Source: a virus. From it: a DNA stretch of 51,673 bases. Below, in pieces: positions 1-51,673 of this stretch. The notes below the pieces were generated by a model that made no database searches, was not told the origin of the DNA, and was given only the letters and a program-made list of their open reading frames with translations. The DNA lies in IMG/VR virus record IMGVR_UViG_3300050196_000040. One strand, written 5' to 3'. The position numbers were made by a program, and so were the translations under genes. The first letter of the stretch is position 1, and each line of letters begins with the position of its first letter.

Positions 1-127
1 GTTAGCCGCCCTAGTCGGAGGTGGGGGAAGTCCACTAGCCATTATTGAGTTCCTTTATTAATATCAATCTCGAATCCTTCCAATCTTATTCCATAAGAAG
101 GGTCTGTAAACGAAATTCTAAATGCTC
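1..127. repeat. Exact copy of 51547..51673 (overlap of a circular or terminally redundant genome)
   Basis: First 127 nt (gttagccgccctagtcgg...ctaaatgctc) are identical to the last 127 nt of the window; unique length 51546 bp. Confidence 0.95.
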
Positions 128-1661
128 TACGTCTAAAACTACCAAGTTGGGTTATTGCAAAAAAGTCTAAATTAAACGTAATGGTTCGATCTGCAACCCA
201 CGTTGAGTAGTCATTATCAGTCCATGAAACCAACACTGTACTTGTGGTACTAGGGGTGTCTCCTAGCAAACTAAATCTAGAGCAAGTCTTTAAGTTGTAA
301 ACATCAAAATCATACTTAGGAGTAATAATCTGACAGGTGTATGCCCCTCCATTATCTGAATGAAAGTCCTCACTCATTGCAGATATTAAACCAGTATTTG
401 ACTGGATGTATGGAGTTCCATTTGGACCATCGCAACTTCGTTTAATATAACTGCTGGTCCACTCATACCACATTTGTGTGTCAAAACTATAAACTAAGAT
501 TATGTTGGACAAACAAAGTACATATAACTTTTGTCCACCTGAACGTAGGGAGAAAGCTGTGGCAAATGTAAGGGTTGCACCCTCTGCTCTAAGAATTCCT
601 CGAATAGAAGGAGTGCCAATTTCATTCTCTTTAAATCCATCAATAGTCCATACAGTATGCCCACCATTAGAAGTGGCACCAACCAATACAACTTCTTTTT
701 CTGTTTGGACAACACTATCGGCAGCAGGAGTTCCAAATTGCTGAACAGCACTATCATGCCTAGCTAGGGGAGTAGTAGTTCCTCCAGCATCATAAAAATA
801 CTCTACTGAACTAGTTCCAACAGCATAGATATAGTTATTATTCTTAGACAGGGTGACAATTTTATCTGGGTACATTTCAGCAGAGATAAAATTACCTGCT
901 GTCCATAAACCCCCATTATCCAAATCGCTATTATAAATATCTTCAGAATTAGCCTTAGCTAAGAAGATATAACCATCCAAAAATAAAGGAGCCGGGATAT
1001 GTGGAGAAGGAAAGGCTAATTCTCCGCATGACCAAGTAACCCCACCATCCACAACAGTAGCTCCAATAGTAGTAGGCCAAGTAGGTTGACTTGCTCCAGT
1101 GTTGGCTACAGTAGCTTGAATTGCGGTGTAAACTTTACCATTATCCACAGTAGGTCTACACTTTGCTCCTGTAGATATAGACGTAGATGCAGTCCATGCA
1201 GTTTCAAGAGCAGAAGAAATTAGTGTGGGAGCAACAGTGGGGCTAGTAAAAATATACCCATTTGTTCCATCACACATAAACAATGTAACAATCCCTAAAG
1301 AGGAGACATGCTCAGTAAAACCAACCGTACCAGTTGTTGTTGCTAATGTCAGTAGAAGTTGGTCATTATAGTATAAGTTAGCACCAGCAACAGAGATAGT
1401 ATACCCAACATTATTGTATACCCAGTAGTAACATCCACGCCCCTCTCCGTTTGATATTCCCCATACTGTGGACAACCCTGGCCGAGACTTAGCATAGATA
1501 CGTTGATTTTGTTTATCTGGAGTATCCAAGACCTCTACTATCATATTTACAAGTCTTGAGTCTTTTGTAAGATCAGAGCCAGTTCTATGCTGAGGAGCAA
1601 TTACAAAGTTCTGTCTTTTTGTCTCATAGGTAGAAACACTAGGAGATTTACTATATGGCAC
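42..1661 (-). CDS. Virion protein, putative tail tubular protein B / nozzle (T7 gp12-like by position)
   Basis: 539-aa ORF directly downstream of the gp11-like adaptor; stop overlaps the ATG of the next virion gene across the circular junction (TAATG at 40-44); function by position only. Confidence 0.4.
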   Translation of the reverse strand: MPYSKSPSVSTYETKRQNFVIAPQHRTGSDLTKDSRLVNMIVEVLDTPDKQNQRIYAKSRPGLSTVWGISNGEGRGCYYWVYNNVGYTISVAGANLYYNDQLLLTLATTTGTVGFTEHVSSLGIVTLFMCDGTNGYIFTSPTVAPTLISSALETAWTASTSISTGAKCRPTVDNGKVYTAIQATVANTGASQPTWPTTIGATVVDGGVTWSCGELAFPSPHIPAPLFLDGYIFLAKANSEDIYNSDLDNGGLWTAGNFISAEMYPDKIVTLSKNNNYIYAVGTSSVEYFYDAGGTTTPLARHDSAVQQFGTPAADSVVQTEKEVVLVGATSNGGHTVWTIDGFKENEIGTPSIRGILRAEGATLTFATAFSLRSGGQKLYVLCLSNIILVYSFDTQMWYEWTSSYIKRSCDGPNGTPYIQSNTGLISAMSEDFHSDNGGAYTCQIITPKYDFDVYNLKTCSRFSLLGDTPSTTSTVLVSWTDNDYSTWVADRTITFNLDFFAITQLGSFRRRAFRISFTDPSYGIRLEGFEIDINKGTQ

Positions 1662-1666
1662 CTTAT

Positions 1667-2377
1667 TTATCTCCTATAGGACTCATCTGGCATAATAAAC
1701 AAACTACCTTCTTCTTCTCCATAAGAAAGTGCCGCACCATGGAAATACTCAGCATTTTTTTGGTACTCTTGCCTATCCATGACAGGTATTCCATACTCAT
1801 AGCTAAGACGCCAAGCCAAGCCATAAATGATTGCTTCGGTCCAGTAAGGAGGAAAGTCTACATCATCTGTAGAAGCTACCATATCCTCAAAGGGTCTTTG
1901 GTAAACAATAGTGACTGTAGTATTACTATCAGCAGGAACAGGCCACAAACGAATAGTACCAAAGGTAGCAAAAGGCTGATAGAACAGATTAACAGGCTCA
2001 CCAGATGTAGCATTGATAGGAAGAAGGTTAAAGTCATAATGAGTATAAATATTCAAAGGAATATTGCTTGCACCTGTGTTTTCAATCCTATACCCTTGTA
2101 CAACTTTCATTGGCATTGGAGTTGCTAATGTTTGCCCATTGCCAATATTGTAACTAGATTGATTTGCCACAGTGGAGAATGTATACTCTTTAATTGCCCA
2201 AAGAGGCATTCCATCCACCATGAAGCCTTTAAGCATTACATTAAGGGCTTCAGCGGCATCAGTAATTTGAGTAGCTGATGCTGTACCACCACTCGGTAGA
2301 ACTGCCAGCTTACGCAAAGCAGCATTAATAATAGCATCACGTTTAAGTGACCAAGTTGTAGTTCCAGACGTACTCAT
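1667..2377 (-). CDS. Tail tubular protein A / adaptor (T7 gp11-like)
   Basis: 236 aa; N-terminus (DAIINAALRKLAV..ALNVMLKGFMVDGMPLW) and C-terminus (YWTEAIIYGLAWRLSYEYG) follow the T7 gp11 pattern by eye. Confidence 0.45.
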   Translation of the reverse strand: MSTSGTTTWSLKRDAIINAALRKLAVLPSGGTASATQITDAAEALNVMLKGFMVDGMPLWAIKEYTFSTVANQSSYNIGNGQTLATPMPMKVVQGYRIENTGASNIPLNIYTHYDFNLLPINATSGEPVNLFYQPFATFGTIRLWPVPADSNTTVTIVYQRPFEDMVASTDDVDFPPYWTEAIIYGLAWRLSYEYGIPVMDRQEYQKNAEYFHGAALSYGEEEGSLFIMPDESYRR

Positions 2378-2385
2378 GTAATTCC

Positions 2386-2784
2386 TTACTTATGTGTTAC
2401 AGCAGCAACACCATTAATCTTTTCAGCAGTGCGCAACGAACCAAGTCCCAGCATACCAAGCAAAATAGGCGTCATCTCACTTATGTCTGCTGGCTGAATG
2501 CTTAAGACATGACCCAAGTATGTGGCAATGAATAGCGCAATCTTCAGCCCAATCCAGTTCCAAGCACATGCCATTCCACACACCCATCCTATGAATGGAC
2601 GCCAGCCCGACACAAATACCGAAGGGGATTTGGCTTCCTCTTTGTTCGTATCTATTTGCCCTTGAACAACCATAACAGCAGCAGCAATTTGTTGCTTCTC
2701 TTGCTCAGATTTGTCAGGCCAAATCTTATTCACCACATTAGTAGCAAAATCTGCCACTGCTCCGATACCAGTTATGTCTGCCAT
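2386..2784 (-). CDS. Holin, 3-TM GTA-type holin family-like
   Basis: Start moved to ATG 2784 (MADITG..); KIWPDKSEQEKQ, EAKSPSVFVSGWRPFIGWVCG followed by hydrophobic helices resemble the 3-TM gene-transfer-agent holin family. Confidence 0.55.
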   Translation of the reverse strand: MADITGIGAVADFATNVVNKIWPDKSEQEKQQIAAAVMVVQGQIDTNKEEAKSPSVFVSGWRPFIGWVCGMACAWNWIGLKIALFIATYLGHVLSIQPADISEMTPILLGMLGLGSLRTAEKINGVAAVTHK

Positions 2785-2785
2785 G

Positions 2786-2953
2786 TTAAACTTTCTTTTT
2801 ATAAAACTTCTTGTATACCCACTCTCCAATAAGGAGACAAGTATATATTGCGGCTAAAGCCGACGCTGCATCTGCCCAAGAAGTTATTCCGACAGCCGCC
2901 CATACAGAAACGAGTTTCAGAACAGGTTCTCCTATTGAGTTGTTATCATGCAT
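2786..2953 (-). CDS. Small membrane protein (55 aa), not in ORF track; possible holin partner
   Basis: ATG 2953 overlaps the upstream stop (ATGCATGA); ends 1 nt before the holin ATG; one hydrophobic helix (WAAVGITSWADAASALAAIYTCLLIG) plus a basic tail KKFYKKKV; fills an otherwise empty 116-nt gap. Confidence 0.45.
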   Translation of the reverse strand: MHDNNSIGEPVLKLVSVWAAVGITSWADAASALAAIYTCLLIGEWVYKKFYKKKV

Positions 2954-3275
2954 TTAAGACCGCCTGTATATGGGAGTGAGCTGGGTCCACTCGGTTGATA
3001 GCAAGGCCAATTTGAATGCAGAGGTCTTTAGTGATGATTTCATCATCGTCTTTTATACATAGACGCTCTAAGCGTGTAGAGAATGTCCACTCTTGAAACC
3101 ACCCACCGCCAAGCACCAAAGGCACTGTGGTGTTATTCATAATAACATCGGCAATTAAACCAAGCAAAGCAAAAGGAAACAAATAAAAATATCGCTTAGG
3201 ATTGTACACAAACCAAAGCATTGGCTTGAGCATAAGAATTAACAAATCAATCACAATATTGCCCCCAGAGCCCAC
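2946..3275 (-). CDS. Hypothetical membrane protein
   Basis: 109-aa ORF with hydrophobic N-terminal half (IVIDLLILMLKPMLWFV.., LFPFALLGLIADVI); in-operon position. Confidence 0.5.
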   Translation of the reverse strand: MGSGGNIVIDLLILMLKPMLWFVYNPKRYFYLFPFALLGLIADVIMNNTTVPLVLGGGWFQEWTFSTRLERLCIKDDDEIITKDLCIQIGLAINRVDPAHSHIQAVLNA

Positions 3276-3613
3276 AGTGCGTCCAATTGCTCAGCGGATT
3301 GACTAAGTGCATCACCCATGCTGACAACAGCAGGGTGCAGGCGCTCAAAGGTTTGTGACCATTCCCACCAATCTTTCAAATCTTGGTCACCAGCGGCTAC
3401 TGCTGCCTCCACGGTTGTGCGAAGGCCAATTCGAGTCAGGGCCATGCGGATTTGTCGGGGAGTAAGTGGGGGTATTGGGGCGGGGATTGGAGTTGGTCGT
3501 AATGCATCCGCATCTGCATCAGATATTAGCTCGCACTGCGGAAGCCATATGGTGGCGTCTACCCCATCATCCAGCCAATAAATTTGATTCAATGAGTCTT
3601 TGAAGTGTGGCAT
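3251..3613 (-). CDS. Hypothetical protein, possible tail-fibre assembly/chaperone
   Basis: 120 aa immediately downstream of a tail-fibre gene; Pro-rich linker then helical C-terminal domain; GC-rich island; function by position. Confidence 0.3.
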   Translation of the reverse strand: MPHFKDSLNQIYWLDDGVDATIWLPQCELISDADADALRPTPIPAPIPPLTPRQIRMALTRIGLRTTVEAAVAAGDQDLKDWWEWSQTFERLHPAVVSMGDALSQSAEQLDALWALGAIL

Positions 3614-3622
3614 CTAGTTTCC

Positions 3623-4246
3623 TTAGACGGTCTCCGTCCATGTAGTAATCGTTGATGCACCACTGGTGAGTTGGTAGGTAGCTCCGACAGGAACCATCCC
3701 CCCTCCATTCCAAATACCGCCGGAGCTGTAATAAGCAACGACCACTCCAGCAATCAAAAGTTGCGCATTTGTTGCTGTGTTCGTTGCGACATTGAGCATG
3801 AAAGGCTTTCCGGTGGAGTTGGTGTAAATGGTTCCAACTACTCGACTGCCAACAAAACTGGTTGGTGTCTGACCTCCACCAGGTGATGCGGATTGCACCA
3901 TCGCAGTGGTTGCAATGTTTGTACTGTTGTCTGTTCTCGCTTGAGTTGTTGAAGTGCTTGCGCTTGATGCACTTCCAGACACGTTGCCAGTTACATTTCC
4001 CGTTAATGGACCGGCGAATGCTGGAGCTGTAACTGTTCCGGTGAATGTGGGCGATGCGATGGGTGCGGCACCAATGTTAGTTCTAGCAGTTGTTATATTT
4101 GTTAAGTCGGATAAATTGTTAGCTTTTTGAGCAGCACCAGCTACTAAGCCTGCTAAAGGGGGGACAGTCACATATGTTGAGGCATTAACATCATTAAGCC
4201 AAGGAGAGTCAATGACGGTTCCGCTTGTGAAAGTTTTAGAAGTCAT
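3623..4246 (-). CDS. Tail fibre protein 2
   Basis: 207 aa; N-terminus ..SPWLNDVNASTY shared (26 identical nt) with 4280..5269; Gly/Ser/Thr/Ala-rich repeats (TGNVTGNVSGSASS). Confidence 0.6.
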   Translation of the reverse strand: MTSKTFTSGTVIDSPWLNDVNASTYVTVPPLAGLVAGAAQKANNLSDLTNITTARTNIGAAPIASPTFTGTVTAPAFAGPLTGNVTGNVSGSASSASTSTTQARTDNSTNIATTAMVQSASPGGGQTPTSFVGSRVVGTIYTNSTGKPFMLNVATNTATNAQLLIAGVVVAYYSSGGIWNGGGMVPVGATYQLTSGASTITTWTETV

Positions 4247-4279
4247 ACGTGTTTCCTATTGGATAAAGTAATTTAGACA

Positions 4280-5269
4280 TTAGGAAATACTTCCTTTGAT
4301 GATTGCAAAATTGATTTTTACAGCATCAGACAAACTTCCGGCAGATAAATTTCTAAGTATTATCTGTGCTGACCCAGCATTAACAACTGCTGTGGCAAGG
4401 TAAGGCGAGTAACTCACCCCGTTTTCCGTAAAAGTAACTACTAGTTGGTCTGCTACAGCTAAGAGAGAGTTATTTAACTGAAACTGAATTGCAGTAGCAG
4501 CAGCCAAAGCTGCGTTGTTCATTGTAATTTGGCCTGTGGGCTTATTCAATGTAACCGCAGTGGATTTAGAAGTAATCTGAGTAACAGTTCCACCCGCACC
4601 TGTTCCGTAGCCTAGACCACCAGCAGCCTCTGTATGTAGAGTATTACCCAACGTATCCATAAGAATTCGTTGAATACCTTGTACCCCAAGCCTATGCGGG
4701 ACATTTGTAGTTGTATATGCATGATAATCCGTAACAGACATATTCAAGTACACAGAACCAAAACTACTTGTCAATTGTGCATAAGCCCCACTAAGTCTGG
4801 TAATTGAAAAGGGGGCAGTAGGAGTTCCACCAATACCAACAGCCCCAGAAGAATCAATAACCATCGCATCTGTGGCACCACTATTTACTACAAATCTCAC
4901 AGACTTAGGTCCATACGTCCCAAGCACCAAGTCCGTACTAGCAGCAGCTACATAAGCATTTCCTGCTTGACTAAAACTACCTGTTCCAGTAAACGTGGAA
5001 CTATTGATACCCATTTCCACAAAGTTAGTTGTGGCTGATGCTACATCATTACTAACATTAAAATTAGCAGAAGCATTGGTTGCATTAGACTTGTTTTGTA
5101 CAATAAGTTGATTGTAACCAGCAGTGGTGGAAGTAAAACTACCCACAGTGCCAGTATCTACATAACTAATTGTAGGACCAAACAATCCTTGGTAAGTTGA
5201 GGCATTAACATCATTAAGCCAGTCAGCTTGAATAGGGGTTACGTTGTTTACAAACGTAGTGGTTGTCAT
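4280..5269 (-). CDS. Tail fibre protein 1
   Basis: 329 aa; N-terminus FVNNVTPIQADWLNDVNASTY; beta-rich S/T/G/A composition. Confidence 0.6.
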   Translation of the reverse strand: MTTTTFVNNVTPIQADWLNDVNASTYQGLFGPTISYVDTGTVGSFTSTTAGYNQLIVQNKSNATNASANFNVSNDVASATTNFVEMGINSSTFTGTGSFSQAGNAYVAAASTDLVLGTYGPKSVRFVVNSGATDAMVIDSSGAVGIGGTPTAPFSITRLSGAYAQLTSSFGSVYLNMSVTDYHAYTTTNVPHRLGVQGIQRILMDTLGNTLHTEAAGGLGYGTGAGGTVTQITSKSTAVTLNKPTGQITMNNAALAAATAIQFQLNNSLLAVADQLVVTFTENGVSYSPYLATAVVNAGSAQIILRNLSAGSLSDAVKINFAIIKGSIS

Positions 5270-5652
5270 ATATTTATTACTCCAGTAATTGCTCTGCCAG
5301 CTATTGCTACACCAGCAACTGCAAGAGGATTGAACACATTAATTAAAACAGGTATGCTAGTATTACCACCAACAAAAGCACAGTCAGCTACACCAAAATC
5401 TGCCATAGGACTACTATTCCATATGTCACAAAATGGACTAATAAAAGTATCTGCAATAGGCTCAGGACGTGGAATAGGGACAGTTTGTTTATCCCCATGC
5501 ACTTTAAGAGAAAGTTGTGGGTGTTTGATTTCAAAGTCTTCAGTACAAACAAAGAACCCATCCCAACGTTTACGCATGGTAGAGGCTTTAAACTTCCTAC
5601 CACAACTATCACAAATCGCATTCCAATCGCCAAGTTTAAGCCAATTTTGCAT
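5266..5652 (-). CDS. Tail-associated protein with Cys-rich (zinc-ribbon-like) segment
   Basis: 128 aa; CDSCGRKFKASTMRKRWDGFFVCTEDFEIKHPQ motif recurs in tail-module proteins of podophages (from memory); ATGA-type overlap with the next gene. Confidence 0.4.
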   Translation of the reverse strand: MQNWLKLGDWNAICDSCGRKFKASTMRKRWDGFFVCTEDFEIKHPQLSLKVHGDKQTVPIPRPEPIADTFISPFCDIWNSSPMADFGVADCAFVGGNTSIPVLINVFNPLAVAGVAIAGRAITGVINI

Positions 5653-5940
5653 TTAAAGTCCTATACGCATAGAAAGAGCAATCTTACTACTTTTAGCTAG
5701 AACAATAGGTGCCCCAACCCAGATTAGATTTACTTGGTTTAGTATAACTGGAATGTTAAGTTTGTCTACTATAAGACTATACACACCAGTTAAAGTGAGA
5801 ACAATATTACCTAGTCCTATAGGAATAGACATACTATCTACAACAAGTGTATACGTCCCTATAGGAGCAGCAGTAGGAAGAAACCGTTGGTAAACCCTAG
5901 CTAATTGTACGGGCCTACGTCTAAAGAGACTTGCCCGCAT
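5653..5940 (-). CDS. Hypothetical virion protein
   Basis: 95-aa ORF tightly packed in the tail module. Confidence 0.4.
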   Translation of the reverse strand: MRASLFRRRPVQLARVYQRFLPTAAPIGTYTLVVDSMSIPIGLGNIVLTLTGVYSLIVDKLNIPVILNQVNLIWVGAPIVLAKSSKIALSMRIGL

Positions 5941-5942
5941 GA

Positions 5943-6410
5943 TTAACCGATCTCTTGGATAACTGCGTAGCCAGACATGGTGATAGAGTCAGCAGGAGTG
6001 CTATTAAGTACAACACAGAGACGACGACCAGCACCAAAGATAATTTGCATTTGTTCTGGAAGAATTACATCCATACCAACACGCTCATTCCAACTATAAG
6101 CATAATGGGTAAGGATAGTACCAGCAGAGGCTTTAGTTGTGTCATTAACTCGAGCTGTAAATCCAGCCGCACTTGCTGCTCCATCGTTTGCGCTAGGAGT
6201 TGGGGCAGAGCCACCTGAGCCAGTTGATGTTGCTCCAGATTGAACCAAGATTTGCAAAAGTTCTTCTTGTGCATCACCAGTATCAGAAGATTGAGAAATA
6301 CCAAACCCCAAAAGAACACATTGTTTACTAGAATGAGCAACAATATCAAAAAGGTCTTGTTGCGCCGTTACTGCAACATTATTAAACTGAACGGTGTAAA
6401 TACCTGACAT
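5943..6410 (-). CDS. Hypothetical virion protein
   Basis: 155-aa ORF in the tail module, RBS-spaced after the upstream stop. Confidence 0.5.
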   Translation of the reverse strand: MSGIYTVQFNNVAVTAQQDLFDIVAHSSKQCVLLGFGISQSSDTGDAQEELLQILVQSGATSTGSGGSAPTPSANDGAASAAGFTARVNDTTKASAGTILTHYAYSWNERVGMDVILPEQMQIIFGAGRRLCVVLNSTPADSITMSGYAVIQEIG

Positions 6411-6421
6411 ATTAGTGTCCT

Positions 6422-7114
6422 TTAAAAAGAAAGAAGAGAAGAGAAACTAGAACCACGTCCAGTATTAAAGCTAGACCCAAATAAAACATTACTAGGAGTA
6501 GATGCTACTGCTGCTGCATAAGTGACAATTTCAACAGGAGAATTTCCCCCACCAGATATTGGAAAGCTTAAAGTTTGTGACCCTGCTGCCGCAAACGTCC
6601 CGTAATATGGGAAGTAACCAGAGGGTAGATGCGATGTCGAATAGGTCAGTATCGGGGTTGTTGAGCCGGTCGGAGAGTTAGCACCAGACTTCAGTGCGCC
6701 AAACACAAAATCACCAGCCGCAGGGATGACTGCGGTATAGGTCATTGTGGTGGCGAAACCAGCAGTATTTGCAAGTTCTGCGGTGTAATCAGGGGCAGCA
6801 ATCGCAAGTCCTGATATTTCCTGCACAAATAATTCTTGATTGGATGCCGATGACCCAACCAGTGTTACACCAGTGAGCCCTGATGGGATGCTGCTAAATC
6901 GATATACGAAGTAGTCGCCAGATGGTGAGGTGTAGTCAAGTACACCGCTTGCCCCAAGATTGGTTTGCAGCGATGTGAATGTGCCAGCAGCCAAGCCAAC
7001 ACCAACCAGCAGCGTATTGCCAGTAGTGCTGCCTGAAAGCGTCTTGGTAATGGTTGTCCCGTTGACTCCACCGGGAGTCCCAACTGGGTATGTGTTTACA
7101 ACTGTGATGGTCAT
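6422..7114 (-). CDS. Tail fibre/receptor-binding accessory protein
   Basis: 230 aa, S/T/G-rich beta-type sequence; overlaps the depolymerase gene stop; GC-rich island. Confidence 0.4.
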   Translation of the reverse strand: MTITVVNTYPVGTPGGVNGTTITKTLSGSTTGNTLLVGVGLAAGTFTSLQTNLGASGVLDYTSPSGDYFVYRFSSIPSGLTGVTLVGSSASNQELFVQEISGLAIAAPDYTAELANTAGFATTMTYTAVIPAAGDFVFGALKSGANSPTGSTTPILTYSTSHLPSGYFPYYGTFAAAGSQTLSFPISGGGNSPVEIVTYAAAVASTPSNVLFGSSFNTGRGSSFSSLLSF

Positions 7115-9438
7115 GCGATTACTACGGTAGATAGGCTAAATGTGCCAGATACGCAGCGAATAGTTACGCCATGCGTTCCGGGTGAAAGTGTCGGGGTCGT
7201 AAATGCAGATGTTGTCCCAGAGGACGGCATGGAGACAGTTCCGATAGATACGCCATCAACAACAATATCGGCAATACCGCTTGATGATGCTGCGCTGGTC
7301 AGTGCGATGGTGAAAGTACGTGCGCTTGCAACAAGCACCGGGTATCCATTCCACGACGACTGAACCATGTTTGTACCGCCGCCTGCAATCCAGTTTGGCG
7401 GGATGGTCTGCGCACTTCCTGCGATAGTTGCGGGGATGGCTGTACCATATGTCGATGTGGCCCTTGTAGATGCCGACACCACTGCAATACCAGTCATCTT
7501 TGGAGACGATGGCGTGATAACGTCCGTCATCATTGCCCACTGGTAGTAGTCTGTATTTGCTGAAAGCGTGAAGTACATCAGCAGGTCGCCGCCATTCTGG
7601 TCCCACACGGTCTGCTCTGTGGTGATTGCAGTTGCCATCCGAGAGTCAGACCACGATGCAAGCTGGGCTGCATCGCTTGCAGTGACTCCGGTCTTGTCTA
7701 GGCTCGGTCCACCCTCGTACGCGATGCGCTTTAACCCCAATGCAAGTGACAGGTCTAGATCGGCCTGAAGGTATGCAGGCCAACCTGAGTTCATTGTTGC
7801 GAAAATCTGGTCTACGGTGGTCTTGTCGGAAGGTCCGTAGTACGCCGATCCGCCTGCACCGTAGAAATAATAGCTTGGCAGGCGCGGCGTTGCAACTCTG
7901 GCGGGGTTTGCATAGTAGTTGAACATCAGGATAGCCTGCTGCAACGATGGGCCAAGCGCGTAGTAGAGCTGCGACATAAGGACAACGCGAATGGTGGTGT
8001 TCATGGCCGCATCGCCCCACACTCCACGGAATAGGTTGCTTATGTCCACGGAGCGCTTGGCAATCCGACGCCATGCCCAGACGCCTGTATTCGTTTCTCC
8101 GTCGAAGTTGATGGGCGACCCTCCCAATGCGACTTCAGAAGCAGCCAGTGCGGCGTTCTGAGGTGTCTGTGTGAATGCTCCGCTGTAGTTCCAAAGCTCA
8201 TTGGCGTACTCAACGTAGAGATGCAATCCTGAGTTCAACGGAGGGTAGACCGGGCTGGCCTGTACGCTGGTGTATGGATTCACGCCATCAGAGCCATACT
8301 TGGCAAGCTGCGCCATCTTCGTGATGTAGTCATCAGTCGCATTGACCGGGACATTTATCCACAGGTCTTTATTGGTCTGGTTTGCCAGCATCACGGCATA
8401 TTCAAGAGCGCCGCCACGGCCTTCATAACCCGGCGTCCATGTGGCAGCAGGATTACCCACGACTTGCGATGCGTGCGATGGGGTTGTCCGGTCTGCCCAG
8501 TTGGCACACATATTGCCATTGATGGCAAGGTAATCCATCGTGCGCAGGGTTGTGAAGTAACCAAGCGCGGAAATGAACTGGTCGCTAAATAGTTGCGTGG
8601 CCGGGAATGACGATGTGCCACCCAATGTAGTGGGCCGCATCAGTTTATAGTTTGCGAATCCGGTGTTGGTCGCAGAGCCACTGGTTTTCTTGGTGTTCGT
8701 GAAGACGATGAACAGACCTGTACCACCCGTATTGGCATACGTGATGGTCGCTGTAGTCGTGTTCGTCGTCGAGTTGTATGACTGCCCAACAACAACAGAC
8801 GATGACCCCACTGGGGTTATCGTGGCCTGCCCGGTGAAGCTCAAGGCGTAGTAGCCCTGCATGTTGCTGATACCAGCCCACATGTAGATTGAGCAGTCCT
8901 GATTAGGCCACCCGTTAGCGTCAAGCTGAGAGCCTGTTAGCTGCACTGTGTTTGCTGTGTCGCACCAGGCACGTGCCGACTTCATAGAGTCGGCAAATAT
9001 CCGCACGGTTTCATAGTCGCCAAGCGCGCCAATGTTGATGCCCATACGTGGCTTGATGCCGCCAAGCGTAAACGTATATGAAGGAGGGAATGTCTGCGTA
9101 TAGTTCTTTTCGTAGGTGAGAGCATCACCCGATATGGTCTGCATCACCCCGCCAGAGCGCACGTTGATGTAACCAGTGGCAAGCCCTGTGCTTGATGTGA
9201 CAGGAACGATCAAAGTGCCCTGAATATCCAGAGATGCGCAGACTGCGCTTGTCGTATCCAGATAGACTGTGTGGCCTGCTGCAATCGTTACCACGTCAGT
9301 GGCAATGGGAACTGCGCCGCCCCATGTTGTTGGGTCACTCCAAAGGTTTGTAATACTTGGAGTGCTAATAAATTTTCCTTTAGGCCCCATATTAGGAAGA
9401 TAACTACCTTTAGGTTTAAACAGAAATCCAGTACGCAT
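7111..9438 (-). CDS. Tailspike / polysaccharide depolymerase (G8-like N-terminal domain + clan GH-A-like glycosidase)
   Basis: 775 aa; WSDPTTWGGAVP..VTIAAGHTVYLD..LDIQGTL resembles a G8 domain; YVEYANELWN and RIAYEGGPS look like acid/base and nucleophile strands of a (beta/alpha)8 glycosidase; start may be Met17 (9390). Confidence 0.55.
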   Translation of the reverse strand: MRTGFLFKPKGSYLPNMGPKGKFISTPSITNLWSDPTTWGGAVPIATDVVTIAAGHTVYLDTTSAVCASLDIQGTLIVPVTSSTGLATGYINVRSGGVMQTISGDALTYEKNYTQTFPPSYTFTLGGIKPRMGINIGALGDYETVRIFADSMKSARAWCDTANTVQLTGSQLDANGWPNQDCSIYMWAGISNMQGYYALSFTGQATITPVGSSSVVVGQSYNSTTNTTTATITYANTGGTGLFIVFTNTKKTSGSATNTGFANYKLMRPTTLGGTSSFPATQLFSDQFISALGYFTTLRTMDYLAINGNMCANWADRTTPSHASQVVGNPAATWTPGYEGRGGALEYAVMLANQTNKDLWINVPVNATDDYITKMAQLAKYGSDGVNPYTSVQASPVYPPLNSGLHLYVEYANELWNYSGAFTQTPQNAALAASEVALGGSPINFDGETNTGVWAWRRIAKRSVDISNLFRGVWGDAAMNTTIRVVLMSQLYYALGPSLQQAILMFNYYANPARVATPRLPSYYFYGAGGSAYYGPSDKTTVDQIFATMNSGWPAYLQADLDLSLALGLKRIAYEGGPSLDKTGVTASDAAQLASWSDSRMATAITTEQTVWDQNGGDLLMYFTLSANTDYYQWAMMTDVITPSSPKMTGIAVVSASTRATSTYGTAIPATIAGSAQTIPPNWIAGGGTNMVQSSWNGYPVLVASARTFTIALTSAASSSGIADIVVDGVSIGTVSMPSSGTTSAFTTPTLSPGTHGVTIRCVSGTFSLSTVVIA

Positions 9439-9452
9439 TATCTTCCTTAAAA

Positions 9453-9872
9453 TTAACCAACAGTAATGGCACCATTAGAGCCATCAAAAGTGGGTGTAAA
9501 CGTATTTGTTGCTACCATACTAACAGGACTACCATAGTCTACCCAAAACACTAGGGGTTTAGCAGGTGAGGTTTGAGTATCATTATAAACTACCACATAT
9601 CTAAATGTAGCAAAAGCACCAGTAGCAGTCCATGTAGGAGAAGTAAAAATTAATTTCTCCACTCCGCTAGTATTTGATTTACTTACTGTAGTAGTAAGTC
9701 CAGCAGCGGTATATCCATTTCCTGCTGTAATATCTGTAATATTGGCAAAAACAGTATTAGTAGCTACAGGAGCAGTATTTGTCAACATGACCTTAAATGT
9801 ATGGGTACTAAAGTTATGTACTCCATTAGTAAGGTCCGTAGTAAAAGAATTAAATTTAGTAGGAGCAGTCAT
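9453..9872 (-). CDS. Hypothetical virion protein
   Basis: 139-aa T/S/A-rich ORF between the capsid and tail genes. Confidence 0.45.
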   Translation of the reverse strand: MTAPTKFNSFTTDLTNGVHNFSTHTFKVMLTNTAPVATNTVFANITDITAGNGYTAAGLTTTVSKSNTSGVEKLIFTSPTWTATGAFATFRYVVVYNDTQTSPAKPLVFWVDYGSPVSMVATNTFTPTFDGSNGAITVG

Positions 9873-10127
9873 TTAATTCAAGGCAATGATGCCAGTTGCT
9901 GTGGTGTTAGTAGACATGACTTTAATTACCTGAATAGGAAGAATACCAACAGGTACATTCGTAAAAGTAATAATATTTTCGTCATCAGACATTTGCACAG
10001 CGATGTTACCACCTACACCTACGTAAAGGGCGCGAGTAGTTGGAATTAGAGTTGAGTCACTCGGTGTGACTACAGTTGCGCTATGAGCAGCAACAGTTGC
10101 ATTAGCAGTGTGGTATGAACCAGCCAT
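9873..10127 (-). CDS. Hypothetical small virion protein
   Basis: Start moved to ATG 10127 (MAGSYHTANATV..), 2 nt after the upstream stop; the N-terminal extension in the track overlaps the previous gene. Confidence 0.45.
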   Translation of the reverse strand: MAGSYHTANATVAAHSATVVTPSDSTLIPTTRALYVGVGGNIAVQMSDDENIITFTNVPVGILPIQVIKVMSTNTTATGIIALN

Positions 10128-10129
10128 AG

Positions 10130-10429
10130 TTAAGCTCCATAATGAACAATGCCTTGCGGCGTACCTGAACCAGCCACAACAATGGTACAACCAATATCGC
10201 ATCTAACAGGGGTTGTGAAATAGGCTCCATTAGAGCCAGTAGTAACCGAACCATTTACTTTAGCAATAATATTACCAGAAGTATCACCAGAAGCATTATC
10301 ATAAACAGTTACAGTAGCCACGTTAGTACCGTCACTAATTGCGTGCACTGCCGAAACAATCCCACGGCCAGTAAAGATTTGAAATGTACCAGCAGCTTTG
10401 AGGCCACTAGATTGTGCAGTTCCAGACAT
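10130..10429 (-). CDS. Hypothetical small virion protein
   Basis: 99-aa beta-rich ORF in the head-proximal module. Confidence 0.45.
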   Translation of the reverse strand: MSGTAQSSGLKAAGTFQIFTGRGIVSAVHAISDGTNVATVTVYDNASGDTSGNIIAKVNGSVTTGSNGAYFTTPVRCDIGCTIVVAGSGTPQGIVHYGA

Positions 10430-10480
10430 GGAATTCCTTAATCAAAAAAAAGGGCCATCATAACTGACAGCCCAATAAAC

Positions 10481-10939
10481 TTATCGCACGTATGAGATAA
10501 CAAGATACAACTCACCGGAAGTGGGGTTGCCAGTTGTGGCAGTTCCTCGACCGAAGATTTGAATATCGCTACCATACGGAACGTTATAGTTTTGGAAGAT
10601 GCCAGAAATAGCAGGAACCGTGGTATAGGTCGAAGCCACACCAAAAGCCAACGCACTAGCATTTACAAACTGAGTACCACCAGAGGCACTACCCAAGCTC
10701 AATGTAGCAGCAGTAATACCACCACCAGCAAGCTGAGTCTTAACCCACACGTCTACACCAATGATGGTGGAGTCAGCAGGAAGAACAGCCAAAAGAGTAT
10801 CCATGTTAGCAGTAGTAAAGTTAGCAGAGGTAAGTTTTACAATCTTACATACTTTGTCTTTAATATTACTTATTGCGGAGGGACCACCCGGATTAGGATC
10901 GCCTTGAGCTACCTGACCTTGTACAAAATTAACAGCCAT
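10481..10939 (-). CDS. Hypothetical virion protein
   Basis: 152-aa ORF directly after the capsid gene and a hairpin. Confidence 0.45.
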   Translation of the reverse strand: MAVNFVQGQVAQGDPNPGGPSAISNIKDKVCKIVKLTSANFTTANMDTLLAVLPADSTIIGVDVWVKTQLAGGGITAATLSLGSASGGTQFVNASALAFGVASTYTTVPAISGIFQNYNVPYGSDIQIFGRGTATTGNPTSGELYLVISYVR

Positions 10940-10983
10940 AATTGTCCTTTATATAAGAGGGAGACTAGCTCCCCCTAAGTTAA

Positions 10984-11892
10984 TTAGGCACCAACAGAAC
11001 CGTACAGGGCACGAGGATCAGTCCAGCCAAACGAGTAACGAGCAGTAGCTTTGAACTTAGCGTTCTCAGTATCCCAGTCATTATCCATATCGAAAGCATC
11101 AGCACGACGTTCCATATACTTCAGGCCATTCTGAACGTTGGTTTTAATAAACCATGCATCAGTATCAGTCAGGAAGTGGTTGGTAACAATCGAAGGGATG
11201 CTACCAAGAGACTTGATTGCATTCAAATCGTTGTTATCTGTACCAACACGACCATCAGTACCAAGAATACGCTTTGCTTCAAAGATGAGTTGGCGAGGAA
11301 TCACCAGAGTCTCAGGACGCACAGCAATCAGCAAACCAGCATCGTTGGTGAAACCAGCAATGTCGATACATGCTTGCTCAAGAGCAGCTTCAGAAATATC
11401 AGCAGCAGTACCAATTTGGTTAGACCATGTACCACCCTTGATATTGGGGTGAACAGCACTAATCAGAGAGACACCATCACCACCAACAAAACCAGAGTTG
11501 AAAGCACGGTTGTACACGTTAGCACCAATGACTTCCTTGGTTTGACGCATAGAGAAGGCGAGGCCTTCAGCTTTACGTTTACCAATGACATCATACTGGT
11601 CATCTTCCATCATCTCACGAGTGATGATGAAGCCGAGGGCATACACAGCGTGTTGGTAGCGAGTGATAAAGCCTTGACGTTCGCTATCATAAGAGATAGG
11701 AGCACCCTCAGACTTTTGCACTGCCAGACCAAACGAGGAAATACCTACGTCTTCTTCAAACGCCTTACTAGAGGTTTGTTTATCAAAGAGCTTTGTATAC
11801 TCTTCGGGATATGCGTCATAGGCACGGCCATACCATGCGTTGACACCGGGCCATAGGGCCTTGGCAAATGAGCCACTATTAATTACGGACAT
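10984..11892 (-). CDS. Major capsid protein (HK97-fold type)
   Basis: 302 aa; position after scaffold/decoration genes; strong RBS; followed by a GGGAG..CTCCC hairpin; sequence pattern typical of podophage major capsid proteins by eye. Confidence 0.65.
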   Translation of the reverse strand: MSVINSGSFAKALWPGVNAWYGRAYDAYPEEYTKLFDKQTSSKAFEEDVGISSFGLAVQKSEGAPISYDSERQGFITRYQHAVYALGFIITREMMEDDQYDVIGKRKAEGLAFSMRQTKEVIGANVYNRAFNSGFVGGDGVSLISAVHPNIKGGTWSNQIGTAADISEAALEQACIDIAGFTNDAGLLIAVRPETLVIPRQLIFEAKRILGTDGRVGTDNNDLNAIKSLGSIPSIVTNHFLTDTDAWFIKTNVQNGLKYMERRADAFDMDNDWDTENAKFKATARYSFGWTDPRALYGSVGA

Positions 11893-11910
11893 TGTTTATT
11901 CCTTTAAAAA

Positions 11911-12534
11911 TTATACGCCAGTCTGACCAGTACCAGTGCCATTAGTCGAACTATTCAAGCGGACATAATAACTAAAGTATTGATCACCAGGAATATTATC
12001 AGGGCGATTGGGGAAGCCAACCACTTTAAGAGGCAATGTGGCCGTAGTTGCAGAAAGAGCTGCAATGGACATACCAGAAGCACCAGAAGCGGTGTTGCCA
12101 GCAGTCACATCCCAACTACCATTCAAACCAACGTTAGCAGTGATAGTAGCAGCAGCAACCGATTGAGTCAGATACTGAGCTTCATACACAATAGCAGGGT
12201 CAGTTGCTACAAGCAAATAACGGTCTGTGGAGGCACGACGATAAACAGGTGTGTTAAGGTCAGTGACCGGGGGAACATTCTGTGTATCACCAACACCTGA
12301 AAATAGGATGCCGACAACAATACCGAACGGAATATCCGCAGCAGCAGAAACACGAGTTACAGTGGGAACACCGGTAGCTGCACGGGCATCGCCCAGCAAC
12401 TTAACAGCATCACCCACCATAATAACGGAAGAATCAGATGCGGGAACAAAGGCTACCTCACCTTGCCCATTATAAGGGGCACCGGTGATTGTTTTAACGG
12501 GTCGAAAGCCGTTAAGACGATTTACAGTTGACAT
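11911..12534 (-). CDS. Putative head decoration/cement protein
   Basis: Start moved to ATG 12534 (MSTVNRL..) behind a GGAGA RBS; sits immediately upstream of the capsid gene, as decoration genes do. Confidence 0.3.
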   Translation of the reverse strand: MSTVNRLNGFRPVKTITGAPYNGQGEVAFVPASDSSVIMVGDAVKLLGDARAATGVPTVTRVSAAADIPFGIVVGILFSGVGDTQNVPPVTDLNTPVYRRASTDRYLLVATDPAIVYEAQYLTQSVAAATITANVGLNGSWDVTAGNTASGASGMSIAALSATTATLPLKVVGFPNRPDNIPGDQYFSYYVRLNSSTNGTGTGQTGV

Positions 12535-12586
12535 TAGTAATCTCCAAATTGTCAAATTTGATAAATCCTAATGGCAATAAAAGTGG

Positions 12587-12997
12587 TTAGTCGCGTGAAA
12601 TGTCGAGTTTACCATAATTACCATCAAGAGCTTTTTCTTTGATGGAGGCTTCTTGTGAGTTCACAAAAGCTTGTTTCTTTGCTTGATCTTCTTCATGCCA
12701 TTCTTTTTTGATACGCATGAGATAACCCTTAGTCCCTTGACCGACAGAGAAAATCTTTTTAGAGCTAACAGCAGTACCTTGCGATACTCGCTTGTCGCCT
12801 ACATCAGTAGAGCTATCGTCAACGAGTTCATACCCGCCTTCGATAAACTGCGCAATACGATCATCTGTATCGTTCACGACTCGGTATTCATATGCTGGGT
12901 CTTTACCCTTCACCGTAAGAATGTTACGCTGGCTCACAGGCACTCGTGTAACGCGGCTCACTGGAGCCTTAGAAATTGCTTCTTTTAGATTGGTCAT
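12587..12997 (-). CDS. Hypothetical head-module protein
   Basis: 136-aa charged ORF between Endo VII and the decoration-like gene. Confidence 0.4.
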   Translation of the reverse strand: MTNLKEAISKAPVSRVTRVPVSQRNILTVKGKDPAYEYRVVNDTDDRIAQFIEGGYELVDDSSTDVGDKRVSQGTAVSSKKIFSVGQGTKGYLMRIKKEWHEEDQAKKQAFVNSQEASIKEKALDGNYGKLDISRD

Positions 12998-12999
12998 AA

Positions 13000-13413
13000 T
13001 TAACCTCGGACTTTCTTAAGTTCATTTTTTTGCAAGTAAGCGACTGCATTTTGCAAATTCGATTGTTTATCTTTAAACAGGCCAAGACCTGCGTTACATT
13101 TCATACATAACAAACCACGAACTTTTCCAGTCTCATGGTTATGGTCTACATAAAGTGTTTTTGGAGTTTCATTACATATGGCACATTTACTTTCTTGGCT
13201 TTCCACCAAGGAAGCATAATCATCTATTGTAATTCCGTATAGTCTAAGTAAAGTGCTACTTTTATTTAAAGTAGGAAGTCGAGCAATAAACTCTGGGTCT
13301 TTTACTTTACATTCTTTACAGCAATATTTAGACATGTAGTGTTTACCTAGAAACTCTACTTTACATGTGACACAATTAAGAACTTTTGGTTCTTTAATAT
13401 GTCCTTTACCCAC
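13000..13413 (-). CDS. Recombination endonuclease VII family nuclease
   Basis: LYGITIDDY..CAICNE..LYVDHNHETGKVRGLLCMKCNAGLG is the T4 Endo VII signature; N-terminal extra CxxC pairs. Confidence 0.8.
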   Translation of the reverse strand: MGKGHIKEPKVLNCVTCKVEFLGKHYMSKYCCKECKVKDPEFIARLPTLNKSSTLLRLYGITIDDYASLVESQESKCAICNETPKTLYVDHNHETGKVRGLLCMKCNAGLGLFKDKQSNLQNAVAYLQKNELKKVRG

Positions 13414-14176
13414 GAACTTTACGCAATTCAGTAATGTATTCCTGTTCCGTCTTAAATGCTCCAGTACGGATAAAGGTGTTCATAACGCGACGCTCATCGT
13501 CACTAAGAGTAAATTTAGTAGAGTTGGAACTACCACTTCCTTTACCAGATTCTACAGCACCGGGTCGTTCCTGATTAGGATTTTTGAACCGGTTGGGAAA
13601 TTCTTTACGCACCTCAATTGCAACTTTACGCAATACTTCAGAGGGACTATTTCCTGATCGAGCCAAGTCTTGTCCAAGAGCATCCGCAAATGCTTTCATA
13701 GGAGTAGAAGACTTATACCAACTATTTTGTTCAGTCCAAGCAACAAACTCGGGGTGTTCAGCACCGGAGTTTTCCTGCACGTCTGCGGGAGCCGACTGTA
13801 GTTGTTTGACTTGCTCTTTAACAAGGTCAATGCGTTCATCAGCAGCAATCACTGCCTCAGCATCACCATCAATAAGAGCGTCTTTCTTTTGTTGACGCAA
13901 AGCATCAAGGGCTCGTTTATATTCCACTTCACGCACTTGGCTATGAAGCTTCTTCATTTCATTCAGTGCAGAACGAACATCTTTAAGTTGTTTGGATTGA
14001 TCTTCAATCTTCTTGAAGAGTTCCCCACGACGCAGAAACTCTCCTGCATCAACCCATTTGTGTTCTTCACCATTATATTCATCTTTGGGAACCCAACCCG
14101 AGTCTTTAGCTTGAAGCTCGACAGGGGTTAGTTCAGTTGGTTCCACATTCTCAATAGGGGTGTTTTCATCAGCCAT
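13406..14176 (-). CDS. Scaffolding protein
   Basis: 256 aa, acidic and helical/coiled-coil (KQLKDVRSALNEMKKLHSQVREVEYKRALDALRQQK); lies between portal and capsid. Confidence 0.5.
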   Translation of the reverse strand: MADENTPIENVEPTELTPVELQAKDSGWVPKDEYNGEEHKWVDAGEFLRRGELFKKIEDQSKQLKDVRSALNEMKKLHSQVREVEYKRALDALRQQKKDALIDGDAEAVIAADERIDLVKEQVKQLQSAPADVQENSGAEHPEFVAWTEQNSWYKSSTPMKAFADALGQDLARSGNSPSEVLRKVAIEVRKEFPNRFKNPNQERPGAVESGKGSGSSNSTKFTLSDDERRVMNTFIRTGAFKTEQEYITELRKVRG

Positions 14177-14504
14177 TTAATTCTCCAGTTAGGGTAGCAA
14201 CAATATCTTCGTCGTTCAAAGCGACATACTCTTCATCAGTCTCAGGATCAACAATAGTTTTGCCGCTAAACTTAGCAAACGCAACTACGTCACCTACTTT
14301 AATAGGAACATCAGTGTTAAAGTCCCGGTAGGCAGTAGGGCCAATAGCCACCACAACACCTTTATCTACCCCCGCTTGTACACGCTTGGTGTCCACGCTA
14401 TCCGGGATGACAATACCGAGTGCCTCAGCACGTTTATATTCTTTATGTGCCTCACTAAGCTTTTGTTGCTTAACAAGGATTCTATGAAGAAGAATTGTTA
14501 TCAT
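14169..14504 (-). CDS. GroES/Cpn10-like co-chaperonin
   Basis: LLHRILVKQQKL, GIVIPDS, DKGVVVAIGP, VGDVVAFAKFSG, ALNDEDIVATL follow the GroES beta-barrel pattern. Confidence 0.7.
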   Translation of the reverse strand: MITILLHRILVKQQKLSEAHKEYKRAEALGIVIPDSVDTKRVQAGVDKGVVVAIGPTAYRDFNTDVPIKVGDVVAFAKFSGKTIVDPETDEEYVALNDEDIVATLTGELNG

Positions 14505-14707
14505 ACACTTGTTTCCTCAAACCAATCAGTATCTAGTACATCACGCAAAGCTTGAATAGCACCAACCTTTTTAGAGTCGATGGTAGAACTTTCTCCAGCT
14601 TGATAACTGAGTTCTTCTTTCAATGCTTCAATTCGATTGTTTACCGAAATGAAGAATGCTTTGGTAATCGGATATGATTGCCAGTCTTTAAAATCACTGT
14701 GATTCAC
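14501..14707 (-). CDS. Hypothetical protein
   Basis: 68-aa ORF translationally coupled between the portal and GroES-like genes. Confidence 0.45.
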   Translation of the reverse strand: MNHSDFKDWQSYPITKAFFISVNNRIEALKEELSYQAGESSTIDSKKVGAIQALRDVLDTDWFEETSV

Positions 14708-14711
14708 TTAT

Positions 14712-16916
14712 TTATTTCCCTTTGGAAGGAGGCTTTGATTTGGCAGCCTGTTGCCGTTGTACGGCAGCCATACGTTCTGCATGGGTAAGCTTTTGAGCAT
14801 GTTGCTGTTGAGCGTGTCCTAGCTTTTGACGATGAGCTACCTCATTTTGCATGGCCTGCTGGTTGGCAGTCATACGATCTTGTGCCACTTGCATATTAGA
14901 AGTGTGGATTTGAATTGCTTCTTGCAGAGAGGCCAGCATAGCTTTGCTACGGGCTTCTTGGTCTGCTGCTTGCCCAGCCATAGCTGTTTTAACTTGAGCA
15001 CTATGTGCAGCCAACTGCTCTTTAAACATCATTTCTTGCTGTTTAATTTGAGAGGTTTGTTGAATAGCTTGTACCTTAGCTTGGCTTTCCAATACTTTAG
15101 GATTGGGCTGTTGAGGAATCTGACCAGTTTGTGCAACTTGAGGGTTAAGTAAGTCTTGGTAATTAGGTTGCTCTTGAGCTTCCAAAATACGCAAACCAAC
15201 TTTAACAGGATCAAGAATGCCTAGGGGAAGCAATTCCTGCAAGCCCTGAGCCTTAAGAAGCTTCTCTGTTTGAGAGACAGCAGTGGGATCGGCACCAGGG
15301 CAAATCTTATATTGTTCCTCACTAAAATCATCAGGTCCAACAGTAATACCAATTACTTCTTGGTAGGTTTGAGGATTCATGTAAGTTGCATTAAGGTTAA
15401 AAATCTTAATAAACTCTTCTGCAAGACTATGGTAGATACGCTTATAAACAGCAGTAAATACTTTCATACCTTGCTCAACAGTCGCCATCGTTGTAGTGGC
15501 AGGAGTATTCTGCCCCGGCATTTTACCCACGAAAATCTCTGCGATGGAGGCCAATTCTTTCCCGGAAGTAATCAAACTACCCATGAGTTGGAAAAGGACA
15601 TTAGAGGGTTCTTTGGATGGCAAAGGAACAATCTGTTGTTTCAGATCAGTACCTGTGGAGTTAACTGCCTTCCATTCTCCGGGCTGAAACTTTGTTTCGC
15701 CCATGCGGAGTTTTAACCCCTTACCAAGAAACCCAGACTGTAAGTTGTTAAGTGTGCCGCTATCAATAAGCTGGTTAATAAGAGTATTAACGGACTCGTT
15801 AATAGGACCAAGCAAAACCCCGAAACCAAGATCGTAAAAACTACCATCAGGATTGGGAATAAAGCCAAACTTAGTAAAATACTCAATGGGTTCAATCTTT
15901 GTTAGTTTACCTTCGTCATCATGAAACATTGTCTCATCATCAAATCGTGCAGCAATACGAAGCACTTTTGCAGACTCTAGATGAAATGTAACTATGTATG
16001 GTTCTGGATAATCATCGTCATCCAAATCAAGGTAGGTGTGTTGTTCAATAATTGTGTAAGGCGTTGTCTTATCTTGAGCAGGTTGGCCCGGCTTACCAAT
16101 AGGAGTAGGAGCGGTGCCAAGTTCCTCATCCATAAACACACCAGACATTTGGCGTTCTTTAAGAACGCGTGGACTCATTTCAATGATTTGAGAGACGCGT
16201 TCAGCTTCTTTGAGCGACTTGGCCCAGTAGTTAACTACCAGATTCTTAGGAAGAATTACATCAGATGCAATCTTCTTTTTAATTGAGTCCCAATAAGTTT
16301 TCTTAAATATGGTTCCAACAACTGGAAGCATAATAAGCAACTTATCCATCCCCTCTTCCCAACCAGTTAGCTCATGCATAACTTGGTAGGACATATAGGT
16401 AGAGACACGATCTGCCAAATCGTACTTGGAGCCATCAGGGTCTTTACCAATAACTCGACTCTTTACAATCTTACCATCACTAGGAACAAGGCTAGGATAG
16501 GCACGAGCAGCAAACTGCATAGCAGCAGTTGTAAGCAAAGGATATTTAACATTAGAAGCACGAGCCCAAGGAAATGTTTTATCCTCCCGGAATTGAGTGG
16601 CTAGTTTAGTCCAGTTATCCATCTGTTTTTCCCACTCAGAGCGAGATTGCATATCAAGGTCAAACCCCTCTTTAGCATCTGCACCGATGGTGTGAAGTTT
16701 TTCTTTATCCAACTTCTCTGCTATGTTAACTGACTCAAGAATGGAGCGTAGGGTGTCTTCTTTAGCTTCAGGAGCCTCTTGTACATCTTCAGGCTGCATA
16801 CCCATACCACCGGGCAATGCCTGCGGTTGTGAGGGCATTTGAGACATGTCAGTACCCTGTGTAGGTTGATTGCCCTGCATAGCTTGACCCGGCATCCCTG
16901 GATTCGTATTCATCAT
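14712..16916 (-). CDS. Portal protein
   Basis: 734 aa immediately after the large terminase; Gln-rich N- and C-terminal extensions; AGGAAG RBS before ATG 16916 (alternative ATG 16847 just after the terL stop). Confidence 0.75.
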   Translation of the reverse strand: MMNTNPGMPGQAMQGNQPTQGTDMSQMPSQPQALPGGMGMQPEDVQEAPEAKEDTLRSILESVNIAEKLDKEKLHTIGADAKEGFDLDMQSRSEWEKQMDNWTKLATQFREDKTFPWARASNVKYPLLTTAAMQFAARAYPSLVPSDGKIVKSRVIGKDPDGSKYDLADRVSTYMSYQVMHELTGWEEGMDKLLIMLPVVGTIFKKTYWDSIKKKIASDVILPKNLVVNYWAKSLKEAERVSQIIEMSPRVLKERQMSGVFMDEELGTAPTPIGKPGQPAQDKTTPYTIIEQHTYLDLDDDDYPEPYIVTFHLESAKVLRIAARFDDETMFHDDEGKLTKIEPIEYFTKFGFIPNPDGSFYDLGFGVLLGPINESVNTLINQLIDSGTLNNLQSGFLGKGLKLRMGETKFQPGEWKAVNSTGTDLKQQIVPLPSKEPSNVLFQLMGSLITSGKELASIAEIFVGKMPGQNTPATTTMATVEQGMKVFTAVYKRIYHSLAEEFIKIFNLNATYMNPQTYQEVIGITVGPDDFSEEQYKICPGADPTAVSQTEKLLKAQGLQELLPLGILDPVKVGLRILEAQEQPNYQDLLNPQVAQTGQIPQQPNPKVLESQAKVQAIQQTSQIKQQEMMFKEQLAAHSAQVKTAMAGQAADQEARSKAMLASLQEAIQIHTSNMQVAQDRMTANQQAMQNEVAHRQKLGHAQQQHAQKLTHAERMAAVQRQQAAKSKPPSKGK

Positions 16917-18369
16917 CTTCTTCTACTTCCTTTTGGGTTGGTCCTTCGACCATCTTATCAACGATGAGGCCGAGATAGGAGAGAGCATCCACTTGGTCAT
17001 CGTGTTTACCACGGCCAAACATAACTGCCTCTTCTTGGAGGGTTTGAAACCACTCCGCTTGTTTGTCAAATTTAACTCCCCCCATCCGCATACGTGCCTG
17101 AATGGAACGTGCCCTGGCTTTTTTATCTGTGGAGGGTGATAAGGGCAAAATGGACATATAGCAGTTCTCTTGCATCATACGCTCACGTAGGAAAGGGCCA
17201 ATTGATTTCTCAATCTGGCCCTTCTCCATTGACATACACATTGGATCGTATGTTCTTTGCAAAGACAAAATGGTTTCCACAATTTCTTGTGAGTCCATTT
17301 TATCTCTAATTACGTTTTGGATATATAGCATCCCAGTTTCTGCAACAGCGCCGACCACAAAGACGGAATAGTCTGAGTACTCTGCTGTGGAGACTGCGAG
17401 GTCAGAGCCAATGTAGATGGTGTGACGCTTTTTCCACTCAGGGTTATCAAACGCAACTCTGTCTTGGTCTGTAAAGTCTGTAAAATCTGAACGGCGGAAG
17501 TAAGCAAGGGTTTCATCCAGTGGGTAGTTGAGATATTCTTGGGAGTAGACATCTGCAAGGCCATCTTCTGTCATTTGGTGACGTAAAAGCCTAAAATGCT
17601 CTGCTGTGTAAAGCTCTTTCCAGAGAATATGCTTAAAATCGTGACTATGAGCCCGATATTTAACAGAATACCACGCTAATTTAGCTGGTTGTTTCTTGGA
17701 ATAGGTCTTTAGGTCTTCTTCAACAGTGTATTTGTCCCCTTTACGAGGCATAACACCTTCCAGCAAAGAGTCATTATGCAGAATAGTCCCCACATATCGA
17801 ACAATCCCATTCATACTCCTACAAGGAAGAAGAGAAGCATTAAACCAACGCTTGAATTTCATACGACGTTCTTTGTTTAGAACAATCTCGTCATTCTCAA
17901 GGTCATCACAGATGATTAAATCAGGACGTTTGTTGTCCCATTTAAGTCCTCGAACCTTCTGCTCAGCCCCTTTAGCTGATATGCGAAACATATACCCATC
18001 AGTACAGAGACAAATCATATCGTCTTCTGAGTCTTTAATGAGCTTATCAATTTTAAACAAAGAGCGTAAAGGCTCATTGTCTGTTAATTCTTTTTTAATA
18101 TCTCCCAAGAACTGGGTGGCTTGGGTTATGGTGTCTGATACAATGAGAACATAAGAGCGTTCTCGAAAGCAGACACTAGCGAGTGTACAGGTTTGGGTTA
18201 TAGCAGTTGTTTTGGCGTGCCTACGGGGGGCAGCAATAGCAACTTGAGGGTGGGGAAAACAGAACATCTTCCACCACTCCATATGGCACTCAGGAGACTG
18301 CACAGCACCATCAAAAGCTTTTTGTAAAAGGGAAGAACTAAATCCTCGTATGATTTCTGCCGTGAGCAT
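16849..18369 (-). CDS. terL: Terminase large subunit
   Basis: AAPRRHAKTT (Walker A-like), DLIICDDLEND (Walker B), GTILHNDSLL; C-terminal nuclease-like half. Confidence 0.9.
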   Translation of the reverse strand: MLTAEIIRGFSSSLLQKAFDGAVQSPECHMEWWKMFCFPHPQVAIAAPRRHAKTTAITQTCTLASVCFRERSYVLIVSDTITQATQFLGDIKKELTDNEPLRSLFKIDKLIKDSEDDMICLCTDGYMFRISAKGAEQKVRGLKWDNKRPDLIICDDLENDEIVLNKERRMKFKRWFNASLLPCRSMNGIVRYVGTILHNDSLLEGVMPRKGDKYTVEEDLKTYSKKQPAKLAWYSVKYRAHSHDFKHILWKELYTAEHFRLLRHQMTEDGLADVYSQEYLNYPLDETLAYFRRSDFTDFTDQDRVAFDNPEWKKRHTIYIGSDLAVSTAEYSDYSVFVVGAVAETGMLYIQNVIRDKMDSQEIVETILSLQRTYDPMCMSMEKGQIEKSIGPFLRERMMQENCYMSILPLSPSTDKKARARSIQARMRMGGVKFDKQAEWFQTLQEEAVMFGRGKHDDQVDALSYLGLIVDKMVEGPTQKEVEEDDEYESRDAGSSYAGQSTYTGY

Positions 18370-18377
18370 CTGTGCCT

Positions 18378-18665
18378 TTATTTATTATATTTCTTAGCTA
18401 CACGCTGTTTGCGATGAGCTTCTTTTTCTAAATTGGTTCGTTCAGTTACAACACGAAGATTGTCGGAAGCGTTGCTTCCTCCGCGTACAAGCTCAACTTT
18501 ATGGTCAACTTGCTTCCCATCCCCCTTGTGAACCAACCCCTTCTTCATCATCCTCGAACGAGCTGAGTTCCTCTCCGCCCTCTGCTTCACCCTGTCCGGG
18601 TGCGTCGTCTTCTCCCAACGTGCCTCAGCGGCATAGTTGCGCTTCCCGTTCTTCATAAATGGCAT
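18378..18665 (-). CDS. HNH endonuclease associated with terminase
   Basis: VDHKVELVRGGSNASDNLRVVTERTNLEKEAH; start moved to ATG 18665 behind a GGAGGAG RBS; lies between the terS and terL genes. Confidence 0.7.
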   Translation of the reverse strand: MPFMKNGKRNYAAEARWEKTTHPDRVKQRAERNSARSRMMKKGLVHKGDGKQVDHKVELVRGGSNASDNLRVVTERTNLEKEAHRKQRVAKKYNK

Positions 18666-19239
18666 TGTGATTCTCCTCCATTCGGAATTCAATATCTTGA
18701 GGGGAATCACCCTCCGAAATAACGTCGATAGTTTCGACTTGTTTAACTGGTTGCTGCCATTTGGCAAATTCTAGGGCCAAAGCCTTAAGCTGGTCTTCAA
18801 CAGACGTTTGGGTGGTTTCAGTTCTAGCTGTAGCATTACCCCGCAAGAGTTCTCTCTTGGTAATCATGTCCACTGTCACCTTAGCTGCATCTTTCATGTT
18901 AACCTGTTTACGGATGACTTGCCCAGTCTTTTGGTTGTAAACAAACTCACCATTCTCCAAGCGATCCATTACAGCATCTAGGCTCTTATCCACGATTTTG
19001 GTAAGCTTGCCGTCCATCTGCAAATTCTCAGTGGCCCTCACTTGCGACTCAATTTCAGCCCACCAAGGCTGTCCCTTCCAAGCTCGTAGGAGCTGATGGG
19101 GAATCTTAGTAACTGAGCTAACCAAGGCCATATTGCCCAAGACCAAATACTGCGACACCGCAGCTATACGAGCCTCCTGGCTCCACGTCGTGTTAGGTTT
19201 GTGCTTCTTAGCAAGGTTGGTTATTTTCAAAGGCTGCAT
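18625..19239 (-). CDS. terS: Terminase small subunit (putative)
   Basis: 204 aa; first gene of the late arm; HTH-like N-terminus (AAVSQYLVLGNMALVSSVTKIPHQLLRAW); by position. Confidence 0.5.
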   Translation of the reverse strand: MQPLKITNLAKKHKPNTTWSQEARIAAVSQYLVLGNMALVSSVTKIPHQLLRAWKGQPWWAEIESQVRATENLQMDGKLTKIVDKSLDAVMDRLENGEFVYNQKTGQVIRKQVNMKDAAKVTVDMITKRELLRGNATARTETTQTSVEDQLKALALEFAKWQQPVKQVETIDVISEGDSPQDIEFRMEENHNAIYEEREAQLCR

Positions 19240-19249
19240 AATCTCTTTC

Positions 19250-19279
19250 TACAAGAATAGTTCTATTTTTTACAAGAAT
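19250..19279. repeat. Two TACAAGAAT direct repeats 21 bp apart in the terS leader
   Basis: tacaagaat at 19250-19258 and 19271-19279; CTACAAG (19249) / CTTGTAG (19297) inverted pair. Confidence 0.6.
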
Positions 19280-19344
19280 GTCTATGGACAAGCAAGCTTG
19301 TAGTTAACTATGGTTAAGTACGAGATTGCTTGGCCTATACTAAT

Positions 19345-19373
19345 ATTATACCATACTTTTGTCTATTTGTCAA
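19345..19373 (-). promoter_or_regulatory. Consensus sigma70-type promoter for the minus-strand (late) arm
   Basis: Minus strand reads TTGACA-17 nt-TATAAT with TGn directly upstream of the -10 (TTGACAaatagacaaaagtaTGgTATAAT). Confidence 0.7.
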
Positions 19374-19432
19374 TAGACAAATGAATATATTTACATAAAA
19401 TGCAAATATATTTGCTTTCTGCAAGAAAGCTA

Positions 19433-19461
19433 TTGACAATTCGACAGAATTGTGATACCCT
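19433..19461 (+). promoter_or_regulatory. Sigma70-type promoter firing rightward into the AT-rich hairpin region
   Basis: TTGACA (19433-38), 17-nt spacer containing TGa, -10 TACCCT (TAnnnT). Confidence 0.5.
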
Positions 19462-19495
19462 ATAATATATATTATATATTAATATAATATTATTA

Positions 19496-19537
19496 ATATA
19501 GAATAATATTATCTTTGTTGATAATATTATTCTATAT
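19496..19537. repeat. Perfect 18-bp AT-rich hairpin with C-TTTGTT-G loop (hairpin A)
   Basis: atatAGAATAATATTATC TTTGTT GATAATATTATTCTatat; every stem position pairs. Confidence 0.9.
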
Positions 19538-19572
19538 AATTAATATTTAATTTATTTAATATTAATAATATA

Positions 19573-19604
19573 AGAGAATAATATCTTTGTTGATATTATT
19601 CTCT
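19573..19604. repeat. Perfect 13-bp hairpin with C-TTTGTT-G loop (hairpin B)
   Basis: AGAGAATAATATC TTTGTT GATATTATTCTCT; exact reverse complement occurs at 33729..33760. Confidence 0.9.
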
Positions 19605-20002
19605 ATAGGTATTTAATATTAAAATAATAAAAGAGAAAGAAAATAGAATTATCACTAATGTTCTAATTCTAAAGAAAGAGAAAGGGGTACACTACGTGTA
19701 AGTGAGCGATAGCGAACGACATAACAAAGGGCCTAGAAGGCCTTTAAACAGCCCTACAAACGTCGTACGTAGTACTCCTAAGGGGTATGTAGCCAAGTGT
19801 AGTAATAATCGCTTGTAGAGCGTTTAAATAAGCCTACCCCATATACGTCTATTTTATTTAAAAAATATAAAATTTAGCAAGGAGCCTTACTGAATTATTC
19901 CACCCCGTAGATTTTCCCCCCTACCCCCTTTAATTATTATAATGAGTGTGCTTAATAAATAGGCATTTAGTCTAAACCATTATATTCAACCACCTACACA
20001 CC

Positions 20003-20243
20003 TATGCTGTGCTCACATTTTGATAGCATAGATACAATACCCATACTGGTAAGGGTATATACTTATAGGGGTATGAGTATATACACCCATGAGTATGTAA
20101 GGCTATATCACAAGCATAGAATGGGCTAATATGCAATAGGGGTTTGTATCTATTTGAATTAGAGTATGTTCTCTAATAAACATTCAATATGGTCGTGTTT
20201 AGAACAGAACTAGTCGCATTTATGCTGTGCCTGTTTTATAGCA
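20003..20243 (+). repeat. Direct repeat pair TATGCTGTGC..TTTT(G)ATAGCA in the non-coding control region
   Basis: tatgctgtgctcacattttgatagca (20003) and tatgctgtgcctgttttatagca (20221). Confidence 0.6.
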
Positions 20244-20411
20244 GGTTCCTAATAGAGTTTGTCCAGCGAACAGGCTTTACCGCTAGGTGCACCGAGCGAT
20301 CCCTTATAGGGTGACAGAGTTAGCGCCTAGGCCGTGTGGGAGTTAGGGGAAGACTGGCAAGCATGCACATATCCCAAGGCATGCACCTATTAATTCTTTT
20401 AAGGGGGTTAT

Positions 20412-20588
20412 ATGTCCGCTCAAGTAGTCCTGTATTTCAAGTCCGATTGTGAAGCTAGTGCTATATGGCAAGCCAAGCAAATCAATGCCATGTTTGCTAA
20501 ACGGGGTCATACTAATCCGGTAGTGCATGTTGTCCATACATATCAGGGATGGACTGTGCAAGAGATAGGATGTGTACTGCCTTTATAG
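20412..20588 (+). CDS. Hypothetical early protein (58 aa), not in ORF track
   Basis: AAGGGGG RBS 5 nt before the ATG; MSAQVVLYFKSDCEAS..; palindrome variant at 20390 immediately upstream; the antisense track ORF 20343..20561 is less likely. Confidence 0.5.
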   Translation: MSAQVVLYFKSDCEASAIWQAKQINAMFAKRGHTNPVVHVVHTYQGWTVQEIGCVLPL

Positions 20589-20712
20589 CTTTACACATTC
20601 TTTACAATGGCGTAAGTTTCATGTAAGGAAAGCATGTGTGTAATGTAAGTGTCAGCGGGAATTGTCCCATTAATTGTTTTAACTGTGCACCTAGGTGCGA
20701 AAGGGTATATAT

Positions 20713-21345
20713 ATGACCGATATAGCAGAGATGACCATCATTCAATCTGGTAAGGGCAAAGCGCCTACTAATAGCGACAAGGCTAAAGGCGCTGCACTCG
20801 CTGTAGTTTGTATTAAGTATGGCGTTAAGCGCATGGAACAAGAGGAAAAGGAAGCCGGAAAGCTGGGTGCCATTGTCAAGTCTATCAATGATTTGGCTCG
20901 GGATGGTCATGCGGAATTCCGTGCTGAATTGACAAAAGAGCTAAACCTTATTAAAGAACTTCGCCAGTCTACAGGGGTAACTAAAGAGCAAACCGCCGGC
21001 TATTCTTTCACGTCTTTTGAAACACTGTGCAGCAATTGGAAAACCATTAGCGCAGCTATTGAGATGGGTTATAGCGTCTTGAATGACGATATGGCACAAA
21101 AGCCTTGGAGTCTGGTGCTTGCTGAATCGGTGCAAATGAAACATGCTCACGCGTCCAATGCAGCCGAAAATGGTACACCAACCAAGCGCAAAGTGGGACG
21201 TAAATCCACGCCTATGATTGATAAGGCTATAAAGGCCATGAATGATCTGGATACAATCGAAGATATGATGGCCTTGTATAAGGCGCTGGAGGCCCGTATG
21301 ATTGCAGCTAAAGCCATTGAGGCTCGGGAAACTGCACCAGTCTAA
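20713..21345 (+). CDS. Hypothetical early protein
   Basis: Track ORF 20695..21345; ATG 20713 preferred; helical and charged; followed by two hairpins. Confidence 0.6.
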   Translation: MTDIAEMTIIQSGKGKAPTNSDKAKGAALAVVCIKYGVKRMEQEEKEAGKLGAIVKSINDLARDGHAEFRAELTKELNLIKELRQSTGVTKEQTAGYSFTSFETLCSNWKTISAAIEMGYSVLNDDMAQKPWSLVLAESVQMKHAHASNAAENGTPTKRKVGRKSTPMIDKAIKAMNDLDTIEDMMALYKALEARMIAAKAIEARETAPV

Positions 21346-21439
21346 AGCTTGACATTAGGAAAGCTTTAACCCCTAGCCTATTATGAGTGGGCTAGAGTTA
21401 AAATTTTTAACTAGCCCTTATGGGTTTGAAAGGTAGGCC

Positions 21440-21703
21440 ATGAAATACAATTTTATTCTGGGTGCTTCGCAGTCCGTTAGCTTGGACAAATGCCTTGTTG
21501 TGGCTGTGCTTGCAATGCGTAAATGCGGCAATAATGTGGAAAGCATCAAACTCTTGCGTCATGCTGGTAAAATTGACGGACTCAAGGAAGCGAAGGACTT
21601 ATCTGAATTTATTGCGGATCAGTTCGCATTCTCTACTGATGGGACGATGGCTGTTAAACGCACCCTTCCTATGGTTCGTTGGACAGGAACATCTGAAGAC
21701 TGA
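21440..21703 (+). CDS. Hypothetical early protein
   Basis: 87 aa; palindrome 21398 upstream; RBS aaggtagg. Confidence 0.55.
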   Translation: MKYNFILGASQSVSLDKCLVVAVLAMRKCGNNVESIKLLRHAGKIDGLKEAKDLSEFIADQFAFSTDGTMAVKRTLPMVRWTGTSED

Positions 21704-21760
21704 GTTAAAATTTTTAATTGCCTTACCGGGAATGGGTTAGTTGTTTTAAAAGGGTTTAGT

Positions 21761-21943
21761 ATGGGCACTATTTCTAAATTGTTTGTTGTTACTGCTAAAT
21801 CTATGGGCCCATATATGGACTATAGTTTAGTTACCGATAATGCTAGTCTTGCCTGGGAAGCATACCAAGCTCTATGCAATATGCCGGGTGCATATCGTTC
21901 TATTGTTTTTATTGGTAATACAAGGTTAAACCAAGAGACTTAA
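21761..21943 (+). CDS. Hypothetical early protein
   Basis: 60 aa; palindrome 21705 upstream. Confidence 0.45.
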   Translation: MGTISKLFVVTAKSMGPYMDYSLVTDNASLAWEAYQALCNMPGAYRSIVFIGNTRLNQET

Positions 21944-22034
21944 AATTTTTAATTCAAGAGCACATACAGGGATGTATTAAGTATATCTCTGCCTGTACTT
22001 TTGCAGGAGTTGCCAAGTATGGCAAGGAGTTAAA

Positions 22035-22283
22035 ATGTTTAATTCATCTTCGTTCGGGTTTGTAAAGGTTGCATACGTTGCTGACTATGGCAACTTCCAC
22101 ATCATCCCCCATTCAATTGAGGGCTTGGATTCATCCAAGATGAATGACCGACCCTCCCAACCACGCAAGCAAAAGAGACGCATCAACCCCAATCAAGGGC
22201 AGTTCCTCACTCAAATGTGGCGTGAGTCTGGACGCAAGTTGTACGATGGTAAACGCCGTACACTGGCATTCAATCAGCACTAA
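22035..22283 (+). CDS. Hypothetical basic early protein
   Basis: 82 aa; the ATG lies inside palindrome 22030 (GTTAAAATGTTTAAT); AAGGAG RBS. Confidence 0.55.
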   Translation: MFNSSSFGFVKVAYVADYGNFHIIPHSIEGLDSSKMNDRPSQPRKQKRRINPNQGQFLTQMWRESGRKLYDGKRRTLAFNQH

Positions 22284-22316
22284 AAGCAATTAAAACTTTT
22301 AATTCATAGGAAATAT

Positions 22317-22451
22317 ATGACCTACATTATCGGATTTTTCATTGTGTGCCTTGTCATTGTTGGCATTGCATTCTGGGTTGAACTCATGCTTGCAAAGGCA
22401 GAGGATGACGTATTTATGACTAGCCCCAAAGGACTGCGCCACTATGACTGA
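22317..22451 (+). CDS. Small membrane protein (44 aa), not in ORF track
   Basis: MTYIIGFFIVCLVIVGIAFWVELML.. single TM helix; palindrome 22290 lies 14 nt upstream; replaces antisense track ORF 22299..22508. Confidence 0.5.
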   Translation: MTYIIGFFIVCLVIVGIAFWVELMLAKAEDDVFMTSPKGLRHYD

Positions 22452-22740
22452 ATCAATTAAAACTTTTAACTCAAAAGAAAAGTTTAACCCCCGCTTTCTT
22501 TCTACCAACCATGAGGACTATATGCCTAAACGTAAGCCGGTTGTCAATTACCGGGAATCTACCCACCAACGCATTGAGCTTGGAAAGCCTGCTATTGTGT
22601 TTCCTATCAACCACTATGCAGACGATAGGGTGAGCAACACCAAGGAAGTTATTACATCTCCTGTTGTCAGCATTCACCGCAATTCTGAATTGCAAGTCTC
22701 AGAGTTTGAAACATTCAACACCATCTATCGTCGGATTTAA
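22444..22740 (+). CDS. Hypothetical early protein
   Basis: 98-aa ORF with ATGA overlap; alternative ATG 22522 behind GAGGA would place palindrome 22457 upstream of the gene. Confidence 0.5.
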   Translation: MTESIKTFNSKEKFNPRFLSTNHEDYMPKRKPVVNYRESTHQRIELGKPAIVFPINHYADDRVSNTKEVITSPVVSIHRNSELQVSEFETFNTIYRRI

Positions 22741-22770
22741 ATCTTTTAATTGTTTTCAAAAGGAGTTATT

Positions 22771-23064
22771 ATGTCGTCTATTGTTCGTTACTTCCACATT
22801 CGCACTGGAACTAAGGGTGGGGCTACTGTCCGTGTAGCTGGTGACACAAACCTATTGGGTCAGGTTGATGTACAATTCGCTTTGTGCTCAAAGCGGGACA
22901 ACTTTGTGAAGAAATTGGGTCGGTCATTTGCTGAGGCTGCCCCTGTCAAGGTGGTGCCCCTTCGCTACTTGCCCCAAGAGTTGCAACGTATTGCAGACAA
23001 GGCACGGAGTCGTCACACGACTGATTACACATATGGCATCAAATACTTCCTCCCTAAGGAATAG
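22771..23064 (+). CDS. Hypothetical early protein
   Basis: Start moved to ATG 22771 behind AGGAG (22761); contains a GGGTCGGTCATTTGCTG copy. Confidence 0.6.
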   Translation: MSSIVRYFHIRTGTKGGATVRVAGDTNLLGQVDVQFALCSKRDNFVKKLGRSFAEAAPVKVVPLRYLPQELQRIADKARSRHTTDYTYGIKYFLPKE

Positions 23065-23117
23065 ATTCTTCACTGCGTTCCAGAATCATAGTTAAAACTT
23101 TTAATTGAAAGAAATAT

Positions 23118-23279
23118 ATGTTCATCAAGAAACTTCACCCCCATGTGTTCGATGTGTTCCTCGGTAATGGCTTCAACAATTGGACCCGTGTTCGTCGTGG
23201 TCATTGGGGTGTGTCAGTCATTGCTGGCAATCGTTTGCCCAAAGCCATTATGAAGGACATTCAAGATGCGCTCGCTTAA
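23118..23279 (+). CDS. Hypothetical early protein (53 aa), not in ORF track
   Basis: ATG 14 nt after palindrome 23092; MFIKKLHPHVFDVFLGNGFNNW.. Confidence 0.4.
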   Translation: MFIKKLHPHVFDVFLGNGFNNWTRVRRGHWGVSVIAGNRLPKAIMKDIQDALA

Positions 23280-23658
23280 GTTAAATCTTTTAATTCTCTC
23301 TAGTGTTGTTGCACTAGCCGCTTGTAGTAAGGATGAACCCCAATATGTACAGCCTCCCATCTATCAACCCCAACCTCAAGTTACCCAAGCTGTCCCCCAA
23401 CAGCAGCCTCAGGTTGTCTACCAGCAGGCGGCTCCTCAAGGTAATAACGATATGCTCATTGGTGGCATTATGGGCTATATGCTTGGTGGTGCTGGCAATC
23501 GTGGCGGAGGCGGGAGTGCTGGCGGTAATAGTCCTGTCACAAACCATACCACTACGGTGAATAAAACCATTGTGAACAAGACATATGTGCAGCCAAAGCC
23601 TAACTACTCTGCACCTCGTTCGTATAGCAGCCCTAGCTATGGAGGCCGTAGAAAATGA
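23266..23658 (+). CDS. Lipoprotein with Q/P-rich linker and glycine-zipper segment
   Basis: MRSLKLNLLILSSVVALAAC (signal peptide + lipobox LAAC); GGIMGYMLGGAGNRGGGGSAGG. Confidence 0.7.
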   Translation: MRSLKLNLLILSSVVALAACSKDEPQYVQPPIYQPQPQVTQAVPQQQPQVVYQQAAPQGNNDMLIGGIMGYMLGGAGNRGGGGSAGGNSPVTNHTTTVNKTIVNKTYVQPKPNYSAPRSYSSPSYGGRRK

Positions 23659-23759
23659 AAGTGATTGTTTTAACTATGGTAGTGCTGTTATCGGGCTGTG
23701 CTACTATAACCACTCCCGATTGGATTGACACTACAGATAGGATGGATGTATGGCAATAG
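23655..23759 (+). CDS. Mini-lipoprotein (34 aa), not in ORF track
   Basis: ATGA overlap with the previous gene; MKVIVLTMVVLLSGC lipobox. Confidence 0.45.
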   Translation: MKVIVLTMVVLLSGCATITTPDWIDTTDRMDVWQ

Positions 23760-24046
23760 AAGGAACTCCGTTATACAACGCACTGGCAGAAAGATGGCGT
23801 CGGCACGCTTCATGGCCCATGATACTTAATGACATAAATAGTGTAGACGATGGCCATCTTGTAGAGGTGGACAAAAATGCAACTGATATTAATGGAGCAT
23901 TTACTTGGGACCGCACTCCTCAAGGCCATCATTATTGGTCCACTATCAACATGATTGATCGTCGGCTTAGAGCAGGAGTAGATGTAACTGGTGTGCAAGT
24001 TAATAAACCAAAGGAGGTAGTAAAGTATGCAGCAGAATATCACTAA
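23750..24046 (+). CDS. Hypothetical early protein
   Basis: 98-aa ORF overlapping its neighbours by a few codons. Confidence 0.5.
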   Translation: MAIEGTPLYNALAERWRRHASWPMILNDINSVDDGHLVEVDKNATDINGAFTWDRTPQGHHYWSTINMIDRRLRAGVDVTGVQVNKPKEVVKYAAEYH

Positions 24047-24242
24047 CATACAACAGCATTCACGATGGAATACTGAGGGCCGTAAACCATCTTGGTACAG
24101 AGATCAACTTGTGTCTCTCTCTGCGCCTGACACAAAGGTCGGTCATTCTGCACTAGCCAAGCGTATGTTCATTGGAAGTGGTGAGGATTGCATTGTGGAT
24201 GAATTAAATGTTTTAACTCAGGAGGAAGTATGTACATTGTAA
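24027..24242 (+). CDS. Hypothetical early protein
   Basis: 71 aa; AGGAGG RBS. Confidence 0.55.
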   Translation: MQQNITNIQQHSRWNTEGRKPSWYRDQLVSLSAPDTKVGHSALAKRMFIGSGEDCIVDELNVLTQEEVCTL

Positions 24243-24451
24243 TTAGGCGGAGTATGGATGGGAGACTGATAGGTTCTATCACTCCATTCCAGCATCCCTC
24301 CCTGAAATCTGCACAGGCAGAGTGTAAAAGATTGGCAGGCATAATTCCAAACTCTACATTCTACCCCATGAAAGCACTCAAGGGATTTAAAAACCAGGGA
24401 GTGGTTAAAGAGCCTAAACTTGGAACTAAGTATGCTCAAGTATTCAATTAA
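24230..24451 (+). CDS. Hypothetical early protein
   Basis: 73 aa; AGGAGG RBS. Confidence 0.55.
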   Translation: MYIVIRRSMDGRLIGSITPFQHPSLKSAQAECKRLAGIIPNSTFYPMKALKGFKNQGVVKEPKLGTKYAQVFN

Positions 24452-24911
24452 AAAGAAGTATGGCTTCTTGGCTGCAATGGAAAATCTTGGGGAACGCTGG
24501 CGTAATGGTGTACGGGTTCATCCTGAGCCAGCCAATCGACTCCCTGCTATTGCTGGCCCCGCTGTGGGTGGTACGTTGCAAGATGAAATGGATATGCCTT
24601 GGAACAAGATTGATTATAGTCGTTGGTATGATATAAATGTAATGGGTCGATTCAAGGTGGGTGACTTGGTTACTCCACACTATATGGCGGAGCAAGTGGG
24701 GTTTCTTCCATACCATTGGAAGATTACCTATTGTAATGAGCTTCACCATACTGTAAAGTTTAGTAGGTCTAATGACCAACCTAAGTGCATTATAGTGCAG
24801 AACCTACAGAACGGGTTTACTTCCAAGTGCCCTAAAGAACTGCGCTTGCTTACTGAGAAGGAGATAGCTCTTGTTAACCTACAGAATATCAAAGTCCAAG
24901 GCACCGCGTAG
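24432..24911 (+). CDS. Hypothetical protein
   Basis: Track ORF 24420..24911 (TTG); first ATG at 24432. Confidence 0.5.
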   Translation: MLKYSIKKKYGFLAAMENLGERWRNGVRVHPEPANRLPAIAGPAVGGTLQDEMDMPWNKIDYSRWYDINVMGRFKVGDLVTPHYMAEQVGFLPYHWKITYCNELHHTVKFSRSNDQPKCIIVQNLQNGFTSKCPKELRLLTEKEIALVNLQNIKVQGTA

Positions 24912-25215
24912 AGTAGGTCAAGCAGTTAAAACTTTTAACTACGAAGATAAGGAGAAGCTTCTCCATTCCAACCTGAACAAGACATTCTTTAGGGTTGGTG
25001 ATATTGTCAGGTTTAAAAAACCTAGGCGCAATCCTCTAGTAGGAACTGTGATTGAGATTCAATCCAAGGTATCCGAAGTAACGTGGGTCAATGGTGGTAC
25101 ATCACCAATGAATATTATTTTGGAGGTTGTTAAGGGAAGCAACGGAGCTACCCCAAAGACAGAGCGAGTGAAAACCAACGTGAAGAAACTTCTTTTTGTG
25201 GAGGCTGCGAAATGA
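24871..25215 (+). CDS. Hypothetical protein (SH3/KOW-like VGDIVRFKK segment)
   Basis: TTG start 7 nt after GAAGGAG; 114 aa. Confidence 0.45.
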   Translation: MLTYRISKSKAPRRVGQAVKTFNYEDKEKLLHSNLNKTFFRVGDIVRFKKPRRNPLVGTVIEIQSKVSEVTWVNGGTSPMNIILEVVKGSNGATPKTERVKTNVKKLLFVEAAK

Positions 25216-25532
25216 ATGACTGTCTAGTTACAGTGGTAGATGTTGACCAAGGTGTGCGTGGTGAGTGGCGAGGCATACACAATTATGCTCGTGGTATTGC
25301 CACACATGAGGACTTTGATGGAGAGATTGAAGGTCTTTCCAATCAAGAGGTGCTGCGTCGTGTCAAGATGTGGAGTTGTCTTGAGAAAGATGTGCCCATT
25401 GTTGTAGAGCAAATGAGCCAAGAGTGGGTTGGCTATGAGATTAAAGTTTTTAAATTGAACCAAGTTTCTGTGCGTGTTCCGGGTGAGCTACGCAAGAAAC
25501 AACTAACCAAAGATGGGGTACTACCTGAATGA
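25212..25532 (+). CDS. Hypothetical protein, first gene of the amidoligase cassette
   Basis: ATGA overlaps at both ends. Confidence 0.55.
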   Translation: MNDCLVTVVDVDQGVRGEWRGIHNYARGIATHEDFDGEIEGLSNQEVLRRVKMWSCLEKDVPIVVEQMSQEWVGYEIKVFKLNQVSVRVPGELRKKQLTKDGVLPE

Positions 25533-26185
25533 AAAAGATTCTTTATACTATTATGTTTGGTGGCGACTGCTATCCATTCACTGACTTGGCTCAACAGATT
25601 ATTACCGTGCGTAACGTCGATCAAATCGTGGAGAAAGATGCAGTGATGGTTGTATGGGGTGGGGCTGATATTAGTCCTGCTTTGTATGGTCATAAGCAAT
25701 CCCTTACTACGCATTGCTACAAGCAACGTGATGATATTGAGTGGGCTGCTATGAAGAAGGCTGCACAGCTAGGTATCCCCATCATTGGTGTATGCCGTGG
25801 AGCACAGATGCTTTGTGCCTTGGCTGGTGGTTTCTTGATTCAGGACACTACTGACCATGCCGGACGTGGGCATCAAGTGACAACAAAAGAGGGTCGGTCA
25901 TTTGCTGTAAATTCTATCCACCATCAGATGATGGCTGGTTTGGAGAATACAGAGCATGAGCTTCTTGCATGGGTTGATGTTCCCCGTAGTCGGCATTACA
26001 TCTATAAAGATGATGTAAAATACCATACCCCAGAGGGCTTTAAAGAACCAGAGATGGTTTATTTCCCGAAAGTCAAAGGATATGCCATTCAATGGCATCC
26101 CGAAGGAATGTCGGAAGATTGTGAAGCAACCAAGTACATCATGGAGCAGTATTATGCCCGAGAAAACCTCTCCGTTGGAGTTTAA
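25529..26185 (+). CDS. Class I glutamine amidotransferase-fold thiol peptidase (peptidase C26 / PuuD-like gamma-glutamyl hydrolase)
   Basis: IIGVCRGAQML nucleophile elbow and AIQWHPE His-Glu motif. Confidence 0.75.
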   Translation: MKKILYTIMFGGDCYPFTDLAQQIITVRNVDQIVEKDAVMVVWGGADISPALYGHKQSLTTHCYKQRDDIEWAAMKKAAQLGIPIIGVCRGAQMLCALAGGFLIQDTTDHAGRGHQVTTKEGRSFAVNSIHHQMMAGLENTEHELLAWVDVPRSRHYIYKDDVKYHTPEGFKEPEMVYFPKVKGYAIQWHPEGMSEDCEATKYIMEQYYARENLSVGV

Positions 26186-26513
26186 AACTCTATTAAATAG
26201 TTTAACTGGTGTTGTATACGAGCAGACAAATGATAAGCCAAAGACGATTCCAGCAGGGTATGGGTCAACAGCTTGTGAAATGTCCCGTTTGTGTGAATGC
26301 TGTGGGGCTAGTGCTTATGGCTATCGGACATTTAATTCTGTGTATGCCACAAACATAGTTCCAGAAAAAGAGGTTGGAAGGTGGGATACGAAACAAATCA
26401 TAGTGTCTGGACCAATAGGTAAGGAAGACCTCCCGGTTCTCCCAACTGGAAGGAATTTCATGCGACTTAAGGGAGACGAGAAAGACTTCCTTATTACATG
26501 GGAGACTCAATGA
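26154..26513 (+). CDS. Hypothetical Cys-rich protein
   Basis: Track ORF 26082..26513; ATG 26154 preferred (GGAG upstream); CEMSRLCECCG. Confidence 0.45.
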   Translation: MPEKTSPLEFKTLLNSLTGVVYEQTNDKPKTIPAGYGSTACEMSRLCECCGASAYGYRTFNSVYATNIVPEKEVGRWDTKQIIVSGPIGKEDLPVLPTGRNFMRLKGDEKDFLITWETQ

Positions 26514-26827
26514 TATATAGTGTTTACATTGCATCATTCATGGGTGCTTATGCTAATGAAAGGCCCCAGAATGTGGCAGCTCTCATCAAGGCTGCACCAG
26601 AGGATGCCTCGTTTATCTTCATCCCTACAATTAGGCAGATAGAGGAGTTTAAAAATTGGCTGACTAAGTGGAAGTTAAATAATTTAATTCAATATGCTAG
26701 TCCAGAGCCATTTATTAATGGAAGTCACCCAACAGAGGGACCAAGGTTGTATATCTATGTGCTTTCTAAATCTGAAATAAAGGAGAGTGGTTATGTCACA
26801 GCAACTAACATTAGAGGACAAGCGTAA
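26510..26827 (+). CDS. Hypothetical protein, paralogue of 27092..27493
   Basis: ATGA-coupled start MIYS..; shares SFIFIPT..Q.E.F..W..KWKL..NGSH with its paralogue. Confidence 0.55.
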   Translation: MIYSVYIASFMGAYANERPQNVAALIKAAPEDASFIFIPTIRQIEEFKNWLTKWKLNNLIQYASPEPFINGSHPTEGPRLYIYVLSKSEIKESGYVTATNIRGQA

Positions 26828-27095
26828 GATTCTCCCCACCATAGGAGTACAACCAATGCTTGAGGGAGGTCCAGCTAATGGACTACGCTCCCTACAGGCT
26901 GGCTTTGCTGGATGCTGTGGGTCTATTTATATCTCAGAGGAGAGCAAGGAACAGGAGTGGGTTAAGGAGTACGATAAACGTATTTGGTGGCAGAGGGGAG
27001 TGGGCATTCCAGAGGCTCTTAAAGAAAGAGGTAAGGAGAGTCTACTTATTCCTGATGTGTCAGGTAATGTACTTGTTCAATGGGATGATGTATGA
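26793..27095 (+). CDS. Hypothetical protein
   Basis: ATG 26793, 7 nt after AGGAG. Confidence 0.5.
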   Translation: MSQQLTLEDKRKILPTIGVQPMLEGGPANGLRSLQAGFAGCCGSIYISEESKEQEWVKEYDKRIWWQRGVGIPEALKERGKESLLIPDVSGNVLVQWDDV

Positions 27096-27493
27096 TATAC
27101 TCAATTACTTTTCAGGCATTGCAAGAGCGGTACACTGTACCCACATACTATTCTAACAGTATGTATGATAGGAACTCAGAGTATAAATATATTCGGGATG
27201 TGCGTCCTTGGATGGGTAAGGTGCTTAATAGCCTTGAGATAGTAGCAGACTACATTAAGGAGAGTGAGGAGGATAGTTTTCTATTCATCATCACCAATAC
27301 ACAGGTGGAGGCGTTTGATAAGTGGATTAAGAAATACAAACTGGAAGAGTTTGTAACTTACCGTATGGAACGTCCCGTAACTAACGGAAATCATCTTCAT
27401 AACGGACGCAACCTTTTGTTCGTGGCGATGTGTTCCAAGATGCATGTATGGCGTGATATGTTTGATGAAACAATTGAATGGAGTGATGTATGA
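27092..27493 (+). CDS. Hypothetical protein, paralogue of 26510..26827
   Basis: ATGA-coupled MIYS.. start; SFLFIITNTQVEAFDKWIKKYKL..NGNH. Confidence 0.55.
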   Translation: MIYSITFQALQERYTVPTYYSNSMYDRNSEYKYIRDVRPWMGKVLNSLEIVADYIKESEEDSFLFIITNTQVEAFDKWIKKYKLEEFVTYRMERPVTNGNHLHNGRNLLFVAMCSKMHVWRDMFDETIEWSDV

Positions 27494-28278
27494 AAATTAT
27501 GCTTGGCTGTGACCCGGAGGCTTTCCTCATGGATGTGAATGGACAACTCAAATCGTCCATTGGATTGATTGGTGGAAGCAAGGAACTTCCTCGCCCCCTT
27601 CCCTTGGGTGAGGGTTATGCTGTTCAAGAGGATAATGTGGCCTTAGAGTTTAACATTCCTCCAGCAGAAGGTCGGTCACAATTCGTGGATAGCATTCGTG
27701 GTACATTAAACTTTTTAACTGAAATGGTTCAAGGTGAATACGGATTTACAATATCTGAAATCTCTGCTGCATCGTTCCCAGAGGCAGAACTCTCAACTCC
27801 TGAGGCTCATATCTTCGGATGTGACCCTGACTTCAACGCTTGGACGAAAGAGGTTAATCCAAAACCTGCGGCAGCAGATAAGGCTCTGCGATCATGCGGT
27901 GGGCATGTTCATATTGGATTCGAGAAAGGGTCAATTGAAGAGGTAGAATTGATTCGCCATATGGACTTGCATCTTGCTGTGCCTGCTGTGCTGATGGACA
28001 AGGGTTTGCTGCGTAAGGAGTTGTATGGGAAGGCAGGAGCTTTCCGGGATAAATCTTATGGTGCTGAGTATCGTACTCTCAGTAACTTCTGGATTTTCAA
28101 CAATCGTTTGATTGAATGGGTATGGGACAATACAAGTCGTGCCGTTGCTGCTGCGGAATCGCGGCTGGTTATTAGCCAAGAGGACGAAGCCGACATTATT
28201 AAAGCCATCAACACAAACGACGTTGCAATTGCAGAGAAGCTAATTAAAAAGTTTAACTTGGATGTTGTATATGTCTAA
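27490..28278 (+). CDS. GCS/glutamine-synthetase-like COOH-NH2 ligase (phage phiEco32-like type 2 family)
   Basis: MLGCDPEAFLMD N-terminus, EDNVALEFN, CGGHVHIG, GAEYRTLSNFW match my recollection of the phage COOH-NH2 ligase family. Confidence 0.65.
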   Translation: MKIMLGCDPEAFLMDVNGQLKSSIGLIGGSKELPRPLPLGEGYAVQEDNVALEFNIPPAEGRSQFVDSIRGTLNFLTEMVQGEYGFTISEISAASFPEAELSTPEAHIFGCDPDFNAWTKEVNPKPAAADKALRSCGGHVHIGFEKGSIEEVELIRHMDLHLAVPAVLMDKGLLRKELYGKAGAFRDKSYGAEYRTLSNFWIFNNRLIEWVWDNTSRAVAAAESRLVISQEDEADIIKAINTNDVAIAEKLIKKFNLDVVYV

Positions 28279-28441
28279 AGAGAGACTTATGGAGCTTATT
28301 CAAAAATTTGCAGAGCAGTCCAGCTTCTATGTTTGTGAAACAACCATCCATTACTGGCATGTGGAGGAAGCAATCGAGCAGTATATCAAGCAATGGCGAC
28401 AAGTAGAAGTAACCAAGGTTATGGGGAATACTAATGTTTGA
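28271..28441 (+). CDS. Hypothetical protein (56 aa), not in ORF track
   Basis: Overlaps both neighbours by a few nt; fills the gap between 28278 and 28434. Confidence 0.4.
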   Translation: MSKERLMELIQKFAEQSSFYVCETTIHYWHVEEAIEQYIKQWRQVEVTKVMGNTNV

Positions 28442-29069
28442 AAAATTTATGTCTGTAGAAGCGAATGATTTTCGCCAACGCTACCAAGGTACTTATGGAT
28501 ACTTTACCCACAAAGGTAAACGTACCCTGACACGCTTGGACAAAATTCAAGCTGACGGTCGGTCATCTTTTGTGGAATTCTCAGATCGTGATGGTTTGAA
28601 GTATCTTCTTCATCCTGATAGCGAAGATAATGATACTGGCTTTGAGTTCCTTCCTCCAAAGTCCGCCTACTTTAATACTAAAGAGGGTGTTCCACTCTTG
28701 GTGACTCGTGTTCCTGCTCGACAATATCTGCGTGGTATTTGTGACCGCAATACTCAGATTACTGATATGCGAAACAATCTACGAGAAGTGGGGTTTGAGA
28801 CACTCACTAAATTGTTTGAGGATAAGACAGATGCTCAGAGAGCTATGGCTGCTGCAATTGTGTCTGATTCCTCTGGGCGTGGGGTGGCTATTAGTCCTTC
28901 GTTTGCTGTGTCTTTTGCACTTGGTTCAATTAAATGTTTTAATCAAACCATTGGGCAGTGTCAATTTGATAAGGGATTGTTCACAATCTCCCTTGATAGT
29001 CAAGAGTTGTGGGGACAGGAAATCACGGATGCTTTCCGTCGTGCTAAGTTGAACATGATTTTGAAATAA
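28434..29069 (+). CDS. Hypothetical protein of the amidoligase cassette
   Basis: 211-aa ORF; no recognisable motif. Confidence 0.55.
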   Translation: MFEKFMSVEANDFRQRYQGTYGYFTHKGKRTLTRLDKIQADGRSSFVEFSDRDGLKYLLHPDSEDNDTGFEFLPPKSAYFNTKEGVPLLVTRVPARQYLRGICDRNTQITDMRNNLREVGFETLTKLFEDKTDAQRAMAAAIVSDSSGRGVAISPSFAVSFALGSIKCFNQTIGQCQFDKGLFTISLDSQELWGQEITDAFRRAKLNMILK

Positions 29070-29078
29070 GGAGTAGAT

Positions 29079-30191
29079 ATGAATCCAGTAGATGTATGGG
29101 GTGTTGGTAAGCCTAATGTAAAGAAGTACATTAAAGTTACCGAAGGATGTGTCTCTCCTGATTTGGTTATTGGTTTGGAGCTTGAAACTGAAAATGTCAA
29201 CACCAGTGCCGATGCTGCAAGCAAGATGGCAAAACCTTACAACTTTGTTGTAGAGAATGATGGTAGTTTGCGTGGAGTGGCATATGAGTATATCAGTCTC
29301 CCTATGCGTACTGAACATTGCCTGTCTGCTCTTACAGACTTCCTTGCAATAAACAAGTTTACTGATGCCAACTACACAGACCGCTGCTCTGTTCATGTAC
29401 ACGTAAATTGTACAGATATGCAGATGGAGCAAATCTCTTCCCTTGCTTTGCTATACACTGTGATGGAAGATATTATGTTCGAGTTTGTTGGTGGTCATCG
29501 TGATAGTAACATCTACTGCATCCCTTGGAACCAGTGTCGTGCCCACCTTGACTTGGTGAACAAGTTTCTTGGCGACCCTAACACTGTGCTCAAGCGTTGG
29601 AACAAGTATACTGCATTGAACATGCTGCCTCTTGCCAAGCAGGGTACAGTAGAGTTCCGCCAGATGCACGGTACAGCAGATATGAAGAAGCTAGGTGTGT
29701 GGATTAACTTGATTGGCTCTTTGTTTAAGTGGGCTAAGGCTTATGAGTTAAAAGTTTTAATCAGCGAGTTGAAGGAACTTAATTCCAACTCCCACTATGA
29801 GGCATTCTTTAATAAGATTGTCTCAGGCTTGCTTCCTTACAACGAAGTCTATCGTGAGAAGCTGGAGCAAGGGGTTATCTTTGCTAAATATAGCTTGGTG
29901 AGTATGGAGTCCAAACGTACTAAGCCCTCAGCTAAAGTTGCAGCAGCTACGGCAGCAGTACCTGATTGGTTGAATGTTGCCTTTGCAGAGCCTGCTATCC
30001 GGGTACGTCGTCCTGAAATTAATGCTGCTGCTCAACGGATTGATGCAGAATTAAATGCTATGCGTCAACGTCAAGAAGTAGCAGAAATGCTTCGTAATGG
30101 AGCTATGCAAGCCCAGCCTGTGGCTGCTGCTGGAAACTTGTGGGGTGTGGCCCCTAATGAAGTTCGTGTTAATGTAGAAGGAGAGTTTTAA
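29079..30191 (+). CDS. Amidoligase (Amidoligase_2-like, glutamine-synthetase fold)
   Basis: IGLELETEN, DGSLRG.AYEYISLP, CSVHVHVN, TVEFRQMHGT motifs; Ala-rich C-terminal tail. Confidence 0.7.
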   Translation: MNPVDVWGVGKPNVKKYIKVTEGCVSPDLVIGLELETENVNTSADAASKMAKPYNFVVENDGSLRGVAYEYISLPMRTEHCLSALTDFLAINKFTDANYTDRCSVHVHVNCTDMQMEQISSLALLYTVMEDIMFEFVGGHRDSNIYCIPWNQCRAHLDLVNKFLGDPNTVLKRWNKYTALNMLPLAKQGTVEFRQMHGTADMKKLGVWINLIGSLFKWAKAYELKVLISELKELNSNSHYEAFFNKIVSGLLPYNEVYREKLEQGVIFAKYSLVSMESKRTKPSAKVAAATAAVPDWLNVAFAEPAIRVRRPEINAAAQRIDAELNAMRQRQEVAEMLRNGAMQAQPVAAAGNLWGVAPNEVRVNVEGEF

Positions 30192-30192
30192 T

Positions 30193-31560
30193 ATGTGTGG
30201 ACTTGTCGCAATTGTTACAAAGAATAGCCATGGCTTTACTAAGGAACAAGTAGATGCCTTTGATAATCTCCTGTTTATTGACGCCTTGCGCGGCATGGAC
30301 TCTACTGGTGTGTTTGTCGTGGACAAAGATGGTAGTATGGACTTGGCTAAGGAAGCTACAGCTTCTTATGACTATCGCCAAGAGGAGGCATATAAAGACC
30401 TATGCAAGAAGGCTTTCCAAACAGGACGGGCTATGGTGGGCCATAATCGTGCAGCTACCAAAGGGGCCATCACTGATGCTAATGCACATCCTTTTGTGGT
30501 AGATGATCGCATCACCTTGTGCCATAATGGTACACTATGGGGCGATTGGTCTAAGCTCACAGATGCTAAGGTTGATGTGGATAGCAATGCCATTGCCCAT
30601 AAAATCCATGAGTGTGATGATGATGTTGAGAAAGCATTGCAGCAAGTTAACGGAGCATATGCCCTCATTTGGCATGACTTCAAGAACAACACACTCAACT
30701 TTGTCCGTAACAACCAGCGTCCCCTTCATTATGTAGAGACAACTAATGGATGGATTTGGGCATCTGAGGCTAACATGATTGAGTGGATTCTTGCACGACA
30801 CTCATTCAAAGCACAGTCTAAGGTGGAGATGCTTAATGCTGGTACTCTTGTTACTTATGACTTCACCAACAACTCTTGGAAGCTAGATCATAAAGATATT
30901 GAGTTGGAGGCTCCTAAGCCTGCTGTTGTTACACAACATACAACATACCCCAATCATCCATATGCTAATGGCTACAGCTACTCAGGAGGTCGTTACATGG
31001 ACGCTCAATGGGAAGCAGAGGATGATGACGGCGTAGTATTTGGTGGTAAGCCTGTGTGTGAGATTCCACAACATATGTCAGGTATGCAGCGTAAGCTGGC
31101 TGACTCTATGGAACAGAACACTCGCATTGAACGTGCTAAGATGACTGGCCGCACTATCTCCAATGAGAATCGTTTGGCTGCTCAATATAAGTTTGACATT
31201 CCCTCGATTACATTTGCAGAAAACTCTGAAAAGGTTGCCTCAGATAATGATTGGGTGTTGGCTACTTGTATTGACTCTGATACTGTCAAGCCTAGCGATG
31301 GTACTTATGGCTACTTCATCTATGCCAAGCTGCACAAAGACCCCAACTATATGGTCAAGTGCTTTCTTCCTCCTTCGACAAGTGAAATGGATATTCTAGA
31401 CTGGTGTCTCAATGGTCAGGAAATTGAGTTCCATGTCATCAGTCGTCAATGGCGTGCTTACAATGACGCTGCACACGGTCAGGGTTTTGCTATGCTCAAC
31501 TGTGACCTATATCGTTCCCCCCTATCCGCTTTGGATAAAAAACTTGAGGCTCTACTCTAA
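30193..31560 (+). CDS. Class II (Ntn) glutamine amidotransferase-like protein with unknown 230-aa C-terminal domain
   Basis: MCGLVAIV (Cys2 nucleophile), RGMDSTG, GHNRAAT, HPF, CHNGTL pattern of GATase-2 domains. Confidence 0.75.
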   Translation: MCGLVAIVTKNSHGFTKEQVDAFDNLLFIDALRGMDSTGVFVVDKDGSMDLAKEATASYDYRQEEAYKDLCKKAFQTGRAMVGHNRAATKGAITDANAHPFVVDDRITLCHNGTLWGDWSKLTDAKVDVDSNAIAHKIHECDDDVEKALQQVNGAYALIWHDFKNNTLNFVRNNQRPLHYVETTNGWIWASEANMIEWILARHSFKAQSKVEMLNAGTLVTYDFTNNSWKLDHKDIELEAPKPAVVTQHTTYPNHPYANGYSYSGGRYMDAQWEAEDDDGVVFGGKPVCEIPQHMSGMQRKLADSMEQNTRIERAKMTGRTISNENRLAAQYKFDIPSITFAENSEKVASDNDWVLATCIDSDTVKPSDGTYGYFIYAKLHKDPNYMVKCFLPPSTSEMDILDWCLNGQEIEFHVISRQWRAYNDAAHGQGFAMLNCDLYRSPLSALDKKLEALL

Positions 31561-32276
31561 TGGCTAAACTCGTTCTCGTTCCCCATAACATGGGTTCTCG
31601 TTCTGCTAAAGAACTTGCTATTGCACTCTCCCACAAGCTGGGCTATAAGGTGTATCGTGTTGCCCCTCAACGTGTCCGTGGTCGGTCATCCTTTCAGTTG
31701 CAAGGTGGCACAGACAAACTTACGCAATTAAATCTTTTTACTCAACACAATGTTACATGCCCTGAATACACTACCAATCGTGATGTGGCTGCTGGTTGGA
31801 TTACTGCTGATAATTCTACTGTCGTATGTCGTACATTGCTACGTTCGTCGGAAGGCAAAGGAATTGTTGTCGCAGATAGTGTGGAGCAGTTGGTCCGCGC
31901 CCCTCTTTATACCAAGTACGTCCCAAAGAAGGCAGAGTACCGAGTGCATGTCCTCGATGGAGAAGTCATCGGAGTCCAAATGAAAAAGAAACGGAAAGGA
32001 TTTGAAGATGAACGTAATACTAAGATTCGTAATCTTGCTAATGGTTATGTCTTTTGCCGTGAAGGTATTGTGGAACCCGCTGGCTTGCGTGACTTGGCGA
32101 CAAAGGCAACGAATGCTCTTGGTTATCGTCTTGGTGCCGTGGACATTGCCCACAACGTGAAGAAAGAAAAACTTGTCTGTCTCGAAGTTAATGCCTGCCC
32201 CGGAATGCAGGGACAAACTCTTGAGGACTACTCCGATTGTATCTCCTTTGACCACATTGTGAAGGGAATTCGATAA
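31560..32276 (+). CDS. ATP-grasp ligase (RimK-like)
   Basis: SSEGKGIVV, EYRVHVLDGEVIG, CLEVNACPGM; TAATG coupling at both ends. Confidence 0.7.
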   Translation: MAKLVLVPHNMGSRSAKELAIALSHKLGYKVYRVAPQRVRGRSSFQLQGGTDKLTQLNLFTQHNVTCPEYTTNRDVAAGWITADNSTVVCRTLLRSSEGKGIVVADSVEQLVRAPLYTKYVPKKAEYRVHVLDGEVIGVQMKKKRKGFEDERNTKIRNLANGYVFCREGIVEPAGLRDLATKATNALGYRLGAVDIAHNVKKEKLVCLEVNACPGMQGQTLEDYSDCISFDHIVKGIR

Positions 32277-32506
32277 TGCGTTGCTATTGCTGCCAGCGTT
32301 TGCTGAATGATTTTGAGTCTACTCGTAAGAGTAAAACTACTGGAGAGTATCTAGATATGTGTAATGCATGTGTTGCATCTGTCTCAGATCAACTAGAGGT
32401 AATTGATCGCACTGACTTTAACGAAGGAGATGTTCCAGACGAGGAGATTGAATTTGACGACACGTTTGCAGACGATAACAATCTTTATGGAGATGATAAT
32501 GAATAA
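32276..32506 (+). CDS. Small zinc-ribbon protein with acidic tail ending in Glu
   Basis: CYCC..CNAC cysteines; C-terminus DEEIEFDDTFADDNNLYGDDNE. Confidence 0.6.
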   Translation: MRCYCCQRLLNDFESTRKSKTTGEYLDMCNACVASVSDQLEVIDRTDFNEGDVPDEEIEFDDTFADDNNLYGDDNE

Positions 32507-33231
32507 TGTCCAAATTCTTACATCATGAGCAGTGTCCTAGATGTGCTGCTAACGGCTCTGATCGCAGGGGGAATAATCTTGGCGTGTGGGCTGATGGCGC
32601 TTGCTATTGCTTCTCGTGTGGTTACAGAGTTGGAGCAACTTACCGACAATTAAAACTTTTAAATGAGGAGAATGTAAATGATAAAGAAAAAGCTGTGCTC
32701 CCTCGTGATTTCTCAAGAGATATTCCAGCAGAATATTGGCAATGGCTCCTCCAGTATTCCATCCCCTATTCCTACTGGCAAACCTATTGCGGCTATTCTG
32801 AGAAAGACAAGCGACTTGTATTCACTGTCGGCAATCCCACAATGTTCTCCATCGGCAGGAGTCTCGATAAGTCTGTGGGAACAAGTAAATGGAAGGTCTA
32901 TGGAGATAAATCTTCTTACGTTGAAGTCATCAACGACAAAATATCTGGACAAGTTGTTCTCGTTGAAGACCTTATATCCGCCCACAAAATTGGACTAGCA
33001 GGATTCACTGCGATTCCTTTGTTTGGTACCAGTATAGGAGATATACACATTAAAAAGCTACAAGCTCTAAAACGCCCTGTAAGCCTCTGGTTGGATGCTG
33101 ACCAGTACTCGCTACTAGCTCGTAAGATCGGACGCCTACAGAGCCTTGTAGGGGCCTCTGTGAGGCATATAACAACTAGACTGGACCCCAAGGGCTACTC
33201 CTCCATAGAAATTAAGGAAATATTGACATGA
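32506..33231 (+). CDS. DNA primase (zinc ribbon + TOPRIM)
   Basis: CPRCAANGSD..CYCFSCGY zinc ribbon; VVLVEDLISAHK and LWLDADQ TOPRIM-like acidic motifs. Confidence 0.75.
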   Translation: MSKFLHHEQCPRCAANGSDRRGNNLGVWADGACYCFSCGYRVGATYRQLKLLNEENVNDKEKAVLPRDFSRDIPAEYWQWLLQYSIPYSYWQTYCGYSEKDKRLVFTVGNPTMFSIGRSLDKSVGTSKWKVYGDKSSYVEVINDKISGQVVLVEDLISAHKIGLAGFTAIPLFGTSIGDIHIKKLQALKRPVSLWLDADQYSLLARKIGRLQSLVGASVRHITTRLDPKGYSSIEIKEILT

Positions 33232-33491
33232 TACGAATTCCTGCACAACATAATGTGGAAAATCCACCCGGCGTGGCCCATCCAACCAATCAAGACAAGC
33301 CACTTAGCTATATGATTGACGATTACAAGCGCTGTGCTAAAGAAGAAGTAGGCCCTGATCTTTTTGTAGGTGATGTAGGTGAAGACTGCATGATCGAGTG
33401 TGGTGGATGCCAGTCACATTACCTTACAAAAGAGAGTAGTTGCCCTGTCTGTAACAAGCCTTTTATATATCCAGAAGGAGCATCATGGTAG
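33228..33491 (+). CDS. Hypothetical zinc-ribbon protein
   Basis: CGGCQSHY..CPVCNKPF; ATGA coupling. Confidence 0.5.
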   Translation: MIRIPAQHNVENPPGVAHPTNQDKPLSYMIDDYKRCAKEEVGPDLFVGDVGEDCMIECGGCQSHYLTKESSCPVCNKPFIYPEGASW

Positions 33492-33658
33492 AAGTAACAT
33501 GGACGTTTACAAAAACTTACACAAAAGAGGAATGGGACACATTGCCAGTTAGTGAAAGTAATGACCTAATTAAGATAGGTTACCTACAAATAATGGATGA
33601 ATGGGAGAATTCTGTAGGTTTTGACGATCTCTCTCTCTCCTGCTCTATTGACAAGTAA
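33485..33658 (+). CDS. Hypothetical protein (57 aa), not in ORF track
   Basis: ATG overlaps the upstream stop; its 3-prime end carries the -35 of the 33648 promoter. Confidence 0.4.
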   Translation: MVEVTWTFTKTYTKEEWDTLPVSESNDLIKIGYLQIMDEWENSVGFDDLSLSCSIDK

Positions 33659-33676
33659 CAGAATTTATGTTAAACT
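33648..33676 (+). promoter_or_regulatory. Sigma70-type promoter with extended -10
   Basis: TTGACA-17 nt-TAAACT with TGt immediately upstream of the -10. Confidence 0.55.
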
Positions 33677-33728
33677 AGAATATATATTATATAATATATA
33701 TATTAAATAAATATATATATATATATAT

Positions 33729-33760
33729 AGAGAATAATATCAACAAAGATATTATTCTCT
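33729..33760. repeat. Hairpin B-prime, exact reverse complement of 19573..19604
   Basis: AGAGAATAATATC AACAAA GATATTATTCTCT. Confidence 0.9.
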
Positions 33761-33766
33761 TATATA

Positions 33767-33798
33767 ACAAATAAATTACTTTGTTGTAATTTATTTGT
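33767..33798. repeat. Hairpin C, 13-bp perfect stem with the same C-TTTGTT-G loop
   Basis: ACAAATAAATTAC TTTGTT GTAATTTATTTGT. Confidence 0.9.
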
Positions 33799-33918
33799 AT
33801 AGGAATTAAACTTTTTAATTGGAGAGAAATTATCTACTTACCAGAGAGAGACTTACTTGTACTACTACTGAGTAAGGAATCATTTAACAACTACTACCAA
33901 TACCTAGACCAAGGATAC

Positions 33919-35085
33919 TTGCGAGACAACTACAAAGAACTGTCTCACCTATACACTGCTTTGAAAGAATGTCATTCTCTTATTGAGACTGACTTATCCC
34001 TTGAAAGTTTCCAAGCATTCTTCTTTAGCAGATTCCCAGACCTAGACAAAGAGATTTATCTCTCCTTGTTTAAAACGCTCCAGGACACGAAAATAGATGC
34101 TGGTATGGGGGTAGCCTTACTCAAGCAAATTAAACAGCGTAGACAGGCTCTAATCCTGTCTGAGGCCTACTTTAAATACTCAAATGGAAACCTAACTCGT
34201 GAACAACTCAAATCAGTCCTTGATGATACTCGCACAGAGAGCACAGAAACGGCAGAAGAATTTGAATTCGTCACTACTTCACTATCATCAATCATCGAAG
34301 ACATATTCCAAAAACCTGGACTACGATGGCGCTTGGATGCGCTTAACAAATCTCTTGGAAGTCTCCGCAAGGGCAACTTCGGATTTATCTTTGCAAGACC
34401 AGAGGCCGGAAAAACTACCTTCCTAATCTCCGAAGTTAGTTATATGATGCAGCACCTACGGGATGAAGATGGGTCGGTCATCTGGTTTAATAACGAACAA
34501 GTTGGTGCTGAGGTTATGCTGCGTATGTACCAAGGATACTTTGGTTTACGTCTTGAGCAAGTTAGAGCCAACCCAAAGAAGTATGAGCAAGAGTTTATAG
34601 AGCAGACAAAAGGAAGATTCCTCCTAGTAGATAATGCTGCTATTGACAAAGGATATGTAGAGCGAGTAGTTAAAAGATTTAATCCAAGTTTGATTGTAAT
34701 AGATCAGATTGATAAGGTTAAAGGGTTTGCAGCAGACCGTGAAGACCTACGACTCGGAGCCATCTACATATGGGCACGAGAGTTGGCTAAACAATACTGC
34801 CCTGTTATTGGTGTTTGTCAAGCGGATGGTTCGGGTGAAGGTCAGAAGTGGCTCACCATGGATAATGTCTCTAGTGCAAAGACTAGCAAGCAGGCAGAAG
34901 CAGATTGGATTTTAGGCATAGGTACTGTCCATCAAGAAGGGATGCAGTTTATTCGCTATTTGAATATTAGCAAGAACAAACTCCTTGGAGACACGGACAC
35001 TATTCCCCGCCTGCGACATGCTCGATTAGAAGTGTTAATCGAGCCTGAGATTGGCCGATACAAGGATTTAATAAAGTATGAATGA
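33919..35085 (+). CDS. DnaB-like replicative helicase
   Basis: FIFARPEAGKTTF (Walker A), SLIVIDQID (Walker B), GVCQADGSG; the frame is open back to 33820 without a canonical start codon. Confidence 0.8.
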   Translation: MRDNYKELSHLYTALKECHSLIETDLSLESFQAFFFSRFPDLDKEIYLSLFKTLQDTKIDAGMGVALLKQIKQRRQALILSEAYFKYSNGNLTREQLKSVLDDTRTESTETAEEFEFVTTSLSSIIEDIFQKPGLRWRLDALNKSLGSLRKGNFGFIFARPEAGKTTFLISEVSYMMQHLRDEDGSVIWFNNEQVGAEVMLRMYQGYFGLRLEQVRANPKKYEQEFIEQTKGRFLLVDNAAIDKGYVERVVKRFNPSLIVIDQIDKVKGFAADREDLRLGAIYIWARELAKQYCPVIGVCQADGSGEGQKWLTMDNVSSAKTSKQAEADWILGIGTVHQEGMQFIRYLNISKNKLLGDTDTIPRLRHARLEVLIEPEIGRYKDLIKYE

Positions 35086-36272
35086 CCACAGTAACATTTG
35101 ATGTAGAGACTAAAATTGTAGCAAAAGGAAATCCGTTCACGGCGAGTGGCAAGTTGATTTCCTACTCTATTAAACCCGATGACAAAGACGTGTCTTTCAA
35201 CTACCATACAAGCATTGACTTCTTGACTGAACTGCGAGCATACATGCAGCAGGCTAAGTTGCTTGTAGGTTTTAATTTGAAATTCGATCTATCTTGGGCA
35301 GCACGACATGGCATATATCCACCAGACCGCATTAGGGTTTGGGATTGCCAGCTTGCAGAGTTCATCCTAACAGGACAGAAAGGAAGCTACCCGTCACTAG
35401 ACGAGTGTTGCGCCAAGTACAATCTAGGAACTAAGGATGACAAGATTGCTGAGTATTGGAAGATGGGCATTTGTACAGAGTTTATTCCTAAAGAGGAACT
35501 AGAGTTCTACAACAACTTAGATGTAGACCTAACGTATAAACTCTATCTTGCTCAGAAAGCTGTGATGACAGAGGCACAGTTAAAACTTTTAATGGTGGCA
35601 GGACTCGATCTACTCGTCCTTGCTGAGATGGAACAGAATGGAGTTAAATTTGACACTAAGCTCTGCACTACTAAAGCCGAGGAAACCAAAGAGCGCCTCG
35701 AAGCACTCACAAAAGAGCTACTTGCTTATTCCCCTACTCCCGATATTAATCTTGATAGTGGGCAGCATCTGTCTTGTCTACTCTATGGTGGGAAGTTTGA
35801 AATAGATTATGTCACACAAGAGACTGCCTACTATAAAGGAAACTCGAAGGCAACTGGGGCAAAGAAAGGCGATGCTTATGAAAAGTCCGTACATACGCTT
35901 ATTGTCTTTGACTGTCCAAGCCTATTTACTCCACTCCCTAAAAGTGAAACGAAACTCAAGAAAAAACTTACATCTGGTGAAGAAATAACAATTTATGTTA
36001 CAAACGAAGACACCCTCAAACAACTCAAGTGCAAAGGACAGTACCAGCGCAAGTTGGTACAACTCCTCCTTGAACGGGCAGAGCTTGCCAAGCTACTTGA
36101 CACCTACTATTCTGCCCTACCTACTCTATTAGAAGAAATGGAATGGGGTGATGTGCTTCACCCAACTTATAACCAGTGCGTAGCAAGAACTGGACGACTA
36201 TCGAGCAGCCGCCCTAACGCACAAAACTTTTCAAAAGATGTAGATGAACTTTTGATAAGTGCTTATGAATAG
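35082..36272 (+). CDS. DNA polymerase I family, part 1 (3-5 exonuclease + N-terminal polymerase half)
   Basis: TFDVETK (Exo I), GFNLKFDL (Exo II), YNNLDVDLTY (Exo III), ARTGRLSSSRPNAQNF; stops just before motif A. Confidence 0.85.
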   Translation: MTTVTFDVETKIVAKGNPFTASGKLISYSIKPDDKDVSFNYHTSIDFLTELRAYMQQAKLLVGFNLKFDLSWAARHGIYPPDRIRVWDCQLAEFILTGQKGSYPSLDECCAKYNLGTKDDKIAEYWKMGICTEFIPKEELEFYNNLDVDLTYKLYLAQKAVMTEAQLKLLMVAGLDLLVLAEMEQNGVKFDTKLCTTKAEETKERLEALTKELLAYSPTPDINLDSGQHLSCLLYGGKFEIDYVTQETAYYKGNSKATGAKKGDAYEKSVHTLIVFDCPSLFTPLPKSETKLKKKLTSGEEITIYVTNEDTLKQLKCKGQYQRKLVQLLLERAELAKLLDTYYSALPTLLEEMEWGDVLHPTYNQCVARTGRLSSSRPNAQNFSKDVDELLISAYE

Positions 36273-36295
36273 CCATATCAACTTAGGAGTATAAT

Positions 36296-36769
36296 ATGGA
36301 AGATGTCAAACAGCTATATGAAACAACAGAATTAACCATTGCGCAGATTGCGAAAGAATGTAATATTCCTTTTTATCATGTATATAAATATATTAAGGCT
36401 AATTATTCTGTAGAGTATAGAGCTAATAGAAAATCCCTTTGCTATAGAAATAGCAAACTAGGTGAAAAGAATCCTATGCTAGGAAACTTTCTTGAGAATC
36501 ATCCAAGATACTTGGGAGAAATTTCAGATAACAAAGGTTACCTAATGAAGATAAAGCCTAGTTGGTATACAGGACGAAAGAAAAGTATCCATGTGTTTGT
36601 GCACCACTTGGTTATATGTGAGTCTCTAGGAATCACAGAAATTCCTACAGGATATTGTGTACATCATAAAGATCATAATCCATTAAATAATTTAATTGGT
36701 AATCTTCAGTTGATGACTTTATCAGACCATACAAAACTTCATTTACAGGAACGAAATGCCACTGGTTAA
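36296..36769 (+). CDS. HNH homing endonuclease inserted in the DNA polymerase gene
   Basis: HHKDHNPLNNLIGNLQLMTLSDHTKLH; own RBS (TAGGAG); 3-prime end overlaps the restart of the polymerase by 14 nt. Confidence 0.8.
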   Translation: MEDVKQLYETTELTIAQIAKECNIPFYHVYKYIKANYSVEYRANRKSLCYRNSKLGEKNPMLGNFLENHPRYLGEISDNKGYLMKIKPSWYTGRKKSIHVFVHHLVICESLGITEIPTGYCVHHKDHNPLNNLIGNLQLMTLSDHTKLHLQERNATG

Positions 36770-37481
36770 TGTAGATGTAAAGAGCCTTGAAAACGTTGTG
36801 GCTGCTGAGTTGTCTCAGGACAAAGTAATGATGCAGGAAATTAGAGAGAAGCAAGACCTACATGCTAATAATCAAAAGGCATTTGGTTTGCCTAGTAGGT
36901 TGGTAGCTAAGGTGTTGGTCTTCCGTATTCTTTATGGTGGTGGGGCATATTCATTTGCCAACGACTCAGACTTCACTGCAACATCTACATCAGTTAAGTA
37001 TTGGGAGAAAGCAATTGAAGCTTTCTATGACAAATATAAAGGAGTAAAGGTTTGGCATGAGCAACTTATTCAGACTGCCCAACGAGAAGGTCGTCTTGTC
37101 ATTCCCAGTGGACGACACTTCCCGATTTCGCCAATGGTTAATAAATGGAACGGAGGTATGGACTGGCCCATCACAGTCATTAAGAATTATCCTGTCCAAG
37201 GGTTTGGAGCCGACTTGGTTATGCTTGCACGACTCGAAGCTAGGAAACGACTTAGAGCTTCTGGACTTGAGTATAAACTCATATCTACGATACATGATTC
37301 CATTGTCGCGGACTGTCCCAGCCATGCTGTTCGGGATGTTGGCAGGATTCTTTATGACTCGATAGAGGCTGTTCCAGCTCTGTGTAAAAGAGTGTTTGGA
37401 TATGACTTTAGCCTCCCTCTTACAAGTGAAGTACAATATGGTCCAAATAAAAAAGAGATGAAAGATTTAGTGTTGACATAA
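36756..37481 (+). CDS. DNA polymerase I family, part 2 (motifs A, B, C)
   Basis: VDVKSLENVVAAELSQD (motif A), RLVAKVLVFRILYGGG (motif B), STIHDSIVAD (motif C). Confidence 0.85.
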   Translation: MPLVNVDVKSLENVVAAELSQDKVMMQEIREKQDLHANNQKAFGLPSRLVAKVLVFRILYGGGAYSFANDSDFTATSTSVKYWEKAIEAFYDKYKGVKVWHEQLIQTAQREGRLVIPSGRHFPISPMVNKWNGGMDWPITVIKNYPVQGFGADLVMLARLEARKRLRASGLEYKLISTIHDSIVADCPSHAVRDVGRILYDSIEAVPALCKRVFGYDFSLPLTSEVQYGPNKKEMKDLVLT

Positions 37482-37502
37482 TCCTCTGGGATATGTTATA
37501 AT
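37473..37502 (+). promoter_or_regulatory. Consensus sigma70 promoter with extended -10
   Basis: TTGACA-18 nt-TATAAT with TGt before the -10; the -35 overlaps the last codons of the polymerase gene. Confidence 0.65.
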
Positions 37503-37555
37503 ATTATATAGAGACAAATAATTCTCTAAGTTAAATAATTTAATAGGAAAATAAA

Positions 37556-38074
37556 TTGAAAATTAAGATTTTGGATGTTACTGTCGAGAACATCGTCAAA
37601 GGCAAGAGCCGTTATTCTAAAGCTGCTGTAACCTACACCTACAATGGTGAGGCACGGACGCAAAACATTATGAGCTTTACTAATCCAGCTATTTTTAAAG
37701 CTGTGCAGGAAAAGGTTGGTCAGGAAGTTGAAATCACCATCACCAAGAATGCAGCAGGATACAACGAGTGGGCCTCTTTGGATGACATTGGTTCGCCAGC
37801 GTCAGTACCGACGCCTCAAGGCGCTCCGACTCCTAGCTCGGCTGCACCCACACCCACACGAGTCACTGGCTCAAATTACGAGACACCCACAGAGCGTGCC
37901 CAGAAACAAGTTTACATTGTCAAACAGTCTTCTATCTCGGCTGCTCTCTCCCTTGCATCCGCTAATAAAGAAAAGATTACGAAAGAAGAAGTGGTTGCCA
38001 CAGCACAGTTCTTTGTAGACTATGTATTTGACACAGACACTTCTATGGACTCTCTTAAATCTGACGAACTGTAA
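37556..38074 (+). CDS. Putative single-stranded DNA-binding protein
   Basis: TTG start after AGGAAA; beta-rich N-domain, Pro/Ser/Ala linker, acidic C-terminus DTDTSMDSLKSDEL; sits between the polymerase and the exonuclease. Confidence 0.4.
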   Translation: MKIKILDVTVENIVKGKSRYSKAAVTYTYNGEARTQNIMSFTNPAIFKAVQEKVGQEVEITITKNAAGYNEWASLDDIGSPASVPTPQGAPTPSSAAPTPTRVTGSNYETPTERAQKQVYIVKQSSISAALSLASANKEKITKEEVVATAQFFVDYVFDTDTSMDSLKSDEL

Positions 38075-38791
38075 TTGACTAAGCTACTCATTGATGGTGA
38101 CTTGTTTGCATTTAGGTGTGCAGCAAGTGCCGAAAATGATAGCGAACATATTGCTTGTGCCCGTATGGAAACGTTGCTTGACACTTGCCTGACAGAAACA
38201 AAGTCAGATGAATTCGCAATGTTCCTAACGGGACCAACCAACTTTCGTTATCAAGTCTACCCTGAATATAAGGCCACACGGGTAGATAAATATCGGCCTA
38301 AGTATTTGAATGTTTGTAAAGACTATCTTCGAGATGTATATGATGCTGTAACATCTGACAACTGCGAAGCTGATGACCTCATGGCTATTGCCCAATCTTC
38401 ACAACGAGACACCATTATATGTTCTCTTGACAAAGATATGTTGCAGGTTCCCGGTCGGCATTATTCATGGGCTATTGAAGGTGGGCCACTTAATAAACGA
38501 TGGTTTAAAGAAGCAAAGCTACAGGAAATATCTCCTATCGAAGGACTTCGTAAATTCTATTATCAAATGATTGTTGGAGATAGTTCGGATAACATTAAAG
38601 GTGTAGATGGTATGGGGCCTGTAACAGCTAATAAGCTGCTGGCAGGGCTAGACACTGAGGAAGAAATGTTTGACGCTGTACGGGCTGCCTATGGCCTTGA
38701 TGAGGCTATGCTTATGAATGGACAAGTCCTTTGGCTACAGCGCAATCCAGGAGAGATATGGAGGATGCCATTTGAGGGAGAAATACAATGA
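38075..38791 (+). CDS. 5-3 exonuclease / flap endonuclease
   Basis: LLIDGDLFAFR, CEADDLMA, SLDKDMLQV, GDSSDNIKGVDGMGPVTANKLL (H3TH). Confidence 0.85.
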   Translation: MTKLLIDGDLFAFRCAASAENDSEHIACARMETLLDTCLTETKSDEFAMFLTGPTNFRYQVYPEYKATRVDKYRPKYLNVCKDYLRDVYDAVTSDNCEADDLMAIAQSSQRDTIICSLDKDMLQVPGRHYSWAIEGGPLNKRWFKEAKLQEISPIEGLRKFYYQMIVGDSSDNIKGVDGMGPVTANKLLAGLDTEEEMFDAVRAAYGLDEAMLMNGQVLWLQRNPGEIWRMPFEGEIQ

Positions 38792-39128
38792 TGGAATTTG
38801 GACCCCTGCTAGGTTTAACTCTTTTGTTACCAGCATTCTGCGTTCTGGTAGCCGCCGTTGGCCTCCTAAGTATCAAGTGCTTAATGAAGCCAAAACCGAA
38901 AAAGCTATCAATGCTAAATCCGGCAGACTGGCCCAACATTATAGATGCAATGGATGTGGAAAAGAGTTCCCCGCGAAAGATGTACAAGTTGACCACATCA
39001 CCCCGATTGGATATGACAAAAGTTGGGATGACTGGATCAATGGATTATTCTGTGAACGGGAGAATCTTCAAGTCCTATGCAAGCCTTGCCACAAAGAAAA
39101 AACACAACTAGAAAAGAAAAAGAAATAA
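38772..39128 (+). CDS. HNH endonuclease
   Basis: CNGCGKEF..VDHITPIG..NLQVLCKPCHKEKT; TTG 38772 six nt after GGAGGA preferred over track start 38718. Confidence 0.75.
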   Translation: MREKYNDGIWTPARFNSFVTSILRSGSRRWPPKYQVLNEAKTEKAINAKSGRLAQHYRCNGCGKEFPAKDVQVDHITPIGYDKSWDDWINGLFCERENLQVLCKPCHKEKTQLEKKKK

Positions 39129-39323
39129 ATGCTAATTGAAGTTGAGTCCAAGGACTCGGATGGAAACATTGCCTTCCACGGCAAACTTAATAAAACAGAA
39201 GTATCCTTTGTTCTAAACGTTGGAATCAATTACCTGTTGGCTAATGGGGCTATGCCATTGTTTACAGGTAAGGATGATGAAGAACTTGGTATTGTAGCTG
39301 CAACCCCTAAGATGGCACAATGA
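39129..39323 (+). CDS. Hypothetical protein
   Basis: 64-aa ORF, TAAATG coupling. Confidence 0.5.
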   Translation: MLIEVESKDSDGNIAFHGKLNKTEVSFVLNVGINYLLANGAMPLFTGKDDEELGIVAATPKMAQ

Positions 39324-39341
39324 CATGGCTAAAACACATTT

Positions 39342-40091
39342 GTGCTCCCAGACTGTCAAGTTAGGGCTGGTGATGACACTACTTTTCTTCATGCCACTGG
39401 TAACTACTTGGTTCGCAAACAACCAGATGTGGTGGTATGCATTGGGGATTTTGCTGACCTTCCTAGTCTTAGTAGTTATGATATTGGCAAGCGCTCCTTT
39501 GAAGGACGACGATACGCAACAGACATCCGTGCCACTAAAGAGGCAATGTCGGCACTATTAGAGTCAATTAAAATATTTAATGAGCGTGCTAAAAAGAATA
39601 AAGAAAAACAGTACCGCCCTCGAATGGTTATGTGTCTTGGCAATCACGAGAATCGCATTAACCGCGCAGTCAATGATGACCCGAAGTTGGATGGCGTACT
39701 CTCAGTAGATGACCTTCAATACAAAGAAGCTGGTTGGGAAGTCCATCCTTTCCTTGACGTGGTTATTGTGGACGGCATTGCGTACAGTCATTACTTTGTC
39801 ACCGGTGTTGCTGGTCGTCCAGCTAGTAGTGCACAAGCTCAATTGAGAAAGACAAACATGAGTTGTATTGCAGGACACCAGCAGTCATTACAGATTGCTA
39901 CTAGCACTAAAGCAGACGGAACTCTCCTAACTTCTGTAATTGCAGGGAGCTTCTATGAGCATGATGAAGACTATCTAGGTCCGCAAGGAAACAAACATTG
40001 GCGTGGATGCCTTATGCTGCATGATGTTGACAATGGAGCATTCGATCTTATGAACATTAAACTAGACTGGTTAAAGAAGAAATATGCTTAA
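39342..40091 (+). CDS. Metallophosphoesterase (calcineurin-like)
   Basis: VVVCIGDFADL, MCLGNHENR, AYSHYF, AGHQQ; GTG start with no obvious RBS (see finding). Confidence 0.75.
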   Translation: MLPDCQVRAGDDTTFLHATGNYLVRKQPDVVVCIGDFADLPSLSSYDIGKRSFEGRRYATDIRATKEAMSALLESIKIFNERAKKNKEKQYRPRMVMCLGNHENRINRAVNDDPKLDGVLSVDDLQYKEAGWEVHPFLDVVIVDGIAYSHYFVTGVAGRPASSAQAQLRKTNMSCIAGHQQSLQIATSTKADGTLLTSVIAGSFYEHDEDYLGPQGNKHWRGCLMLHDVDNGAFDLMNIKLDWLKKKYA

Positions 40092-40350
40092 CGAAAAAGA
40101 TATACAAGACTATCATAATGCTCACTTTCCACAGCCTAAAGCAGATGATACACAGCATGGTGGCAGCCACTATAAAAAGCTGGACCCTGAACCATGGAAC
40201 GTTATTACTGCATGGAACTTAGGCTATCTAGATGGTACTGCCCTTAAGTACATTGCCCGATGGCGAGACAAGAATGGAATTGAGGACTTGCGTAAGGCAA
40301 TTCACTTTCTGCAAAAGACAATTGAAGTACATCAAGGAATTCTTAAGTGA
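40084..40350 (+). CDS. DUF3310-like phage protein
   Basis: PEPWNVITAWNLGYLDGTALKYIARWRDKNGIEDLRKAIHFL. Confidence 0.6.
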   Translation: MLNEKDIQDYHNAHFPQPKADDTQHGGSHYKKLDPEPWNVITAWNLGYLDGTALKYIARWRDKNGIEDLRKAIHFLQKTIEVHQGILK

Positions 40351-40673
40351 AATTTAACGAATACGAACAAGAAATTAAGAAGTTTGCCATCTATCCTGAA
40401 GCAGGTACAGGTGGTACATTGGCAATGGCTTATACAGCCCTAGGCCTTGTGGGAGAAGCTGGTGAATACTCTGAGAAAATTAAAAAGCATATTCGTGATG
40501 GAGTGCTGGATAAACGCTTGGCTATTAAAGAACTTGGTGATGTGCTTTGGTATCTCACTGCTTCTGCTAATGAGTTGGGATATTCCCTTACTGATGTGGC
40601 AGAAATTAATCTTGTCAAGCTTAGTGACCGCAGCAATCGTGGGGTTCTTTCTGGCTCTGGAGATGCTCGATGA
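40347..40673 (+). CDS. mazG: MazG-like nucleoside triphosphate pyrophosphohydrolase
   Basis: LGLVGEAGEYSEKIKKHIRDG and ELGDVLWYL. Confidence 0.8.
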   Translation: MKFNEYEQEIKKFAIYPEAGTGGTLAMAYTALGLVGEAGEYSEKIKKHIRDGVLDKRLAIKELGDVLWYLTASANELGYSLTDVAEINLVKLSDRSNRGVLSGSGDAR

Positions 40674-40870
40674 AGATTAAAAATAAAGATACCATCTATG
40701 CAGTGATGCGTAAGGATGGAGACAAGGGACAAGATGTTGTCTGTTGCTTTGCTGGTAGCCTAGTAGGTGCAGAGGACTTGTGTGGTGAGTATGAGCAGGC
40801 TTGGATTGACAGTGGAGGGGGCGATGAAGCACATTATTATGTTGTGTCAAACACGTTCTATGATCGTTGA
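40670..40870 (+). CDS. Hypothetical protein
   Basis: 66-aa ORF, ATGA coupling. Confidence 0.5.
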   Translation: MKIKNKDTIYAVMRKDGDKGQDVVCCFAGSLVGAEDLCGEYEQAWIDSGGGDEAHYYVVSNTFYDR

Positions 40871-41022
40871 ATAAACTAGAACTAATCGAAGAACTACAGC
40901 AGGTAGACGAAGTAGCCTTGCTAGAGCTGCTAGATATTTCTACGCAGGATTTGATTGATGCTTTCCTAGATCGTATCTCAGAAAACCAAAGTAAACTGAT
41001 TAAGTATATTTGTGACAATTAA
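40867..41022 (+). CDS. Hypothetical acidic helical protein (51 aa, TTG start), not in ORF track
   Basis: TTGA overlap with the upstream stop; NKLELIEELQQVDEVALLELLD..; no RBS seen. Confidence 0.3.
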   Translation: MNKLELIEELQQVDEVALLELLDISTQDLIDAFLDRISENQSKLIKYICDN

Positions 41023-41191
41023 ACCAGCACGTACTCACTTTGATAAAGAGAAGGATGAAGAGCGTATCCGATTCCTTCGTCGTGAGCAACAAGAACAAGA
41101 GGCTAAGAGGAGCCTACAAGATTTCCTTCGTCATAAAGAGGAAGATGATGACCATGGAGAGGGTGATGCTCCCACTAATTCGCTTTCGTGA
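41012..41191 (+). CDS. Hypothetical charged protein (59 aa, GTG start), not in ORF track
   Basis: TIKPARTHFDKEKDEERIRFLRREQQEQEAKR.. looks more protein-like than the overlapping N-terminal part of track ORF 41040..41402. Confidence 0.35.
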   Translation: MTIKPARTHFDKEKDEERIRFLRREQQEQEAKRSLQDFLRHKEEDDDHGEGDAPTNSLS

Positions 41192-41192
41192 T

Positions 41193-41402
41193 ATGCTTGC
41201 TAATTATAAAGCACAGATGGATGAAGACATGGATGAACTAATTAATGCTGCTGAAATTGTAGGAGCTAGGCCCAACTACCTTACAGTAGATGAACATGGG
41301 TTCTACCATGTCCAAGCCTCTGGAACTATAGACCAAGTGCTTGATGCACTAGAAAAACAACTAGAAAAACTAACCCGCATTAGGGCACAAAAAGAACGAT
41401 GA
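41193..41402 (+). CDS. Hypothetical protein (C-terminal part of track ORF 41040..41402)
   Basis: ATG 41193 follows the stop at 41191 by 1 nt; MLANYKAQMDEDMDELINAAE..; ATGA coupling to the RNR gene. Confidence 0.45.
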   Translation: MLANYKAQMDEDMDELINAAEIVGARPNYLTVDEHGFYHVQASGTIDQVLDALEKQLEKLTRIRAQKER

Positions 41403-43063
41403 GTCGATTTAAAACACAATTTGCAGAAAACATTTTCCGTCAAAAATATGCACAAGGACCAAATGATACATGGGACAACCTCTCTGAACGTGTCGTTGAA
41501 GACGTTTGTGGACCCCGTAATGGGACCTCTCTTATGTCTGACTCTGAGCGCACCGAGCTTATCGGACATATTAAGCACATGCGATTCCTCCCTGGAGGAC
41601 GCTATCTTTATTACGCCGGGCGTCCTTACAAAGCCTATAACAATTGCTACCTATTACGGGCTGAAGAAGACACCCGAGAAGAATGGAGCAACGTAACATG
41701 GCGGGCTATGTCCTGCCTAATGACTGGGGGTGGTATTGGCATTGACTATAGCAAACTGCGGCCAGAGGGCAAAGCTCTTACGAGAACTGGTGGAACTGCG
41801 AGCGGTCCTATCCCTCTCATGTCAGCGATTAACGAGATTGGAAGAAATGTCATGCAAGGCGGAAGCAGGCGATCTGCAATCTATGCGTCGCTTAACTGGA
41901 AGCATGAAGACATTCCTAAATTCTTGGGAATTAAAAATTGGGATGGAGCAACTAAACTAGCCAAAGAGGCCAACTTTAATGCAGCAGCCCCACTTGATAT
42001 GACAAACATTAGTGTCAATTATGATACTGAGAGTTTGGGTGGATACACTAACGTAAAGGGTATTGTACTGGAAAACAGTTTGCATGAGAATGAGGTGTTT
42101 AAACAAAACGTTCGTCAAGCAATGGAAACTGGTGAGCCTGGCTTTAGCTTTAACTTCTTTGAGAAAGAAAATGAAACCCTTCGCAATGCATGTACTGAGG
42201 TCACAAGCGAGGACGACTCTGATGTCTGCAATCTTGGTTCCATCAACCTTGGTAATATTTCTAGCTTGGATGAATTCAAGTCTGTGGTTAGCCTTGCTAG
42301 TAAGTTTCTTGTATGTGGTACTCTCCGTGCTGATCTCCCCTATGATAAAGTATACAAGGTGCGAGAAAAAAATCGACGACTCGGATTGGGTCTTATGGGC
42401 ATCCATGAGTGGCTGCTCCAACGAGGTAGTAACTACGAAGTAACAAAGGAGCTACGTCAATGGCTACAGGTATACAAAGATGAGAGTGAGCGAGCAGCTA
42501 ACGAGCACTGCGATAGATTCTTTATTAGCCGCCCAGTCGCTTATCGGGCTATTGCTCCAACAGGCACCATTGGAATTCTCGCAAGCACAACAACAGGGAT
42601 TGAACCACTATTTGCAGTTGCTTATAAACGACGCTATCTTACTGATGGAACAAAATGGAAATACGAGTATGTCGTCGATGCAACAGCCGACCGATTGGTT
42701 AAAGAGTATGGCCTCAAAGCTGACGAAATTGATACCGCCTACAAACTAAGTAGCAACTATGAGCAACGAATTGCCTTCCAAGCGGACATTCAAGATTATG
42801 TTGACATGTCAATTAGTTCTACCATTAACCTACCTGCATGGGGTACCAAAGAGAACAATGAAAGCCGTGTTGAAGAGTTTACCAAAACACTTGCAGCGTA
42901 TGCTCCCCGGCTCCGAGGTTTCACCTGCTACCCTGACGGTAGTCGTGGAGGACAACCAATTACAGAGTGTTCCTACGAAGAAGCAGTGAAGCATCGTGGT
43001 ACTGTCTTTACTGAGCATGATGTTTGCGATATAACAGGTCATGGTGGTAGCTGTGGTGTTTAA
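41399..43063 (+). CDS. Ribonucleotide reductase, probably class II (NrdJ-like)
   Basis: RNACTEV (NxCxE), CNLGSINL, C-terminal Cys pair CDITGHGGSCG; no beta-subunit or activase ORF in the genome. Confidence 0.8.
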   Translation: MSRFKTQFAENIFRQKYAQGPNDTWDNLSERVVEDVCGPRNGTSLMSDSERTELIGHIKHMRFLPGGRYLYYAGRPYKAYNNCYLLRAEEDTREEWSNVTWRAMSCLMTGGGIGIDYSKLRPEGKALTRTGGTASGPIPLMSAINEIGRNVMQGGSRRSAIYASLNWKHEDIPKFLGIKNWDGATKLAKEANFNAAAPLDMTNISVNYDTESLGGYTNVKGIVLENSLHENEVFKQNVRQAMETGEPGFSFNFFEKENETLRNACTEVTSEDDSDVCNLGSINLGNISSLDEFKSVVSLASKFLVCGTLRADLPYDKVYKVREKNRRLGLGLMGIHEWLLQRGSNYEVTKELRQWLQVYKDESERAANEHCDRFFISRPVAYRAIAPTGTIGILASTTTGIEPLFAVAYKRRYLTDGTKWKYEYVVDATADRLVKEYGLKADEIDTAYKLSSNYEQRIAFQADIQDYVDMSISSTINLPAWGTKENNESRVEEFTKTLAAYAPRLRGFTCYPDGSRGGQPITECSYEEAVKHRGTVFTEHDVCDITGHGGSCGV

Positions 43064-43238
43064 AGATGTATGTGAGATTGTACTCATAACACCGGAAAGA
43101 TCACTTACTATATCCACATTAGAGAGTTTTGGATATGATGAAGTGAGAAATATAATTAAAGAATTTACTTTTAATAACCTTGATTTTTCAGAATATCCAC
43201 TAGAAATTAGCTACAAAATAAAATTTAAATATAAATGA
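43041..43238 (+). CDS. Hypothetical protein
   Basis: 65-aa AT-rich ORF bridging the RNR and HslV-like genes. Confidence 0.3.
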   Translation: MVVAVVFKDVCEIVLITPERSLTISTLESFGYDEVRNIIKEFTFNNLDFSEYPLEISYKIKFKYK

Positions 43239-43684
43239 CTACAGTAGTTTGTAACAAAGAAGAAATGGCCTGCGACTTACAAATGACAGTGAGTGGAACT
43301 CAGAAGATGAAGTGTAAAACTAAAATCTTTAAGTTCTCTCCTGACAAAGAGTATTTCCCTGAGCCATTCATTGTGGGGTTTTCTGGTGACGCTTCTGAAA
43401 TCATGGATGTTGTAGACTTCTATGAACACCCAGAGCTTTTCCAAAAGCCTCCACGAGTAAGGGGCCTACATGCTCTAGTGCTTACAGAGAGTGGTAAGAT
43501 ATTCCAGTTTAGTGACCCAAATAAATGGATACTAATGGAAACTAAACACGCTGCTGTAGGTAGTGGAAGTGCTGTAGCTCTTGGAGCTATGCATGTAGGA
43601 GCCTCTCCTAAACAAGCTGTAGAGGCAGCAAGTAAAGTTGACTTACACACAGGTATGGGTGTGAAGATATTGCGTTTCGCGTAG
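43235..43684 (+). CDS. HslV / proteasome beta-like Ntn peptidase
   Basis: MTTVV (Thr2), MACDLQMT, KCKTKIFKF, IVGFSGDAS, AAVGSGSAVALGA track E. coli HslV motif by motif. Confidence 0.6.
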   Translation: MTTVVCNKEEMACDLQMTVSGTQKMKCKTKIFKFSPDKEYFPEPFIVGFSGDASEIMDVVDFYEHPELFQKPPRVRGLHALVLTESGKIFQFSDPNKWILMETKHAAVGSGSAVALGAMHVGASPKQAVEAASKVDLHTGMGVKILRFA

Positions 43685-43691
43685 ACAAAAG

Positions 43692-43725
43692 AAAGCCCCC
43701 TTGGATTGCTCCTTGGGGGCTTTTT
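43692..43725. terminator. Bidirectional intrinsic terminator between the convergent arms
   Basis: AAAGCCCCCttGG attgct CCttGGGGGCTTT followed by TTTTT on the plus strand and a T-rich run on the minus strand. Confidence 0.75.
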
Positions 43726-43730
43726 GCGTT

Positions 43731-44147
43731 CTATGGTTGTAAGAACTGTGCCTTCTCACTATTACGGCGAGAAGTAATTTCAGGTGGAATATGCCACTTA
43801 TCAAACTCTAATGCAGCACCAGCTATGTCAGCTAAGTTGAGCTTCTTGAGTAGAGTGCTTCTTGTGAAAGCACCCACCCCGACATTAAATATAAAACTAC
43901 ACAAAGCGTCAAACTGGTTCTGGGTAAGACCCACTCTTACATTCTGGTTGATAGCATCCTCACATTTGACAATATCTAACTGCAAGGCGGATATAACTTG
44001 GGCATCCGTCCACTGGAGCATAGCAACTACTTCCGGTCCTGTATGACCGACCCCAATTGTCCAAATTCCTTTTGTGTCCTTATAAGCCTTATTACGCTTA
44101 CCTTCCCTCAGCAGAAGCACTGCTAGTCCTCTATCACTCATTTTCAT
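43731..44147 (-). CDS. Endolysin, GH24 lysozyme
   Basis: LLLREGKRNKAYKDTKGIWTIGVGHTG. Confidence 0.9.
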   Translation of the reverse strand: MKMSDRGLAVLLLREGKRNKAYKDTKGIWTIGVGHTGPEVVAMLQWTDAQVISALQLDIVKCEDAINQNVRVGLTQNQFDALCSFIFNVGVGAFTRSTLLKKLNLADIAGAALEFDKWHIPPEITSRRNSEKAQFLQP

Positions 44148-47100
44148 TCTTGTCCTACCTGTCTCATTAGCTTATGTGCAGATGTTATAGAAGAGTTTGC
44201 CGAATCATAAAATAGTTGTGCTGTTTTATGGTTTAATCCACCTTCTTTAGCCATCTTCTGAATAATAGAGTCTAGAGTGTCAGGATTGCCTTGAGCAGCA
44301 ATAAACTTCTTACCAAAATTAGGCGGAAGAACTCCTGTTGTATTAAAAGATTTAACTGCTGAGTCTACAGCAGAATTTTGCATATCTTTATATACTTTGT
44401 CTATGCGAGTATTCTCCCAATCAAGCTCTTTCTGTTTAGCCTCATGTACACCAGTAGCTCCAATAATTTTCCAAAGAATATCAGACTTGTCTCTAGTAAT
44501 AGTTGGTTTTCCGGTAGACTTATTTAGGGCAAGTGTACCATCCGACCCATGTTTACTAAACCACTTCAGGTCTTCAACGCCTCCTATAAGGCCCGGAGAA
44601 ACTTCTCTAGCAAGTAGTTTAGTATTGTATTCACTAGGACTAGTTACAGCATTATATCCTGCCTTAACCACTCCACCTAGCTTGGTAGCACCCGGCATAA
44701 GGGCGTCTGCCATATTCTGTGGAGCAACTCCGCCAGTACCAATTTGGTTGGACATATCCAATCCAATATTAGCAAACATACCATGAGTTACAAAACTAGA
44801 CACATTTGGATTATCAAACAAGACTTTAGTAATTGAAGTAGGGTGCCCCATCTTCTCAGAGATAAGTTTCACCAATTCATTAGCCTCTGTATACCCCATT
44901 GTACCAGTTAGTCCAGCAGACATAAGTTGAGTAAGAAAGGCGACAGCTAGTGGTGCATAAGATTTGTTTCTTGCAATTTCATCAAAGTACATAGCCATAC
45001 GACTATATTCATTATGCTTATAAGAAGAGAGATTGGATGCCGACTTACCTATAGCCCCAAGGCTATTATAAATAGGGGCAGCCTCTGACTTATTATAATT
45101 ATTCATCCCAGCTTCAGTCAAATCATGTGCAATCTCATAAAGACCATCAGACTTTTTAATCCCATTTTCGTGTAGCATCTCAGTCACTCCAAGAAAGAGT
45201 GTTTGCCGTGTCCGCATTTCGATAGGACTGGTTCCTAGTTGAGAAAACTTATCCCAATAATGAGCAACTCCCTTTCCAATCCTGCTATTAGCATCAAACA
45301 AATCAGAGCTATATACATGATTGTCTTTAGCATAGTCTAAGCCTCCTTGTATGTGGTCTGGAAGTTTTTTACCATCTATAGCCGCATAAGCATACATAGC
45401 ACCCTTTGCAAGATAGCTAGCTCCAGTACCCCCATCCCATACTTTGTCTAGGCCGCGCCCCTTAAGGAAAGATGAAATACCAGGCATAACAATTCCCGGC
45501 TGAATCAAGTTAGCAAACAAGAAAGTTGGCTTAAAGAATCCAATCAATAGTCCGTTAACGACTCGCTTAGCATTCATTAAAGCAGCACGACCAACAGACG
45601 GACCAATACCGAGAGCTTTCCCACCTTTAACAAATACATCATCAATTGCTCTACCAAGCTCACTAGGATTATTACCAAGAGCAGTTTGCAAATAGTCAGA
45701 AGACCATTTCTTTGCGTTAGGCATATCTAACCCATTATCAGGATGGAGAAGAGGCTTTAGTGACTCAGTTGCCTTCATCATCTCAGCCCACTTAAACATC
45801 TTTTCTGCATAATCAATTTGAGCTTGCATAGCATCCTTTGCATTATTTTCAGCAGACTCAAATTCTTTTCTACCACGCATACCAAGAATACCTTTTTTAG
45901 CCATAGTGTGGCTTTTGGCATTCATATAATTATGAGCATCAGACGACATTATTTCACTAACATGGTCAGCTAGTAGTTTAATATTAGGATCGTCATTACT
46001 AAGCATTTCAATAATGGCAGAAGACCCATCACGGCTACGCTTACTATCTCCAAAAAACTTTTCCTCACCAATATGGTACTCAGGATGGGCGGCTTTAAGC
46101 TTTTCTGTAAGAGTGTCTAGGTGCCCACGAGAGTCTGCACCAAGTATAGAAACTACAGTTTTTGTGTCTCCATCCATTTTATAGATAATTCTACGGAAAT
46201 CTCCATCAGCCATAGATGCTAGGTAAGACACACGAGGGGAGATGGGTTTATGGCCTGTCTTTTCTAGTGCCTCATTAGTAACATCTAGCACTTTCTTCAT
46301 TACTTCAGTATGTGCTTTCCACCAAGCTATTTGCTTTTCATTAAATCCATGAGAAGCAAGATAGTCTTCAGATAATACTTTTCCTTTAGTCTCAGCAATT
46401 TGCTGTAAAGAAACAATATCAGTTCGCTCTTTTACTGAAAGTTCATTTGCTGCTGGGTAGAGCTTTCCATGAACATACTCAGAAATATTGGCACGACTTT
46501 TATTAGAGGCATCTCGTATTGTTTCACCAACACGTTTAACAAGAGAGTTTCCTGTTTTCATTGCCTGATAAAAAGAGCCTTTAGTAAACTGGTCATTAGC
46601 TAGTCCAGCTATATTTTCTGCATTTTTTGCAATTGATTTAGCTGTGTCAGATAGTCCCCCAGAGTTACGTTTAATAAACCGTTGGACAAAGTTACCCTCT
46701 ACATCTTTAGTATTCTTTTCTTGGGCAAGAAACTCTTCATTAGTACGTTTATCTCGTTGGAGGTCTTTAATGTTTAATACACTAGAAACACCAGGTATTT
46801 TACCTAATGAGTCTCGTTCTTTTTTTTTACCGAAGTCAAATAAAAATCCCCCACCAGCACCCTTCATTCGCCCTGCACGAATTGCTGCCTTAGTAATTGG
46901 ACCTTGTACTTTGGTTGATCTGTCTGGACGACCTACTTGCAAAGAGTCTTGTAGATTATCAAGATGCTCTTGTAGCACCTCTCTACGACGATTAGCATCA
47001 GCTACTGCTTGACGATCTTTACTGTTGGAAGCAATTTCATCAAACATAGCTTTCTTTTGCTTAATCTTGTCTATAGAAGACTGTACCCACTCCCTATCGT

Positions 47101-48559
47101 TTATCTTACTCCAAACTTCTTTATCAGTAAGACGCCTAGCTCCCTCCATGACAGACTCAATAGCAATACGAGCCTTATCCCATGAAATGCGTTCTTCTGA
47201 GGAGAGAGAGAATCTTTGGCCTTTAGAAATCTTATCAGAAGCGGAAGATAGTGAGGTAGGGGCTTGTTCTTGAGGAAAAGACTCTGGAGTAGTTTCCTGT
47301 AGACGCCCACTAGGATTGCTAGAAGTAAGTTCTAGTGGAGTGCCAGGTTCATATGCCACCTTTCCTTGCTGCTCTTTAGCAGCAGCAGCATCGGCTGCTT
47401 CTTTTGCAGCTAGAGACTCATCTGTACGACCCTCTTCCCAAGCCCTATCTCCACCCTGCTCATTAGCTCGTTGGCGATCCAATGATTCTTGAGCAGACAT
47501 ATCCCGAGACAACAGGGTGGAAGCCATATCACGAATACCAGATTTAGGACCAAAATCCTCAGTATTAGGCCCACCTTCAGATGTATCTAATTCCCTAGCA
47601 ATACGTTGAATGGGGGTTTCTTTAGTTAAGTCTCCAGTAGCTCCAGTAACAGAGGCACGTCCCTCAGAGTCTACAGTAATAGGTTTTTGGCCCTGCTTAA
47701 TACGGTCTATTTGTGCCTGTAAATACTTAACTTGGGCCTGTTGTTTATACAGCTCTAGGTTAGGATCAACTTGAGTTTGTGGAGTCTCTTTAGGTGTATC
47801 CAAGTCTGCAACAGCAGCAGCCCTATCAGGCTCATTAGTTGTTTTAACTTTATTTTTACCTAGTACAACTCCCGTTCCGCCCCCAATAAGGCCAGCAACT
47901 AATGCGTCTTCATAAGAGGGAGAAAATTGCTTTTTACTTTTATCTGTGGAACTAAGTTCTCCTATAGCAGTCTTAGTTAAAGCATCTTGTGCAGCATTTG
48001 CAGCAGCACCTGTTGCTCCTCGAACTAATGCTGATCCTTCCTTCCATCCCGGAAGTACCATACCAGCTATATTACCAGCAGCGTCTATAGCTGCTCCGCC
48101 TAGAGCAGTGCCAACTGATTCACCATTCTGTAACAGGTTATAGCCAGTTTCAGCAGAACCTAGGCCTGACGAAACCATTTGCATAGGGAGAGTTGCAGCT
48201 GCACCAGCAAGTTTACCACCTAATCCAATCTCTTGATTATCTGGGTTTGCCCAAGTATTACGAGACTTAATTCTACCTTGTAGGGCTTGATCTGTCTGTA
48301 GTGTTCCTGACTCGTTACCCAACAAACCTTGCCCTGTTCCATACAGGATAGATGCTGTTGTATCCGCAGTATTACCAACACCAGCAAAGGCACTTTTAAT
48401 ACCTGTCATTACCCCAGCTTTACTTTGACTATTCAGTTTATCCTTATGGGGATACATAAGTTTAACTTCATTATCAGAGAGGGCATCCACCCCACCTTGC
48501 TTGTACTTATACAGAGCAGCAACTTCTGCATCCGATAGTGAGTCCACCCAATCTGACAT
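44144..48559 (-). CDS. Giant internal virion / DNA-ejection protein (T7 gp16-like by position)
   Basis: 1471-aa ORF following three low-complexity virion proteins; no catalytic motif recognised. Confidence 0.45.
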   Translation of the reverse strand: MSDWVDSLSDAEVAALYKYKQGGVDALSDNEVKLMYPHKDKLNSQSKAGVMTGIKSAFAGVGNTADTTASILYGTGQGLLGNESGTLQTDQALQGRIKSRNTWANPDNQEIGLGGKLAGAAATLPMQMVSSGLGSAETGYNLLQNGESVGTALGGAAIDAAGNIAGMVLPGWKEGSALVRGATGAAANAAQDALTKTAIGELSSTDKSKKQFSPSYEDALVAGLIGGGTGVVLGKNKVKTTNEPDRAAAVADLDTPKETPQTQVDPNLELYKQQAQVKYLQAQIDRIKQGQKPITVDSEGRASVTGATGDLTKETPIQRIARELDTSEGGPNTEDFGPKSGIRDMASTLLSRDMSAQESLDRQRANEQGGDRAWEEGRTDESLAAKEAADAAAAKEQQGKVAYEPGTPLELTSSNPSGRLQETTPESFPQEQAPTSLSSASDKISKGQRFSLSSEERISWDKARIAIESVMEGARRLTDKEVWSKINDREWVQSSIDKIKQKKAMFDEIASNSKDRQAVADANRRREVLQEHLDNLQDSLQVGRPDRSTKVQGPITKAAIRAGRMKGAGGGFLFDFGKKKERDSLGKIPGVSSVLNIKDLQRDKRTNEEFLAQEKNTKDVEGNFVQRFIKRNSGGLSDTAKSIAKNAENIAGLANDQFTKGSFYQAMKTGNSLVKRVGETIRDASNKSRANISEYVHGKLYPAANELSVKERTDIVSLQQIAETKGKVLSEDYLASHGFNEKQIAWWKAHTEVMKKVLDVTNEALEKTGHKPISPRVSYLASMADGDFRRIIYKMDGDTKTVVSILGADSRGHLDTLTEKLKAAHPEYHIGEEKFFGDSKRSRDGSSAIIEMLSNDDPNIKLLADHVSEIMSSDAHNYMNAKSHTMAKKGILGMRGRKEFESAENNAKDAMQAQIDYAEKMFKWAEMMKATESLKPLLHPDNGLDMPNAKKWSSDYLQTALGNNPSELGRAIDDVFVKGGKALGIGPSVGRAALMNAKRVVNGLLIGFFKPTFLFANLIQPGIVMPGISSFLKGRGLDKVWDGGTGASYLAKGAMYAYAAIDGKKLPDHIQGGLDYAKDNHVYSSDLFDANSRIGKGVAHYWDKFSQLGTSPIEMRTRQTLFLGVTEMLHENGIKKSDGLYEIAHDLTEAGMNNYNKSEAAPIYNSLGAIGKSASNLSSYKHNEYSRMAMYFDEIARNKSYAPLAVAFLTQLMSAGLTGTMGYTEANELVKLISEKMGHPTSITKVLFDNPNVSSFVTHGMFANIGLDMSNQIGTGGVAPQNMADALMPGATKLGGVVKAGYNAVTSPSEYNTKLLAREVSPGLIGGVEDLKWFSKHGSDGTLALNKSTGKPTITRDKSDILWKIIGATGVHEAKQKELDWENTRIDKVYKDMQNSAVDSAVKSFNTTGVLPPNFGKKFIAAQGNPDTLDSIIQKMAKEGGLNHKTAQLFYDSANSSITSAHKLMRQVGQE

Positions 48560-48561
48560 AT

Positions 48562-49485
48562 TTATCCTCCGTTTTTAAGGGCTGCACGCATTTCATCAGG
48601 AGAGAGTTGTTTCTCTTCTTCTGGATGTACAGACTTAAATTTAGTATTTACAAGTTTAATTTCCCCTGTAGTGGGATCAACTTGTGTAGTTAGTTTCTGA
48701 GAAGCTAGGAAGTTACGGCCATCAGCAGTATTAATATCTTGCTCAAACATATGTTTGTAAAAAGCCATTTCTACAGGAGAAAGCGGCTCTTTAGTCATAG
48801 GATTAATACCAGTCTCAGTAATAGCAGCTAGTGTACCTAACCGTTCTGATACCTTCTCTTTAAGAATGTTTTGAGTAAAAGACAGGCCTGCTGCACCTTT
48901 AGGTGCATATCTACCAGCTTCAATAGAAGCATCCATATTATGTGTAGAAGCATCAGCAGTAATCTGTGCACCACCTAAGTGAGCCCTAGTTTGTTCACGC
49001 TGGATTGCCATTGCTTGGTCATCTTTACGCTTTTCTGCAAGCATAGCTGGAAGAGTAGATTGTAGCTTCAATCCCATAGCCTGCTCTTTAGGGTCTTGAG
49101 AACGAAGTAGTCGCTCAATATGCTGGTCTGCTTGTTTAAAGTCATCAGCAGACATTGTAATAGCTTGTTGCCGTAAATCCTCAGAAAGATTAAATCCTTC
49201 ACTGGCTTTAGCACGGGTGGCAGCAATCCCCTCTACAGTATTTTTATATTCTTGCCCTTGGTTAGTTCCTTGAATATGACGCAGCCTTTCAGGATTCATC
49301 AAAGTATCTTGGTCCAATGCTTGCTGACTTTTTTGATTAGCTAGGTCATTTCCTTGAAAAGCTTGTTGACGAAACTGATCGGCAATACTTTGGTTCTGGA
49401 AACCTTGCATGTAGGACATTGGGTTCCATGCTCCATACAGACTGTTTAGGTCTGTTTGTGATGGGAGATTAGCTGAATCCATCAT
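48562..49485 (-). CDS. Internal virion protein
   Basis: 307 aa, Gln-rich and helical; tightly packed. Confidence 0.4.
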   Translation of the reverse strand: MMDSANLPSQTDLNSLYGAWNPMSYMQGFQNQSIADQFRQQAFQGNDLANQKSQQALDQDTLMNPERLRHIQGTNQGQEYKNTVEGIAATRAKASEGFNLSEDLRQQAITMSADDFKQADQHIERLLRSQDPKEQAMGLKLQSTLPAMLAEKRKDDQAMAIQREQTRAHLGGAQITADASTHNMDASIEAGRYAPKGAAGLSFTQNILKEKVSERLGTLAAITETGINPMTKEPLSPVEMAFYKHMFEQDINTADGRNFLASQKLTTQVDPTTGEIKLVNTKFKSVHPEEEKQLSPDEMRAALKNGG

Positions 49486-49487
49486 AT

Positions 49488-50249
49488 TTATTCATCCCAT
49501 TGAGGTTGGTAATACATATTAGAGCTATCTGTAGGAGCACCGGTGGTTTGGTAACTCTGATTAGATAGGCCTGTACTTGGCCCACCATAGGAATAATCTT
49601 CAGCAGTTGGATTTGATCCACTCCAAGGAATATCATATCCCTGACGAGCTTGGAAATTGTCTTGTGTCATCCCACTAGTTGGCCCGGAATTTTCAGGGAA
49701 GTATTGGCTATACAAACCAGCTAAACTATTGTTAGCTTTACTTAACAGCCCGGTCTTATCAGCAACATTAAACAAACTACCAAGTTGTTGAGCACGTACT
49801 TGTTGTTGTCCTACAGAAGCTTGTGTACGAGCAGTGTTTGCTGCTGTAATAGCTTGATTATACTGGTTAGCCATTTGTGCCTGTTGTGCAGCATACTGAC
49901 TACCCTTGTCTGCAAGAGCTGCTTGAAGTTGAACAGCTCTATTTCCATACTGACTGTTTCTTCCAGAAGCTGCATCTTTAGCGGCAAGTGTGGCCTGTAG
50001 TTGTCTAGAGTAGCTACTATCCTGTCCATACATAGAGGCCAACGTAGGCATCTGTTGCATCTGCTGTTGAAGAGCTTGTGCTTGTTGTTGAGCAGCGTCT
50101 GCCGATTGCCCATATGCTTCATTAATAGTATCGCCGCTAGTAAGAGCACCATAAGCACCACCAAGAGCCCCTAAGACCCCATAGTTAGATTGTGTATAGC
50201 CCTTAGACTTAAAGTAGTCTAGCATCTGTTGTTCTGTAATATCTGCCAT
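49488..50249 (-). CDS. Internal virion protein (Q/A/S-rich)
   Basis: 253 aa, low complexity (AQQQAQALQQQMQQ). Confidence 0.4.
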   Translation of the reverse strand: MADITEQQMLDYFKSKGYTQSNYGVLGALGGAYGALTSGDTINEAYGQSADAAQQQAQALQQQMQQMPTLASMYGQDSSYSRQLQATLAAKDAASGRNSQYGNRAVQLQAALADKGSQYAAQQAQMANQYNQAITAANTARTQASVGQQQVRAQQLGSLFNVADKTGLLSKANNSLAGLYSQYFPENSGPTSGMTQDNFQARQGYDIPWSGSNPTAEDYSYGGPSTGLSNQSYQTTGAPTDSSNMYYQPQWDE

Positions 50250-51205
50250 TATTTATTACCCCTTAAATGAGAAATAGTTCTTCCCAATTGACTACCAAAC
50301 ACACCTCCAACAGGACCACCAAGTTGGTTTCCTACATACATTCCAGCAAGACCATACCCCGGAGTAGCAACATTTTTACCCATTGCAGCATCAATTCCTA
50401 ATCCACCTAAGCTAGCCTCCATACCATTCAATCCATTACGCATAGCTGCTCCAGTAAATGCCTGTCCATAGTTTCCTTGTAATGCTTGTCCTGCTGCGCC
50501 AAAATATCCAGGCATAGCACCTAAAACATTACCTGCCGCAGCTTGTAGATTATGGTCTTTTTGATAGCCATTATAGGCACTAAGACCTGCCAATCCTACA
50601 CGTAGAGCACCTGGCATAGCTGCATTTAATGATGCTTGCCCAATTCCACCAATGACATTATTAACCAACCCCATTCTGTCATCTCTCATAGCAGGAGTTT
50701 CTTTATCAAAAGAAAACCCTTGATATATCCCTAACCTATGAGCTAAACTAGGGTCTGACACTCCATAGATATTTGCCATATTAAGGGCATGACCAGCATC
50801 TTCATTTTGTTGATCTGAATTATCAGAAGGAGAGTTTCCATACATACTACCTAACCCACCAGCCCACTGCGTAGCTTGTTGATTAGCAGTCTGCATCGCC
50901 TTAAGATTTTCACCAAACTCTGGATTGTTCTTATCAAACATAGCCGCCAATTGCTTTTGATAATCAACCGAACCAAGGGTATTACCAGAGGGAGACATAT
51001 CTCCTTGATTTCCAGACCACGTACTTGGGTCATTACTATTACCAGACCCGCCATTATTGTAGTTCCAGCTAATATCCCCGTTAGTGTTAGTAGTAACTGT
51101 ACCTAATGTATCACCCCAAGTCCTTGTCCCAGTATTATTAGTAGTATCAGTAGTGTCACCACCATAGCTGGTATTACCTGCACCTTCTCCTTGATTTTCA
51201 CTCAT
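50249..51205 (-). CDS. Internal virion protein (Gly/Asn-rich, glycine-zipper C-terminus)
   Basis: 318 aa; GNxGxxG repeats; ATGA-type coupling. Confidence 0.4.
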   Translation of the reverse strand: MSENQGEGAGNTSYGGDTTDTTNNTGTRTWGDTLGTVTTNTNGDISWNYNNGGSGNSNDPSTWSGNQGDMSPSGNTLGSVDYQKQLAAMFDKNNPEFGENLKAMQTANQQATQWAGGLGSMYGNSPSDNSDQQNEDAGHALNMANIYGVSDPSLAHRLGIYQGFSFDKETPAMRDDRMGLVNNVIGGIGQASLNAAMPGALRVGLAGLSAYNGYQKDHNLQAAAGNVLGAMPGYFGAAGQALQGNYGQAFTGAAMRNGLNGMEASLGGLGIDAAMGKNVATPGYGLAGMYVGNQLGGPVGGVFGSQLGRTISHLRGNK

Positions 51206-51588
51206 ACAAGCGCCACGGATTTAATCGTGCCCCCATCGTTGGCATATAGTTTAAGAGTCCCACCAGAGGTATCTTTATAGATAGCCCATGAACTAGCCGG
51301 AATATCAGTAGTGGTAGGAACACCAGCTTTACTATTTACTTGATAAGTAGCTGTAACACGAGCAGCTTCAGTCAAAGAAAGATGATAAGCCCCATTACCT
51401 AGAATTGAGGTGAGCAATCCATGATTACGATTTACAATATCAGCAATAGAACTACCAGCTTTATTCACTAATGCCCATGAGACAGAGCCAGAGGTAGACA
51501 AAATAGTATATAGTTTGTTGTACCAGTCTGTCCATGCAAAGTCTCCGTTAGCCGCCCTAGTCGGAGGTGGGGGAAGTCCACTAGCCAT
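51202..51588 (-). CDS. Small virion protein with tail-fibre-type N-terminal motif
   Basis: 128 aa; SIADIVNRNHGLLTSILGNGAYHLSLTEA resembles the H..L.G..G..YHL motif of phage fibre proteins; the ATG lies in the terminal repeat. Confidence 0.4.
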   Translation of the reverse strand: MASGLPPPPTRAANGDFAWTDWYNKLYTILSTSGSVSWALVNKAGSSIADIVNRNHGLLTSILGNGAYHLSLTEAARVTATYQVNSKAGVPTTTDIPASSWAIYKDTSGGTLKLYANDGGTIKSVALV

Positions 51589-51673
51589 TATTGAGTTCCT
51601 TTATTAATATCAATCTCGAATCCTTCCAATCTTATTCCATAAGAAGGGTCTGTAAACGAAATTCTAAATGCTC
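51547..51673. repeat. Exact copy of 1..127
   Basis: Identical 127-mer at both window ends. Confidence 0.95.

Follow-up and report, generated by a model that had tools for sequence, protein, structure and literature searches.

A host-type promoter, A/T tract and perfect palindrome unit at the head of two operons in an environmental phage clade: a tentative candidate for a transcription-activated replication origin

Four long hairpins lie in the window, that is, in the whole stretch of viral DNA that we analysed (51,673 nucleotides, IMG/VR record IMGVR_UViG_3300050196_000040). They are arranged in two pairs, each of which is found 30–130 nt downstream of a near-consensus sigma-70 promoter and within a nearly pure A/T tract. 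We thus describe a three-part unit–a strong host-type promoter, an A/T stretch starting at its -10 and one or two perfect palindromes–that heads two operons, with the following features:

19433..19461, + strand: P_R, sigma-70-type promoter, with TTGACA (19433-19438), a 17-nt spacer, TACCCT (19456-19461) and TG at -15/-14
19462..19650, no strand: site-1 tract of nearly pure A/T with much TA alternation, running from the -10 of P_R and holding hairpins A and B
19496-19537: hairpin A, ATATAGAATAATATTATC / TTTGTT (loop on the + strand) / GATAATATTATTCTATAT, 18-bp perfect stem
19573-19604: hairpin B, AGAGAATAATATC / TTTGTT / GATATTATTCTCT, 13-bp perfect stem
32506-33231: primase gene, just upstream of site 2
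33648..33676, + strand: P2, TG-extended sigma-70-type promoter, with TTGACA (33648-33653), a 17-nt spacer and TAAACT (33671-33676)
33677..33800, no strand: site-2 A/T tract, 5' leader of the helicase operon, holding hairpins B' and C
33729-33760: hairpin B', arms as in B, loop inverted to AACAAA, 13-bp perfect stem
33767-33798: hairpin C, ACAAATAAATTAC / TTTGTT / GTAATTTATTTGT, 13-bp perfect stem unrelated to that of B
33829..35085, + strand: DnaB-family replicative helicase gene (PHROG/Pfam), first in the operon that P2 and site 2 serve

Site 1, with P_R, opens the rightward early arm some 500 bp short of a probable genome end, predicted near 19965-19975, and its first gene comes about 800 nt further downstream. 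Site 2, with P2, lies between the primase and helicase genes. Read from the sequence, transcription is predicted to start near 19468 from P_R and near 33683 from P2, and both promoters have in common CTATTGACAA and the first ~17 transcribed bases (AATATATATTATATA). After extension of the helicase N-terminus by comparison with the related locus L001, hairpin C was found to end about 30 nt before the helicase start and its ribosome-binding site, the start codon seemingly being a non-canonical ATT or ATC. The phage also encodes a 5'-3' exonuclease (38075-38791) and a family-A polymerase, which is split. Pfam and PHROG profile searches of about 50 ORFs detected no initiator protein family, no recombinase, no integrase and, as the initial annotation had said, no phage RNA polymerase. 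Nor did the same searches recognise any antiterminator-like protein of N, Q or other type, small ORFs of no assigned family being abundant, and the largest ORF (1471 aa) had neither a PHROG nor a PDB sequence match.

The initial annotation had reported the four hairpins with stems of 18, 13, 13 and 13 bp around a C-TTTGTT-G loop, B' as the exact reverse complement of B, and an unrelated stem in C, all of which we could verify in the sequence. It had missed the context, namely the sigma-70 promoters upstream and the enclosing A/T tracts. It had also described each stem as perfect A/T closed by C:G; pairing is indeed perfect and the closing pair is there, but the stems are not pure A/T, with one (A and C) or two (B and B') further G:C pairs, all near the stem base, and hence a total of 2–3 G:C pairs out of 13–18. 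G-U pairs are absent from all four hairpins. By sequence, A and B can be regarded as paralogous: GAATAATAT is common to both, and each arm of A carries the mirror image of the other's 3-nt insertion. Hairpin A is moreover the top of a longer imperfect palindrome, whose arms (19461-19513 and 19520-19572) are 79% complementary. The identity between B and B' covers about 40 nt including short flanks, beyond which the flanks are otherwise different. In the RNA sense, the loop reads UUUGUU in A, B and C and is inverted in B', and the 3' flanks of the hairpins are AATTAATA, ATAGGTAT, TATATAAC and ATAGGAAT.

That the hairpins are non-random was borne out by 5000 dinucleotide-preserving shuffles of 19455-19660, in which a stem of at least 13 bp had a probability of 0.01 and a stem of at least 18 bp one of 0.0002, and by likewise shuffling 33670-33840, where the probability of a stem of at least 13 bp was 0.002. 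RNA folds of both whole regions gave z = -5.8 and -7.1, the individual hairpins reaching z = -6.5 to -9.3, with folding energies of -9 to -12 kcal/mol as DNA and -12 to -19 kcal/mol as RNA. Pure-A/T hairpins of 9–11 bp were found by chance in such tracts. Counting CTTTGTTG over the window gave five copies for 3.2 expected, which alone is unremarkable; four of these five are hairpin loops, and the one 8-nt centre common to the four hairpins adds further improbability.

We compared both sites with those of relatives from an almost wholly uncultured clade, which counts at least 544 helicase relatives in IMG/VR. In these sequence comparisons, the object conserved across the clade is the promoter, A/T tract and palindrome unit and not the TTTGTT loop. 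First, relatives have the unit at the same two places, one close to a probable genome end and one ahead of the helicase gene, with many lacking it at the latter place. The unusual TGaTACCCT form of the -10 and the consensus -35 are kept in L022, L024-L026, L028, L029, L094, L096, L101 and L146, and P2 orthologues occur upstream of the helicase gene in L001-L003, in an Alcaligenes phage and in many of L089-L168. Second, this Alcaligenes phage (vB_Af_QDWS535, 48% GC), the only cultured relative, has exactly two large pure-A/T tracts, both syntenic with those of the window and each placed after a TTGAC(A/T)-17-TATAAT promoter, one of them between the primase and helicase genes. The long palindrome is absent from vB_Af_QDWS535 and from many other relatives. 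Third, out of 162 consensus-promoter matches in related loci, 22% are followed by at least 26 A/T in 30 nt, compared to 0.5% of background windows. In 47 tracts of relatives, TA or AT makes up 70% of dinucleotide steps and A/(A+T) is 0.55, so nearly strand-symmetric, while tract length is highly variable (35–190 nt).

Palindromes with G/C-containing perfect stems are found at site 1 in all seven near relatives covering it (L021, L024-L026, L028-L030), roughly 24–38 nt after the -10, and at site 2 in L001, L090, L148/149, L168 and L094. Orthologues of B' are present in L090 (AGAGAATTCC/CCTAAA) and L001 (AGAACATATATCC/TATAAG). Stems differ between lineages while pairing stays perfect, and the loops of orthologous hairpins read TATAAG, CCTAAA, TTAAG or TTTAG, with C-TTTGTT-G being absent from all relatives examined. 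This suggests that pairing matters and that the TTTGTT loop is lineage-specific. Hence, the proposal that varying stems around a conserved loop indicate structure recognition keeps its first half, since pairing is retained in relatives, and loses its second, a lack of the loop motif in relatives being a refuting condition set in the initial annotation itself. Loop orientation also flips (B versus B', L021 versus L148, L168 versus L090), which makes it unlikely that the loop is read on one strand. On contig 3300045743_000019, site 1 (L029) and site 2 (L159) have no common stem or loop. The anatomy of the unit, its conservation and the pairing kept through sequence change were thus observed directly. 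A search of IMG/VR with WWWWWTATCTTTGTTGATAWWWWW returned 21 loci with chance-like stems of 4–7 bp, except for an unrelated 12-bp hairpin in L070. No DNA match of 19000-21000 was found in GenBank phages, no match with usable flanks exceeded 73% identity when metagenomes were scanned for closer relatives by means of the GATase gene, the early 216-aa protein had no relatives in IMG/VR, and no consensus RNA structure emerged for the conserved non-coding block from site 1 to the C-rich motif.

As a tentative leading reading, the unit may be a site where, in the style of T7, transcription activates unwinding and initiation by the T7-like replisome of this phage. This is a modified form of the origin or primosome-loading role suggested in the initial annotation, which we consider viable; a role as RNA leader is almost as likely. 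Unwinding, priming and any replication role are what we infer by analogy. First, transcription from the promoter would enter the most easily melted DNA of the genome and open the tract; sequences made of TA and AT steps form the class of lowest duplex stability. Second, the transcript or the opened bubble could be the entry point for the replisome, composed of primase, DnaB-family helicase, family-A polymerase and 5'-3' exonuclease with no recognisable initiator. Third, the perfect palindromes might form hairpins on the displaced strand, or cruciforms extruded with the aid of their A/T flanks, and either hold the region open or serve as a priming or helicase-loading hairpin. Inverted repeats in AT-rich flanks have a lower barrier to extrusion under negative supercoiling, and the hairpins of the window resemble C-type cruciforms (the ColE1 inverted repeat) and (TA)n cruciforms by their perfect inverted repeat, short centre and AT-rich TA-alternating flanks. 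However, C-type extrusion is a physical property and not a biological system, and extrusion in the window is only predicted.

The likeness to T7 origins (primary phi1.1A/1.1B; secondary phiOR and phi6.5) lies in several points. As in the T7 primary origin, which includes an adjacent AT-rich segment, the promoter is immediately followed by such a segment, and the replication genes comprise primase/helicase, family-A polymerase and 5'-3' exonuclease, a dedicated initiator being absent, for the window as judged by profile searches. One unit stands ahead of DNA-metabolism genes and the other near the right end, where P_R points outward toward the probable genome end just as phiOR, itself near the right end of T7, points outward. 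In contrast to T7, the promoters of the window are of host sigma-70 type with no phage RNA polymerase, the A/T tract is far purer and longer (60–190 nt, ~100% A/T), and perfect palindromes are added. The promoter is required as an essential element of the T7 origin (PMC8373140); that of the unit is host-type and not phage-type. T4 oriF (uvsY) and oriG (gene 34) and ColE1-type R-loop origins likewise have a promoter followed by a DNA-unwinding element, but pure A/U RNA:DNA hybrids are weak, so that a persistent R-loop is less likely here than in T4 or ColE1. Plasmid primosome-assembly hairpins and mitochondrial OriL use displaced-strand hairpins as priming or loading signals, as predicted for the window, and OriL also varies in stem sequence while keeping its structure. 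Unlike in T4, ColE1 and OriL, loop orientation in the window is not fixed relative to the displaced strand; because of the flipping, the T-rich loop would not always be on that strand.

Other observations temper the origin reading. Since the hairpins are missing from the cultured and many other relatives, they would be at most accessory to the promoter and A/T tract. In addition, template-switch correction can keep quasi-palindromes perfect without selection, which makes compensated stem changes weaker evidence. The units are always at operon starts and co-directional with the genes, a placement that promoter or leader function alone explains.

The main rival explanation for the hairpins is a role in RNA, as leader hairpins for processing, stability or attenuation, which taken jointly we judge somewhat unlikely. 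In its first version, which is unlikely, hairpins in the 5' leaders of the P_R and P2 transcripts would be RNase III sites or would set mRNA half-life or ribosome access. Both arms come after the predicted start, their distance from it being fairly regular (+20 to +35) in the window and in all near relatives, C ends shortly before the helicase ribosome-binding site with its apparent non-canonical start, and the stability as RNA is substantial (-12 to -19 kcal/mol). T7 places RNase III sites directly after several promoters, and R0.3, R1.1, R3.8, R4.7, R6.5 and R13 are, as here, stem-loops between promoter and first gene in a phage with T7-like replication genes. Internal loops, G/C and imperfect pairing mark the T7 sites, whereas those of the window are perfect, A/U-rich and mostly 13 bp: B, B' and C have 13 bp, and it is the longer imperfect duplex with 53-nt arms under the 18 bp of A that approaches the length of an RNase III substrate. 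The window's hairpins also lack the strand bias and wobble pairing of an RNA element. Their G-U pairs number zero, sense and antisense folding of 46 leaders showed no asymmetry (Wilcoxon p = 0.78, G-U also counted) and hence no sense-strand advantage, and loop orientation is not kept relative to transcription. Together with the stems that differ yet stay paired, these observations seem to fit a DNA-level, strand-symmetric constraint better than a strand-specific RNA one. Moreover, the unpaired A/U 5' end of 20–30 nt ahead of the hairpins would give no 5'-end protection, the first gene at site 1 is some 800 nt away, and a complete exclusion of G/C over 60–190 nt is hard to explain in RNA. In L159 and L095 the inverted repeat even overlaps promoter elements, so that one arm is incompletely transcribed. 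Finally, Rfam 15 gave no gathering-score match in the whole window and none even at E <= 1 for 19300-20450 and 33600-33900, and a tRNA scan returned nothing.

In a second version, which we find doubtful, the unit would time early and middle expression, either as a promoter-proximal attenuator that partly stops or pauses host RNA polymerase soon after initiation in the weak A/U hybrid, or as a nut/put-like RNA signal that renders the polymerase resistant to termination. Two sites per genome just after the main rightward promoters recall lambda nutL/nutR boxB and HK022 putL/putR, which also occur twice per genome, within the leaders of both main early transcripts, with a loop conserved within one phage, and one loop is common to three of the hairpins in RNA orientation. 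However, B' is flipped, the stems are much longer than boxB-type hairpins, the two sites of relatives have no common hairpins (L029 and L159 of one contig share neither stem nor loop), and neither a boxA nor a protein resembling N, Q or another antiterminator was recognised, with the small unassigned ORFs noted above. Attenuation finds support in the more distant L039, L040, L048 and L050, in which a canonical short hairpin with a T-run, resembling an intrinsic terminator, takes the same position after P_R; this RNA-level feature speaks against the origin reading. In the window, B was the only hairpin to pass a loose scan, flagged as terminator-like on the minus strand, but no sense-strand U-tract follows A, B, B' or C. 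We agree with the earlier view that the hairpins are not ordinary intrinsic terminators, their stems being GC-poor, with no 3' U-run, and positioned after promoters and before the genes served instead of at operon ends.

The palindromes could also be a neutral by-product of slippage and template switching, to which self-complementary, low-complexity TA-rich tracts are prone, only the promoter and A/T tract being functional, which seems to us quite improbable. Inverted duplication would make the palindromes, quasi-palindrome correction would keep them perfect, recombination between arms would flip the loops and gene conversion would copy palindromes between the two tracts. The variable tract length, the lack of long palindromes in the Alcaligenes phage and several others, the loop flips, the ~40 nt of B/B' identity amid otherwise different flanks and the chance occurrence of 9–11 bp pure-A/T hairpins are all in line with this. 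Yet the palindromes of the seven near relatives at site 1 are perfect, contain G/C and have a similar distance to the promoter, stems of 13–18 bp are rare in shuffles, and the same 8-nt centre on an unrelated stem (C versus A and B) needs selection or a very specific conversion.

Even less probable is a dimeric phage or host protein binding the duplex arms as an operator or roadblock that would shut off early and middle transcription. Here, the stem ACAAGAATAC is unchanged at site 1 in five relatives (L021, L025, L026, L028 and L029) and at site 2 in L148/L149, ACAAGAAT is present at 19251 and again 21 bp further on, at 19272, and a separate palindrome lies on the -35 of P_L. In the window and five near relatives, ACAAG is 7-fold enriched on one strand of the 260 bp to the left of P_R, but this signal comes partly from the TTGACAAG form of the -35. 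Within the one window there are three different arm sequences, the AGAATA segments shared by the two arms are 7, 16 or 22 nt apart depending on the hairpin and thus unsuited to a fixed dimer, perfect complementarity over 13–18 bp exceeds what an operator needs, and no regulator was identified.

N4-type hairpin promoters, known in N4 and proposed in the initial annotation, and lox/dif-like recombination sites, suggested by inverted arms around an asymmetric 6-bp spacer (13-6-13, as in the tyrosine-recombinase cores of lox, FRT or dif-like sites) and by B and B' being inverted copies 14 kb apart, are largely refuted: stems of 13–18 bp with 6-nt loops differ in geometry from the 5–7 bp stems and 3-nt loops of N4, the ~50 ORFs scanned yielded no recombinase, no integrase and no phage RNA polymerase and the 1471-aa ORF matched nothing in PHROG or PDB, the arms of A, B and C differ, and inversion of 19.6-33.7 kb would turn early genes antisense to P_R.

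Some further candidates were rejected. A CRISPR-repeat or RNA anti-CRISPR mimic does not agree with repeats that are not identical direct repeats and with stems far longer than CRISPR repeat hairpins. By eye, the loop region gave only partial matches to an IHF site, a DnaA box and an HUH-nickase site, probably by chance in A/T-rich sequence; the matches dropped include TTATCAACA compared to TTATCCACA, and TTGATATTA as in the phiX174 origin, there being no HUH/Rep gene.

Returning to the transcription-activated origin, its strong form would be an undescribed bipartite class in which a sigma-70 promoter leads into a (TA)n unwinding tract and then to OriL-like displaced-strand hairpins, the palindromes being portable cassettes copied in either orientation between the two origin units. 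We regard this version as unlikely. To our knowledge, how replication starts in phages with a T7-like replisome and no RNA polymerase of their own is poorly known, and a promoter, (TA)n and palindrome unit that hundreds of environmental phages and one cultured Alcaligenes phage have in two copies per genome offers a concrete start-site candidate. Should it act in RNA instead, the unit would define a leader design widespread in early and middle phage transcripts; on either reading, the unit and not the TTTGTT loop is the proper focus.

The strong leftward promoter of the structural arm, P_L, whose -35 is overlapped by its own separate palindrome, comes without an A/T tract, which indicates that the tract is not a general promoter requirement.

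The conserved object is a unit consisting of a sigma-70 promoter and a nearly pure A/T tract, with or without a perfect palindrome, and not the hairpin loop. By reading, an inverted-repeat search and an exact-stem scan, we confirmed the four hairpins reported in the initial annotation, two at site 1 and two at site 2, between the primase and helicase genes:

19496-19537, hairpin A (site 1): 18-bp stem, plus-strand loop TTTGTT
19573-19604, hairpin B (site 1): 13-bp stem, plus-strand loop TTTGTT
33729-33760, hairpin B' (site 2): 13-bp stem with arms as in B, plus-strand loop AACAAA
33767-33798, hairpin C (site 2): 13-bp stem with arms differing from B, plus-strand loop TTTGTT

The claimed perfect pairing held, as did the C:G pair closing the loop (4/4), but the stems are not purely A/T, with one or two extra G:C pairs close to the base in every hairpin. 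A and B are paralogues that have GAATAATAT in common; in A, both arms carry mirrored 3-nt insertions. When these A/T-rich regions were shuffled with dinucleotide content preserved, the probability of a stem of at least 13 bp was 0.01 at site 1 and 0.002 at site 2, and that of at least 18 bp at site 1 was 0.0002. The regions fold with z-scores of -5.8 and -7.1 and the individual hairpins with z-scores of -6.5 to -9.3 (dG of -9 to -12 kcal/mol as DNA and -12 to -19 as RNA). CTTTGTTG occurs five times in the window, a count unremarkable alone, and four of the five are hairpin loops.

While the hairpins were right, their promoter context had been missed: each pair lies shortly downstream of a near-consensus sigma-70 promoter, P_R at site 1 and P2 at site 2.

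19433-19461, rightward, P_R: -35 TTGACA (19433-19438), 17-nt spacer, TG-extended -10 TACCCT (19456-19461), predicted start ~19468
33648-33676, rightward, P2: -35 TTGACA (33648-33653), 17-nt spacer, TG-extended -10 TAAACT (33671-33676), predicted start ~33683
19373..19345, minus strand, P_L: perfect consensus (TTGACA-17-TATAAT, TG), facing the terminase genes

P_R and P2 share CTATTGACAA and identical first ~17 transcribed bases, and from the -10 on the sequence is almost pure A/T (19462-19650 at site 1, 33677-33800 at site 2). By a scan and a by-eye reading of P_R, they are the only strong rightward promoters in the scanned 18.5-35 kb of the plus-strand arm. The leftward P_L is equally strong and has no A/T tract; a palindrome overlapping its -35, TGTCTATT-TGTC-AATAGACA (19360-19379), looks like an operator. 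In ~1.4 Mb of related loci, at least 26/30 A/T follows 22% of 162 consensus-promoter matches versus 0.5% of background windows. TA/AT steps make up 70% of the tracts, whose strands are nearly symmetric.

The window is a tailed-phage genome, whole or mostly, with structural genes on the minus strand left of 19.3 kb and right of 43.7 kb.

14712-16916, minus strand: portal
16849-18369, minus strand: large terminase

On the 24-kb plus-strand arm (20.4 to 43.7 kb) are early small genes without known function, the genes for the primase (32506-33231) and a helicase of the DnaB family, and a DNA polymerase of family A in two ORFs (35082-36272 and 36756-37481) split by an HNH endonuclease gene (36296-36769). 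The arm also encodes a ribonucleotide reductase, a MazG protein and a 5'-3' exonuclease. Profile searches of the ORFs scanned turned up no gene for an RNA polymerase, a recombinase, an HUH nickase, a replication initiator or a known antiterminator. Helicase relatives number at least 544 in IMG/VR. Just one relative, Alcaligenes phage vB_Af_QDWS535, is cultured; its synteny is complete, its portal is 54% identical, and its polymerase is likewise in two ORFs, without the HNH insert. In this phage (48% GC), large pure-A/T tracts number exactly two, both preceded by a TTGAC(A/T)-17-TATAAT promoter and syntenic with those of the window, in the terminase/early divergent region and the primase-helicase gap.

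Palindromes recur in the relatives (L handles denote loci of related phages). At site 1, a perfect G/C-containing palindrome lies 24-38 nt past the -10 in 7/7 near relatives covering the site (L021, L024-L026, L028, L029, L030), for example ACAAGAATAC-TTAAG-GTATTCTTGT, ACAACAATACC-TTTAG and ACAAACATCC-TTTAG. At site 2, B' has the orthologues AGAGAATTCC-CCTAAA (L090) and AGAACATATATCC-TATAAG (L001), and further palindromes are ACAAGAATAC-CTTAA (L148/149) and ACAAGAACCC-TTTAGG (L168). The stems differ among relatives yet stay paired, so that pairing was kept through many compensated differences. The C-TTTGTT-G loop, initially thought to be conserved, was found in 0 relatives by loop scans, and both loop orientations are seen (B versus B', L021 TTAAG versus L148 CTTAA, L168 TTTAGG versus L090 CCTAAA). 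Among more distant relatives, many possess a tract but no long palindrome, or lack the unit altogether ahead of the helicase gene.

Tentatively, the reading that we place first is that the unit would be a transcription-activated unwinding and initiation site, because the replication genes are T7-like with no recognisable initiator and because there are exactly two promoter-A/T units, at the primase/helicase junction and near the probable genome end. The palindromes would stabilise the opened state of the DNA or, alternatively, serve as single-strand priming or loading hairpins. In T7, the primary origin includes an adjoining AT-rich segment, and phiOR is close to the right end and directed outward; the site-1 unit is alike in lying ~500 bp from the probable genome end and pointing outward. 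In its working, the unit would most closely resemble the transcription-dependent origins of T7 or T4 or, alternatively, the promoter-proximal RNase III sites of T7. Features that set it apart are its host-type promoters, its extremely pure (TA)n tract, its perfect palindromes and the copying of these palindromes between two sites in either orientation. Membership among T7/T4 origins, RNase III sites or antitermination elements is defined by function (initiation, cleavage or antitermination), and we do not claim it; the hairpin regions and window matched no Rfam family. As far as we can tell, this clean and widespread anatomy is undescribed, although unsurprising in kind, and we infer its function.

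RNA leader hairpins acting in processing, stability or translation are possible but rather doubtful. In favour of the RNA level, the predicted transcripts contain the arms, whose spacing from the start is regular, C lies shortly ahead of the helicase ribosome-binding site, and the corresponding position in distant relatives is taken by terminator-like hairpins. On the side of the DNA level, the window's hairpins lack G-U pairs, 46 leaders show no sense versus antisense folding advantage (p = 0.78), loop orientation flips, the flanks belong to the least stable class of duplex DNA with G/C wholly excluded, P_L lacks a tract, and the repeat of L159 and L095 overlaps elements of the promoter.

An attenuator or antitermination element is unlikely. 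In L039, L040, L048 and L050, a short hairpin and T-run ~15 nt past the P_R-equivalent promoter replaces the palindrome and looks like an intrinsic terminator (for example AAGAAGTT-GAAA-AACTTCTT then TTTTCTTTCTT); an upstream CTTCTT could offer its left arm another pairing partner, giving an attenuator-like layout. Just as unlikely is a neutral by-product of TA-rich repeats. Template-switch correction of quasi-palindromes can hold palindromes perfect without selection, which weakens the covariation argument. A small chance is left to explanations outside those considered, and a slimmer one to protein-binding palindromes. The N4-type hairpin promoters raised initially, or recombination sites, are very improbable; when tested, the hairpins did not fit either class, nor that of terminators.

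Within 19840-19975, sequence conservation across the clade covers a C-rich motif TTTTCCCCCCTACCCCC (19912-19928) and its upstream block (AAAAATATAAAATTTAG..TTACG), extending to the Alcaligenes phage and to relatives whose terminases are only 36% identical; the motif is always 220-470 nt downstream of P_R. Three independent contigs (L021, L024, L026) stop at homologous GGTGTC-like positions ~40 nt past the motif and four others (L028, L043, L050, L062) end within ~100 nt, which suggests that the genome physically ends near 19965-19975, at a cos site or the edge of a repeat, and that the window is permuted in assembly, although the cut in four long contigs (L094, L096, L098, L145) falls near the convergent junction. 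An HNH gene (18378-18767) adjoins the terminase, consistent with a cos phage. If the end is real, the early genes may need P_R reading across joined ends, or P_R in a terminal repeat. The ~430 nt between the putative end and the first early gene (19976-20410) are non-coding, with no strong promoter, GGGTAT-type repeats and inverted repeats (20037-20097). About 25 nt ahead of the C-rich motif, a small hairpin (19881-19901) surrounds the conserved TTACG loop region, and its short stem seems, by eye, to covary (GGA/TCC in the window, GTGG/CCAC in L021, TGGG/CCCA in L026 and L028, GCAT/ATGC in L029); RNAalifold gave no consensus structure for the whole conserved block.

Left of P_R, ACAAGAAT, which forms the left arm of hairpin ACAAGAATAC in relatives, is present at 19251 and 19272 (21 bp apart), followed by ACAAGCAAGCTTGT at 19288-19301. 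In the window and five near relatives (six genomes), one strand of the 260-bp stretch left of P_R is ~7-fold enriched in ACAAG, partly through the TTGACAAG form of the -35; the region may be an iteron or regulator site. Right of hairpin B, 19628-19687 holds purine mirror repeats AAAAGAGAAAGAAAA ... AAAGAAAGAGAAAGGGG around a small inverted repeat (TAGAATTA at 19644-19651, TAATTCTA at 19664-19671), a triplex-forming (H-DNA) symmetry. The same strand of L021, L026, L043, L039, L048 and L050 has the repeats in pyrimidine form, TTCTTTCTTTT ... TTTTCTTTCTT, so the element is inverted in the window; the form seen in these relatives looks like a Rho-loading site or, together with its hairpin, a terminator.

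The helicase N-terminus IIYLPERDLLVLLLSKES... aligns with MYLPERDLL... of L001, which places a non-canonical start at ATT (33829) or ATC (33832), ~30 nt past hairpin C; the TTG at 33919 given by the ORF lister is too far downstream. A 1471-aa ORF of the structural arm (44144-48559, minus strand) matched no PHROG family and no PDB sequence. A cluster at 25529-32276, also present in the Alcaligenes phage, encodes a peptidase C26/GATase, a phiEco32-like COOH-NH2 ligase, an amidoligase, a class-II glutamine amidotransferase and ATP-grasp proteins, and resembles clusters associated with hypermodified DNA bases. Were thymidines the modified bases, no DNA in the genome would be as densely modified as the A/T tracts.

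Follow-up and report, generated by a model that had tools for sequence, protein, structure and literature searches.

The window, by which we mean the whole 51,673-nt (51.7 kb) stretch of DNA analysed, comes from an apparently virulent phage and has a leftward late arm and a rightward early/middle arm. It carries 26 exact copies of the palindrome TTAAA-N3-TTTAA, all at the coordinates listed in the original prediction. Confinement to the plus-strand arm, which had also been claimed, holds for 25 of them (21.4-39.6 kb) but not for the last, at 44343, which lies in a leftward gene; the late arm is essentially without sites. The two TTAAT variants (20390 and 20670) and three one-mismatch copies (15397, 31728 and 43320) described earlier are real, and three one-mismatch copies can be added to that list (19547, 19858 and 43156). 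Extended to its full length, the site is palindromic over 17 bp, ARTTAAA-WNW-TTTAAYT. The early region is organized as follows, with site strand given as a point:

20388..20404 (.): variant copy TTAATTCTTTTAA; ATG 20412 of first small early ORF 9 nt downstream
20668..20684 (.): variant copy TTAATTGTTTTAA; ATG 20713 of the ~210-aa first early protein 30 nt downstream
20713..21345 (+): family F gene, first sizeable early gene; 210 aa, all-helical, invariant G-R-K motif
21396..21412 (.): copy 1, intergenic; ATG 21440 29 nt on
21703..21719 (.): copy 2, adjoining the stop of 21440-21703; ATG 21761 43 nt on
21938..21954 (.): copy 3, containing the TAA stop of 21761-21943
22028..22044 (.): copy 4, containing ATG 22035; same arrangement at L079:9202 and L083:7383
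22288..22304 (.): copy 5, intergenic; ATG 22317 14 nt on
22455..22471 (.): copy 6, codons 5-9 of 22444-22740, reading SIKTFN
22735..22751 (.): copy 7, containing the TAA stop of 22444-22740; ATG 22771 21 nt on
23090..23106 (.): copy 8, intergenic; ATG 23118 13 nt on
23279..23295 (.): copy 9, directly 3' of the 23118-23279 stop, within the 5' end of 23266-23658
24202..24218 (.): copy 10, LNVL in the frame of 24027-24242; ATG 24230 13 nt on
24924..24940 (.): copy 11, 14 nt after the stop of 24420-24911; ortholog site in L079

The middle region and the DNA beyond it contain the following features:

25439..25455 (.): copy 12, within 25212-25532; ortholog sites in L081, L083
26191..26207 (.): copy 13, 7 nt after the glutamine amidotransferase stop; L079 copy at the same junction
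26673..26689 (.): copy 14, within 26498-26827; ortholog sites in L079, L083 despite ~40% protein identity
27704..27720 (.): copy 15, COOH-NH2 ligase gene, from 72 codons in; ortholog sites in L079, L081, L083, L003
28242..28258 (.): copy 16, ligase gene 3' end, ATG 28262 5 nt on; ortholog sites in L079, L083, one-mismatch version in L081
28928..28944 (.): copy 17, within 28434-29069; ortholog sites in L079, L081
29746..29762 (.): copy 18, within amidoligase gene; ortholog sites in L079, L081, L083
31726..31742 (.): one-mismatch copy, ATP-grasp gene; ortholog is an exact copy, L003:4145
32648..32664 (.): copy 19, within primase gene; ortholog site in L081
33648..33676 (+): sigma-70-like promoter TTGACA-17-TAAACT, ahead of the helicase/polymerase block
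33804..33820 (.): copy 20, leader, ~120 nt 3' of the promoter-like 33648-33676
34668..34684 (.): copy 21, within DnaB-like helicase gene
35578..35594 (.): copy 22, within DNA polymerase (N-terminal part) gene
36681..36697 (.): copy 23, within HNH endonuclease gene
37473..37502 (+): perfect sigma-70 consensus promoter, 12/12 positions, with TG
37529..37545 (.): copy 24, at ~+22 from the 37473-37502 promoter; TTG 37556 12 nt on
39566..39582 (.): copy 25, within metallophosphoesterase gene
43154..43170 (.): one-mismatch copy, close to the rightward arm's end
43318..43334 (.): weak copy, one mismatch in the 13-mer, two in the 17-mer
44341..44357 (.): copy 26, sole exact copy off the rightward arm, within a leftward 1471-aa gene

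A site thus stands at nearly every junction between tiny early genes, and sites recur every 0.5-1.1 kb within the longer middle genes. Early copies lie 9-43 nt ahead of start codons, overlie stop codons or, as had been noted for the copy at 22030, hold a start codon (ATG 22035). The earlier description, with one copy 14-50 nt ahead of almost every tiny gene, is broadly correct, except that the copies at 22457 and 23281 lie just within genes. Sites in the middle region are spaced more regularly than expected by chance (CV 0.60, P = 0.035), and adding the one-mismatch copy at 31728 strengthens this regularity (CV 0.46, P = 0.0009). Intergenic sites are better matches to the 17-mer than coding sites.

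The over-representation is extreme. Fewer than one copy had been expected, and dinucleotide-preserving shuffles gave a mean of 0.17 and a maximum of 1, compared with the 26 observed; for the 17-mer at no more than two mismatches, we found 31 matches against 1.76 expected. The spacer is exactly 3 nt: gaps of 0-2 or 4-8 nt between the arms yielded no copies in the window, and lone half-sites showed no enrichment. We next consider the coding copies, of which there are 16. Synonymous-codon shuffles (n = 300) failed to reproduce this count, giving 2.08 +/- 1.3 with a maximum of 7. Moreover, 16 of the 17 peptide positions in the rightward arm that are compatible with the motif carry it, as against one of three in the late arm, and the two frames that avoid the TAA stop, both of which were predicted to be used, are split 7:7 as judged from coordinates. 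Because the shuffles, the filled positions and the equal use of frames agree, these data show that selection acts at the level of the DNA and not on the peptide, as originally suggested for the nucleic acid.

Comparison with relatives, which the original prediction had named as a possible refutation, came out in its favour. The closer relatives L079, L081 and L083 contain 16, 12 and 14 copies, and every one of these is in the early/middle arm; counting the window, restriction to a single arm is seen in four genomes. The copies of all three relatives stand mostly at orthologous positions, and this includes most of the coding sites. The ten fixed positions are 82% identical versus 56% for the flanks, and the centre varies. 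Early genes turn over fast, yet the motif persists at their junctions. More distant relatives carry TTAAC-N3-GTTAA, ATTAA-N5-TTAAT, TTACA-N3-5-TGTAA, TATAGA-N5-TCTATA or TCCTAA-N2-TTAGGA, and these palindromes likewise sit in the early arm. For example, L008 has its own motif variant, with one mismatch, at the amidoligase position of copy 18, and at the primase position of copy 19 it has TTACAACCCTGTAA where the window has TTAAAACTTTTAA.

We built a site matrix from 77 sites in six genomes and found reverse-complement symmetry across positions -8 to +8, with an unconstrained centre. Position -7 is A47 C2 G18 T10, and position +7 gives exactly the same counts when mirrored. However, no covariation was found between degenerate mirror positions: -7 and +7 are complementary in 37 of 78 sites versus 34.7 by chance (P = 0.30), and the other mirror pairs are also at chance complementarity (-8/+8, P = 0.15; -1/+1, P = 0.53). 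RNA hairpin energies of the sites are only 0 to -3 kcal/mol. The lack of covariation argues that base pairing is not the selected property and, together with the matrix symmetry and the weak hairpins, indicates that the palindrome represents two independent half-sites on double-stranded DNA rather than a hairpin.

These findings disfavour the suggested RNA hairpin or processing signal, and we consider it unlikely that the sites act in early/middle mRNAs as a translational-repressor operator or endoribonuclease site that shuts off or processes messages, in the manner of the MS2 coat-protein operator or of T4 RegA/RegB. Read on one strand, the arms are different sequences, yet their degeneracy is mirrored exactly; and half of the copies are mid-gene, distant from starts, yet are kept at orthologous positions. 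Several observations nevertheless speak for such a signal. All copies but one lie within sense transcripts of the rightward operons, and about half are 5-45 nt before a start, at a stop or holding an ATG. A Shine-Dalgarno sequence or ATG falls within the motif in several relatives: in L006, L011, L019 and L008, the Shine-Dalgarno occupies the motif centre and the ATG follows directly. This arrangement fits an mRNA-level role, and it may inflate the counts in those relatives. Spacers of 3, 4 and 5 nt occur inside one genome in the TTACA clade, a range that a hairpin loop could show and that would be unusual for a rigid dimer. Finally, the L017 motif has an asymmetric centre and is oriented, with 10 of 11 copies in one orientation, which counts against a symmetric dimer.

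Could a host protein bind the sites? A nucleoid-associated protein or global regulator, recruited by the phage to organize or regulate its early arm, would suit an AT-rich, symmetric site of 15-17 bp whose TTAA-N5-TTAA core is common to a whole clade, and no recognisable DNA-binding domain was found among the window's proteins. The earlier comparison to Fis-type sites, however, is not supported. The Fis consensus requires G/C at +/-7, whereas position -7 here is mostly A; the arms are unchanged in 26/26 exact copies, far above Fis-type specificity, and they differ in close relatives. Relatives with ~50% identical proteins use TTACA, TTAAC, ATTAA, TATAGA or TCCTAA, although host-specific variants of one protein are possible. 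Overall, we regard recruitment of a host factor as quite improbable.

An unconventional promoter, whether an N4-type hairpin promoter or a box for phage-redirected host RNA polymerase, seems very unlikely, even though one copy precedes nearly every tiny early gene. The 5-nt arms around a 3-nt centre recall the hairpin promoters of the N4 virion polymerase, but covariation between mirror positions is absent. Half of the copies stand in the middle of genes, and others lie within or past start codons; the site is fully symmetric, no -10-like sequence is conserved at a constant distance from it, and neither an RNA polymerase nor a sigma factor homologue was found. The palindromes lie in transcribed DNA, 3' of the promoter-like sequences that start at 19432, 33648 and 37473 and over none of them; the sequence at 19432 is a sister copy of the 'ctaTTGACAa' box of the 33648..33676 promoter.

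The sites might alternatively serve a symmetric DNA enzyme (endonuclease, nickase, base-modifying enzyme or recombinase) or a structural role, providing localized interruptions, entry points for replication or recombination, or a means of shuffling modules among the tiny early genes. Dimeric DNA enzymes typically recognise palindromes whose centre is free, and the even middle-region spacing and the persistence of the motif among fast-changing early genes would suit such a function. Consensus-associated nicks are known in related podophage groups: phage tf has 14 nicks at the consensus TACT/RTGMC (PMC3517423). Known nick consensus sequences, however, are asymmetric and on one strand only, and a separate oriented motif, GGTCGGTCA, is a better fit to that pattern. 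Symmetric cutting would put ~30 breaks in the phage's own genome, the window yielded neither a methyltransferase nor a recombinase, and such a site would explain neither why the copies keep to a transcription arm nor why they are conserved within conserved enzyme genes. An enzyme site is thus improbable.

The role that we favour, one of those first suggested, is an operator for a dimeric protein, consistent with the symmetric matrix, the independent half-sites and the fixed spacing. Specifically, we tentatively propose, at somewhat less than an even chance, that the ~30 palindromes are operators or roadblocks scattered along the arm and bound by a phage-encoded homodimer that lowers early/middle transcription, most likely as a global regulator. 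The binder is most probably of phage origin, and a candidate is family F, the ~210-aa first early product, by co-occurrence and position only. Every locus that has TTAA/TTACA palindromes and sufficient sequence upstream contains family F, no other locus does, and the family F gene is preceded or flanked by palindrome sites; the co-occurrence is confounded with common descent. The predicted family F model is a bare helical bundle, for which no structural match was found, and the L010 member is only 15% identical to that of the window, though both genomes share the motif. In addition, if the first early gene encoded a shut-off factor, that factor would immediately repress its own synthesis, which counts against the operator reading, as does the finding that none of the window's proteins has a recognisable DNA-binding domain.

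In the operator model, a two-fold symmetric, sequence-specific protein would bind the 17-bp site on double-stranded DNA, each subunit contacting one A-R-T-T-A-A-A-W half-site and the central base remaining unread. The ~30 sites are distributed along the rightward early/middle DNA, which comprises two or three long transcription units. Since they lie in transcribed DNA, 3' of sigma-70 promoters, we propose that the bound protein would act on elongating host RNA polymerase, or would coat and bridge the arm; we infer that early/middle expression would be lowered as infection proceeds. Such a shut-off would be Cro-like, but exerted through many dispersed 'stoperator-like' roadblocks. The arrangement recalls stoperators, from which it differs in the symmetry of its sites and in its occurrence in an apparently virulent phage.

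The window carries 26 exact copies of the palindrome TTAAA-N3-TTTAA, at the coordinates that the original prediction had assigned to them, against 0.17 in shuffled sequences. The flanks widen the motif to a 17-bp palindrome, A-R-TTAAA-W-N-W-TTTAA-Y-T, which at two or fewer mismatches is matched 31 times (1.76 expected); 29 of the 31 matches fall within 20.6-43.3 kb. The window is a whole phage genome of 51,673 bp (G+C 43%), laid out as follows:

1-19.3 kb and, across the ends, 43.7-51.6 kb, leftward: late arm, with large terminase, portal, capsid, a 1471-aa protein and lysozyme
20.4-43.7 kb, rightward: early/middle arm, opening with about 15 tiny ORFs of unknown function
25529-32276, rightward: the block after the tiny ORFs, with glutamine amidotransferase, COOH-NH2 ligase, a 211-aa unknown, amidoligase, class-II amidotransferase and ATP-grasp
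next genes, rightward: primase, DnaB-like helicase, HNH-split family-A DNA polymerase, exonuclease, phosphoesterase and ribonucleotide reductase

About five variant copies accompany the 26 exact ones in the early/middle arm. The spacer in the window is 3 nt without exception, isolated half-sites are not enriched in the rightward arm, and copies in the middle region are spaced more evenly than random, no interval being shorter than 482 nt. An example of a 30-bp duplex carrying one site is AGTTAAAACTTTTAACT. Literature searches found no published description of the palindrome or of the phage clade.

The excess withstood codon-preserving shuffles: 16 coding copies were observed, whereas synonymous shuffling within each gene (n=300) left 2.08 +/- 1.3 (maximum 7). 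In the rightward arm 17 peptide positions are able to spell the motif synonymously, and 16 of them do so; the late coding set, though larger, offers three such positions and holds one copy. These figures indicate that the protein sequences have been shaped by the motif, and not the converse. As had been noted from the sequence, both open reading frames are used, in a ratio of 7:7 when worked out from gene and copy coordinates.

Conservation in related genomes, on which the original prediction had staked itself, was likewise found: the motif is kept in relatives, mostly at orthologous coding sites. Three closer relatives (L079, L081 and L083), reached via a conserved 97-aa early protein and having COOH-NH2 ligases 70-81% identical to that of the window, each carry 12-16 copies of the window motif within the 12-14 kb of early/middle arm covered, whereas the 6-8 kb of late arm covered has no copy; the motif is also absent from a locus comprising the late arm only (TerL 82% identical). 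Most coding sites are orthologous, among them those at ligase codon 72, at the ligase 3' end, and in the 211-aa protein, the amidoligase and the primase, and at these sites the arms are retained while the 3-nt centre varies. Identity over the aligned sites is 82% at the ten fixed positions versus 56% in the flanks, even where the protein is only ~40% identical. Together, these results demonstrate that the palindrome is real, strongly selected and conserved across a clade of uncultivated phages. Among relatives, the more distant of which were reached via the COOH-NH2 ligase, it takes these forms:

TTAAA-N3-TTTAA in L003 and L010
TTAAC-N3-GTTAA in L012
ATTAA-N5-TTAAT in L009, and in L019 (3 exact and 20 one-mismatch copies in 15.5 kb)
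bare core TTAA-N5-TTAA in L006, L011 and L013
TTACA-N3-5-TGTAA in L004, L005, L007 and L008
TATAGA-N5-TCTATA in L017
TCCTAA-N2-TTAGGA in the Alcaligenes phage (11 of 11 copies in the early/middle arm or the divergent control region)

The primase gene has one position where the window reads TTAAAACTTTTAA and L008 reads TTACAACCCTGTAA, which indicates that the site was kept while its sequence changed. Three observations fit less well: spacers in the TTACA clade range from 3 to 5 nt, the L017 motif has an oriented, asymmetric centre, and in several relatives a Shine-Dalgarno sequence or ATG lies inside the motif, where matches derived from ribosome-binding sites may inflate the counts.

Some more distant relatives have multi-copy palindromes of their own. 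The L017 palindrome, TATAGA-YACYR-TCTATA, occurs in 11 copies (L017:325-15608) with an asymmetric centre that has one orientation in 10 of the 11, and two copies lie within a longer repeated cassette ending in a ribosome-binding site and ATG. Locus L088 (6019-8901) contains 4-5 copies of TAACAT-N2-ATGTTA, and locus L065 (268-17869) six copies of ATTAAT-N4-ATTAAT.

We found that a matrix of 77 sites pooled from six genomes is reverse-complement symmetric from -8 to +8, around an unconstrained centre. Position -7 (A47 C2 G18 T10) is identical to its mirror at +7, position -8 (54/13/4/6) has 52/10/9/6 at its mirror, and asymmetry starts only beyond +/-8, where coding and Shine-Dalgarno context dominates. 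Inverted identical half-sites with fixed spacing and mirrored degeneracy are what a generic operator for a symmetric dimer presents, and the half-sites vary independently, as a dimer would have them: within-site complementarity at the mirror pairs -7/+7, -8/+8 and -1/+1 is at chance. Because the degenerate mirror positions do not covary, base pairing is not the selected property. This bears on the earlier suggestion that the motif acts as an RNA hairpin or processing signal, and on its reading as an RNA operator or RNase site, for which the predicted fold energies amount to 0 to -3 kcal/mol; a role at the mRNA level is kept alive for those relatives with a Shine-Dalgarno sequence or ATG inside the motif, yet for the palindrome as such we regard it as improbable. 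Mirrored degeneracy without pairing fits duplex DNA only, since a single strand has two different arm sequences. Judged from the sequence, the palindrome is thus probably a duplex-DNA site for a protein with two-fold symmetry.

That protein could belong to the host nucleoid, and a resemblance to Fis sites had been proposed. Fis sites are degenerate 15-bp sequences with G at -7, C at +7 and an A/T-rich core. Here, however, -7 is mostly A (47 of 77) and the arms are invariant and lineage-specific, so that the Fis comparison fell away and a host nucleoid protein appears a poor candidate in general, with at best a small chance of being correct.

The placement of the sites was compared with the recognisable sigma-70-type promoters of the rightward arm:

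19432, + strand: sigma-70-type promoter
33648, + strand: sigma-70-type promoter
37473, + strand: sigma-70-type promoter, consensus 12/12

Palindromes lie downstream of these promoters (e.g. at ~+22 and ~+120) and throughout the operons, and none overlaps their -35 or -10 elements. In the short early intergenic spaces the order is stop codon, site, Shine-Dalgarno sequence and start, and the 17-mer is matched better in intergenic than in coding copies. This layout is as expected for sites needed at a given density per transcription unit and put where the sequence tolerates them. Ordinary promoters do not explain the palindromes, since promoter-like matches are no commoner in the window (47) than in shuffles (46.5). 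The palindrome might instead be an unconventional promoter element, as once suggested, for instance of the N4 type; searches of PHROGs, Pfam and PDB sequences found no RNA polymerase homologue, the 1471-aa protein included, and the motif shows neither covariation nor a stable fold, which leaves this reading highly improbable.

The control regions have further features. A composite region occurs in two copies (19429-19625 and 33645-33800), both of which open with the box ctaTTGACAa.t..cagaatt, a sigma-70-like promoter, and continue with TATATA-type low-complexity DNA and then AT-rich inverted repeats with 12-14-bp arms, GAGAATAATATC-(TTTGTT or AACAAA)-GATATTATTCTC, at ~19500-19535, 19575-19604 and 33729-33758. 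The pairing of a TATATA block with a TTGAC promoter is found twice in the related locus L001 and also in L002; the composite region could be a promoter with an UP-like leader, an RNase III site or a replication origin. Facing the late arm, a perfect minus-strand sigma-70 consensus promoter (TTGACA-17-TATAAT with TG, 19373-19345, region 19345-19380) has its -35 element embedded in a different palindrome, TTGTCTATT-TGTC-AATAGACAA (19359-19380), which is likely an operator predicted to delay late transcription. The ~0.8 kb (19620-20400) that separates the early promoter region from the first early ORF contains no convincing ORF, tRNA or Rfam match, and relatives have a comparable gap of 0.6-1.3 kb.

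Among the window ORFs we found no RNA polymerase, sigma factor, integrase or methyltransferase, and about 40 early/middle ORFs gave no Pfam or PHROGs match to a DNA-binding, sigma, polymerase, methyltransferase, integrase or ParB family. The 1471-aa protein has no family match or PDB sequence match, and tRNA and Rfam scans of the window were both empty. Megablast against 50,697 phage records returned no nucleotide-level relative. By TerL, the nearest isolates are Alcaligenes phage vB_Af_QDWS535 and the Manatee Spring metagenomic phage (48-52% identity), and the gene order is common to all three. A first scan of 185,579 species genomes found no relatives; in a second scan of the same genomes, TerL relatives of at least 43% identity were confined to contigs of phage size or below, which had been binned into MAGs of unrelated phyla, and TerL matches within long bacterial contigs had just 26-30% identity. 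These genomes thus contained no prophage copies, and neither host nor prophage is inferable from them. Nothing points to lysogeny, and the phage is apparently virulent.

Two further observations concern its genes. The 25529-32276 block is also present in LUZ24/tf-like, phiEco32-like and other podophages. The family-A DNA polymerase (region 35082-37481) is encoded in two pieces, 35082-36272 and 36756-37481, which an HNH endonuclease gene (36296-36769) separates; it is also two-part in L001 and L002, of which L001 is without the HNH insert.

The palindrome of the window behaves most like dispersed operator or roadblock arrays, yet it is symmetric and largely intragenic. Cluster A mycobacteriophages (L5, TipsytheTRex) have more than 20 copies of a 13-bp stoperator across the genome, both within promoter regions and in the short gaps between genes of the transcribed arms, and the bound repressor is proposed to halt both initiation and elongating RNA polymerase (PMC9283540). 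Stoperators are asymmetric and oriented with transcription; a monomer that combines an N-terminal HTH with a 'stoperator' domain binds them, and they serve the lysogenic immunity of temperate phages (PMC9283540). The window resembles these systems in its many dispersed copies and in a motif that differs among related phages. In contrast, its site is symmetric, half of the copies lie in coding DNA, no early ORF matches an HTH or repressor family, and there is no integrase and no prophage relative in the 185,579 species genomes. Because asymmetry, orientation and a monomeric HTH repressor of temperate phages are all lacking here, this is not a strict stoperator system.

Other arrays share different features. 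In Streptomyces phage phiC31, 17-bp conserved inverted repeats (CIRs), present in many highly conserved intergenic copies in the early region, are bound by the repressor c gene products, and one of them autoregulates the binder's own gene. The window likewise has many conserved copies of a 17-bp inverted repeat in its early region, but the CIRs of phiC31 lie between genes and not within them, the phage is temperate, and its binder is known. The KorB operators (OB, TTTAGCSGCTAAA) of IncP plasmid RK2 and the C1 operators dispersed in phage P1 provide a dozen or more 13-17-bp sites per mobile element for one global regulator, some of them far from promoters. KorB, however, belongs to the ParB family, C1 sites lack symmetry, and neither a ParB-like nor a C1-like protein was detectable among the window early ORFs. 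Lambda Cro, the first gene product of an early operon, binds 17-bp pseudo-palindromes as a symmetric dimer and lowers early transcription during lytic growth. Cro has few operators, which overlap promoters, whereas the window has ~30 sites within transcription units; no Cro/CI-type fold was detected in the window.

The array stands in an apparently virulent phage without a recognisable regulator. We propose that a phage-encoded homodimer would occupy it, and that the bound array would turn the early/middle arm down, either as a roadblock that host RNA polymerase runs into or by forming bridges or a coat along the arm. Anatomy and the analogy with stoperators suggest this mechanism, and the full statement, a duplex site for a symmetric protein with transcriptional shut-off included, seems to us close to an even chance, if slightly on the doubtful side.

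A symmetric protein might instead act on the site as an enzyme, in nicking, modification or recombination. Phages with consensus-associated nicks (tf, the LUZ24 group, the phiKMV group and T5) repeat a short consensus 9-14 times within a single part of the genome, keep it at much the same places from one related phage to another, and have the amidoligase/COOH-NH2 ligase gene block in common with the window phage. The nick consensus, however, is asymmetric and on one strand only (PMC3517423), whereas the motif is palindromic, and we consider an enzyme site improbable. The nick-site pattern fits a second motif of the window, GGTCGGTCA, rather than the palindrome.

This second motif, GGTCGGTCA(T), is oriented and non-palindromic, with nine copies against 0.12 expected:

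22918, 24137, 25892, 27670, 28557, 31680 and 34472, + strand: copies of GGTCGGTCA(T)
44052 and 22153, - strand: copies of GGTCGGTCA(T)

In eight of the nine copies the motif runs along the sense strand of the genes at that place. Of the seven rightward copies, five are translated as G-R-S-(x)-F, each in a different, unrelated protein but through identical codons, GGT CGG TCA; the others read in other frames. The positions are orthologous in L079; related loci have GGTCGATCA(T) (L001, with 9-11 copies, L006 and L009-L012), GGTCGGTCAT (L015) or GGTCGATAA (L017). The sequence is conserved clade-wide, whereas the palindrome varies. By its sequence the motif fits the nick-site pattern of tf and T5, or may be a primase or Chi-like signal.

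As to the protein that would bind the palindrome, no window ORF has a known DNA-binding domain. Two early proteins, of 97 and 53 aa, are conserved, also in relatives without the palindrome, and on that ground the 97-aa protein (22771-23064) was dropped as a binder. It has more than 100 metagenomic homologues at 60-77% identity, next to early ORFs that are almost unconserved, and its confident AlphaFold model (pLDDT 91.5) matches nothing in the PDB and otherwise only viral proteins without a name. Family F, the ~210-aa protein encoded by the first early gene of any size (20713-21345, +), occurs wherever a locus combines TTAA/TTACA palindromes with sufficient upstream DNA and is absent from all of ~45 others, and its gene is preceded or flanked by palindrome sites. 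It shows a weak but significant relationship to the first-gene proteins of L004 and L007-L013 (HMM E-values 1e-6 to 1e-9), retains an invariant G-R-K motif although the alignment is elsewhere just 15-23% identical, and is modelled as helical at medium confidence, with no fold or structural match. Profile searches found no annotated homologue, and the first early proteins of L001 and L017 show no homology to it. L010 has the same motif as the window, yet its family F protein is only 15% identical, so that the family tracks the motif imperfectly. The co-occurrence of family F with palindromes is confounded with phylogeny, and family F as the binder is a lead, not a finding.

In its most extended form, which we regard as tentative and on the unlikely side, the proposal is that a clade of uncultivated, apparently virulent ~50-kb phages would encode a novel, fast-evolving dimer, possibly family F with its invariant G-R-K arm, acting on ~30 regularly spaced symmetric sites, even within enzyme-coding sequence, to silence the early/middle arm as a whole or to organise it. 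Protein and site would co-evolve by lineage (TTAAA, TTAAC, TTACA, TATAGA, TCCTAA), as a symmetric lytic-phage counterpart of stoperators with an unknown fold. If so, a clade of environmental phages would time gene expression unusually, dispensing with a phage polymerase, a sigma factor and a handful of operators at promoters in favour of dozens of high-affinity intragenic sites, strong enough to fix the amino-acid sequence at 16 places. The clade would then provide a clean natural setting in which to study how roadblocks or silencing control elongating RNA polymerase. Each lineage would contribute a protein/site pair orthogonal to the others and usable as a tool, and there would be a handle on the function of a conserved unannotated early protein family. 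More generally, orthologous positions in metagenomic relatives suffice to date and validate motif arrays.

The late arm has a repeat of its own: an identical 26-nt stretch, gttgaggcaTTAACATCATTAAgcca, occurs at 4176-4201 and 5196-5221, near the 5' ends of the adjoining leftward late genes 3623-4246 and 4280-5269, and probably encodes an N-terminal peptide common to both.

Follow-up and report, generated by a model that had tools for sequence, protein, structure and literature searches.

The 51,673-nt stretch analysed here (IMG/VR record IMGVR_UViG_3300050196_000040; hereafter the window) carries a gene module already described in phages phiEco32 and LUZ24, here as a new copy from an uncultured phage. 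Its functional unit comprises six genes (g02, g07, g09, g10, g11 and g12), and the most likely role of the module is to form and trim amide bonds of the glutamate type.

All thirteen open reading frames (ORFs) of the proposed cassette are present at 25212-32506 (Table 1). They form the translationally coupled block described in the initial annotation: at most junctions from g01 to g13 the genes overlap by ATGA or TAATG or lie 1-10 nt apart, and only three overlaps are longer (g02/g03, 32 nt; g04/g05, 35 nt; g07/g08, 17 nt). Three gene starts were refined: g03 to 26154 based on its ribosome-binding site, g04 to 26510 within an ATGA overlap, and g05 to 26793 with an AAGGAG ribosome-binding site in front. 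The module looks like a single early or middle operon whose expression is translationally coupled, with replication genes just downstream.

Table 1. Genes of the analysed locus and their assignments
Gene	Coordinates	Strand	Length (aa)	Description
g01	25212..25532	+	106	accessory gene, immediately 5' of the C26 gene
g02	25529..26185	+	218	class-I GATase fold, Peptidase C26-type gamma-glutamyl hydrolase
g03	26154..26513	+	119	lineage-specific small ORF
g04	26510..26827	+	105	g06 paralog, from a small phage gene family with dispersed members
g05	26793..27095	+	100	lineage-specific small ORF
g06	27092..27493	+	133	g04 paralog
g07	27490..28278	+	262	phiEco32-type COOH-NH2 ligase type 2, first carboxylate-amine ligase
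g08	28262..28441	+	59	ORFan inserted between g07 and g09
g09	28434..29069	+	211	all-beta, tandem small barrels, between both ligases
g10	29079..30191	+	370	Amidoligase_2, second carboxylate-amine ligase, low-complexity C-terminal extension
g11	30193..31560	+	455	N-terminal class-II (Ntn) glutamine amidotransferase, Cys2 nucleophile
g12	31560..32276	+	238	RimK-like ATP-grasp ligase without the RimK N-terminal domain
g13	32276..32506	+	76	zinc-ribbon-like N-terminus and acidic tail

The five enzymes named initially were found at their positions, each passing Pfam thresholds with catalytic residues kept, and profile searches against Pfam, which had been suggested as a check, and against PHROGs recovered the named families. 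The residues singled out beforehand (the Cys of GVCRG in g02, Cys2 of g11 and the amidoligase motifs) were aligned or invariant. Catalytic residues of all five enzymes are at least 95% conserved, over 50-88 homologs for four of them and over 56 for the class-II amidotransferase.

The first carboxylate-amine ligase, g07, matches COOH-NH2_lig (PF14395; 1.1e-11) and phrog_3815 (3e-78), with invariant motifs GCDPE, QEDN.A.EFN, GCxPD, GGHVH and YGxEYR. It has 524 relatives in IMG/VR, and its family occurs in 319 cultured phage records, LUZ24 gp16 and phiEco32 gp86 among them; PF14395 takes its name from the phiEco32-type module. The second, g10, matches Amidoligase_2 (PF12224; 1.2e-9), a family hit by all 19 scanned g10 homologs, and phrog_7469 (2e-40). 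Its motifs GLELE (E34/E36/E38), HVHVN (H106/H108) and VEFR (E192/R194) are invariant, as are D61, R102, E130 and R141. A GS-like fold is predicted for both ligases from their motif pattern and the Pfam families to which they belong. The PDB contains no sequence relative of either, and profile-profile comparison of g07 with g10 aligned the HxH motif alone, without significance. To our knowledge, characterised GS/GCS/PafA-fold ligases all activate the gamma-carboxylate of glutamate. The third ligase, g12, matches RimK in Pfam (7.5e-5) and phrog_2599 (5e-50); its family profile aligns with RimK structures 5zct and 4iwx (3.5e-11) starting at RimK residue 85, and K53, K123, E126, D195, E209 and N211 are invariant. 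Its best NCBIfam models, MptN and rimK_fam, are both alpha-L-glutamate ligases.

Two GATase-fold proteins accompany the ligases. In g02, the Cys of GVCRGAQ aligns with its counterpart in the AICRG(M/L)Q motif of Lin1909 and PuuD, QWHPE aligns with QWHPE of PuuD, and the triad residues C89, H190 and E192 show 95% conservation or more among 82 homologs. Of the NCBIfam models, g02 scores best against gamma-glutamyl-CDP-amidate hydrolase (1.2e-11) and PuuD (9e-7), in both cases far below equivalog cut-offs. In g11, an N-terminal Ntn domain is followed by a disordered linker (about 236-305) and a C-terminal region (about 308-455) of two helices and an OB-like barrel. The Ntn domain matches GATase_6 over residues 75-192 (1.4e-14) and models of the GlmS N-domain (7e-18); the C-terminal ~220 residues match no Pfam family, and g11 contains no synthase domain. 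Across 56 class-II homologs, M1-C2-G3, R86, T89, N97-H99-P100, H111-N112-G113 and D130 are invariant. We take R86 and D130 to be the GlmS positions that bind the free alpha-amino and alpha-carboxylate groups of glutamine, and C2 to be the nucleophile; by these residues the domain keeps an intact glutamine/gamma-glutamyl pocket.

Conservation was examined in about 87 related phage loci. Among 61 related loci with sufficient flank, g02 is present in 59, g10 and g11 in 58 each and g12 in 54, and their order never changes. This indicates co-conservation far beyond chance, and the test of co-conservation in related phages that the initial annotation had named thus came out in its favour. Gene order is colinear in nearly all 87 loci, 79 of which contain g09, and the junctions g07-g09, g09-g10, g10-g11 and g11-g12 span 50 nt or less in 85-97% of related loci. 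The tight colinear core is g07, g09, g10, g11 and g12, with the C26 gene g02 just upstream.

The cassette is smaller than the thirteen genes first proposed: of the eight unassigned ORFs only g09 belongs to the conserved unit; g01, g03-g06 and g08 are lineage-specific or dispersed and g13 lies nearer the primase. Homologs of g01, which has no match in Pfam or PHROG, occur in 26 of 87 loci by iterated HMM search; each lies just 5' of g02 and follows homologs of window ORFs 24420-24911 and 24871-25215. The duplicated pair noted initially was confirmed: g04 and g06 are 39% identical (E = 7e-14), and each starts with MIYS. Their family occurs in about 21 loci, several genomes having extra copies next to the primase; the family, like g01, is limited to roughly one-quarter to one-third of the related loci. 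The near-ORFans are g03 (no Pfam or PHROG family, a homolog in one related locus only), g05 (homologs in two loci only, no similarity to g03) and g08 (no homolog among the 87 loci). That g08 is a real gene is doubtful; g07 and g09 abut, overlap or lie within 50 nt of each other in 67 of 77 related loci. The Cys-rich ORF g13 does have a zinc-ribbon-like N-terminus, but its proposed place in the cassette did not hold, as it tracks the primase and not the ligases. Its family is present in 63 loci; in 44 of 62 the gene is over 500 nt away from g12, and in 21 of 61 it adjoins the primase. The tail shows no sequence conservation, although its last residue is often E or D. It probably belongs to the replication block.

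The best explanation, to which we give somewhat better than even confidence, is a cytoplasmic, glutamate-centred pathway that forms gamma-glutamyl linkages and then removes or remodels them. With glutamate at its centre, it would form two or three ATP-dependent amide bonds in succession, creating gamma-glutamyl and oligo-glutamyl linkages onto an amine-bearing acceptor. The C26 hydrolase g02 and the Ntn domain of g11 would then strip or remodel gamma-glutamyl groups, with gamma-glutamyl cyclotransferase (GGCT) employed in addition in sister lineages. The acceptor may be held or presented by the non-enzymatic g09 and the OB-like tail of g11. Such chemistry is suggested because g02 is nearest to gamma-glutamyl hydrolases and g12 to alpha-L-glutamate ligases, the g11 pocket is intact, and GGCT is added in sister lineages. 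The glutamate specificity is extrapolated from distant relatives scoring far below equivalog cut-offs, and we infer the step order and adaptor roles.

Both GATase-fold proteins could instead be ammonia donors. Then g02 with g07, and g11 with g10, would form two glutaminase-synthetase pairs turning carboxylates into carboxamides, the ligase activating the carboxylate and capturing ammonia from glutamine. Glutaminase residues are intact in both proteins, including R86 and D130 at presumed glutamine-binding positions, and the genes are paired (g10-g11 adjacent in 66 of 78 loci, g02-g07 in 25 of 83). However, variable inserts part g02 from g07 in most loci, g02 fits Peptidase_C26 (5.5e-18) much better than generic GATase (3.8e-8), and the GGCT of LUZ24 and phiEco32, which lack an annotated class-I GATase, cannot supply ammonia. 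We consider amidation quite improbable.

In the passages of PMC11945000 and PMC10580990 that describe it, the module is called a putative peptidoglycan-modification module, citing Iyer et al. 2009, in agreement with the initial attribution of the prediction to that survey. According to this proposal, known to us through those later papers and in line with the cell-wall reading first offered, an unusual peptide is assembled on precursors of peptidoglycan by the three ligases, serving either to block superinfection or to prepare the wall for lysis. Consistent with a wall target, when cultured phages with the g07 family are ranked by named host genus, the top ten genera all belong to the Gram-negative Proteobacteria. 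The peptidoglycan stem, moreover, has a gamma-linked D-glutamate, and its assembly relies on ATP-dependent amide ligases. Against it, Pfam and NCBIfam matches of the core proteins comprise GATase, ligase and ATP-grasp families only and nothing cell-wall related, and the module sits beside replication genes, not lysis genes. Furthermore, the Ntn pocket and the closest named relatives of g02 (PuuD and gamma-glutamyl-CDP-amidate hydrolase) point to gamma-glutamyl groups whose alpha-amino group is free, whereas that of stem iso-glutamate is acylated. A cell-wall role is unlikely in our estimation. Literature searches returned no experimental substrate, product or phenotype for any module member, as had been said of the substrate, but only repeats of the 2009 prediction.

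We identify g09 as a near-universal tandem-barrel component of the module. Its family has 951 cluster representatives, nearly all stand-alone and about 200 aa long. The AF2 model (pLDDT 93) gave Tudor/SH3-like barrels as best PDB fold matches, none at E < 0.01, and in BFVD only uncharacterised phage proteins (E down to 2e-13). Conserved features are Y17 and an R92-x-P-x-R-Q97 motif in a stretch without predicted secondary structure; the N-terminus MFEKF is invariant within the window's clade. We propose that g09 is a substrate-presenting or adaptor subunit. It might itself be a target, if glutamate, oligo-glutamate or a short peptide were put on a phage or host protein (either g09 or one that it binds) as RimK does on S6 or PafA with Pup, the hydrolases acting as erasers. 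RimK being closest to g12 fits such tagging, as do the non-enzymatic nature of g09, its barrels of an often peptide-binding kind, its two conserved motifs and a recorded g09-Amidoligase_2 fusion. That single case (P0224), however, could be a frameshift artefact between overlapping genes, and MFEKF is missing from Alcaligenes, Zobellviridae and Kuravirus homologs. The Pup-like variant offered initially fails on gene membership; Pfam scans of the 13 ORFs gave no Pup-ligase family and no small ORF of the cassette has a conserved C-terminus. GGCT, C26 and Ntn enzymes, too, normally act on small gamma-glutamyl compounds. Protein tagging seems improbable.

A tail of about 200 aa is found on nearly all g11 homologs and diverges fast. 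In the window it is modelled with pLDDT >90 across 308-455 and, as a new observation, looks OB-like: its top PDB fold matches are OB folds throughout, including tRNA-synthetase anticodon-binding domains and ssDNA binders, but at a non-significant E of 7e-3 or worse. These matches, and the primase, helicase and DNA polymerase always directly downstream, would suit decoration of DNA, tRNA or other RNA with amino-acid groups, and amidoligase and amidotransferase domains have been noted beside thymidine-hypermodification genes in viral contigs (PMC8989533). Nevertheless, the window has no tRNA genes, and a Pfam scan of ten other + strand ORFs (nine in the replication block at 36.3-43.7 kb, plus 20695-21345) gave no hydroxymethylase, base-modifying kinase or glycosylase-type transferase. 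We regard nucleic-acid modification as very improbable.

The gene order of the module is also seen in LUZ24 (gp16-gp21), phiEco32 (gp86-gp80), Proteus phage Privateer, a Zobellviridae phage and Alcaligenes phage QDWS535. GGCT genes accompany the core in LUZ24, phiEco32, Bas89 and the Zobellviridae and Alcaligenes phages; where LUZ24 and phiEco32 have GGCT, the window has the C26 gene g02. Among the three readings first offered, the one modelled on PuuA/PuuD fits best at the family level. The logic of the proposed gamma-glutamyl pathway, in which gamma-glutamylation would serve as a handle or protecting group, is similar to that of PuuA/PuuD, EgtA/EgtC and BtrJ/BtrG.

The window appears to be the nearly complete genome, about 50 kb long, of an uncultured tailed phage, and the identical contig is present in JGI metagenome data. 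Its minus strand carries structural and packaging genes (portal, TerL, major head protein and head-closure protein), and its plus strand holds a long early/replication block from about 20.6 to 43.7 kb, with genes for a primase, a DnaB-like helicase, a split family-A DNA polymerase, a 5'-3' exonuclease, MazG and ribonucleotide reductase. Megablast against cultured phages gave no match, and PADLOC returned no defence system except for one weak chance hit. The late and early blocks are separated by a divergent intergenic region whose minus strand has a perfect match to the sigma-70 consensus (TTGACA, 17 nt, TATAAT); several AT-rich sites close to the consensus and an inverted repeat of 13 bp also lie there. 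The two DNA polymerase ORFs flank an HNH endonuclease gene, as reported for LUZ24-like phages. A 130-aa ORF combines a lipoprotein-like signal (LAAC lipobox) with the Gln/Pro-rich and Gly-rich regions that follow it, and a 1471-aa ORF amid the structural genes had no PHROG match. Thirteen consecutive plus-strand ORFs (g01 to g13, numbered 5' to 3') occupy positions 25212-32506 and are joined mostly by ATGA/TAATG overlaps or gaps of a few bases; the starts of g03, g04 and g05 were shifted because of ribosome-binding sites.

Positions of features in the window, with family matches and occurrence in related loci (tblastn, 61 loci with enough flank; iterated HMM, all 87 loci)
Feature	Position	Strand	Description	Match	tblastn	Iterated HMM
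Intergenic region	19345-19620		Divergent, between late and early blocks			
ORF	23266-23658		Lipoprotein-like signal			
ORF	24420-24911		Three-ORF block			
ORF	24871-25215		Three-ORF block			
g01		+	Three-ORF block		3/61	26/87
g02	25529-26185	+	Peptidase C26-type, class-I GATase fold	Peptidase_C26 5.5e-18	59/61	
g03	start moved to 26154	+			1/61	
g04	26510-26827 (moved start)	+	g04/g06 family		3/61	family, ~21/87
g05	start moved to 26793	+			1/61	
g06	27092-27493	+	g04/g06 family		3/61	family, ~21/87
g07	27490-28278	+	COOH-NH2 ligase type 2	PF14395 1.1e-11 (over gathering score); phrog_3815 3e-78		
g08		+	ORFan		0/61	
g09		+	~200-aa barrel protein			79/87
g10	29079-30191	+	Amidoligase_2	PF12224 1.2e-9	58/61	
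g11	30193-31560	+	Ntn (GAT-II) amidotransferase with tail; Met-Cys-Gly start	GATase_6 and GATase_7	58/61	
g12	31560-32276	+	RimK-like ATP-grasp enzyme		54/61	
g13	32276-32506	+	Cys-rich protein		38/61	63/87
DNA polymerase, first ORF	35082-36272		Family A			
HNH endonuclease gene	36296-36769					
DNA polymerase, second ORF	36756-37481		Family A			
ORF	44144-48559	-	1471 aa			

The initial annotation had read five of these genes as enzymes of amide-bond chemistry, and Pfam and PHROG matches together with conserved catalytic residues bear out all five assignments. In g02, the Cys of GVCRGAQ and the His and Glu of QWHPE aligned with the matching motifs of Lin1909 and PuuD, and the Cys-His-Glu triad (C89, H190, E192) is at least 95% conserved among 82 homologs. 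The protein keeps the triad of Peptidase C26/PuuD-type hydrolases but does not reach equivalog-level similarity: its closest named NCBIfam models, gamma-glutamyl-CDP-amidate hydrolase (45.1 bits against a cut-off of 250) and PuuD (28.6 against 266), both scored far under their equivalog cut-offs. The g07 ligase is 38-42% identical to phiEco32 gp86 and LUZ24 gp16, and PF12224 was matched by 19 of 19 aligned homologs of g10, LUZ24 gp18 and phiEco32 gp84 among them. Acidic strand motifs and HxH and ExR motifs are present and invariant in both ligases (E34, E36, E38, H106, H108, E192 and R194 are the invariant residues of g10), and from these motifs and the Pfam families we assign both a putative GS-like fold. 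Single-sequence and profile searches for PDB sequence relatives of the two gave nothing meaningful, and hhalign of the g07 family against the g10 family aligned the HxH motif alone, without significance.

The Ntn enzyme g11 was aligned to the GlmS glutaminase domain 1xff. The residues C2, R86, T89, N97-H99-P100, H111-N112-G113 and D130 do not vary among 56 homologs, and R86 and D130 correspond to what we take to be the GlmS positions holding the alpha-carboxylate and alpha-amino group of glutamine. Like GlmS, PurF and AsnB, g11 has an N-terminal Cys nucleophile and a glutamine pocket, but it lacks their synthase domains, a Pfam scan having found no SIS, phosphoribosyltransferase or Asn-synthase domain. 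The family profile of g12 matched crystal structures of RimK at 3.5e-11; the alignment takes in the EVN...PG motif but begins only at RimK residue 85. The residues of the ATP-grasp nucleotide and Mg motifs of g12 (K53, K123, E126, D195, E209 and N211) are invariant. An ATP-grasp core is common to g12 and RimK, but g12 is without the first ~85 RimK residues and does not reach the family-level score. Its closest named models, tetrahydromethanopterin:alpha-L-glutamate ligase and the RimK-family glutamate ligases, lie far under equivalog cut-offs (NCBIfam rimK_fam, 26.6 bits against a cut-off of 143; S6 ligase model, 15.8 against 331).

Related loci were collected from metagenome contigs encoding g09 homologs, from 80 IMG/VR loci (the best 80 of 524 g07 relatives) and from cultured phages. 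Gene order is colinear in almost all of the 87 loci, and g02, g09, g10, g11 and g12 recur in the same order across them, as expected of a co-conserved cassette. The gaps g07-g09, g09-g10, g10-g11 and g11-g12 are 50 nt or less in 85-97% of loci. The C26 gene adjoins g07 in 25 of 83 loci and is otherwise separated from it by variable small inserts, the median gap being 415 nt. From the presence counts and intergenic distances we therefore define the unit as a tight five-gene core (g07 and g09 to g12) plus the C26 gene, for which the thirteen-gene extent first proposed was too wide. Immediately before the C26 gene, two window ORFs and g01 make up a conserved block (24420-25532), which recurs in between about one quarter and one third of the related loci and may be an accessory part of the module. 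A minority architecture, in which module genes are reordered, was observed in seven loci, the order being ATP-grasp, one or two C26 genes, COOH-NH2 ligase, GAT-II, a long Amidoligase_2 of ~500-600 aa and a second GAT-II-like ORF. No g09 gene was detected in this architecture, nor was a g09 domain detectable inside its long Amidoligase_2 variants.

The remaining small ORFs recur less regularly. A duplicated pair noted among them is real: g04 and g06 are 39% identical (E = 7e-14) and both start MIYS. Since extra copies lie directly upstream of the primase in several related genomes, we regard them as a dispersed small gene family that is not specific to the cassette; searches found no function or family match for it. 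A second duplicated pair, g03 and g05, was considered and rejected, the two being dissimilar. The 59-aa g08 is wedged between genes that abut in relatives. The Cys-rich g13 is zinc-ribbon-like (MRCxCC...CxxC), with a variable acidic tail often ending in E or D. In 44 of 62 loci its distance from g12 exceeds 500 nt and it is nearer the primase, which it adjoins in 21 of 61; since it keeps to the primase in different genomes, it could serve as an accessory protein in replication. We also considered whether the ATP-grasp ligase acts on g13 as a substrate of the LysW or S6 kind, and rejected this because g13 remains with the primase where inserts part the two blocks and its tail is not conserved. 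In the LysW/LysX system a small zinc-ribbon carrier with a conserved acidic C-terminal Glu is encoded with its RimK-type ligase; g13 resembles that carrier in general shape, but it has no LysW family match and no conserved tail, and its gene follows the primase more than g12.

These small ORFs also bear on whether the module acts on a protein target, which the initial annotation had entertained as Pup/RimK-like tagging. Pfam scans of the 13 ORFs, at E up to 0.1, gave no match to the Pup-ligase (PafA/Dop) family. No small ORF has a conserved C-terminus, the g13 tails being acidic with C-termini that are not conserved, and the small disordered tag of the Pup-PafA/Dop system, which ends in GGQ or GGE, has no counterpart among these ORFs. 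For the RimK-like g12, we found no evidence for ribosomal protein S6 as its target. The Pup version of the proposal is not sustained, and a protein target in general appears unlikely.

The ~200-aa barrel protein g09 is a near-universal component of the module. Its predicted structure (pLDDT 93) is all-beta, with successive small barrels and three helices. The best PDB fold matches are Tudor and SH3-like barrels, none with E <0.01, and in a viral structure library only uncharacterised phage proteins of ~180-260 aa were matched; the fold matches include proteins of phages that have an amidoligase in the genome, such as Vibrio phage Vp_R1. The family comprises 951 representatives at 50% clustering, and the best 150 of the 951 are nearly all stand-alone. 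One representative is continuous with Amidoligase_2, which may reflect either a true fusion or a frameshift where two genes overlap. Y17 and an R-x-P-x-R-Q motif, the latter in a stretch without predicted secondary structure, are conserved in the broad family, and the N-terminus MFEKF is invariant within the window's clade. When compared with ORFs in the same position, the g09 HMM matched the middle ORF of an Alcaligenes phage at 2e-18 and that of a Zobellviridae phage at 5e-5, with no significant match in Kuravirus; a Kuravirus protein, from phage myPSH1131, gave a fold match to g09 at 8e-3.

The tail of g11 consists of a disordered linker followed by a domain of two helices and a five-stranded barrel, confidently predicted by structure prediction. 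Its leading PDB fold matches are nearly all OB folds, none of them significant (best E 7e-3). Nearly all g11 homologs keep a tail of ~200 aa (median 208 aa in 78 homologs), the sequence of which diverges fast, and a word-indexed search with the tail alone as query returned no matches, probably owing to an index limit. In one related locus (L007, 11102-12606) the amidotransferase is apparently split, its Ntn domain and C-terminal domain being called as two ORFs that overlap, through either a frameshift or a true split. The ORF for the C-terminal domain (219 aa, 11947-12606) matched the tail HMM at 3e-52.

The region adds one more example of a phage module that is already known but experimentally uncharacterised, the phiEco32/LUZ24-type amidoligase module reportedly described by Iyer, Abhiman, Burroughs and Aravind in 2009. 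The earlier observation is confirmed; its interpretation was right in kind, but it already stood in the literature as a prediction, and its thirteen-gene boundary was too wide. PF14395 itself bears the title 'Phage phiEco32-like COOH.NH2 ligase-type 2'. In phiEco32 and LUZ24, as in the window, the COOH-NH2 ligase type 2, a ~200-aa protein, Amidoligase_2, a tailed GAT-II enzyme and a RimK-like ATP-grasp ligase are colinear and lie upstream of the primase/helicase, but sequence identities are just 25-45% and the Peptidase_C26 gene of the window has no annotated counterpart in either phage. The same core and order are found in LUZ24 (gp16 to gp21), phiEco32 (gp86 to gp80), Kuravirus Bas89, Proteus phage Privateer, a Zobellviridae phage and an Alcaligenes phage, and the core is upstream of the primase in LUZ24, phiEco32, Bas89 and the Zobellviridae and Alcaligenes phages. 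Two genes of ~300-400 aa precede the ligase in LUZ24, phiEco32 and Privateer, where they have no Pfam matches; queries with the Bas89 pair and Zobellviridae ORF21 found no counterparts in the window. The COOH-NH2 ligase gene of Escherichia phage Bas89 (locus L003, 4988-6299) is annotated as two joined segments that flank a gene for an HNH endonuclease, hinting at an intron or homing element within this core gene.

Of the cultured relatives found, Alcaligenes phage vB_Af_QDWS535 was the nearest (TerL 48% identical). It has counterparts of g02 (41% identity), g07 (45%), g10 (31%), g11 (37%), g12 (36%) and g13 (36%) in the same order and, like the window, a split primase and helicase; it differs in an extra upstream gene for gamma-glutamyl cyclotransferase (GGCT), and g01, g03 to g06 and g08 were not found there. 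Among cultured phages, the g07 family occurs in 319 records and the g10 family in 328; the ten host genera named most often for g07 carriers are all Gram-negative Proteobacteria. Genome collections gave 33 matches to the g07 family, all on metagenome-bin or short draft scaffolds with no evident cellular context or reliable host; about 14 of them are 46-55 kb long and are read as binned phage genomes. The module is thus among the more widespread phage enzyme sets of unknown function, and its carriers include therapy-relevant Pseudomonas Bruynogheviruses and E. coli Kuraviruses.

The module genes are listed in genome papers on LUZ24-like phages (PMC3890496), and full-text literature searches found no experimental characterisation or substrate of the module. 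In its passage on the cluster, a 2025 paper calls it a putative peptidoglycan modification module on the authority of its reference 46, taken here as Iyer et al. 2009 (PMC11945000), and an OM43 phage paper refers to that source on cell-wall modification and the exclusion of superinfection (PMC10580990). This published guess, that the module acts on a peptidoglycan precursor, we consider to have a low probability. Modification of a nucleic-acid base is very improbable: no base-modifying enzymes were present in the ten other plus-strand ORFs scanned, nine of them from the replication block, and no tRNA genes were found in the window. The pyrimidine hydroxymethylase, 5-hmdU kinase and aGPT-Pplase of thymidine hypermodification clusters were likewise absent from those ten ORFs.

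Several independent family-level clues point to glutamate and gamma-glutamyl chemistry, with specificities extrapolated from distant relatives of the module enzymes. They comprise the closest models of g02 and g12, the pocket of g11, the distribution of GGCT, the enzymology of related ligases and the existence of paired pathways. To our knowledge, characterised GS, GCS and PafA-fold ligases activate the gamma-carboxylate of glutamate. In g11 the pocket for glutamine or a gamma-glutamyl group is complete, but a synthase domain is lacking. That the module instead forms two glutamine-dependent amidation pairs seems quite unlikely. No GGCT/AIG2 (UPF0131) gene was found in the window by tblastn with three phage GGCTs (best E >1) or as a Pfam AIG2 match, and the same three queries matched in 8 of 87 loci only. 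The window and most of its clade have the C26 gene without GGCT/AIG2, and sister lineages combine the same core with a GGCT/AIG2 gene. GGCT is treated as accessory because its presence varies across lineages, and the association of C26 hydrolase and GGCT with the same ligase core in different lineages points to gamma-glutamyl intermediates.

On these clues we favour a build-and-trim pathway, in which gamma-glutamyl or oligo-glutamyl amide bonds would be built on an amine acceptor and later trimmed, with g09 and the OB-like g11 tail as possible substrate-holding parts. In a bolder version, g09 would not be a passive adaptor; a covalent conjugation system specific to phages would use it as carrier or target. 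Both GS-like ligases and the ATP-grasp enzyme would then build a glutamate-containing chain on g09 or a g09-bound protein, and the C26 and Ntn enzymes would edit it. If true, a system of this kind for conjugating proteins would be new and restricted to phages, but we think it distinctly improbable. The module gives five or six genes of a 50-kb genome to amide-bond chemistry, with strongly conserved catalytic residues, and the substrate, once found, would reveal a novel means by which phages reroute the chemistry of their hosts. The same core is present in cultured model phages, so the window adds little experimental leverage, and those phages are the better place for this long-standing question. 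What the window contributes is the following: 1) a defined minimal core; 2) a near-universal barrel protein; and 3) the lineage pattern of C26 and GGCT.

Ligases and hydrolases of these same folds cooperate as pairs in PuuA/PuuD, EgtA/EgtC and BtrJ/BtrG. There, an ATP-dependent glutamate ligase of GS/GCS or ATP-grasp fold acts together with a class-I GATase/C26, Ntn GAT-II or GGCT enzyme that later removes the gamma-glutamyl group. The decarboxylase, oxidase and carrier protein of those pathways are absent from the phage module, and no equivalog threshold is reached, but the pairing of a ligase with a gamma-glutamyl-removing enzyme is common to them and to the phage module.
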